The notes beneath the pieces are model-generated. The model did no database searches, had not been told where the DNA came from, and saw only the letters and a list, made by a program, of their open reading frames with translations. This document shows, in pieces, positions 1 through 34,653 of a stretch of DNA of 34,653 nt. This DNA comes from Fibrobacteria bacterium (lineage in GTDB: Bacteria > Fibrobacterota > Fibrobacteria > UBA11236), in contig JBJHDK010000021.1 in the NCBI GenBank assembly GCA_050486505.1, positions 1 to 34,653 of the forward strand. The letters are read 5' to 3'. Every line of letters begins with the position of its first letter. Within the stretch, counting starts at the first letter, position 1. The position numbers and the translations under genes are program-made.

Positions 1-293
1 GTTCCTTCGTCTTCCGGGTGAGCGGCGCCGATCTCTATACCTTCCAGATTCCGGCGGTGACGGCGGCATCCACGGAGCAGGTGACCATGAGCATTTCCGA
101 CATGTGGGGGCGCACGGTGTGGTCGCGCACGGTGAAGCCCTCCGAAGACAACCTCACCGAGGTTTCGTGGAACGGCCGGACCACATCCGGCACCCAGGCC
201 TCGGCGGGCATGTACGTGGTGCGCATTTCCGTCCAGAGCGACGGCAAGGTCACGAATCATGTGCGCAGGGGCGTCACGCTGAAGCCGAGGTAA
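1..293 (+). CDS. 3' end of a secreted protein: FlgD-Ig / secretion-CTD-like C-terminal domain (5'-truncated by window)
   Basis: Frame is open from the window edge (SFVFRVSGADLY...). The pattern ISDMWGRTVW...VSWNGRTTSGTQASAGMYVVR matches the FlgD-Ig/T9SS-CTD-type consensus (I.D..Gr.V...W.G....G..v.sG.Y.v). Confidence 0.7.
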   Translation, partial: SFVFRVSGADLYTFQIPAVTAASTEQVTMSISDMWGRTVWSRTVKPSEDNLTEVSWNGRTTSGTQASAGMYVVRISVQSDGKVTNHVRRGVTLKPR

Positions 294-327
294 CCTCTCT
301 CCCTCCCTCCAAGGCTTCGAAAGGCGG

Positions 328-364
328 CAAAGGTCCCCGGTTCCCGGGGGCCTTTGTTTTTCTC
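328..364 (+). terminator. Rho-independent terminator
   Basis: CAAAGGTCCCCGG-TTC-CCGGGGGCCTTTG 13-bp stem (one G-U pair) followed by a T-run, 35 nt after the stop at 293. Confidence 0.8.
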
Positions 365-384
365 TATTTCCAGACTCCCGACGG

Positions 385-1908
385 ATGGATATGAGCCGCT
401 TTCGTTCCCTCGCCAAGGATTCGCTGGCCTACGGGGTGTCCTCCCTGCTGAGCCGCTTCCTCAACTTCCTGCTGGTGCCGTTTTACACCCATGTGTTGAC
501 GCCCGGCGAGTTCGGCGTGGCCAACATCGTCTTCGCCCTCGTCGCCTTCCTCAACATCCTCTACCACATCGGCTTCGACTCCGCCTACCTCCGCCTCGCC
601 CACGATGCGGGGGACGACAAGCGGCGCACTTTGTTCAGCACCGCGCTCTGGTCTCAGGCGGGGATCTCCCTGCTGCTCACCGGGCCGTTCCTCCTCGCGG
701 CCCCCTGGCTGGGTGCGGCCTTCAACGTACCCCCCCAATACGGAACCTTGTTCCTGCTCGCGGCGCTCATCCTCATCCTCGATACGCTGGTGGTCGTGCC
801 CATGACGCACCTGCGCTACCGGCGACAGGCCTTCCGCTTCGCGGGTATCCGCCTCGCCTCCGTCGCCGTCAACATCGCGGGCAACCTCGTGTTCGTCCTG
901 TGGCTGCAGCGAGGGATCGAGGGCATCTTCCTCGCCAACGTCATCGCCAGCGCCATCACGCTCGTGCTGGTCTCGCCGGTGCTGTGGGCGAACCTGCGCG
1001 CGGCCTGGGATTCGACATGGCTCAAGTCGCTGATGGTGTTCGGCCTGCCTTTCGTGCCCGCGGGGCTCTACGGCATTGTCAACGAGATGGCGGGCCGCCT
1101 CTTCCTCAGCCGCCTCGACGCCTCCGACGTCGAGCGCCTCTATCCCGGCACCGGTTGGGACATGCTCCACCTCACCGGGCTTTTCTCCGCCGCGTGGAAG
1201 CTCGGCATCTTCGGGTTGCTGCTGGTGCAGATGTACCGCCTCGCCTGGCAGCCGTTCTTTTTGCGGCATTATCAGGATGCCGACGCGCCGCAGCTCTTCG
1301 GGCGTGTGTTACGCGTGCTCCTGCTCGGCGTGGGCGGCTGCAGCTTCGCGCTGATGCTCTTTCTCGACAAGCTCGTCGCCATCCCCGTGCTCGGCGTCCC
1401 AGTCATCGCGCCGGAGTACTGGGCCGGCCTCGCCATCGTGCCGGGAATCCTGCTCGCCTACGCGCTGCAGGCGTGGTTCGTGCACTTCACCCTCGGCGTG
1501 TACATCGCGAAGAAAACCGGACCGCTGGTGTGGATCAACGGCGCGGGCGCGGTGGTGACGGTGGTGATGAGCCTGTGGCTCGTGCCCCTGCTCGGCCTGT
1601 GGGGCGCGGTGTGGGCGGCCGTCGCATGCTATGCCGTCATGGCCGTGCTGATGACGCGCAAGAGCCAACAACTCTACGCCATCACGCTCGACTGGCCTCG
1701 CCTGCTTCCGCTGTTTCTCTGGCTCGCGCTGTGCTTCGCGGCCGGCTTCCACGTGCAGGCGAACCCCGACACGGGCTGGCTTGCGCGCGCGGGCCTTCTC
1801 CTCGCCGGCATGTTGCTGCCCTTCCTCATCGGTGCCGTGGGCGCGGACGAGCGTCGCGCGCTGACCGGGTTGTTGCGGCGGGGGAAGGGGACGGGGGGCA
1901 CCCCGTGA
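385..1908 (+). CDS. Oligosaccharide flippase (Wzx/MOP polysaccharide biosynthesis exporter)
   Basis: 507 aa, highly hydrophobic with many TM segments. N-terminal LAKDSLAYGVSSLLSRFLNFLLVPFYTHVLTPGEFG and FGLPFVP...AWQPF are typical of Wzx-like flippases. Alternative start at 391. Confidence 0.85.
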   Translation: MDMSRFRSLAKDSLAYGVSSLLSRFLNFLLVPFYTHVLTPGEFGVANIVFALVAFLNILYHIGFDSAYLRLAHDAGDDKRRTLFSTALWSQAGISLLLTGPFLLAAPWLGAAFNVPPQYGTLFLLAALILILDTLVVVPMTHLRYRRQAFRFAGIRLASVAVNIAGNLVFVLWLQRGIEGIFLANVIASAITLVLVSPVLWANLRAAWDSTWLKSLMVFGLPFVPAGLYGIVNEMAGRLFLSRLDASDVERLYPGTGWDMLHLTGLFSAAWKLGIFGLLLVQMYRLAWQPFFLRHYQDADAPQLFGRVLRVLLLGVGGCSFALMLFLDKLVAIPVLGVPVIAPEYWAGLAIVPGILLAYALQAWFVHFTLGVYIAKKTGPLVWINGAGAVVTVVMSLWLVPLLGLWGAVWAAVACYAVMAVLMTRKSQQLYAITLDWPRLLPLFLWLALCFAAGFHVQANPDTGWLARAGLLLAGMLLPFLIGAVGADERRALTGLLRRGKGTGGTP

Positions 1909-2306
1909 AGGCGGCCCTCCTGTTCGGGGTTCCCCTGGCGTTGATCCTCCTCTTCGGCGCGTGGATGCTGCACATGGTTCGCACCGACGCGGCGAAGCGC
2001 ATCGATCCGGCAGCGTCGATCGTCATGGAGGAGTTGGCCGCGATCGAGCCCGACCTCGCGCGCGGCCGCGAGCTTTACATCCGCCACGGCTGCGCGGCCT
2101 GCCATGGTGAGACCGGTCGCAGCCTCGATGCGCTCACCGACGTCAACCGGAATTTCCCCGAGGATGCGGCGTTGATCGCTTGGATCCGGAATCCGCAGGC
2201 ATTCAGGCCGCGTTCACCCATGCCCGGCTTCGCCGACCGCATCCCCGCGCACGACTTTCCGCACCTGGTTGCGTATCTGCGCACGCTTGCGGGCAGCGGA
2301 CCTTGA
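1905..2306 (+). CDS. Membrane-anchored monoheme cytochrome c (133 aa)
   Basis: GTG start overlaps the flippase stop (GTGA). N-terminal TM helix, GRELY..HGCAACHG heme motif, distal WIRNPQ...SPMPGF Met ligand. This is the real C-terminal part of the 354..2306 ORF. Confidence 0.85.
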   Translation: MKAALLFGVPLALILLFGAWMLHMVRTDAAKRIDPAASIVMEELAAIEPDLARGRELYIRHGCAACHGETGRSLDALTDVNRNFPEDAALIAWIRNPQAFRPRSPMPGFADRIPAHDFPHLVAYLRTLAGSGP

Positions 2307-2316
2307 CATTCTCCCG

Positions 2317-3102
2317 ATGGAGTTTCCCGCGCACGTCTCCGCCCTGCTGCGCGATCTCTCGCGCCTGCCCTACGAGAACCTGAGCAAGATCGTGGCGGCG
2401 CGGCGGGGCGCGTCGCGCGAGTCGATGCTCGACTTCTCCGCGACCTGGCTCGAGGATCATCTGCGCACGGGCATGGGCGGAACCTGCTTCGCGCTCACGC
2501 ATTGGCTCAAGCTGCGCATGGAGGCGCTGGGTTACTCCTCTGCATATCTCATGGCGGACAAGCCTGCCCCCGCGTGGCAACGACAGGGGAAAGGCGAGGG
2601 GCGGATCGAGCCCAACATCCACTGCGGACTGCTCTTTCTGCATGCGGGGCGCGAGTGGCTGCTCGACCCCGGCTATCTCATCTTCGACCCGCTGCAGTTG
2701 CCGCGCGGCGGCCTGTCCGTCGAAACCTTCCTGTCCCCCAATGCCGTGCGGCTCGAGGACGTTCCCGGCGAGGGCGTGTGGCGCTTGTGGACCGGGCCGC
2801 GCGGCAACCTGAAGCATCGTTTCGACTTCAGGAAGGAACCCGTCGATGACGCGGAATACCAACGCCACTGGGAAGCCTCGTACTCTTGGCCGATGATGGG
2901 GTATCCCGTGCTGAACCGCGTGGTCGGGGGAACGCAGTATTACTTGCAGAAGAACAGTCTTCTGATCCGTACCGCGGAAGGGGGAACGATGACCAAGCTC
3001 TCGCCCGAAGACGTCAAGCGCACTGCGATCGACCTGTTCGGGCTTCCGGAGGGATTGGTGGAGGAAGGGATGAGAGAATTGGGAATAAGAATTGAGAATT
3101 AA
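2317..3102 (+). CDS. Arylamine N-acetyltransferase family protein (261 aa)
   Basis: PYENL, GGTCF (catalytic Cys), NIHCGL (His) and LLDPG (Asp) give the Cys-His-Asp triad of NATs. ATG at 2317 preferred because it avoids overlap with the cytochrome gene. Confidence 0.85.
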   Translation: MEFPAHVSALLRDLSRLPYENLSKIVAARRGASRESMLDFSATWLEDHLRTGMGGTCFALTHWLKLRMEALGYSSAYLMADKPAPAWQRQGKGEGRIEPNIHCGLLFLHAGREWLLDPGYLIFDPLQLPRGGLSVETFLSPNAVRLEDVPGEGVWRLWTGPRGNLKHRFDFRKEPVDDAEYQRHWEASYSWPMMGYPVLNRVVGGTQYYLQKNSLLIRTAEGGTMTKLSPEDVKRTAIDLFGLPEGLVEEGMRELGIRIEN

Positions 3103-3246
3103 GAATTAAGAATTAAGAATTAAGAATTGAACGCAGAGACTGTGCTTGTGTGAAATGTCCATGCGCACTGTTCGTAATCACCGAACTCCGTTGTTCAAGT
3201 TTCCCCCCCTCCAATTCTTAATTCTTAATTCCAAATTCTTAATTCA
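3074..3246. repeat. Heptamer inverted-arm element, copy A: (AAGAATT)n - 84 bp core - (AATTCTT)n
   Basis: Left arm 3074-3128 and right arm 3213-3245, between convergent genes. Both flanking stop codons lie in or at the edge of the arms. Confidence 0.9.
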
Positions 3247-4425
3247 CTTAATCTCCACCAATCGAATCACGCCATCGCGTAATCCTGCGGCGAAGACGCG
3301 GCCGCGCGAGTCGTTGTCGAAGCTGCTGACATCTGGAACACGTCCGATGGTTTTGCGCGTCCAGCCGCCGTTCCCGTCCTCGCGGAGAACCCACACCGTC
3401 CCCAACCCGTAGTCGCCGAACACGTACCCCCCGTCGTAAGCGGAGTTCGGGTCCGCCGTGTAGAACACGCCGCCGGTGACGCTGATGGCTTCGTCGCGTT
3501 CGAGGTCCAATACGGGCATGGTCAGACCTTCGGCCGAACACCTCGATCGGGGGCGCGGTCTTCCCATGTTGTCCGGGTCGAAGCAGATGTTTCCCTCCCA
3601 AATGCGCCATCCCAGATTCGCCCCCTTGGGAACGAGGGTGATCTTTTCACGCAAGACCTGTCCGACGTCGCCGGCCCAGATCTCTCCCGTGTGCGGGTGA
3701 AAGGTCCACTTCCAGGGATTGCGCAGACCGAGCGCCCAGATCTCGGGCAGGTAGCCTTCCTCGCCGACGAAGGGATTGTCCGCCGGGATCGCGTACGGCT
3801 TTCCGTCGCTACGCCCGTCCACGTCGATGCGCAGGAATTTTCCGTGCAGGCTTCCAGGATCCTGCGCGAGGTTCCGCGGGTCGCCGCGGCTGCCGCCGTC
3901 TCCCATGCCGATGTGCAAGTACCCGTCGGGTCCGAAGGCGATGGTGCCCCCGTTGTGGTTGCGGTAGGGCTGGGGAATTTCCAGCAACACGCGCTGCGAT
4001 CCATCGGCATCGCGCAACAAGGATGCATCGGCGGTGCGCTCGGCGATGACCGTGGCGGATTTCCCCGTGCGCATGTAATTCACGTAATACTTGCGGTTCT
4101 CCTCGAAGCGAGGATGAAAGGCGATGCCGAGCAGCCCGCGTTCGTCGCCGCCGAAGCGGCCGCCCGCGACATCGATGCGCGCGAACGTCGCGGTGTTCCA
4201 GCCACCGTCGCCGTCCGGGGTGACTGCGACCAGACGGCCGGGTTGTTCCACCACGAGATAGTGTTCGGGCCTTCCGGGGATTTCCGCGAGTTGCACGGGG
4301 CGCTGGAAGGCGATGCCGAAGTAGTCGCGGATGGTGATTTCTCCGTTCCCGTCTGCGCGGGCATCGCGGGCGAGGAGCGACAGGGCGAGGAGAACAAGGG
4401 CGGAACGCAGGATGGGGGAACGCAT
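3244..4425 (-). CDS. PQQ-dependent sugar dehydrogenase / glucose-sorbosone dehydrogenase (GSDH) family protein 1; signal peptide; lacks the C-terminal module
   Basis: Start MRSPILRSALVLLALSLLARDARA at 4425. Motifs ERGLLGIAFHP, NHNGGTIAFGPDGYLHIGMGDGG, GKFLRIDVD, IPADNPF, EIWALGLRNPW, GDVGQ. The upstream part of the 3244..5196 ORF is a shadow frame. Confidence 0.9.
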   Translation of the reverse strand: MRSPILRSALVLLALSLLARDARADGNGEITIRDYFGIAFQRPVQLAEIPGRPEHYLVVEQPGRLVAVTPDGDGGWNTATFARIDVAGGRFGGDERGLLGIAFHPRFEENRKYYVNYMRTGKSATVIAERTADASLLRDADGSQRVLLEIPQPYRNHNGGTIAFGPDGYLHIGMGDGGSRGDPRNLAQDPGSLHGKFLRIDVDGRSDGKPYAIPADNPFVGEEGYLPEIWALGLRNPWKWTFHPHTGEIWAGDVGQVLREKITLVPKGANLGWRIWEGNICFDPDNMGRPRPRSRCSAEGLTMPVLDLERDEAISVTGGVFYTADPNSAYDGGYVFGDYGLGTVWVLREDGNGGWTRKTIGRVPDVSSFDNDSRGRVFAAGLRDGVIRLVEIK

Positions 4426-4512
4426 CCGGTTAAAATAGGCCGGGGGCTGGACGCAGGCAAACGCGAGGCAGGGGAATCCGCGCATTCCCGCGGAGGTGCC
4501 GCCGCTTGCGGG

Positions 4513-4546
4513 AAAAAAGAAAGGAACGCGCCATGGCTCGTTCCTT
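4513..4546 (-). terminator. Rho-independent terminator after GSDH-2
   Basis: Minus strand reads AAGGAACGAGCCATGGCGCGTTCCTT (stem-loop) then TCTTTTTT, about 20 nt downstream of the stop at 4566. Confidence 0.7.
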
Positions 4547-4565
4547 GGGATCGGACACTTCGGCG

Positions 4566-6008
4566 TTATTGGACGATGGTGATCAACTGCGGAGGGTTTG
4601 AGGACCCTTTTTCGCGGACCCACACGGCGCCGGAGACGTTGCCGCGCAGCGCGCGGCCGTCGAGCCCGCGAACCTCGAAGCGCTCCGGGGTGCGCAGGTA
4701 GTCGACGGGGGAGATCGGGCGGAAGGATGCTTCGCGCAGGGTTTTTCCGGGGTGTACGTTGACGGGCGTCGGAGCCAGAACCATGTCGGGGGACTCGAGG
4801 ATGAAGACGCGTCCCTGGTTCGCGGAGATGCTGCCGCCGGCGGTGGAGCTGAGGCTCACGGCGAAGATGCGCCCCGGCGTGTCGCGCTCGATGGACACGA
4901 CGTTGTTGACGGTACCGATCAAGGTGAGCGGGTCGGTGATCGCGGCGGAGTCGGCCGTGATCTCCGTTTCCGGGGCGCGGATCGCCCAGACGCGGTTCGA
5001 AATGTAGTCCCCCACGATGTAGGTGTTGTGGAATGCGGCAGTCGAGTCTCCCCGGAAGAAGGCCCCCCCGCTGATGGAGCGTCCCCAGGCATTGCCGGTG
5101 TTGTACTCGAACAGCGGCGGAATCATTCCGGAGCCCGTGCTGTTGTTGCAGGCGGTGTTGCCGCCATGACAGAAGGTTCCTTCCCAGATGCGCCATCCGA
5201 GGTTGCCCCCCCTGGGGACCCGTGTGACGACCTCACGGGCCGACTGCCCCACGTCGGCGGCCCAGAGCTGACCGGTGACGGGGTTGAACGTCCATCGCCA
5301 GGGATTGCGCAAACCCAGCGCCCAGATCTCGGGCAGGGTCCCCGCGCTGTCGATGAAGGGGTTGTCGGCGGGCACGGCATATTCCTTGCCGGGGTCCTGG
5401 GTGTTGACATCGATGCGCAGCATCTTTCCAAGCAGCGAGTTGCGGTTCTGCGCGCGGTTCTGCGTGTCGCCCGATCCGCCGCCGTCACCGGTGCCGATGT
5501 AGAGGTACCCGTCGGGCCCGAAACCGATCGTTCCACCGTTATGGTTGTTGTCGGGTTGGGTGATGACGAGGAGGTTGCGCTGGGGGTCGCCGGTGGCGGG
5601 GCGCATTCCGGTCGCGATCCGCTCCGCCAGCACCGTGGTCGATCCGGTCATGTAATAGACGTAGTAGCGGGGGTTGGTTTCGTATTCAGGGTGAAAGGCG
5701 AAGCCCAGCAGTCCCCGTTCCTCGTAATAGCCGGTGCCCGATCCGCCGGTGACGGTGATGGCGGCGGATTGCGCGCGCGTCCACGTCGTGCCATTCCATG
5801 CGACCGTCACGATCTGGCCCGGTTGTTCGAGCACGATGTAGGTGCTGTCCTGGCCGGGGTACTGGGCAAAGAACACCGGGCGGTTGAAGACCAGCGAGTC
5901 GGTGGCGGTCCTGAAGAAGTTGCGGAAGGTGACGGTGTTCGGGATGGTCGCCTCCGCCGCGACCCAGGAGGCCGCAAGCATCAGGACGGCTGCGCGGAGG
6001 GTCGACAT
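4566..6008 (-). CDS. GSDH/PQQ-dependent sugar dehydrogenase family protein 2 with C-terminal GLDGR module
   Basis: Signal peptide, ERGLLGFAFHP, NHNGG, GDGG, DNPF, GLRNPW, DVGQ. C-tail ...ERFEVRGLDGRALRGNVSGAVWVREKG... Confidence 0.9.
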   Translation of the reverse strand: MSTLRAAVLMLAASWVAAEATIPNTVTFRNFFRTATDSLVFNRPVFFAQYPGQDSTYIVLEQPGQIVTVAWNGTTWTRAQSAAITVTGGSGTGYYEERGLLGFAFHPEYETNPRYYVYYMTGSTTVLAERIATGMRPATGDPQRNLLVITQPDNNHNGGTIGFGPDGYLYIGTGDGGGSGDTQNRAQNRNSLLGKMLRIDVNTQDPGKEYAVPADNPFIDSAGTLPEIWALGLRNPWRWTFNPVTGQLWAADVGQSAREVVTRVPRGGNLGWRIWEGTFCHGGNTACNNSTGSGMIPPLFEYNTGNAWGRSISGGAFFRGDSTAAFHNTYIVGDYISNRVWAIRAPETEITADSAAITDPLTLIGTVNNVVSIERDTPGRIFAVSLSSTAGGSISANQGRVFILESPDMVLAPTPVNVHPGKTLREASFRPISPVDYLRTPERFEVRGLDGRALRGNVSGAVWVREKGSSNPPQLITIVQ

Positions 6009-6017
6009 GGCGAATCC

Positions 6018-7382
6018 TTACTGGACGATGGTGATGAGTTGCGGCGGGTTCGAAGATCCCTTTTCACGGACCCACACGGCACCGGAGACATTGCCGCGCA
6101 GGGCGCGGCCGTCGAGTCCGCGCACTTCGAAGCGTTCGGGATTGCGCAGAAAGTCTGCACGGGTGATCGGCTGCGCGGCTTCGCGCAACGCGCGTCCCGG
6201 TCGCACATTCACGGGTTCGGCGAGGATCATGTCGGGAGACTCGAGAACCCAGACGGTTCCATTGAGACTGCTGGCGAGAATCCGCCCTTTCGCGTCGCGG
6301 TCGAAGGAGACGACGTTGGTGATGGTTCCCAGGACCGTGGAGTCGGTCATCGCGGTTCCATTGCGGCGGTAGGCCCATACGCGGTTTGTCACGTAGTCGC
6401 CGAAGATGTAGGTCTCATGGAAGGCGGAGTTGGTGTCGCCGATGAAGAACTGTCCCCCGGTGATCGAGGCGCCCTGCGAGCGCTGGATGGAGATGGCGGG
6501 CATGGTCATGCCTGTCTGGCTGCACGGGCCGGCATAACAGAAGTTGCCTTCCCACATGCGCCAGCCGAGGTTCGCCCCCTTGGGGGCGATGGTGATTTCT
6601 TCGCGCATTTCCTGGCCCACATCGCCGACCCACAGGTCGTTTGTCAGCGGGTGGAAGCTCCACTTCCACGGGTTGCGCAGGCCGTAGGCCCAGATTTCAG
6701 GGAGGTAACCCGACTGGCCGACGAAGGGGTTGTCGGCAGGCACGGCGTACTCGCTGCCGGGATCCTGGGCGTTGACGTTGATGCGGAGAATGTTTCCGTG
6801 AATGTTGGTCGTGTTTTGCGCGCGGTTTCCGGGGTCTCCGCCGCTTCCTCCGTCTCCGAGACCGATGTAGAGATAGCCATCGGGTCCGAATTCGATGGTT
6901 CCGCCGTTATGGTTGCTGAAGGGCTGGGAAATGGTCATCAGGTTGCGTTGCGGGTCGTTCGTGCCCGGCCGCATGGTCACGGCGATGCGCTCGGCGATGA
7001 TGCTGTTCGAGCCCGAGATGTAATACACGTAGTACCTGGGGTTCGTGTTGAACTCGGGGTGAAAGGCGAAGCCGAGCAACCCCTGCTCGTTGCCTCCGCT
7101 GGTACCGCCGGTGACGGTGATGGAGGCCGAGTCGGTTTTGACCCAGGAGCCTCCCTGCCAGCCGACCGTGACGATGCGACCGTTCTGCTGCAACACGAGG
7201 AAGAGGCTGTCCTGGCCGGGGTAGGGGATCGCCTTCATCGGGCGGGCGAAGGTGATCGCTCCCGCGGTTCCTTCGGTCGGACCGAAGAAGTTGCGGAAGG
7301 TGACGTTGGTGGGAATGGGCTGCGCCGCCGTGAAGCCGACGGCCAGGGCGAGGGTCGCGAGGAATGCTGGTTTGCCGTGCAT
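6018..7382 (-). CDS. GSDH/PQQ-dependent sugar dehydrogenase family protein 3 with C-terminal GLDGR module
   Basis: Signal peptide MHGKPAFLATLALAVGFTAA, same propeller motifs, SD-like AAGGGA upstream. Confidence 0.9.
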   Translation of the reverse strand: MHGKPAFLATLALAVGFTAAQPIPTNVTFRNFFGPTEGTAGAITFARPMKAIPYPGQDSLFLVLQQNGRIVTVGWQGGSWVKTDSASITVTGGTSGGNEQGLLGFAFHPEFNTNPRYYVYYISGSNSIIAERIAVTMRPGTNDPQRNLMTISQPFSNHNGGTIEFGPDGYLYIGLGDGGSGGDPGNRAQNTTNIHGNILRINVNAQDPGSEYAVPADNPFVGQSGYLPEIWAYGLRNPWKWSFHPLTNDLWVGDVGQEMREEITIAPKGANLGWRMWEGNFCYAGPCSQTGMTMPAISIQRSQGASITGGQFFIGDTNSAFHETYIFGDYVTNRVWAYRRNGTAMTDSTVLGTITNVVSFDRDAKGRILASSLNGTVWVLESPDMILAEPVNVRPGRALREAAQPITRADFLRNPERFEVRGLDGRALRGNVSGAVWVREKGSSNPPQLITIVQ

Positions 7383-7460
7383 GGTGTTTCCCTTGTCGAA
7401 AAACGTGATGGATGCCCAAATATAGGTCCGATGGGGAGAGTGTCCGTCATTCCTCGCCCT

Positions 7461-7485
7461 CTCCCCGGAAATCCGCTCCGGGGAG
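7461..7485. other. GC-rich intergenic hairpin between GSDH-4 and GSDH-3
   Basis: CTCCCCGGA-AATCCGC-TCCGGGGAG 9-bp perfect stem. No clear U-tract on the coding (minus) strand. Confidence 0.45.
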
Positions 7486-7506
7486 GAGGATCCCCGTTTT
7501 TGCGTC

Positions 7507-9081
7507 CTAACGCATGATGGTGATGAGCCGCGGCGGCTCGTTCGATCCTTTCTCGCGGATCCAGACCGTCCCGGTGGCGGGGCCGCGCAGCATTCTGCCG
7601 TCGAGACCGTGGACCGTGAAACGGGACGGATCCCGCAGGTAATCCGCGGCGGTGAAGGCCGCCCCCCCCCGCCCCTGGATCCCGCGGATTCCGATGGGAG
7701 GCTCTTCCGGGTCGGTGGTATCGACGGCCGCGGGCACGTAGGCCTTTTCGAAATACGGCGATTCGATGATCAGCACCTGCCCCGAGTTGTTGCCGCCCAT
7801 GCTCACGGCGAACATGCGCCCCAGGGAGTCGCGGTCGAAGGAGACCACGTTGTTGATGTTGGGGAGCTGCGCCTGGTCCACCAGGCCCGAGTCGCTGAAG
7901 CGCGCCATCCACACGTAGTTGTAGATGTAGTCGCCGAAGAAGTAAACGTCGTGCAGGGCCGCGTTGGTGTCGCCCACGAAGAACGTCCCGCCCGTGACCG
8001 AGCGGACATCCTCGTTGTGCACGAGGCTCAACGCGGGCATCGTGATGGGGGTGGTGGCGCACAGCGCCTGAAAGGTCGCGTTGTTGCCGCGGTTGACCTG
8101 GTTGCCGCACTGGTCTCCTTCCCAGATGGGCCAGCCGAAGTAGCTTCCCTTGTTGACGCGCAGGATGTCGTCGCGGGTCACCCAGCCCACGTTACCCAGC
8201 CACATCTCGCCGGTGGTCGGATGAAAGTGCCATTTCCACGGGTTGCGAAGTCCCCAGGCCCACACCTCGGGGAGGAAGCCCGAGCTGTCCACGAAGGGGT
8301 TGTCGGCGGGGATGGCATATTCACGCCCGACCTCCATCGAGTCCACGTTGATGCGGATCACCTTGCCCAGCCAGCTGGCGCCGTTGAGGGACGGATTGTT
8401 GACCGAGTTCCCCAGCTCCTGATTACCGCCGTCGCCCGAGGTGTAGTACAGGTATCCGTCGTGCCCGAAGCCGATGCCGCCGCCCTTGTGGTCCCAGCCG
8501 GGTTGGCAGAAGTTGATCAGGATGCGTTCGGGATCGCTGGTGGCGGGGCGCATGGTGGCGCTGTCCGCGATGCGCTCGGCGATGATGGACCGCTCGTGCG
8601 TGGTGACGCCGCCCCCGGCCAGAGCCGAATCCTGCACGGTGATGTAGGAGACGTAGTACTTGCGGTTCTCGGTGTAGTTGGGGTGGAAGGCGAAGCCCAG
8701 CAGGCCGCGGCTTTCGTAGGTGCCGTTCGTGATGCCGCTGGAGGTCGCGCGCGGTTGGTGCACCGAGCATTTGTTGCCGCCGGTGCCGGTCACCACGGGC
8801 ACCTGGATGGTGGCGGTTTGCGCCTTCGTCCAGGCGGTTCCGTTCCATGCGACCGTGGTGAGACGGCCGACCTGTTCCATCACCATGTACACGCTGTCTT
8901 GCCCGGGATACTGGGCAAAGAGCAGCGGACGGCTGAAGGTCATGTTGCCGAAGTAGTTGCGGTAGGTAACCGAGTCGCGCAGGGCCTGCAGCGGTGCGGG
9001 CCCATCGGTGGCCAAGGCGGGTGTCGCGGGCATGAGTGCCAGCGGGAGGAACAGCAGTGCGCGGGTAATGAAGTGTTTCAC
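7507..9081 (-). CDS. GSDH/PQQ-dependent sugar dehydrogenase family protein 4 (divergent, with insertions) with C-terminal GLDGR module
   Basis: GTG start at 9081 overlaps the upstream TGA (GTGA) and has an AAGGA RBS. Signal peptide VKHFITRALLFLPLALMPATPALA. Motifs ESRGLLGFAFHP, DHKGG, GLRNPW, GNVGW. Confidence 0.88.
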   Translation of the reverse strand: MKHFITRALLFLPLALMPATPALATDGPAPLQALRDSVTYRNYFGNMTFSRPLLFAQYPGQDSVYMVMEQVGRLTTVAWNGTAWTKAQTATIQVPVVTGTGGNKCSVHQPRATSSGITNGTYESRGLLGFAFHPNYTENRKYYVSYITVQDSALAGGGVTTHERSIIAERIADSATMRPATSDPERILINFCQPGWDHKGGGIGFGHDGYLYYTSGDGGNQELGNSVNNPSLNGASWLGKVIRINVDSMEVGREYAIPADNPFVDSSGFLPEVWAWGLRNPWKWHFHPTTGEMWLGNVGWVTRDDILRVNKGSYFGWPIWEGDQCGNQVNRGNNATFQALCATTPITMPALSLVHNEDVRSVTGGTFFVGDTNAALHDVYFFGDYIYNYVWMARFSDSGLVDQAQLPNINNVVSFDRDSLGRMFAVSMGGNNSGQVLIIESPYFEKAYVPAAVDTTDPEEPPIGIRGIQGRGGAAFTAADYLRDPSRFTVHGLDGRMLRGPATGTVWIREKGSNEPPRLITIMR

Positions 9082-10598
9082 GGTGATCCTTTCGGGAGTC
9101 GTCGGTTTGTGAAATGCAGGAGGCGCGGTTCGCCTTTGGAAGTTTTCTCGCGCACCCATGCCGTTCCGGTCGGAGTTCCAGGCACGCGGCGGCCGTCGAG
9201 GCCGCGCACTTCGTAGCGGTCGGGGTTGAGCAAAACGTCGGCGGCCCGGATGGATGCATGGGGGACGGGCCGCGCCGGAGTTCCACGGACGTTGGCAGGA
9301 GGCGCAGGGATCATGTCGGGGGACTCCAAGATGAAAATCGCCCCGTTGTCGGAGGAGAAGTTGTAGGTGGTCGATCCCTGGTGGATGCTGACGGCGAACA
9401 CGCGTCCCCGCGCGTCCTTGTCGAAGGAGACGACATTCGGGACCGACGCGATTTGCGCGTATTCGAAGAGCACGCCGTCGGCCTGGCGCATGGCCCAGAC
9501 ACGGTTGGTACCGAAATCGCCGAAGATGTAGTGTTCATGAAAGGCCGACGTCGGGCTGCCCATGAAAAACACGCCGCCGGTCACGGAGATGCCTTGGGAA
9601 CGCGGCAGATCCAGGACGGGTTGCACGACCCCGTCCCAGCTGCAGGGACCCGAAAAGCAGTGGAACCCCTCCCACATCCTCCACCCCAGGTTCCCCCCCT
9701 TGGGAACCCTGGTGATTTTTTCGCGCGTGGATTGCCCGACATCTCCCAGCCAGATTTCTCCGGTATAGGGGTGGAAGTCCCACTTCCATGGGCTTCGGAG
9801 TCCTGTTGCCCAGATTTCGGGAAGATAGCCCGACTGGCCGACGAAGGGGTTGTCGGCGGGCACGGCATAGTTGCGTGTCGTGTCCTGGGGAAAGGCATCA
9901 GGGCCGTCCACGTCGATTCGGATCAGCTTGCCATGCAGCACGCCCGGGTTTTGCGCGAGATTGTCCGGGTCCCCCGCACCGCCGCCATCGCCGATGGCGG
10001 TGTAGAGGTAGCCGTCTGGGCCGAAGCGCAGGGTTCCGCCGCTGTGGTAGATGCGGGGTTTGGGCAAGGCCAGGACCACGCGCTGGGGGTTGTCTGAACC
10101 TTGCAGGAGCGTGGAATCGGCCGTGCGCTCCGCCAGCACGATGGTCCCGGGGTAAACGGTCCCCCCGGGGTAGGCCGGATCCTCGTAGTAGATGTAGTAC
10201 TTGCGGTTGTTCGCGTATTCCGGATGAAAGGCGAAGCCCAGCATACCCCCGTCGTCGGTGAGGCCGCCAGGCGTCCCTTCGCCCGGCCCCCGGGGACTGA
10301 CCGTTCCGGTGATTCCCCGCACGTACGCGCTGTCGAAGCGGGACTTCACCCATTCACCGTTTTCACGGTGCACGCGCGTGATCCCGCCGGATTGCCGGAG
10401 TACGAGGTAGGTGCTGTCGAAACCGGGGAAGGGTTTGAACAGCACGGGTCGCTCGAAGGTAAAGCCCTCGCCGAAGTAGTTGCGCACGGTCACGTTGTCG
10501 GGAATGGCGGCCTGAACCGTGACCGCGCCCGCCAGCAGAACCGGGACGGCCTTGAGCAAGGTCGTTGCCGCGGCGCTTGTTCCGGTCTTGCCACTCAT
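9078..10598 (-). CDS. GSDH/PQQ-dependent sugar dehydrogenase family protein 5 with C-terminal GLDGR module
   Basis: ATG at 10598 overlaps the upstream stop (ATGA). Signal peptide ...VLLAGAVTVQA. Motifs DDGGMLGFAFHP, YHSGG, GLRSPW, DVGQ. Confidence 0.88.
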   Translation of the reverse strand: MSGKTGTSAAATTLLKAVPVLLAGAVTVQAAIPDNVTVRNYFGEGFTFERPVLFKPFPGFDSTYLVLRQSGGITRVHRENGEWVKSRFDSAYVRGITGTVSPRGPGEGTPGGLTDDGGMLGFAFHPEYANNRKYYIYYEDPAYPGGTVYPGTIVLAERTADSTLLQGSDNPQRVVLALPKPRIYHSGGTLRFGPDGYLYTAIGDGGGAGDPDNLAQNPGVLHGKLIRIDVDGPDAFPQDTTRNYAVPADNPFVGQSGYLPEIWATGLRSPWKWDFHPYTGEIWLGDVGQSTREKITRVPKGGNLGWRMWEGFHCFSGPCSWDGVVQPVLDLPRSQGISVTGGVFFMGSPTSAFHEHYIFGDFGTNRVWAMRQADGVLFEYAQIASVPNVVSFDKDARGRVFAVSIHQGSTTYNFSSDNGAIFILESPDMIPAPPANVRGTPARPVPHASIRAADVLLNPDRYEVRGLDGRRVPGTPTGTAWVREKTSKGEPRLLHFTNRRLPKGSP

Positions 10599-12100
10599 CG
10601 GATCACCGTGACCAATTGCGGGACGGCATCGCTTCCGCGCAGCCGTACCCACACCGTTCCGGTCGGGACACCGTGAACGCGGCGGCCGTCGAGCCCGCGG
10701 ATTTCGTAGCGCGAGGGGTCGCGGCGCACGTCTGAAGCCAGGATGCCAGAACCGTGCGCCCTGCGCGGTTGCACTCCGCGGGCGAGACGCACAGGGGGGG
10801 ATGAAGGGGGAGCGGGAAGCATGTAGGGCGACTCCAGAATTTGCACCGTCCCTGTGTTGTTCCACCCAGAAGATGAGCGGATGCCCACAGCGAGCAGGCG
10901 GCCAAGGTAATCCTTATGGAAGGACACTACCGCGAATACGGTTGCGATCTGTGATCGCTCGAACACCGAATCGCCTTCGACGCGCATGGCCCAGACCCGG
11001 TTGGTTCCGTAGTCTCCGAAGATGTAAAGACCGTCGAAAGGACTTCCCGGCTCACCTTCGAAGAACGTGCCGCCGCTGACCGAGACCGATTCGCTGCGGG
11101 GAAGATCGAGCACAGGGCGTGTCATGCCATCCCAACTGCAGGGGCCGGAGAAACAGTGGAAGCCTTCCCACATTTTCCATCCCAGGTTGCCCCCCTCCGG
11201 GACTCGCGTCACTTTCTCGCGCGTGGATTGTCCGACGTCGCCCAACCAGATGTCCCGGGTATTCGGTTCGAAGTCCCAGCGCCAAGGGCTGCGCAGGCCG
11301 GTTGCCCAGATTTCCGGATAATAGGCGGACTGGCCCACGAAGGGGTTGTCCTGGGGGATGGCGTAGTTGCGATCGGGATCTTGAGGGAATGCGTCGGGGC
11401 CGTCGACGTCGATGCGGAGCATTTTGCCATGCAGGGTGCCAGGGGTTTGCGCACGGTTTCCGGGGTCTCCACCGCTGCCTCCGTCGCCGATGGCTGTGTA
11501 GAGGTAGCCGTCCTCGGCGAAGCGCAGGGTTCCGCCGCTGTGCCAAATGTAGGGTTTCGGGATGGCCAGGATCACCCGCTGGGGCGCATTCGATCCCGCA
11601 AGCAGGGTGGAGTCGGCCAAGCGCTCGGCGATCACGATGGTGCCGGGGTAAACGGTTCCCCCGGGGTATGCGGGGTCGACGTACTTGACGTAATACTTGC
11701 GGTTTTCCCCGTAGTTCGGGTGGAAGGCGAATCCCATCAGGCCGCCGTCGTCCGTCGTTCCTCCGGGATTCCCCTCGCCGGGGCCGCGCGGGTTTGTCCT
11801 GCCGTTCACGCCGGTGACATACACGCTGTCGAAGCGATGCTTCGTCCATGCGGTTGCGTCATGTTCCATGCGCACCATCCCGCCGGTTTGCTCCAGGACG
11901 AGGTAGGTGCTGTCGAAGCCCGGTATATCGAGAATCACGGTTGGCCGGTTGAAGGACGTGCCCTGTCCGAAAAAATTGCGGGTGGTCACGTCGCCAGGGA
12001 TCGCAGTCTGCACTTTGGGTGCCAAAAACGTGGCGACCATGGTAGCGAAAACGCAAAAAAAGACGCCCCTAGGGGAGGGGGTTGCGAAAGAGACGGGCAT
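10595..12100 (-). CDS. GSDH/PQQ-dependent sugar dehydrogenase family protein 6 with C-terminal GLDGR module
   Basis: Hydrophobic N-terminus. Motifs DDGGLMGFAFHP, WHSGG, GLRSPW, DVGQ. Closest paralogue of protein 5. Confidence 0.88.
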   Translation of the reverse strand: MPVSFATPSPRGVFFCVFATMVATFLAPKVQTAIPGDVTTRNFFGQGTSFNRPTVILDIPGFDSTYLVLEQTGGMVRMEHDATAWTKHRFDSVYVTGVNGRTNPRGPGEGNPGGTTDDGGLMGFAFHPNYGENRKYYVKYVDPAYPGGTVYPGTIVIAERLADSTLLAGSNAPQRVILAIPKPYIWHSGGTLRFAEDGYLYTAIGDGGSGGDPGNRAQTPGTLHGKMLRIDVDGPDAFPQDPDRNYAIPQDNPFVGQSAYYPEIWATGLRSPWRWDFEPNTRDIWLGDVGQSTREKVTRVPEGGNLGWKMWEGFHCFSGPCSWDGMTRPVLDLPRSESVSVSGGTFFEGEPGSPFDGLYIFGDYGTNRVWAMRVEGDSVFERSQIATVFAVVSFHKDYLGRLLAVGIRSSSGWNNTGTVQILESPYMLPAPPSSPPVRLARGVQPRRAHGSGILASDVRRDPSRYEIRGLDGRRVHGVPTGTVWVRLRGSDAVPQLVTVIR

Positions 12101-12249
12101 GTTCCCCTAATATAGGGGCGAATGCCGGATATCGCTGACGATAACTTCCGTTCCCCGAAGGACAAGATCCCGGGGGCCAAAATCTGCGAAATCAGGGGTG
12201 TGAGCGGACCAAAAAGGTCACTGAAGCGACCATTCGTGCGAAATAAACG

Positions 12250-13632
12250 TCAATCCCCGCCGCGCAGGTTATGAAACAGGCGCGGGGCCCCTGAGCCGCC
12301 CTTTTCGTACACGAGAAACACGCCCGGGGGCAGCCCCTCGACCGTGCGACCATCGAGGCCCCGCAGCACGAAACGATGGCGATCGCGCAGCAGTTCCGCG
12401 CGGGTGATGGGCATGAGGCGCGCCGCGGCTCCGGGACGAAGGGACGCGGCGGTTCCCGGCAGCATGCCGGGAGCCACCAGGTGATACACCATGCCCTGGT
12501 TGAGGGCCGCGGCAAGGATGTGCCCTTGGCGATCACGGTTCACGGTCGAAACGGCCGGTACCGCAACAAGCATCGCGGTGTCGGTGAGTGCTCCTTGCGT
12601 GAAACGGGCGCCGTAGATGCGGCCGGTGGAATAGTTCCCATAGATGTAGATGTCGTGGAAGGCGGCGGTGGGGTCGTCGAAAAACACGCCTCCGATCACG
12701 GCGCTGGGGCGTCCTCCGTGCGGCAGGGGAAGAATCGGGCTCGAAAAGCCGGTGGCCTCGCATCGCTCGATCCGTCGCGGAAAGCAGTCGAGGCCTTCCC
12801 GGATGCGCCAACCGTGGTTCGAACCCTTGTGGATCACGGAAATTTTCTCGTAGTGGTTTTCTCCCACGTCACCGGCCCAGATTTCCCCGGTGGAGGGATG
12901 AAAGGACCACTTCCAGGGATTGCGCAAGCCGAGCGCCCAGATTTCCGGGGCATACTCTTCGTGTCCCACGAACGGGTTGTCGTGTGGTACGCCGTAATTC
13001 CTGGTGGTGTCGTCGGGGAAGGCGTCGGGCGCGTCGACGTCGAGGCGCAGGAATTTGCCCAGGATTTCGCCGGGGTCCTGGGCGCGGTTTCCGGGATCGC
13101 CATGGTCGCCGCCGTCACCGAGGCCGAGATAGAGGAAGCCGTCCCTTCCGAAACCCAGGGTTCCGCCCGCATGCCAGTAATGCGGCTGCGGAACCGAAAG
13201 CAAGGTTCGCAGCGGCGGGCCTCCGGCGTCGCGAAGCAGGACGCTGTCGACCCGGCGCTCCTCGAGCTTCGAGACTCCCGGGGCGGGGTGTGCCGTGTAG
13301 TAGACGTAATACTTGAGGTTCTCTTCGAAGGCGGGGTGAAAAGCCAGGCCGAGCAATCCGTTGTCGTGGGCCGGCCCGAGGGCAGGCATCTGCGCGAACA
13401 GCGTTTTGACCCAGGTGGTTCCATCCCATTCCACGGCCATGATGTTCCCCGCCTGCTCGAGCACGAGATAAGCGCTGTCGCGGCCTGGAACCTGCTCGAC
13501 ATGCACCGGATTCAGGAACGTGTGCGTGCCGAAGTAGTTGCGCACCGTGACCCCGCCAGGGACGGAGGCGCCGGCGAGGGAGGCCGCGAGCGCGAACGCG
13601 GCCGCCGCGGCTTTGATGGACGCATGTCGCAT
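12250..13632 (-). CDS. GSDH/PQQ-dependent sugar dehydrogenase family protein 7 with C-terminal GLDGR module
   Basis: Signal peptide MRHASIKAAAAAFALAASLAGA. Motifs DNGLLGLAFHP, WHAGG, GDGG, GLRNPW, DVGE. Confidence 0.88.
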   Translation of the reverse strand: MRHASIKAAAAAFALAASLAGASVPGGVTVRNYFGTHTFLNPVHVEQVPGRDSAYLVLEQAGNIMAVEWDGTTWVKTLFAQMPALGPAHDNGLLGLAFHPAFEENLKYYVYYTAHPAPGVSKLEERRVDSVLLRDAGGPPLRTLLSVPQPHYWHAGGTLGFGRDGFLYLGLGDGGDHGDPGNRAQDPGEILGKFLRLDVDAPDAFPDDTTRNYGVPHDNPFVGHEEYAPEIWALGLRNPWKWSFHPSTGEIWAGDVGENHYEKISVIHKGSNHGWRIREGLDCFPRRIERCEATGFSSPILPLPHGGRPSAVIGGVFFDDPTAAFHDIYIYGNYSTGRIYGARFTQGALTDTAMLVAVPAVSTVNRDRQGHILAAALNQGMVYHLVAPGMLPGTAASLRPGAAARLMPITRAELLRDRHRFVLRGLDGRTVEGLPPGVFLVYEKGGSGAPRLFHNLRGGD

Positions 13633-13685
13633 GGCGGAAAATCTACAACACGACCCCTGCGAAGGGGGCTTGCGGGGAGAACCCC

Positions 13686-14471
13686 CTACATCCCCTGCCA
13701 GAACTTGAAGTTGGTTTCCTCGATCTCGTGGAGCGAGGGCATGGCGAAGAACTTGTGTCGCTCGCCCTCCGAGAACATGAACCCGTGGCGGATGCGCTTG
13801 TACGAGATCTGGTCGAGCGGGCAGAACAGGGAAAGGCCCTTGGTCTTCTTGCCGGGCTTCGACTGCATTTCCAGGATCGAATCCCGCAGCTTCGAGGGGT
13901 GCAGGAAGGGGAAGGGCGCCTGCGCGAACGGATTCGACTCGAAGGTCTCAAGAAACTCGTTGATGTTGAGCTCGATCTGGGTGTAGAAGAGCTTGGGTGC
14001 GCCCTTGGTGTTGCCGGGCGCGGTGATGAAGCTGCCGAACTCGGGCATCGACAGCGGTGACATCACCAGCATCGACAGCGGTGCGATCTCGGCGAAGGTG
14101 CGCAGGTAGCCCGACTCGTGTTTTTTCGTGTAGGTTCCCGGCGACAACTCGAGCACCTGCGCCTCGGCATTGGTGAGGTACACCTTGCGGATCGCGTCGA
14201 GGTCCATGTGCTCCATCACGCGGTAGGAGCTGATGAACTTGGTGCGCTTGGGGGTTCCGTCGTCGTGGGGCTTCAGGTTGTTGAACACCTCGTCGATCTT
14301 GAAGTAAGGGTGACGGAACTCCGGGTCGATCTCGGCGAAGACGAGCTTGCCGTTGTAGTGCCGGATCGACCCCACCAGATAGTGGCGCGCGAACGCGGAC
14401 GGGTCGAGATGCGACGCGATCAGCGCCTGGTTCGGGTACAGGATCTGGTACAGGTGTTTTTCGTAGTGCAT
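13686..14471 (-). CDS. Conserved hypothetical cytoplasmic protein (261 aa), operonic with hppA
   Basis: Natural amino-acid composition and GC3-biased codons. Starts 3 nt after the hppA stop. No motif recognised. Confidence 0.8.
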   Translation of the reverse strand: MHYEKHLYQILYPNQALIASHLDPSAFARHYLVGSIRHYNGKLVFAEIDPEFRHPYFKIDEVFNNLKPHDDGTPKRTKFISSYRVMEHMDLDAIRKVYLTNAEAQVLELSPGTYTKKHESGYLRTFAEIAPLSMLVMSPLSMPEFGSFITAPGNTKGAPKLFYTQIELNINEFLETFESNPFAQAPFPFLHPSKLRDSILEMQSKPGKKTKGLSLFCPLDQISYKRIRHGFMFSEGERHKFFAMPSLHEIEETNFKFWQGM

Positions 14472-14474
14472 GAT

Positions 14475-16550
14475 TCAGTATCCCCAGTAGCGACGAAGAA
14501 TCGGTGCGATCACGACGGACATGACGCCCATCAATTTGATCAGGATGTTGAGCGAAGGGCCGGCCGTGTCCTTGAACGGGTCGCCGACGGTGTCGCCCAC
14601 GACCGAGGCCTTGTGCGCGTCGGAGCCCTTGCCGCCGGCCGCGCCGCCCTCGATGGTTTTCTTGGCGTTGTCCCACGCGCCGCCGCTGTTCGACATGAAG
14701 ATGGCCAGCGACACGCCCGACACGGTCACGCCGATCAGGAAGCCGGTGAGCATGGGAACGCCGCCCAGGAAGCCGACGGCCACGGGCGAGAAGATCACCA
14801 GCAGGCCGGGCAGAATCATTTCGCGGAGTGCGGCGCGCGTGGAGATGTCGACGCAGCGCCCGTAGTCGGGCTCGGTGGTGCCTTCCAGGATCCCCTTGAT
14901 GGTGCGGAACTGGCGGCGTACTTCCTCGACCATGGCGAAGGCCGCGCGGCCCACCGACATCATGCACATCGAGGAGAAGAGATAGGGGACCATGCCGCCG
15001 AGCAGCAGGCCGGTGAGCACCATGGGGTTGGTGATTTCGACGACCCCGACGCCGGTTTCTTCCTTGAAGGCTGAGAACAGCACCACCGAGGTGAGGGCGG
15101 CCGATGCGGTGGCGAAACCCTTGCCGATGGCGGCGGTGGTGTTGCCCACGGCATCGAGCTTGTCGGTGTTGGCGCGCACGCCCGGCGGCATCTCCGACAT
15201 TTCGGCGAGGCCGCCGGCGTTGTCGGCGATGGGGCCGAAGGCGTCGACCGCGAGCTGGATGGCGAGGAAAAGCTGCACGCCGATGGTGGCGATGGCCACG
15301 CCGTAGAGGCCCGCCTGCCAGTAGCCGAGCAGCACCACGGCCGCCATCACGATGATGGAGAGGGCGGTCGATGCCATGCCCACGCCCATACCGGTGATGA
15401 GGTTGGTGGCCGGCCCGGTCTCGGAAGCACGCACGATGGAGTTCACCGGGCGGCGGTCGGTGCCGGTGTAGTACTCCGTGAGCAGGCCGATGGCGGTGCC
15501 GCCGACCACGCCGATGACGGTCGCCCAGAACAGATTGACGGCGCCCATGCCGTCGCCGAAGGTCTCGCCGCCCAGCGTCAAGCTCGCGATGGGGTAGCTG
15601 AAAAGCGCGCCGAGGCCGGCGGCGACGAAGGTGCCGCGGTTCAGGGCTGCCTGCGCCGAGCCGTTCTCGCCCATGCGCACCAGGGCCATGCCGATGATCG
15701 ATGCGACGACGCCGCCGGCCGCCAGTGTCAGCGGCAGCATCATCAGTTTGAGCTTCACGTCCACGGCGGCTTCCACGGCGAGGCCGAGGATCATGCAGCC
15801 GAGCACCGTGGCCACGAAGGATTCGTAAAGGTCGGCTCCCATGCCGGCCACGTCGCCCACGTTGTCGCCCACGTTGTCGGCGATGGTGGCCGGGTTGCGC
15901 GGGTCGTCCTCGGGGATGCCGGCCTCGACCTTGCCGACCAGGTCGGCGCCCACGTCGGCGGCCTTGGTGTAGATGCCGCCGCCGACGCGTGCGAAGAGCG
16001 CGATGCAGGAGGCGCCAAGCGCGAACCCTGAGAGCACGGGCAGCGACCACATGCCGATTTCCTCGACCGTGCGGCCGAAGGCGCTGATCGAGGTGTAAAG
16101 GATGGCCGAGATGCCCGTGAGGGCGAGGCCCATCACGCTGAGGCCCATCACGGAGCCGCCGGTGAAGGACACCTTCAGCGCCGCGCTCAGGCTGTCGCGC
16201 GCGGCCCAGGCCGTGCGGCTGTTCGCCTGCGTGGCGACCTTCATGCCGAAATATCCGGCGAGTCCCGAACACACCGCACCAATGAGGAAGGTCACCGCCT
16301 CCCAGCGCAGGAAGTGCGTGTTGCCGAACCACAGGAGAATGGCCGCCACGATCGAGAAGGGCAGCAGCACCTTGTACTCGCGCATCAGGAAGGCCATGGC
16401 CCCCTTCGATACGTAGCCGCCGATGCGGCGCAGCTTCTCGTCGGGGACTTCCAGCGCGGTGACCCACCGCGATTTCCATGCGGCATAGAGCAGGGCGACA
16501 AGCCCCCCCGCGAAACCGATCAGCAGGGGCAGTTCAAGAGTGGTGTCCAT
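14475..16550 (-). CDS. hppA: Membrane-bound ion-translocating pyrophosphatase, K+-dependent type (probably Na+-translocating)
   Basis: Signature motifs RVGGGIYTKAADVGADLVGKVE, EDDPRNPATIADNVGDNVGD, GPIADNAGG, GGAWDNAKK, GDTVGDPFKD. GNTTAA (Ala rather than Lys) is the K+-dependence determinant. Confidence 0.97.
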   Translation of the reverse strand: MDTTLELPLLIGFAGGLVALLYAAWKSRWVTALEVPDEKLRRIGGYVSKGAMAFLMREYKVLLPFSIVAAILLWFGNTHFLRWEAVTFLIGAVCSGLAGYFGMKVATQANSRTAWAARDSLSAALKVSFTGGSVMGLSVMGLALTGISAILYTSISAFGRTVEEIGMWSLPVLSGFALGASCIALFARVGGGIYTKAADVGADLVGKVEAGIPEDDPRNPATIADNVGDNVGDVAGMGADLYESFVATVLGCMILGLAVEAAVDVKLKLMMLPLTLAAGGVVASIIGMALVRMGENGSAQAALNRGTFVAAGLGALFSYPIASLTLGGETFGDGMGAVNLFWATVIGVVGGTAIGLLTEYYTGTDRRPVNSIVRASETGPATNLITGMGVGMASTALSIIVMAAVVLLGYWQAGLYGVAIATIGVQLFLAIQLAVDAFGPIADNAGGLAEMSEMPPGVRANTDKLDAVGNTTAAIGKGFATASAALTSVVLFSAFKEETGVGVVEITNPMVLTGLLLGGMVPYLFSSMCMMSVGRAAFAMVEEVRRQFRTIKGILEGTTEPDYGRCVDISTRAALREMILPGLLVIFSPVAVGFLGGVPMLTGFLIGVTVSGVSLAIFMSNSGGAWDNAKKTIEGGAAGGKGSDAHKASVVGDTVGDPFKDTAGPSLNILIKLMGVMSVVIAPILRRYWGY

Positions 16551-16681
16551 GAAATCCTCGTGGGGCAGGGGACGATTGACGTCTCACGCTGTCCGGAATG
16601 TACGGCCAAAAAGTGGGCGGGAAGGGCGGAAGTTCGCCCGAAGCCCGTTTTTTTAATGTTTGGGAAACTTAAAAACATCCC

Positions 16682-17689
16682 ATGCCTTCGTCCTCGCCGT
16701 CTCCCTCCGTCGCCTTCGTCTTCAACGGCGACGCCGACGGGATTGTCAGCCAGCACCTCGCGGAGCTCTCGGGGCTTCGGCCCGACCTGCGCATCACCGG
16801 TCTCAAGCGCGAGATCCGCTTGCTCGAGCGCCTACCTTCGGGCTTTGCGGGAACGGCCTGGGTCTTCGATATCAGTCTCGACGCCAACCGCCCGGCTCTC
16901 GGACGCCTCCTCGGGAACCCCGACGTCGCCGTGCGCTGGTTCGACCACCACGAGCCCGGTGAAATCCCCGCATCCCCGCGCCTCGAAACCCGCATCGTCA
17001 CCGCGCGCGGGACATGCACCGGCCTCATCGCCCACGCCGAATTCCCCGGCGCCGATCCGCGCTGGGCCGCCATGGCCGCCTTCGGCGACAACGTGCCCGA
17101 GGCCGCCGATGCGCTGTTGCGCCCGCTCGGCATTGCTCCCGAAGAGCGCGAGGCCGTGCGCGAGGCGGGGGAGTTGCTCAACTACAACGCCTATGGCGAA
17201 ACCATCGATGATGTGCTCGTCCCTCCGCTGCAGGTGGCCGAGCGCATGCGTTCCTTTCGCACGGTGGCGGAGTTTCTGCAGGAGAGCGGGTTGATCCCGG
17301 CGTTGCGCGAGCAACTGCGACTGGATGAAGAGAAGATGGGGGTGCTCTCCCCGGTCGAAGCGGTGGAGGGGGCGGCCCTGTATCGCTTGCCCGCCGAACC
17401 GTGGGCGCGGCGCCTGGGCTCCACCTTCGCGAACCGTGCCGCGCTCGCGGAGCCCGGCCGCGCGGTGGCGGTGCTGCATCCCTTGCGCGACGGATCCTTC
17501 CAGGTGTCGATCCGCGCACCGCGCGGCCGGCCGGACGCGCCCGCCGCCGCCGATCTTGCCCGGGAGTATCCTTCCGGCGGTGGCCGCGCCCTCGCGGCGG
17601 GCATCAACCGGTTGCCCGAGGATCAGGTCGACACCTTCGCGCGGCGGTTCCACGCCCTGTACGGGCGACCTGCAGGTCGCCCTTACTGA
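16682..17689 (+). CDS. DHH family phosphoesterase
   Basis: FNGDADG, DIS, FDHH and C-terminal SGGGR(ALAAG) DHH/DHHA1 motifs. Confidence 0.85.
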   Translation: MPSSSPSPSVAFVFNGDADGIVSQHLAELSGLRPDLRITGLKREIRLLERLPSGFAGTAWVFDISLDANRPALGRLLGNPDVAVRWFDHHEPGEIPASPRLETRIVTARGTCTGLIAHAEFPGADPRWAAMAAFGDNVPEAADALLRPLGIAPEEREAVREAGELLNYNAYGETIDDVLVPPLQVAERMRSFRTVAEFLQESGLIPALREQLRLDEEKMGVLSPVEAVEGAALYRLPAEPWARRLGSTFANRAALAEPGRAVAVLHPLRDGSFQVSIRAPRGRPDAPAAADLAREYPSGGGRALAAGINRLPEDQVDTFARRFHALYGRPAGRPY

Positions 17690-17700
17690 CCGCTGCGCTC

Positions 17701-17760
17701 CTCCCCTCTCCCGAGCCTGCCCCGGCGCAGGCCGGGGGGAGAGGGGGCGGGGGTGAGGGC
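17701..17760. repeat. REP-like intergenic inverted repeat (CCCCTCTCCC...GGGAGAGGGG...GGGGTGAGGG)
   Basis: Arms CCCCTCTCCC / GGGAGAGGGG around an inner GCCTGC / GCAGGC stem, directly after the DHH stop. Confidence 0.6.
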
Positions 17761-17845
17761 ATTCGATTCCGAAGGTGGCGCCGTTGGCCCATACGGAACG
17801 CGTTGATCCAGGCGCCCGTCCCCCCGATTCTTACCTTTGCCCACC

Positions 17846-19174
17846 ATGTCCGTACGCATTACCAGCAAGTTCGGCGGCTCCAGCGTTGCCGACGCTTCCC
17901 AATTCCGCAAGATCCGCGACATTCTCGACAAGGATGACCGCCGCCGTGTGATCGTCGTTTCCGCCCCCGGCCGTCGCCGCCCCGACGAGGCGAAGATCAC
18001 CGATCTGTTGTATCAGTGCCATCATTCGGCCCGCAAGAAGATTCCCTTCGACGAGGCCTTTGCACTCATCCGCTCGCGCTTTCTCGAGATCGAGTCGGAG
18101 CTGGGGCTCGACGCGGGCATGGCCGCCGCCATGGACGCCTTCCACGCGCAAATCGCGGCTGGTGCCGACGGTGACTTCATCGCGTCGCGCGGGGAGCATT
18201 TCTCCGGACGGTTGATGGCGGCCTTTCTCGGCGCGGAGTTCGTGGATCCCGCCGAGTGCGTGTTCTTCGACAAGGCGGGGCGCCTCGATGCCCGCAGCTA
18301 TGAGTCCCTGGGTGCGCGCCTGGCGGACGCCGCGAAGCGTTACGTGATTCCCGGCTTCTATGGCTCCAGCGCCGAGGGCAAGGTGAAGACCTTTTCACGC
18401 GGAGGCTCCGACATCACCGGTGCGATCGCCGCGCGCGCGTCGTCCTCGGGGCTTTACGAGAACTGGACCGATGTATCGGGCCTGCTCATGGCCGACCCGC
18501 GTATCGTGAAGGATCCGCATCCGCTCGACATCGTGAGCTATCGCGAGATCCGCGAGCTGTCGTACATGGGCGCGAGCGTGTTCCATGACGAGGCGATCAA
18601 CCCCGTGCGCGAGGTGGGCATTCCCGTGGCCATCCGCAACACCAACCGCCCCGACGAGGCGGGCACGAACATCGTGCCGAAGCTTCCCGAGGTGACGCAG
18701 TACGACATCGCCGGCATCGCGGGCAAGCGCCACTTTTCGCTGTTCACGGTCGAGAAGACCATGATGAACCGCGAGGTGGGGTTCGCGCGCCGTTTCCTCG
18801 AGATCTTCGAGGCGCACGGCGTGTCGATCGAGCACTGCCCGACGAGCATCGACAGCATGTGCGTGCTGGTGGCCTCGGAAGAGATGGGCGAGAACGGCCA
18901 GAAGGCCGAGGCCATCCGCGAGGAGGCGCTGCGCGTGCTGCAGCCCGACAAGATCGAGGTGGAGGGCGACCTGAGCCTGATCGCGGTGGTGGGTGAAGGC
19001 ATGGCGCGCCAGGTGGGTATGGCGGCGAAGGTGTTCAAGGCGCTCGCCGAGGCGCAGGTGAACATCCGCATCATCGACCAGGGCGCGTCGGAGTTGAACA
19101 TCATCGTGGGCGTGTCGAACGCGGATTACGAGAAGGCGATCCGGGCGTTGTACGCGGAGATGACGCGGAAGTAG
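17846..19174 (+). CDS. lysC: Aspartate kinase with two C-terminal ACT domains
   Basis: KFGGSSVA, VVSAPG, SRGE, TFSRGGSDITGA, ENWTDVSG..ADPRIV, ELSYMGASVFH, and ACT repeats (IAVVGEGM, QGASELNI). Confidence 0.95.
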   Translation: MSVRITSKFGGSSVADASQFRKIRDILDKDDRRRVIVVSAPGRRRPDEAKITDLLYQCHHSARKKIPFDEAFALIRSRFLEIESELGLDAGMAAAMDAFHAQIAAGADGDFIASRGEHFSGRLMAAFLGAEFVDPAECVFFDKAGRLDARSYESLGARLADAAKRYVIPGFYGSSAEGKVKTFSRGGSDITGAIAARASSSGLYENWTDVSGLLMADPRIVKDPHPLDIVSYREIRELSYMGASVFHDEAINPVREVGIPVAIRNTNRPDEAGTNIVPKLPEVTQYDIAGIAGKRHFSLFTVEKTMMNREVGFARRFLEIFEAHGVSIEHCPTSIDSMCVLVASEEMGENGQKAEAIREEALRVLQPDKIEVEGDLSLIAVVGEGMARQVGMAAKVFKALAEAQVNIRIIDQGASELNIIVGVSNADYEKAIRALYAEMTRK

Positions 19175-19253
19175 AGGTTAGTGACGAAAAGCCTACCAAT
19201 CATTCACAGGTGTATGGACGGCTTGTTTGTCCATTGATTGGCGGAAGCTCAGG

Positions 19254-19634
19254 TCATTCAATGACTACAGCTGGCACGGTTCTAAGCCTCTCGCTCGTTG
19301 TCGTATAACGGTAGACCCCGATCTGTCTGGCGCACTTATTCGGCGGGATTCCGATTTTTTGGCCGTCATAGTAGAGTTCCCCCTCGTGATTAATTAGCAG
19401 GACGATTGTTTCGTTGGGGGATCTACCTGATTTCGCCAATGCCAGATTCGGTTTTAGTGCTTGAAAAATTTCCACGTCGTTTCTGATTATGCACTTCCCT
19501 TTTTCCGGAAGCATGGTCAGCCCTGGAATATTATTTACAGAAGCACTGGATTCGTCTTCATGAGACATCAAAATCACAAACAGCACGAAGACAGTTGTGG
19601 CTACCCCTGCAACGAAGCCACCTATGAATTTCAT
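19254..19634 (-). CDS. Hypothetical membrane-anchored protein (126 aa), low GC
   Basis: ATG with AGGAG RBS, N-terminal TM helix, globular C-domain with two Cys (...YYDGQKIGIPPNKCARQIGVYRY...TVPAVVIE). Confidence 0.75.
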   Translation of the reverse strand: MKFIGGFVAGVATTVFVLFVILMSHEDESSASVNNIPGLTMLPEKGKCIIRNDVEIFQALKPNLALAKSGRSPNETIVLLINHEGELYYDGQKIGIPPNKCARQIGVYRYTTTSERLRTVPAVVIE

Positions 19635-20169
19635 GCGAGCCGCTCCTGAGAGATGTTAGTTTCTGATTCGAAATTAATTAATGTCGTTAAACGATACAAA
19701 AGCTGATTATTTTGCGTCACAATGTGATGCGTGTGCCAAAATCTCTGGACGGAATTCAGCCTCTTCGTGGTCCGAGAATGGGGCGAACGGCTATCGCCGA
19801 GCCTACTGAAGCTGATGCCGTGATGCTTTCTTTTTCGGATTGCTCCAATCCCCCACAAGCGCCGGATCGCCCAGCATCATCTATCGCGAGTAGGATACTC
19901 AAAGGGCGTCACAAGAAAGATCGAGGGTGCTGAGCATCAACGTCTCATGCAAAAGAACACGGCTATTTCAGGGAGCGTTGCGGTAGTCTTGCTGTTTACC
20001 CAGCGCGGACGCGACGCATGAGTTCCTCATACGAAATCGGCTTACTCTTGCCGCTCTTGTAATCCGCAATATGTGCCCCTGCGATCTCCAAGTGCTCAGG
20101 AAGCATTTCATTGACGTGGCAAGCGAGAAGCAAATGCGCCATTTATTCAAAGATTGTGCCAATTTGGCG

Positions 20170-20230
20170 GATATTATGGAGTATACTCCAGATTATCACG
20201 GTTATTATGGAGTACACTCCATAATATCAC
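20170..20230. promoter_or_regulatory. Tandem pair of palindromic operator-like sites, 31-bp period
   Basis: TATTATGGAGTATACTCCAGATTATCAC (20172) and TATTATGGAGTACACTCCATAATATCAC (20203). The repeat is seen directly; a regulatory function is inferred. Confidence 0.5.
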
Positions 20231-20370
20231 ACCTCCTCGTGCCCTCATCACCGCTCCCAAAAACGACGAATCGCTGAATTTCGCGTTTTTAGGGCATCAA
20301 TCCTATAAATTCGAGGATTCAATCCAATAATTTCTTCGGTTCATACCCAATGATTTCGTCTATCAGGCAG

Positions 20371-21216
20371 TCACACGTCCTCCGGCCGCGACCGGATGTA
20401 CCCCACCAGGATGTCCCGCCAGGGAGTCCCCCCGCGCCAATGGTGCAGAAACTCCCGATACAGGCCCAAGATCATCGTCCGAACCTCGGCCGCGGGAACC
20501 TTCGGGTCGTCGGCGAACAGCGCCGCCGTGAAATCCTCCGCGAACTCCTCGTCGGCCGCGGCGAAGCGCGCCGAGAGGAAGAACAGCGAGCCCGCGATGC
20601 AGCTCACGCTGTGCTGCTTGACGTAGAGCACCGACTCGGTGATCGCCAACATCTCGCGACGCACGTGCGCGGCCCGGGCCAGCGCCTCGGACTCCCCGCG
20701 GGCCGCCAGCGCCGGCAGCCATTCCCGGAACTTGAGGAAGGTGTGCGCCGCGATGAGCACGTGCAGGCTGGGCAGGCAGTGATAGTGCGGGTCGAAGAAC
20801 TTGATGAAGGCCATGCGAAGCGTGCGGAATCCCGCCGGGCGGCGCGTGGTGGTGGGGTACTCCCTGCTGATGCTTCCGGCATCGCGGTACAGGGCATCCA
20901 TTTCGGACAGGAAGCGCAACCAGAGTGTCATGGAGGGGCGGCCCGCGACGCTTCGCGCGAACCCGAGCGTTTCGATCCACAGGGTGACGAAGGTGAGATA
21001 CTTGGGATAGAGATCGGGGCGAAAGGGGATGCGGTCGTCCATCGGCCCGTCCACATAACGCGCCCCGTCGGGGATCCCGAGCCAGCGCCGCGCGCGGAGG
21101 CGGTATTGCGGCCAGAAAAAGTCGCGCCACACGGTGCCGATGAAGCGCGCGACGGGGCGCCACGACTCGGGGTGTATCAACACGGCCCACACCGCGCGCG
21201 GCCAGGCGAGGGTCAT
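20371..21216 (-). CDS. Hypothetical protein with PAP2/lipid phosphotransferase-like motifs (281 aa)
   Basis: ATG at 21216 overlaps the upstream stop (ATGA). DPHYHCLPSLHV and SVLYVKQHSVSC resemble the PAP2 C2 (PSxH) and C3 (S....xH...D) motifs. Confidence 0.65.
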   Translation of the reverse strand: MTLAWPRAVWAVLIHPESWRPVARFIGTVWRDFFWPQYRLRARRWLGIPDGARYVDGPMDDRIPFRPDLYPKYLTFVTLWIETLGFARSVAGRPSMTLWLRFLSEMDALYRDAGSISREYPTTTRRPAGFRTLRMAFIKFFDPHYHCLPSLHVLIAAHTFLKFREWLPALAARGESEALARAAHVRREMLAITESVLYVKQHSVSCIAGSLFFLSARFAAADEEFAEDFTAALFADDPKVPAAEVRTMILGLYREFLHHWRGGTPWRDILVGYIRSRPEDV

Positions 21217-22247
21217 GCTGCCTCCCGCTTGAGAGAATCCAGCACCTTGATCATCGCCCGCGCGGCGTGGTTGTGCCCGACGAACTGGTTGATCGTACCG
21301 GTGAGGAATGTCCGGGTGCGGGGATGGAAAAAGGCGAACGAGCCCGAGTGGCCCCAATGGCCGAGCATGCCGCGCTTGGGGTGCAACAGTTCGACGGGTT
21401 GCATCGAGAGGCCCGTGCCGTAGAAAAAGACGCCGGGGGAGAACAAAATCCGCCATCGGGCGCAGAGCTCTTGGATGCGAGCAGCGTCGAAGAGAACCCC
21501 TCCGAAGAAGGCTTCCAGGAATCCCCCCAAATCCTCCGCGGTGGACACGATTCCGCCTTCCGTTCCGATCGATGCCATGTAAAGCGGCAATTCGAGTCGG
21601 CGCTCCTTGTAGAACATGGGGACAAGACGCTCGTCGGGCGCGCCCCGGTACATGTAGGTGTCGCGCAGCCCGAGCGGGGCGAGAATGAATTCCCGGAAGA
21701 CATCATCCACGCTTCGATCCGCGGCGGCCTCGATCACGGCGCCGAGCAGCCGGAAGTTCGTGTCGCAGTAGCGCGCCTTCGCGCCCGGCAGGGAGCGCGC
21801 ACGCGTCCCGCGCGCGGCATCCAGAACGGACGCGATGTCGCGCGCGCCGTCCTGATTGGAGAGCAGCGCCGTCAGGGTCGGGTCATCGAAGTAGTCGGGG
21901 ATCCCCGAGGTGTTGGACAGAAGATGGCGCAGGGTGACCAGTCCGGTGCGGTCCACGCCGTCGCGCATCACGTGCAGGCCGCGGATCAACTCGCCCGGAA
22001 GATGTTTCGCCATTGGGTCGTCGAGGGTGAGTTTTTTTTGCTCCTCGAGTTTCAGGAGTGTCGTCGTGACGAAGAGCTTGGTGACGCTGGCCGCAAAGAA
22101 GCGCGAGTCGGGTGCGAGGTTTCCCGCGGCGGCGGTGTGCAGCCAGTCGTCCTTCCGCGCGTGGAGGACGAATCCATGCACATGGCGCTTGCTTGCGGTA
22201 TCACGGACGATGCGCTCAAGGAGTTCGCGGGCCGGGAATGATTTCAT
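21213..22247 (-). CDS. Serine hydrolase, beta-lactamase/D-Ala carboxypeptidase-related family
   Basis: FAASVTK (SxxK), LRHLLSNTSG, YCDTNF (Tyr motif), GGIVST, GHWGH. No signal peptide. Confidence 0.9.
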   Translation of the reverse strand: MKSFPARELLERIVRDTASKRHVHGFVLHARKDDWLHTAAAGNLAPDSRFFAASVTKLFVTTTLLKLEEQKKLTLDDPMAKHLPGELIRGLHVMRDGVDRTGLVTLRHLLSNTSGIPDYFDDPTLTALLSNQDGARDIASVLDAARGTRARSLPGAKARYCDTNFRLLGAVIEAAADRSVDDVFREFILAPLGLRDTYMYRGAPDERLVPMFYKERRLELPLYMASIGTEGGIVSTAEDLGGFLEAFFGGVLFDAARIQELCARWRILFSPGVFFYGTGLSMQPVELLHPKRGMLGHWGHSGSFAFFHPRTRTFLTGTINQFVGHNHAARAMIKVLDSLKREAA

Positions 22248-22573
22248 GGGGTTCGCTTCGCGGTGGCCCGAGACGGCATCGTGCCTGTGCGGAATGCCAA
22301 CCCCGCCGCCTTCAACGCCGAGCGCAACGTGGGCATGGAGGCGGGCCCGATGCCGTGCAAGGCGAGCACCTCCTTCTCCGTGCGCGTGGAAAGTTTCTTG
22401 AGCGTGGTCAGGCCCTCATGTTGCAGCGCCCGGAAGGTCGGCGCGCTGAGGTCGGCCATGAAGCCCGAGGTCGGCCTTTTGGCCGCCTCGCACTGCGGGC
22501 AGGTGGGACAATCGGAGCTTTTGTAAAACTTGTGGCCCTCGGGGCAGGTGCGGGGGGTTCCGGATGCGGGCAT
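22244..22573 (-). CDS. Small protein: Cys/His Zn-binding N-terminus plus RNA polymerase alpha-CTD-like helix-hairpin-helix domain (109 aa)
   Basis: GGAG RBS before ATG 22573. TCPEGHKFYKSSDCPTCPQC is followed by LSAPTFRALQHEG...EKEVLALHGIGPAS. Confidence 0.8.
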   Translation of the reverse strand: MPASGTPRTCPEGHKFYKSSDCPTCPQCEAAKRPTSGFMADLSAPTFRALQHEGLTTLKKLSTRTEKEVLALHGIGPASMPTLRSALKAAGLAFRTGTMPSRATAKRTP

Positions 22574-22619
22574 GGCGTTCTCCAGGGCTTTGTGCTCGTC
22601 CCCAGAAAGGTAAGGGATA

Positions 22620-23234
22620 TCAGGGGTTCCCCACAACCTGCCTTCGCCACGCGATAAGTGCCACCAGTGCGACACAGCCGACCCCCACCGCTGCGGGAAA
22701 GAGGACGGTCGTGAGGTTCAGGCGCTCCAGCGCGAGGATGACGAGCAAGTTGCGCAGCGCGGCGAGGCCGAAAAAACCCGCGCGCTCGGTGTGCGGGTTC
22801 GCCCAGGCCGAGCGGAAGGTCGGGCCGAAGCCGATCAGGTCCACCGCCGTGAGAATGACGACGGCCCACAGCGGATCCGACGTGACGACCCAGACGGGGA
22901 TGGCGGAAACCGCGGTGACGAAAAAGACCCAGTCGATGCGCGTGATGGACGTGTCCGCGCGGTGCGCCCAGGCGAGCCAGGCGATGTAGAGGGTGATGAA
23001 CCCGGAAACGATGATGGGCCATGCGCCGACGCCCCCGCCGCCCGCAAGCTGCGCGAATCCCACCACCGCGGTGCCGAGTCCCCAGATCACCCACGAGAAA
23101 ACGTGCGGCTTGGTGCGGCCCGCGCGGATGGAGCGGATGTAGGGGATGAAGATGACGAAGGTGAGAACCATCGCCGCGGCGCCGAGGATTTCACGCCATG
23201 GGGAAAAGATCAGAGGAGATCCGGCCGGGTCCAT
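22620..23234 (-). CDS. Hypothetical integral membrane protein (PQ-loop/SemiSWEET-like repeat organisation, 204 aa)
   Basis: About 7 hydrophobic segments. IPYIRSIRAGRTKPHVFSW and GFGPTFRSAWANPHTE form internal repeat-like halves. Confidence 0.75.
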   Translation of the reverse strand: MDPAGSPLIFSPWREILGAAAMVLTFVIFIPYIRSIRAGRTKPHVFSWVIWGLGTAVVGFAQLAGGGGVGAWPIIVSGFITLYIAWLAWAHRADTSITRIDWVFFVTAVSAIPVWVVTSDPLWAVVILTAVDLIGFGPTFRSAWANPHTERAGFFGLAALRNLLVILALERLNLTTVLFPAAVGVGCVALVALIAWRRQVVGNP

Positions 23235-23287
23235 GGCGGGACAATGTAAGATCGGGGTGTGATGGAAGGGCGATTCTGTGGTGGGCT

Positions 23288-23908
23288 TCAGGGGCGTCGA
23301 TCGGGATTGTTGCGATCCCGGTGCCAATTCGCGGGGTTGTTCCGGATATACGCACGGATCCGTTCCAGGGATCGTTCATTACGGATGATGTGGTCGTGGT
23401 AGTTCCTTTGCCACACCGGCCCGATCCAACCATGCATGCGCATCCGACGTGTGACGGCGATTTTGAATCCACGAACCATCGATCCGATTGTTCGTGACGT
23501 TCCGTGACCCATCGGGAACAATTTTGATCGGGGCATTTGTCGTGGGTGAATGGTGTGTTGTTGTAGGGGCAAATAATCATTTGCCCCTACATGAACCCCG
23601 CATTTCGATATTGTCCCATCCGCGTGCACCCATTCGTGTTTCACAATCCGGATGATGCCATGCACATGATTCGGCATGACGATATGTTCATCCAATTCGG
23701 CGTGGGGAAAATGTCCGGGGATTTCGTTCCAGAACGATTCCGCGGCGCGACCCGCGTCGTTCAGGGACATGGTGCCATCGACCACATTGCCGAACAACAT
23801 TTGTCGATCGTGGGTGCATAGCGTGACGTAATAATTTCCCGGGGACGAATAATCGCGTGCACGAAGGCGCGTGGATCGTCTGCGATGCAAATGTGGGTCA
23901 AGGGACAT
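23288..23908 (-). mobile_element. REP-associated tyrosine transposase (RAYT, IS200/Y1 HUH family)
   Basis: RRSTRLRARDYSSPGNYYVTLCTHDR, VMPNHVHGII (HUH), VWQRNYHDHIIRNE, YIRNNP (catalytic Tyr). Alternative start at 23920. Confidence 0.92.
23562..23591. repeat. GTAG-type REP palindrome inside the RAYT gene
   Basis: TGTAGGGGCAAAT-AATC-ATTTGCCCCTACA, 13-bp perfect arms. Confidence 0.85.
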
Positions 23909-23971
23909 TCCGGATAACATAATCCGGCGGCGGAAAATGGGTCGTGACGGTGGTCACGCGGTCATGAAACC

Positions 23972-24820
23972 CTACCGTTCCTTCGGATCGAGCGCATCCT
24001 TCAACGCATCGTTGAACAGGTTGAACGCCAGTACCAGCACGAACAACGCCACCGTCGCGGCGGTGAACTGCCACCACACGCCGCGCCCGATGAGCTCCAG
24101 GCGCGCATCGTCGATCATCACCCCCCAGCTGGGGAAATTCTGCACCCCCACACCCAGGTACGACAGGATCACCTCGCTCTTGATCGCATACACGAATACC
24201 AGCGACGCCTGCACCATCACCAGGTGCAGCACGTTCGGCAGCACGTGTACGAACAGGATGCGCAGGTCGCGCGCGCCGATGGAGCAGACCGCACGGACGT
24301 AGTCGAGTTCCTTCTGCCGGATGGCCTCGCCGCGCACCACGCGGCAGGTCGAGACCCACGAGGTCACGCCCAGCGCGATGCACACCGTCACCAGCCCGCG
24401 GCCCGTGGGCAACACCATCGCCAGCGCCAGCAGCAGCAGGATGGTGGGAATGGCGTCGAGCGTGGAGTAGAACCAAACCACCAGCGCGTCGATCTTGCCG
24501 CGGAAGTATCCCGAGGCGAGGCCCAGCAGCGTGCCCAGCGGGATGGCGATGGCGGTGGAGAAAAAGCCCACGATCAACGCCACCCGCGACCCCTGAATCA
24601 CGCGGTCCGACACGGAGCGCCCCAGGACATCGAGCCCGAGCCAATGTTCCGCGGAGGGAGGAGCGTAGGCATCCCCCACCTGTTCCGAATACCCCGAGGC
24701 GAGCACGCCCGCGAGTGCCAGCAGGCCGGCGGCGATGTAGGCGACGATCACCGCCAGGGATCCGATGGCGATCCAGTCTCCGCGAAAACGGCGCACCGCC
24801 TTTTCGAAAAGGACCCGCAT
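23972..24820 (-). CDS. Peptide/nickel ABC transporter permease (OppC/DppC-like)
   Basis: PPSAEHWLGLDVLGR, EAA-loop DYVRAVCSIGA...HVLPN, LSYLGVG..PSWG. Confidence 0.92.
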   Translation of the reverse strand: MRVLFEKAVRRFRGDWIAIGSLAVIVAYIAAGLLALAGVLASGYSEQVGDAYAPPSAEHWLGLDVLGRSVSDRVIQGSRVALIVGFFSTAIAIPLGTLLGLASGYFRGKIDALVVWFYSTLDAIPTILLLLALAMVLPTGRGLVTVCIALGVTSWVSTCRVVRGEAIRQKELDYVRAVCSIGARDLRILFVHVLPNVLHLVMVQASLVFVYAIKSEVILSYLGVGVQNFPSWGVMIDDARLELIGRGVWWQFTAATVALFVLVLAFNLFNDALKDALDPKER

Positions 24821-25752
24821 CAGGAGTGCCTCACGCGCGGGTCGACCACCGCATAGAGGATGTCACCCAGGATGTTCGCGCCGATGTAGATGACTGCGCC
24901 GACGAAGACCACGGCCTTGATCACGGGGAAGTCCGACGCGTTGATGGCGTTGATGCTCATGTTGCCGAGGCCCGGAATGCCGAAGAAGTTTTCGAGCAGC
25001 AGCGCCCCGGTGAAGAGCATGGGGATCTCGATGACGAGATGCGTGAGGATGGGGATCATGGCGTTCGGCAGCACGTGCCGGGTCATGATGCGGGGCCACG
25101 CGAGGCCTTTGGCGCGCGCCGTGACGACGTATTCCTTGCGCATCTCCTCGATGAACACCGCGCGGTAGTAGCGCACCGAGGAGCCCAGCGAGGCGGCCAC
25201 CCAGATGAGAACGGGGAGGGCCAGGAACGGGACGCCGCGCAGCCCCGGTTCCCAGCCGGAAATGGGGAACCAGCCGAGCTTGAACGCGAAGATGTATTGC
25301 GCGCCGATGATGAAGGCCAGCACGCTGAGGCTCATGCCTGCGACGGAGAGCGCCACGAGGGCGCGGTCGGGCCAGCGGTTGTGGTAGAGGGCGGAGATCA
25401 GCGCGACCGTGAGCGCCGCGATCGTGGCGAGGAAGAAGGCGGGGATGGCGAGCGACAGCGAGGGGCCGATGCCGTCCCAGATCATTTGGGACACGCGCTG
25501 GCGGGTTTCCCACGAGCGGCCGAAATCCAGTTGCACGAGGTCGCGCAGGTACACGAAGTATTGCTGCCACAGGGGAAGGTCGAGCCCGAGTTGGCGTGTG
25601 AGCCGCTCGATTTCCTCGGGCGTGGCGGAGCGCTCCAGCATGCGGTACACGGGGTTTCCGCCGATCCAGTGGAAGAGCGCGAAGATCACCAGCGTGATCC
25701 CGAAGAGGATCGCGGAGGCGTGCGCAAGGCGACGGAGAAGGAAGCGCGTCAT
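24820..25752 (-). CDS. Peptide/nickel ABC transporter permease (OppB/DppB-like)
   Basis: FLLRRL, LGLDLPLWQQY, EYVVTARAKGL...HVLPNA, ENFFGIPGLG. Confidence 0.93.
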   Translation of the reverse strand: MTRFLLRRLAHASAILFGITLVIFALFHWIGGNPVYRMLERSATPEEIERLTRQLGLDLPLWQQYFVYLRDLVQLDFGRSWETRQRVSQMIWDGIGPSLSLAIPAFFLATIAALTVALISALYHNRWPDRALVALSVAGMSLSVLAFIIGAQYIFAFKLGWFPISGWEPGLRGVPFLALPVLIWVAASLGSSVRYYRAVFIEEMRKEYVVTARAKGLAWPRIMTRHVLPNAMIPILTHLVIEIPMLFTGALLLENFFGIPGLGNMSINAINASDFPVIKAVVFVGAVIYIGANILGDILYAVVDPRVRHS

Positions 25753-27503
25753 GGGTCCACCCGATAATATTTGACCGGTGCGCTCATCACCGCGCTTGCC
25801 TTCACGTTGTGCAGCCGCGCGTGCGAGAGCAGCTCGGAGGAGCGGTGGGCCATGAATAGCCAGGGCAGGTCCTCCGTGGCGATGACGTGCATGCGGCGGA
25901 TCAGATCGAGGCGCTCCGGCGTGTCGGGGAGTGCGGCCATTCTGGCGAAGAGGCGGTTGTACTCCGGGTTGTCATAGTTGGAGTTGTTCGCGCCCGGTGA
26001 GGCGTTGGGGCCGTAGAGCAGTTGCAGGAAGTTCTCCGGGTCGGGATAGTCGGCCATCCATCCCGCGCCCGCGAACTGGAAGTTGCGCGTGCGCACGCGG
26101 TTCAGGTACTCCGGCCAGGTCACGCCTTCGACCCGGATGCGGATCCCGAGCGCGGCCATGTTCTGCGCGAAGTGCTCGCCGCGCTGGCGGGCCTCGGTGT
26201 TGGCCAGCGTGAGGTAGGAGAACTCCGGCAGGCCCGCGCCGCCGGGAAACCCCGCCTCGGCCAGGCGCGCGCGCGCCGCTTCCACGTCGTAGCGCGCGTA
26301 GGGCGCCCGCCATTCCGGATCATGCCCGAAGAGGCCCGGCGGCACCAACCCGTGCGCGCGGATCCCGCGCCCGCTGTAGAACCTGTCGATGACCGTTTCC
26401 ACGTCGTAGCCCATCTGCAGCGCCTGCCGGAGCTTGCGGTGCGCGCCCAGGACGGGGTCCTCCATGTTCATGGAGATGTAGGTCACATCCAGCTCGTTGG
26501 TGCGGTGCAGGCGAATGCCCGCTTCGGCCAGGTCACCGCGCAGGGCGCGGTCGGGGTTGATCGCCTGCGAATGGTTGTCGCGCGGGATGGAGCTGCGGTC
26601 GAGATGCCCGCGCAAAAAGTTCAGCCACATCGGCTGGGTTTCGTTGAAGATGTACAACTCGACGCGGTCGACGAAAGGCAGAGGCCTTCCCGCATCCGCC
26701 ATCAAACCGGCGACGCTGTCCTCCGCCGTTCCCTCGGTCGGGTAAAACCCGTGCCGGTACTTCGGGTTACGCTCGAAGGCCAACCGCAGGCCGCGCCGCC
26801 ACTCTGCCAGCACGAAGGGACCCGTGCCCACGGGGTGGTTCATGAAGTCGAGACCGTAGTGCTCCACCGCCTCGCGCGCCACCACGGCCGCGTAGGGCAT
26901 GGCGAGCAGGTAGGGGAAGTAGGGGTAGGCCCGCGTGAGTTCGATGCGGACGGTGCTGTCGTCGAGGGCGCGCAGTCCCTCGACTTCCGTGTCGTAGAGG
27001 GCGGGATGCACGGTGTCGAGCAGCGGTGGCAGGGACTCGGAGGCCTCGCGAAAGGCGTTCAGGCCCTTGATCTTGCCGTCGAACACCCACCAGCCGTAGG
27101 TCTGCGTGCGCACATCGGCAAGGCGCTTGATGCTGTACATGAAGTCGTGTGCCGTCACCTCGCGGCCGATGCCCCCGGGGAAGGCCGGATCGTCGGCGAA
27201 TTCCACTCCGGGACGCATGCGGATCACGTACACCGTGCCGTCCTCCGAAACCTCGGGCATGGCCGCCGCGAGCGCGGGCTGCAAGGTGTACGGGCGTTTC
27301 AGATAGTGGTATTCGTAGAGTCCTTCGTAGATCTGGAACTGCGCCTGGATGGAGTACGAGTCCGATGCGTGCGCGGGGTCGAAGGATTTGAGGTTCGCGA
27401 TCAGGGCCCCGCGGTAGACGTTGCCCGGATCCTTGCCCGGAGAGCAGGCGGAAAGCGCCAGCAGGGCGGCGGAAAGCCACGCAATCCGGAAGGAAACACG
27501 CAT
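25749..27503 (-). CDS. Peptide ABC transporter substrate-binding lipoprotein (family 5)
   Basis: Lipobox LSAC; SFDPA, IYEGL, HPVGTGPF, GWMADYPDPENFLQLLY. Confidence 0.92.
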   Translation of the reverse strand: MRVSFRIAWLSAALLALSACSPGKDPGNVYRGALIANLKSFDPAHASDSYSIQAQFQIYEGLYEYHYLKRPYTLQPALAAAMPEVSEDGTVYVIRMRPGVEFADDPAFPGGIGREVTAHDFMYSIKRLADVRTQTYGWWVFDGKIKGLNAFREASESLPPLLDTVHPALYDTEVEGLRALDDSTVRIELTRAYPYFPYLLAMPYAAVVAREAVEHYGLDFMNHPVGTGPFVLAEWRRGLRLAFERNPKYRHGFYPTEGTAEDSVAGLMADAGRPLPFVDRVELYIFNETQPMWLNFLRGHLDRSSIPRDNHSQAINPDRALRGDLAEAGIRLHRTNELDVTYISMNMEDPVLGAHRKLRQALQMGYDVETVIDRFYSGRGIRAHGLVPPGLFGHDPEWRAPYARYDVEAARARLAEAGFPGGAGLPEFSYLTLANTEARQRGEHFAQNMAALGIRIRVEGVTWPEYLNRVRTRNFQFAGAGWMADYPDPENFLQLLYGPNASPGANNSNYDNPEYNRLFARMAALPDTPERLDLIRRMHVIATEDLPWLFMAHRSSELLSHARLHNVKASAVMSAPVKYYRVDP

Positions 27504-27562
27504 GACGGGGAAGGTAGTTTCCTAATTTCCCGACTTTCACGCAGAACCGCCCGAGGAGGCCC

Positions 27563-29347
27563 ATGAACCCGACAGGATCCCCGAAGTTCTGGCTCATCGC
27601 AGCCACCCCCATCGTCTTTTTCCTTGCCGCCTGCCAGCGTGACGGCGTTCCCTCGGGAGCCCTTACCGAATTCCTGACCGACACCGTGACGGTGGAGGAG
27701 GGGGGGGAACATGATCCGGTCGCCAACCCTGCCGCGGTTCCCGGCGGCACCTACGTGACCTGGGGGGGATCTTCGCCGCGCTCCCTCAACATGTGGCTCG
27801 ACTACACCAGCTTCAACGCGCAGGTGATGGGGCTGCTCTTCGAGAACCTCGTCAGCCTGCACTCCACCCGTGACGAACCCGTGGGCGTGCTGGCCGAGAG
27901 CTGGGACGTTTCGCCCGACGGCAAGACATTCACGTTTCGCATCGATCGCCGCGCGCGCTGGAGCGACGGCAAGCCGATCACCGCGCGCGACATCCAGTTC
28001 TATTACGACGTGATCATGAATCCTGACCACATGACGCCGATCTTTCGCGTGGGCCTGCGCCGCTTCGACCGCCCCGAACTCCTCGACAGCCTGACCATCC
28101 GCATGACGGCCAATGAGGCCCACTGGAGTAATTTCTGGGAGGCCGCGAGCCTGACGGCCTTCCCCGCGCACGTCTGGGAAGGCAAGAACTTCAACGATAT
28201 CCTGTACGACTTCCCCGTGGTCAGCGGCCCCTACCGCCTCGGCACGGTGCGGCGCGAACGCTTCGTTGCCCTCGAGCGCCGCGCCGACTGGTGGGGACGC
28301 GCAAAGCGTTACAACCAGAACAAGTATAACTTTGCGCAGATCCGCTTCCGCTTCATGGAGGATCGCAACAAGGCGCTCGATGCCTTCCGCAAGGGGGACT
28401 TCGATTCCTATGCCGTGTACACGGCGTCGATCTGGGCGGAGCGCACTCGCTTCCCGCAAATCGAAAACGGCTGGGTGGCGCGGCAGGAGATCTACAACCG
28501 CGAGCCCATCGGCTTTCAGGGCTTCGCCGTCAACATGCGCCGCCCCCATCTGCAGGACGTGCGCGTGCGCCGCGCCTTGGCGCACCTCCTCAACCGTGAG
28601 TTGATGAATGACCGCTTGATGTACAACCAGTATTTCCTGCTCAATTCATTCTTCCCCGATCTGTTCCCCGACAACGTGAACCCCGATGCCCCCATGCTGG
28701 AGTATGATCCGGAGAAGGCCCGCCAGTTGTTCGCGGAGGCGGGATGGACCCCCGGGCCCGACGGCGTTCTCGTCAGGGACGGTCAGCGCTTCGAGGTGTC
28801 GTTCCTCACGCCCACCGCCGACATGCGCCACTACAATGTTTATCTCGAGGACTTGCGTGCCGCGGGCGTGGCGGCCCGCATCGAGCAGATGTCGCAGTCG
28901 GCCATCCGCCGCCGCCTCGACTCGCACGACTTCGATCTTTACTGGGCGGCGTGGGGCGCGGGCCGCCTGCGCAACCCCGAGACCCTGTGGAGCTCGGAGA
29001 CGGCGGACCAGCCCGGCTCGAACAATTTCCCCGGCCTGCGCGATGCGCTGGTGGATTCGCTGATCGAAGCCCAGAAAACGGAGATGGATCTGGGGCGTCG
29101 CAATGCGATGCTGGCGCAAATGGACGCCCGGCTGACGGAGATGGTGCCGTATGTGCTTCTGTGGCAATCCGACCGCACGCGCCTTTTGTACTGGAATCGT
29201 TTCGGGAAGCCGGAACACGTTTTGGACAAGTACGGGCGCGAGGACGCGGCGTTGGTGTACTGGTTCGTGGATGCCGAGAAGGAGCGCAAGCTGCGCGCCC
29301 GCGAGCCGATGCCGGTGGCGCCGGAGATTGTGCGGTACGAAGAATGA
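27563..29347 (+). CDS. yejA: Peptide ABC transporter substrate-binding lipoprotein, YejA-like
   Basis: Lipobox LAAC; ANPAAVPGG, ARWSDGKPITA.D, SGPY, RADWWG...YNF, DVRVRRAL. Followed by yejB/yejE-like permeases. Confidence 0.8.
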   Translation: MNPTGSPKFWLIAATPIVFFLAACQRDGVPSGALTEFLTDTVTVEEGGEHDPVANPAAVPGGTYVTWGGSSPRSLNMWLDYTSFNAQVMGLLFENLVSLHSTRDEPVGVLAESWDVSPDGKTFTFRIDRRARWSDGKPITARDIQFYYDVIMNPDHMTPIFRVGLRRFDRPELLDSLTIRMTANEAHWSNFWEAASLTAFPAHVWEGKNFNDILYDFPVVSGPYRLGTVRRERFVALERRADWWGRAKRYNQNKYNFAQIRFRFMEDRNKALDAFRKGDFDSYAVYTASIWAERTRFPQIENGWVARQEIYNREPIGFQGFAVNMRRPHLQDVRVRRALAHLLNRELMNDRLMYNQYFLLNSFFPDLFPDNVNPDAPMLEYDPEKARQLFAEAGWTPGPDGVLVRDGQRFEVSFLTPTADMRHYNVYLEDLRAAGVAARIEQMSQSAIRRRLDSHDFDLYWAAWGAGRLRNPETLWSSETADQPGSNNFPGLRDALVDSLIEAQKTEMDLGRRNAMLAQMDARLTEMVPYVLLWQSDRTRLLYWNRFGKPEHVLDKYGREDAALVYWFVDAEKERKLRAREPMPVAPEIVRYEE

Positions 29348-29378
29348 GTTACGAGTTGCGAGTTACAAGTTACGAGTT
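29344..29378 (+). repeat. Heptamer array, variant single arm (ACGAGTT-type x5), copy B
   Basis: ATGAGTT ACGAGTT GCGAGTT ACAAGTT ACGAGTT, overlapping the yejA stop. Confidence 0.85.
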
Positions 29379-29453
29379 GGGCGGGATCCAGAGCGCTCTA
29401 GTTGATGTTGTACGCCACACCCCTTGGTTTATACAAGATCCGAAAAAATTCGG

Positions 29454-29945
29454 ATGAGCGGCGTCAAGGTTCCAAACGAGAAATTCCTTTTCTCTGCCAG
29501 GAGTTTTTACAAAGCCACTAAATGGTTACATGAACAGAAGCTTGAAGGTGTACCAATTATTGTGAATGGGGTTTTGGCACTCGAACTTTACCTTAAAAGC
29601 TTGGATGCTTCGGTTGTAGTTGAAGGTGAACTTAATAGTGCAGATGGCGTTTCTTTTAGGACAATCCCCAACAATCCTACACATGGACTTGCAAAACTTT
29701 TTGACTCCCTTTCTCCCAACACTCAAGATCAGCTAGCAAGCGCTTTCGGAAAGATCCCAGTCCATTCGTATGAACATGGAAGAGACGTCGATTTGGATTT
29801 TCGACAATGCCTCGAATTATACGAGGGGGCATTTGTTGCATGGAGATATGTGTTCGAGCGGAAGAATGTGCGCCCTATAAACATCACTGTTCTCCTTGAG
29901 ATTCTTCGTTTTCTGGATCACACGATTCCGTCGATTAAAGAATGA
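29454..29945 (+). CDS. HEPN domain-like protein, low GC, inserted in the yej operon (163 aa)
   Basis: ALELYLKSL, THGLAKLF and FVAWRY match the HEPN pattern (aE..LKa...H.l..L...RY). AT-rich codons; stop overlaps the yejB ATG. Confidence 0.65.
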   Translation: MSGVKVPNEKFLFSARSFYKATKWLHEQKLEGVPIIVNGVLALELYLKSLDASVVVEGELNSADGVSFRTIPNNPTHGLAKLFDSLSPNTQDQLASAFGKIPVHSYEHGRDVDLDFRQCLELYEGAFVAWRYVFERKNVRPINITVLLEILRFLDHTIPSIKE

Positions 29946-30955
29946 AATCCTACATCCTCCGCCGCCTCTTGCTGATGATCCCGACCTTGCTCGGGATCTC
30001 GATCGTGTGCTTTGCCCTGACGCAATTCGTGCCCGGCGGTCCGGTGGAACAGATGATCTCGCAGATCCAGTCTTCCGCGGGGGATCGGGGGGCGGACGCT
30101 TCGCGGGCCATCACGCCGGAGGAGCTCGAGAACATCAAGCGCTATTACGGATTCGACAAGCCCGTGCATCTGCGCTACCTCGAATGGATGGGAAACATTC
30201 TCCGCCTCGACATGGGGCGCTCCTTCTCCTACGGCGAGCCCGCGTGGGACGTGATCAAATCGAAGTTTCCCATCAGCCTGTTCTTCGGGGTCACGTCCTT
30301 CATTCTCTCCTACCTGATCTGCATTCCGCTGGGGCTCGCCAAGGCGCTGCGCCACAAGTCCGGGTTCGACACGACCACGTCGGCGTTGCTCTTCGCGGGC
30401 TACGTCGTGCCCGGCTTCGCGCTGGGCGTTCTGCTGCTCACTTTCTTCGCAGGGGGGCAGTACCTCGACTGGTTCCCCCTCTCGGGCATTGTCTCCGACG
30501 ACTGGGAATATCTCTCTCCCTGGGGCAAGGTCACCGATTTCCTGTGGCACATGACCTTGCCGCTGATCTGTTACATGGCGGGAGAATTCGCCTTTCTCAC
30601 GTTGCTCATGAAAAACGCCCTGCTCGAGGAGATGTCGAAGGATTACATGCGCACGGCCCTGTTGCAGGGCATGACCTTCAAGCAGGCCGTGTGGAGGCAC
30701 GCGCTGCGCAATGCCCTTATCCCGCTGGCGACGCGCGCGGGAGAGATCTTCACGCTGATGTTCGCGGGCGCGCTGCTCATCGAGAAGGTGTTCGACATCG
30801 ACGGCATGGGCCTGCTCGTGTTCACCTCCATCGAAAACCGCGACTACAACGTCGTGCTGGGCATCATCCTGTTCTCCAGCTTCCTCGCCATGCTGGGGAG
30901 GCTTTTCTCAGACATCCTGTATGTGTGGGTGGATCCGAGGATCAGGTTTAAATGA
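29942..30955 (+). CDS. yejB: Peptide ABC transporter permease, YejB-like
   Basis: YILRRLLLMIPTLLGI...QFVPGGPVEQMI, YGFDKP, LLIEKVF.IDGMGLL, YVWVDPRI. Confidence 0.85.
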   Translation: MKSYILRRLLLMIPTLLGISIVCFALTQFVPGGPVEQMISQIQSSAGDRGADASRAITPEELENIKRYYGFDKPVHLRYLEWMGNILRLDMGRSFSYGEPAWDVIKSKFPISLFFGVTSFILSYLICIPLGLAKALRHKSGFDTTTSALLFAGYVVPGFALGVLLLTFFAGGQYLDWFPLSGIVSDDWEYLSPWGKVTDFLWHMTLPLICYMAGEFAFLTLLMKNALLEEMSKDYMRTALLQGMTFKQAVWRHALRNALIPLATRAGEIFTLMFAGALLIEKVFDIDGMGLLVFTSIENRDYNVVLGIILFSSFLAMLGRLFSDILYVWVDPRIRFK

Positions 30956-31135
30956 ATTACGAATTACGCCCTATGAGGTCGCGGAGCGAACGAATCATTA
31001 AGAATTATGAATTAAGCTCCATGAGGTTGCGGAGCAAACGAACCATTAAGAATGAAAGCCAAGCAGTGGAGTTTAAAATCTTGCCGCCACTTTCATTTCT
31101 AATTCTTAATTCTCAATTCTTAATTCTTAATTCCC
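30952..31135. repeat. Heptamer inverted-arm element, copy C, with internal 48-bp tandem duplication
   Basis: ATGAATT ACGAATT at the yejB stop, 48-bp units starting at 30954 and 31002, right arm AATTCTT-type x5 at 31101-31135. Confidence 0.85.
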
Positions 31136-31154
31136 GCGTGAGGGCGGTGTGACC

Positions 31155-32186
31155 ATGTTCTCCGACCTCACACGCGATCGCTTCCGCCGGTTCCGTTCCA
31201 TGAAGCGTGCATGGTGGTCGCTGTGCATTCTCGCGTGCGTGTTCGTCCTTTCCCTTTTCAGCGAGATGATCTCGAACGACCGTCCCCTGTTGCTGGGCTA
31301 CAAGGGCGCCATCCACACGCCGGTGTTCAAGTTCTACCCCGGCACACAATTCGGCCTGCCGCATGGCACCCAGGTGGATTACCACGGATTACGGGAAAAC
31401 CCGCAGTTCAGGGAGGCCGGGGGCTGGATGGTGTTCCCCCCGCTGCGATGGGGTCCCTACCGGGCCAACCTTGACCAACCGGGGAACCCTCCGCACGCGC
31501 CCTCGACGCGCCATTGGCTGGGTACGGACAACACCGGGCGTGACGTGCTCTCCCGCTTGTTGTACGGCTTCCGGCTCTCGATGGTCTTCGCATTGACGAT
31601 TTGCGCGCTGGCCGCCTTCCTGGGAATCTTCATCGGCGGCCTGCAGGGCTGGCTCGGTGGAAAAACCGACATCATCGGCCAGCGATTCATCGAGATCTGG
31701 TCGGCGCTTCCGTTTCTCTACGTCGTCATCCTGCTGGGCGCGATCTATGGACGCAGTTTCTGGCTGCTGGTCTTCGTTGTCTCGATCTTTTCATGGATCG
31801 GCATGTCGTATTACTTGCGCGGCGAGTTCTACCGTCTCAAGAACCTGAATTACGTGAAAGCCGCGCGTGCCCTGGGAATTCCCGCACCGCGTATCTTCGT
31901 GCGGCACGTTCTTCCCAATGCGCTGACCCCCGTCATCACCGTGCTCCCCTTCCTGCTGATCTCGGGCATCGGCTCGCTGACCTCGCTCGATTTCCTCGGG
32001 TTCGGCCTGCAACCTCCCGCGCCCTCTTGGGGCGAAATGCTGCGGCAGGGACTCGACAACCTGCACGCGCCCTGGTTGGCGTTCTCCGCGACCACGGCAC
32101 TGTTCTTCACGCTTTTGTTGGCGACGTTCGTCGGGGAAGGGTTGCGGGAGGCATTCGACCCGAAGTCCGATGGAAGGATGGAGTGA
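31155..32186 (+). CDS. yejE: Peptide ABC transporter permease, YejE-like
   Basis: RFRRFRSMKRAWWSL, LSLFSEMISNDRPLL, HWLGTDNTGRDVL.RL.YGFR.S, LTSLDFLGFGL, GEGLREAFDP. Alternative GTG start at 31149. Confidence 0.85.
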   Translation: MFSDLTRDRFRRFRSMKRAWWSLCILACVFVLSLFSEMISNDRPLLLGYKGAIHTPVFKFYPGTQFGLPHGTQVDYHGLRENPQFREAGGWMVFPPLRWGPYRANLDQPGNPPHAPSTRHWLGTDNTGRDVLSRLLYGFRLSMVFALTICALAAFLGIFIGGLQGWLGGKTDIIGQRFIEIWSALPFLYVVILLGAIYGRSFWLLVFVVSIFSWIGMSYYLRGEFYRLKNLNYVKAARALGIPAPRIFVRHVLPNALTPVITVLPFLLISGIGSLTSLDFLGFGLQPPAPSWGEMLRQGLDNLHAPWLAFSATTALFFTLLLATFVGEGLREAFDPKSDGRME

Positions 32187-32188
32187 CG

Positions 32189-32347
32189 AAGAATTAAGAA
32201 TTACGAATTAAGAATTACGAATGAGGGGAACTCACGAATGGCATGGATTCCTGAACTTCATTTGCTTTGCGTCTGGATGCTTCACACAAGCACCCCCTTT
32301 GTGTTCAATTCTTAATTCGTAATTCTTAATTCGTAATTCATAATTTT
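32189..32347. repeat. Heptamer inverted-arm element, copy D
   Basis: Left arm AAGAATT/ACGAATT at 32189-32223, 83-bp core, right arm AATTCTT/AATTCGT at 32307-32347. Confidence 0.9.
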
Positions 32348-32352
32348 CCCCC

Positions 32353-33168
32353 ATGCTTCCCTCCCGTTCCTCCCTCGCGGAACTGATCTCGTCCCGGATT
32401 GAACGCGATTCTGCCGCCCTCACCGCAGCATGGAGCGGCTCCGGGCCGGTGCGCCACGTCGCGATCGATGACTTGCTTCCCGAGGCGGAGGCCCGCGCGG
32501 TGGCCGGGGCGTTTCCCTCACGGGAGAAACTGGGGCGCTACGACAGCCTGAAGGAGCGCAAAAGCATCGGCGTGGACATGGAAGCGTATGATCCCCTGAT
32601 GAAGGAAATCACCTTCGCGTTTCAGGACGCGCGGGTGTTGCGGGCCGTCGAGGTGATCACGGGAATCGCGACCCTGAATCCGGACCAAAACCTCTACAGC
32701 AGCGGGCTGAGTTCGATGGGTGACGGGGATTACCTGAACCCTCACATCGACAACTCCGGGAACCCCCTCTTGAACCAATATCGTCGCATCAATCTGCTGT
32801 ACTATGTCACCCCGGATTGGGATCCGGAGTGGGGTGGAAACCTGGAATTGTGGGACGCACGGCGCGCCGATCCGGTGCGGGTTGAGCCGCGTTTCAACCG
32901 GCTTGTGCTCATGAACACCAACCGGACGTCGTTTCATTCGGTGAACCCGATCCGGGGCGCGGGCGGGCTGCGCCGCAACTGCGTGTCAAACTACTACTTC
33001 TCGCCCGAATCTCCCGAGGGGTACGACTACTTCCACGTGACGAGTTTCCGCGGCCGCCCGGAGCAGCCGGTACGCGACGCCTGGTTGCGCTTCGACGCCT
33101 GGGCGCGCGGGATGTATCGCAGGTTTCGCCCCCGCAAAGCGAGCGACATTCGGCACAAGTACGGGTGA
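32353..33168 (+). CDS. 2OG-Fe(II) oxygenase (prolyl-hydroxylase-like)
   Basis: YLNPHID (HxD), RRINLLYY, WGGNLELWD, PRFNRLV, SFHSV (His), RNC (2OG-binding Arg). Confidence 0.9.
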   Translation: MLPSRSSLAELISSRIERDSAALTAAWSGSGPVRHVAIDDLLPEAEARAVAGAFPSREKLGRYDSLKERKSIGVDMEAYDPLMKEITFAFQDARVLRAVEVITGIATLNPDQNLYSSGLSSMGDGDYLNPHIDNSGNPLLNQYRRINLLYYVTPDWDPEWGGNLELWDARRADPVRVEPRFNRLVLMNTNRTSFHSVNPIRGAGGLRRNCVSNYYFSPESPEGYDYFHVTSFRGRPEQPVRDAWLRFDAWARGMYRRFRPRKASDIRHKYG

Positions 33169-33171
33169 GTT

Positions 33172-33327
33172 CAATTACGAATTAAGAATTGGGAATTGGG
33201 AATTAAGAATTAACGTGACAAACTCGGGTGCCTGCTCTCGGTGATCCCCTCACTCCAAGTTTATTCGCACTACTCAAAGCTCTCCCTGTGTTCAATTCTT
33301 AATTCCCAATTCTTAATTCATAATTCA
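33172..33327. repeat. Heptamer inverted-arm element, copy E
   Basis: Left arm ACGAATT AAGAATT GGGAATT GGGAATT AAGAATT ending at 33211, 82-bp core, right arm 33294-33326 overlapping the HAD stop. Confidence 0.9.
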
Positions 33328-33975
33328 CTTCTCCCATCCCAACACCTTTCCCACGTCTCTCAATCCCTTCACGATCGCGATCGGCTTGAACTTCGAGAAG
33401 GGGTGGTCTCCGTTGTCGATTCCGATGAAGGGGATCCCTGCGGTTTCGGCTGCGAGTGCGTCCTGCACGGCGTCTCCGACATAGATCGCCTCGGAGGGCT
33501 TGAGTCCGTGTCGAACCAGCAAGTCGCGCAGGCGGTCCGCCTTGACGGGAGGGTAGCCGTGCACCTCGCGGAAATGGCTGCGGATGTCGAAGAGTTCCAT
33601 CGTCCCGTCGATGACGTCTTGCGGGGTTCCGGTGACGACGACGAGAGGAGTGCCGCGCGCGTTCGCGTTCTTCAGGAAATCAACCGCACCGGGCATGAGG
33701 CGCATGCGCGGGCGCAGGCGCAGATCCTCCTCCGCGAAGCGGGCGAGCACGCGATCCCGTGCTTCCACGGAGATCTCGTCTCCGGACAACGCCTTGAACA
33801 TCAGGGGCAGCGCGCGCGAGCGCGAGAGGCCGGCGTGAAGCAATTGTTGATCGCGGATCCTTTGCCGGGGAAAGCCGTATTCGGCAAGCGCGTAGCAGTA
33901 GGCGTCGAGCTTGATGGTCATGGAGTCCATGATCACGCCGTCGAAGTCGAGGAAGATCCAGCGGGGAGAAATCAT
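33325..33975 (-). CDS. HAD family hydrolase (phosphoglycolate phosphatase-like)
   Basis: FLDFDGVIMDS (motif I), VVTG (II), K (III), YVGDAVQD (IV). Confidence 0.9.
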   Translation of the reverse strand: MISPRWIFLDFDGVIMDSMTIKLDAYCYALAEYGFPRQRIRDQQLLHAGLSRSRALPLMFKALSGDEISVEARDRVLARFAEEDLRLRPRMRLMPGAVDFLKNANARGTPLVVVTGTPQDVIDGTMELFDIRSHFREVHGYPPVKADRLRDLLVRHGLKPSEAIYVGDAVQDALAAETAGIPFIGIDNGDHPFSKFKPIAIVKGLRDVGKVLGWEK

Positions 33976-33984
33976 TGGGAAACC

Positions 33985-34653
33985 CTAAAACCGCATGGTG
34001 AATTCACCGAGCAACCCCACCTCGTGGATGTACTCGTTCTTCGGCGTGTGGAAATACTGCTCGTATTGGTACAGCGCCCTGAAGCGAGCGTCCACGTTGT
34101 TGGTGAAGTTGTACGTGACCTCGGGCTGGATGCTCGCGTTGACCTCGTCGCGCTCGCGGAAGGTCGTGCCCGTCTGTTCCACCTCGGTGCGCAGGTAGTT
34201 CGCCGCGCCGTTCAGCGTGAAGCGCAGGTTGTTCTTCAGGCGCACGTAATAGCGCCAGAACTGTACGCCCTTCTCCGTTTCCACCTCCCATGAAATCGTC
34301 GGCTCCACGCCCAGCGCCAGCGTGCGCTTGGGTGACTCGCGTTCCGCATCGCGCAGGTAGACGGGTTGCGGCGCCTGGAGCTCGCCGAGCCATGTCAGGG
34401 GCTGCCGGGGGTCGCCCGCGACCTTGCCGTACTGGATCTCGGTTTCGTAGGCGGCGTTGAACGAGAGCTCGATGCGCACGTCGGCGTTGGAGTCGTCGAG
34501 TGCGTCGAGAACCAGCCGTTCGGGATCGGGCAGCAGCAGGGCCGCGAGATGGACGGCAGCCGCGCGGTCACCCGGATCGCGCGATCGGCGCCAGCCGGAA
34601 GTGCTCGCGACGGCGGGATGCGACCGCTGAGATCTCCCCGACCCGGCGGGAGC
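33985..34653 (-). CDS. C-terminal part of an outer-membrane beta-barrel protein, possibly SprA-like (5'-truncated)
   Basis: Frame stays open to the window end. Amphipathic beta-strands (LKNNLRFTLNG, SIQPEVTYNFTNNVDARF, GLLGEFTMRF) and terminal Phe (BAM signal). The SprA resemblance is by eye only. Confidence 0.55.
   Translation of the reverse strand, partial: APAGSGRSQRSHPAVASTSGWRRSRDPGDRAAAVHLAALLLPDPERLVLDALDDSNADVRIELSFNAAYETEIQYGKVAGDPRQPLTWLGELQAPQPVYLRDAERESPKRTLALGVEPTISWEVETEKGVQFWRYYVRLKNNLRFTLNGAANYLRTEVEQTGTTFRERDEVNASIQPEVTYNFTNNVDARFRALYQYEQYFHTPKNEYIHEVGLLGEFTMRF

Follow-up and report, generated by a model that had tools for sequence, protein, structure and literature searches.

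The ORF-bearing intervening sequence (IVS) in the 23S rRNA of Coxiella burnetii (S23p / PF05635 / TIGR02436) is among the described systems closest to the elements reported here. As described in the excerpted text of PMC4990558, it resembles them in its terminal inverted repeats and long stem, the tandem heptamers in the stem region and the sporadic presence, and the same protein family is found in full-length relatives of our elements. RNase III cuts the heptamer-bearing Coxiella IVS in vitro, according to the same excerpt. Paired GGGAATC arrays in Xanthomonas are also similar. In the part of PMC4692102 available, they are intergenic, located near gene ends and always convergent (70 in Xcc), and have a modal unit number. 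One array overlaps the start of XCC0516 (PMC4692102 supplement).

Four elements with inverted heptamer arms, A, B, D and E, are found in the window, the whole 34,653-nucleotide stretch that was analysed. All four are located between protein genes, and none inside an rRNA gene. The left arm of element A (3074..3128, plus strand) is composed of NNGAATT units, and the upstream N-acetyltransferase gene ends within it (TAA stop, 3100-3102). Its 84-bp core (3129..3212, plus strand) is a family member, with 80% identity to the family majority sequence. The right arm (3213..3247, minus strand) contains the TGA stop (3244-3246, minus strand) of a convergent glucose/sorbosone dehydrogenase-family gene. 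Element D starts 2 bases past the oppC stop (32184-32186), with a left arm at 32189..32223 (plus strand), an 83-bp family core in reverse orientation (32224..32306, minus strand) and a right arm at 32307..32348 (minus strand). The last unit of this right arm reads TAATTT (32341-32346), 6 bases upstream of the ATG (32353) of a 2OG-Fe(II) oxygenase gene. This spacing equals that of the genome's -10-like boxes before start codons. The left arm of element E (33170..33211, plus strand) starts 1 base past the oxygenase stop (33166-33168), and the right arm (33294..33328, minus strand) contains the TGA stop (33325-33327, minus strand) of a convergent HAD hydrolase gene. The 82-bp core between them (33212..33293, minus strand) is in reverse orientation and strongly diverged, and belongs to the family only marginally.

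The arms, their positions and the core lengths of 84, 83 and 82 bp given for A, D and E in the initial annotation were all found in the sequence. A 13-mer at 3142-3154 in A recurs as its reverse complement at 32281-32293 in D, and A and E share an 8-mer (3177-3184 and 33238-33245) and AGTTT at offset 70. The proposal that A, D and E form one family holds for A and D. For E it is marginal, since the core scores 0.2 bits against the family HMM, within the shuffled range. An anchored profile gave E a z of 4.8, or 2.6 with the first 10 bases fixed (3 of 150 shuffles as high).

Element B, listed in the initial annotation with the other three, does not have the family core. Its left arm (30952..31013, plus strand) overlaps the oppB stop (30953-30955) and is split by a nested small hairpin insert of about 34 bp (ATGAGG, a short hairpin, GAATCA; 30966..30999, plus strand). 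A second copy of the insert directly follows (31014..31047, plus strand). The spacer of about 53 bp (31048..31100) includes one further arm unit and is outside the 83-bp core family, and the right arm (31101..31135, minus strand) is upstream of oppC. The nested-insert pattern had no match in viral contigs. In cyanobacteria, heptamer arrays (STRR) likewise occur beside start and stop codons, mostly described as direct repeats without a pairing partner, and very small repeats are reportedly nested in them (small dispersed repeats, the subject of work by Elhai and colleagues in 2008). The insert of element B presumably resembles these small dispersed repeats. A solo arm of NNGAGTT units (29346..29378, plus strand), absent from the initial annotation, is located directly 3' of an oppA-like stop. 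No right arm partner was seen before oppB.

Genome-wide, 43 cores of about 83 bp were found between converging NNGA(A/G)TT arms (HMM E<0.01), and 40 of them have at least three arm units on each side. In a leave-one-out HMM analysis, all 43 cores scored at least 10 bits (median 31 bits), compared to 0.9 for the top of 215 shuffles. Pairwise comparison of the 31 arm-defined cores (465 pairs) gave a score of 37.8, whereas shuffles gave 17.9 and random genomic DNA 23.7. Spacer lengths are not random: of the 63 spacers that could be measured, 31 have lengths of 79-87 bp, a count that left out one cluster with overlapping arm calls. The cores have a median identity of 63% to the majority sequence and differ mostly by transitions. 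The copies occur in both orientations next to unrelated genes, and one pair of cores with 87% identity sits between unrelated gene pairs. The family is a short non-coding unit with a common internal sequence in 43 copies. Our analysis showed that copying has taken one core of about 83 bp, with its arms, to 43 or more unrelated sites, and that most of these events are old. The view of A and D as divergent copies of a single element, present in either orientation, was borne out and extends to 41 other sites.

The genome contains 173 NNGA(A/G)TT arms in 99 clusters. Among these clusters, 64 are left-then-right, none is right-then-left and 34 are solo arms. No gene is found between paired solo arms in this genome. 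Units per arm peak at five (70 of 173 arms). Unit types of the left and right arms co-vary (0.63 versus 0.42, 0 of 5000 permutations), showing that the two arms of one element evolve together. The inverted arms pair, as arrays of variable length without a fixed end. Their predicted stems range from -41 to -54 kcal/mol, with z of -6.3 to -7.5 in A, D and E, where the long stem proposed earlier is borne out, and -1.6 in B.

The arms could have originated as simple-sequence repeats, expanding at their present sites through replication slippage and being retained as gene-end hairpins, as offered for Xanthomonas; the available part of PMC4692102 discusses slippage. Unit number and type vary, solo arms are present and the genome holds 270 intergenic period-7 arrays of several types, all in line with such growth. 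However, slippage cannot yield the same 83-bp spacer at 43 unrelated sites, nor the strict converging polarity. As the initial annotation proposed, the elements are not independent microsatellites, and slippage as the origin of the family is already contradicted by the leave-one-out core test. We consider it very unlikely as an overall explanation; it may still contribute to arm maintenance. The shared core indicates that the gene-less copies spread as units.

Orthologous junctions in related genomes are empty or differently filled, as the initial annotation anticipated for a mobile element, between species and not between strains. In 5 of 11 congeners, nothing or almost nothing lies at the oppB-oppC junction, and at least four have other arm types there. 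One junction with overlapping genes in the genome under study (G000) is filled in G001 and G011. Together with the unrelated sites and both orientations, these differences indicate that the unit spread by copying and did not grow where it stands. Orientation agreement over the 14 shared sites is mixed, by a metric that is unreliable. Contigs from sequencing runs X1 and X2 break at the arms or leave them uncovered.

Gene conversion might account for some of these observations. Decayed cassettes would have left arm pairs, and arm homology would have let one spacer overwrite or flip others. Several G000 family sites have same-type arms around unrelated or shorter spacers in G001, G009 or G011. 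Orthologous cores are clearly related at only 1 of the 14 shared sites, and arms are homogenised within elements, which also fits conversion. However, the arms offer only 28-40 bp of patchy homology, and a route is still needed for placing arm pairs at new junctions. G011 carries a family core at L240 (z 8.7) where G000 has none, which also argues against it. We regard gene conversion as rather unlikely.

With a sequence-only core model, G000 gave 48 matches, and 6 of 31 other family genomes gave no more than two each. Outside G000, the matches are arm-flanked only in G001, G004 and G011; the core has been largely lost in congeners. An exact core pattern had no match in the genome contigs searched and 72 in metagenome contigs, none with arms. 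The core was not found outside the genus in the genomes and contigs searched. Spacers in the congener G011 range from 18 to 90 bp, suggesting that core length is inherited, not selected. G041, flagged as unpublished, is counted in genome tallies only, and no claim depends on it.

Our analysis also revealed an association between the arms and PF05635 four-helix-bundle (IVP) genes. In the subfamily found in G001, 65 of 83 loci are flanked on both sides by NNGA(A/G)TT arms, compared to 1 of 22 loci of other IVP subfamilies and 0 of 74 far flanks; the subfamily division comes from a quick version of the tree. The arm-enclosed loci come from over a dozen phyla. One IVP subfamily therefore goes with exactly these heptamer arms across phyla, and the link made in the initial annotation between AATT heptamer arms and TIGR02436-type genes proved correct and subfamily-specific. 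A full-text search, with most subscription journals outside its reach, found no published link between heptamer repeats and IVP proteins and no paper on TIGR02436. Arms could remain with an IVP gene through co-inheritance alone.

Longer copies with a gene between the arms, which had been suggested, were found. G001 and, frameshifted, G011 carry an IVP gene of this subfamily at a junction that in G000 holds the same arms without any gene. The G000 spacer at this junction is unrelated to the IVP cassette (z 0.5 and 1.1). The window elements, with spacers of 53-84 bp, encode no PF05635 protein, and no close cognate IVP was found in G000. An IVP at C44 in this genome matches PDB 2gsc (XCC0516, 5 chains; E 5e-23) and has a weak bAvd match (E 5e-5) below the cut-off. 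Across 81 genomes, arm-pair count and cognate gene are loosely related: G028 has many arm pairs and only distant IVPs, and G073 and G083 have an IVP gene and no match to one narrow arm-pair pattern. The core had no HMM match below E 1 in the flanks of 85 IVP-subfamily loci. Its derivation from an IVP-cassette leader, which lengths of 86 and 82 would fit, was rejected because similarity to two congener leaders is not significant (z of 2.2 and 1.4).

An ordinary MITE whose DDE or HUH transposase has since been lost would carry the IVP gene as a passenger in longer copies. The elements are short, gene-less and dispersed in both orientations with inverted ends, MITEs supply promoters and RNase III sites in the excerpted text of PMC10969869, and G000 has a single weak, partial Y1 transposase match, on C123. 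In contrast, flanking direct repeats are not in excess over 64 elements (2.50 versus 2.58), as measured on old copies with fuzzy ends and with congeners too distant for comparison, and those ends are variable-length arrays, not fixed TIRs. At the loci examined, PF05635 is the one gene type seen between the arms, arm type follows IVP subfamily, and no partner was found among the transposase families surveyed. An ordinary MITE is therefore an unlikely explanation. The common arms around the IVP subfamily point to a copied element without a known transposase.

The initial annotation also left room for a structured RNA. In such a non-coding or cis-regulatory RNA, the core would be under selection. 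The first 30 core bases are better conserved than the remainder (72% versus 59%), and on one strand the folding of single cores is slightly stronger than that of shuffles (mean z -0.54). However, the consensus fold over 42 cores has no pairs (RNAalifold), covariation is absent in the proposed core end helix (136-401 of 500 shuffles as high) and the window has no Rfam match. Core orientation is not tied to transcription (15 of 23, p 0.21), and the loss of the core in congeners also speaks against selection. Only the arms form a stem; a structured core RNA was rejected and is highly improbable. The mobile-element part of that proposal stood, given the empty and filled junctions and the 87% core pair. 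An outward sigma-70 promoter in the core of A and D (TTCACA / 17 / TTCAAT) was set aside on the same orientation count and for want of additional conservation; it was also not among the scan's calls. Adenine-specific mutagenesis of the core was not seen (changes at 20% of A and 27-31% of other bases).

The elements fill entire gene junctions and often provide stop codons. In 52 of 63 elements, at most 31 bases are left on both flanks, and overlap with the gene end is seen at 39 of 67 stop-facing ends, in 27 cases at -2, -9 or -16. A terminal TA(A/C)(T/C)TT is found at 24 of 60 start-facing ends, compared to 1 of 67 stop-facing ends and 1 of 439 internal units. TAnnnT peaks genome-wide at -14 to -12, in 237 of 1491 ATG genes. 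Start-facing arm ends thus often bear a TAnnnT box, a putative -10 element. This change suggests that the host now depends on the elements. A terminator role was rejected, as no terminator-like sites were found in 30800-33500.

We propose, with a probability of roughly 0.55, that the elements are gene-less, non-autonomous derivatives of an IVS-like cassette, a PF05635 gene between inverted heptamer arrays, and were mobilised in trans. The arms would serve as the cis signal, which a cognate IVP pentamer would recognise in the form of a fold-back hairpin, with about five units per arm corresponding to the five subunits of the IVP ring. The IVP would have acted in trans from a cassette since lost by this genome, and strand transfer could have been carried out by a host or transient enzyme. 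The core would not be a folded RNA but a passenger in which a junction word is conserved. Transcribed copies may be RNase III substrates, as in rRNA intervening sequences; an RNase III gene is present in G000. The host would retain many copies because the arms now supply stops and leaderless -10 boxes. Weighing against this proposal, the core could not be traced to an IVP cassette, orthologous cores are clearly related at only one shared site of 14, and G000 shows no close cognate IVP, no reverse transcriptase, no excess of flanking direct repeats and a single weak Y1 match; inside the class, arms and cognate gene also track each other poorly. A broader version is less likely: a transposase-free mobile class whose pentameric Avd-like protein would recognise some five heptamers in each arm, with a code specific to the subfamily, would direct insertion to gene junctions and would also move passengers without genes in trans. 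The 43-copy family would then be the equivalent of a MITE, which the host has since put to use for stop codons and leaderless promoters.

If true, a transposase-free element read by IVPs would account at once for the heptamer repeats of bacteria and for the PF05635 family. Intergenic heptamer repeats and four-helix-bundle IVP proteins, two old puzzles, become jointly testable. With a single protein subfamily, a single type of heptamer, a pentamer and roughly five units in each arm, simple binding and specificity-swap tests become possible.

Several other known systems share features with the elements. REP/REPIN sequences are 20-40 bp GC-rich palindromes that flank a Y1 transposase, and the window arms are not REP-like. 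Beggiatoaceae TAACTGA direct repeats are likewise heptamer arrays beside start and stop codons, mostly described in the excerpted text of PMC4679880 as unpaired, unlike the arms here. Bacterial MITEs (Correia, ERIC, RUP) are also short, non-coding and dispersed, with inverted ends and promoter and RNase III effects on neighbours, in the sections of PMC10969869 available; the window family differs from them in lacking a fixed TIR, a duplication signal and a found transposase partner. The Xanthomonas arrays have a different unit; the unit here has no G-quadruplex potential. They are treated as simple repeats in the available part of PMC4692102, which reports no common spacer or four-helix-bundle gene link. 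Avd, the accessory protein of diversity-generating retroelements, has a fold related to the C44 IVP. According to the portion of PMC6182149 available, it forms a pentamer with positive charge, attaches to a specific segment of RNA and works together with a reverse transcriptase. Unlike those retroelements, G000 (99% complete) has no reverse transcriptase (0 PF00078 matches), template/variable repeat pair or adenine-specific core changes. Compared to the Coxiella burnetii IVS as excerpted in PMC4990558, the copies described here occupy protein-gene junctions, carry no ORF, number dozens per genome and share a common spacer.

The core shared by the heptamer-armed elements is a real sequence family. 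Elements A (3074-3247), B (30952-31135), D (32189-32348) and E (33170-33328) are present where the initial annotation placed them, and every shared word it named was found in the sequence. In the genome (2.4 Mb, 63% GC, 99% complete; the window is its contig C21), a relaxed scan identified 173 NNGAATT-type arms in 99 clusters. Sixty-four clusters run left-then-right, 34 are solo, one is mixed and none runs right-then-left. Spacer lengths are clustered genome-wide, with 31 of the 63 measurable armed elements at 79-87 bp. These 31 spacers, selected by their arms alone, gave pair scores of 37.8, compared to 17.9 for shuffled sequences and 23.7 for random genomic DNA, and 56% of the 465 pairs exceeded the 99th percentile of shuffles. 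An iterated HMM seeded with 24 of them (seven weak ones were left out) converged on 43 cores. The core similarity is significant against shuffled controls: in leave-one-out scoring all 43 reached at least 10.7 bits (median 31), and the best of 215 shuffles reached 0.9. The family includes 30 of the 42 arm-defined spacers of 76-99 bp. Two elements are duplicated by assembly overlap at contig ends (C76:9389-9574/C105:1-115 and C26:63-198/C90:1-75); the C90 copy is not one of the 43 cores, and the C76/C105 element is not a member. The suggestion that the window's elements are diverged copies of one element holds in the HMM for A and D, is marginal for E and fails for B.

The core was very probably copied as one unit with its arms (probability about 0.9). 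Core identity has a median of 63% to the majority sequence and is about 51% from copy to copy. Transitions predominate among the substitutions, and no adenine bias was seen across the family copies. Because the copy pattern is near star-like, the spread is mostly old. One pair of cores, flanked by unrelated gene pairs, is 87% identical. A core amplified in this way contradicts the view that the elements grew where they now stand.

A structured RNA core, to be checked by covariation, had also been proposed. The results do not support it: with 42 of the 43 family cores as input, RNAalifold found no consensus pairs, and a four-pair helix between the G-rich and C-rich core ends did not exceed shuffles or slid controls. 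The stem-forming part of the element is the arms. Left and right arms of the same element have 0.63 of unit types in common, compared to 0.42 for random pairs (0/5000; 40 elements), suggesting that arms are homogenised or selected for pairing while the core decays. The number of units per arm peaks at five (70 of 173 arms; four units in 37). The best-conserved piece is GA(A/G)C(A/G)C where the arm meets the core; 43 of 196 arms have it on this inner side and three on the outer side, against a background of 1.9%. The left arm of B contains two copies of a ~34-bp unit (ATGAGG, short hairpin, GAATCA). This insert has 19 loose matches in the genome, 12 in arm-like context, including an arm of the C6 IVP (four-helix-bundle protein) gene, and up to 25 in congeners, where by eye the hairpins vary and pairing is kept. 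The insert appears to be another, smaller element with heptamer arms as its target, presumably resembling the small dispersed repeats of cyanobacteria.

Period-7 arrays are mostly intergenic (270 versus 23 within genes), several arm families occur side by side, and 37 intergenic 8-mer arrays are present. Arrays are found in 160 of 905 intergenic gaps of at least 100 bp. Gene positions came from a simple purpose-made gene caller. Whole junctions are filled by 52 of 63 elements, in all four orientations of the neighboring genes, and no tie between core direction and transcription was seen among the elements of this genome. Of the 67 element ends that face a stop codon, 39 overlap the end of the gene, and 27 of these do so in 7-base phase. 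An arm of A encodes the last codons of an acetyltransferase, for which congeners use other sequence. The terminal unit is changed to TA(A/C)(T/C)TT at 24 of 60 start-facing ends (start calls being approximate), one of 67 stop-facing ends and one of 439 internal units. TAnnnT peaks 12-14 bases 5' of the ATG in 237 of 1491 genes, a spacing expected of leaderless transcripts. We infer that start-facing arm ends, as in D, serve as putative -10 boxes. This would account for divergent gene pairs separated by an element alone.

The comparison of orthologous loci proposed by the initial annotation revealed empty or differently filled junctions. Site B, between oppB and oppC, is empty or nearly so in five of 11 congeners; in G001, G008, G009 and G010 it is occupied by elements that differ in arm type and have unrelated spacers, and in G003 and G004 by other repeats. 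The oppA-oppB junction shows a similar occupancy pattern. It contains a solo arm (29346-29378) and directly behind it a 173-codon ORF (29424-29945, 43% GC) that matches nothing in Pfam or NCBIfam. Its look-alikes in the Atlas (0.93-0.94) are hypothetical proteins, one cluster having HEPN on 13% of members. The ORF is not directly upstream of oppB in the 10 congeners read, and is possibly foreign cargo. Elsewhere in the window, the minus strand carries a tandem series of six ORFs of the glucose/sorbosone dehydrogenase family (PQQ-type; 3244-13632), all far below the TIGR03606 cut-off, and an AT-rich non-coding stretch (20168-20358) contains two copies of a 31-bp repeat and a weak 22-bp array. 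In congeners with a readable junction, the heptamer-armed element of the window is missing at sites D, E and A.

The window's arm type is common to congeners G001 (166 pattern matches) and G011 (99). The 39 paired elements from G011, G001 and G009 (40 stretches, one without a pair) lie in part at sites filled in the studied genome and in part at sites empty there; one such junction is a gene overlap in the latter. Four spacers in G011 and one in G001 resemble the core at z 3.5-8.7, so the family is older than the congener split. G011 spacer lengths between 18 and 90 bp are consistent with decay by deletion, and orthologous cores are clearly related at one of 14 shared sites. Junctions on C5, C31, C50, C80, C84 and C11 often carry a different palindromic repeat where congeners have heptamer elements or IVP cassettes (IVP genes between inverted arms). 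Several types of repeat thus compete for the same sites.

The initial annotation linked AATT heptamer arms to TIGR02436-type genes. We found the window's arm type on both sides in 65 of the 83 loci of one IVP subfamily that have both flanks, and on at least one side in 77. The tally covers the best 80 of the 554 relatives confirmed for the G001 IVP in genome contigs (the 80 come from over a dozen phyla), five further loci and two congener loci; two no-match loci and two duplicates were excluded. Far flanks gave 0 of 74, and other IVPs, a small set from a single order, gave one of 22. Arm labels change nine times on a quick IVP tree, compared to 25 for shuffles; because kin share labels, this shows clustering, not co-evolution. 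The studied genome has four TIGR02436 matches, of which those on C44 and C6 are flanked by other heptamer arm types. By eye, most of the 22 matches in five congeners lie between inverted arrays of 7- or 8-base units, each match with its own array type. The window's arm type flanks an intact gene in G001 (PF05635, 83.6 bits) and a frameshifted one in G011. At their junction, the studied genome has window-type arms around a 137-bp gene-less spacer. In three genomes (C46:11400-11480, L049, L041), one IVP orthologue is preceded by a palindrome (TGTGA, six bases, TCAC) which we take to be CRP/FNR-like, suggesting a regulated, domesticated copy. A fourth four-helix-bundle gene (C45:1-500), apparently frameshifted, is followed by TGGAC-type 9-mer repeats. 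The C44 IVP matches 2gsc, the five-chain structure of XCC0516, described as a homopentamer in PMC4990558; a supplementary list of PMC4692102 has a GGGAATC array that extends across the start of XCC0516.

The arms may be read by a cognate IVP pentamer acting in trans, through a hairpin intermediate of RNA or single-stranded DNA. Avd, a distant relative, works together with a reverse transcriptase and binds to a specific segment of RNA (PMC6182149). Transcribed copies might be cut by RNase III, like the Coxiella IVS. The data show that the element was copied as a unit and fills junctions, that its occupancy is polymorphic, that arms match the IVP subfamily and co-vary within an element, and that some ends are -10-like; for the whole account, with pentamer, hairpin and RNase III steps, the odds seem to us slightly better than even. 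The studied genome has no close cognate IVP, no reverse transcriptase and one weak Y1 transposase match. Cassette comparisons matched no IVP cassette to the core, and within the class arm pairs match the cognate gene only loosely; proposed descent from an IVP cassette therefore rests on the arms and the common site.

Component parts have been published separately (within PMC4692102, PMC4679880, PMC4990558 and PMC10969869), and our literature search found no paper that brings them together. We do not class the core family as a MITE, having found neither a transposase partner nor a target-site duplication signal around its elements, nor as an IVS-like cassette, since its elements lie outside rRNA and carry no ORF. 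In the way it works, the core family resembles a MITE of an IVS-like cassette.
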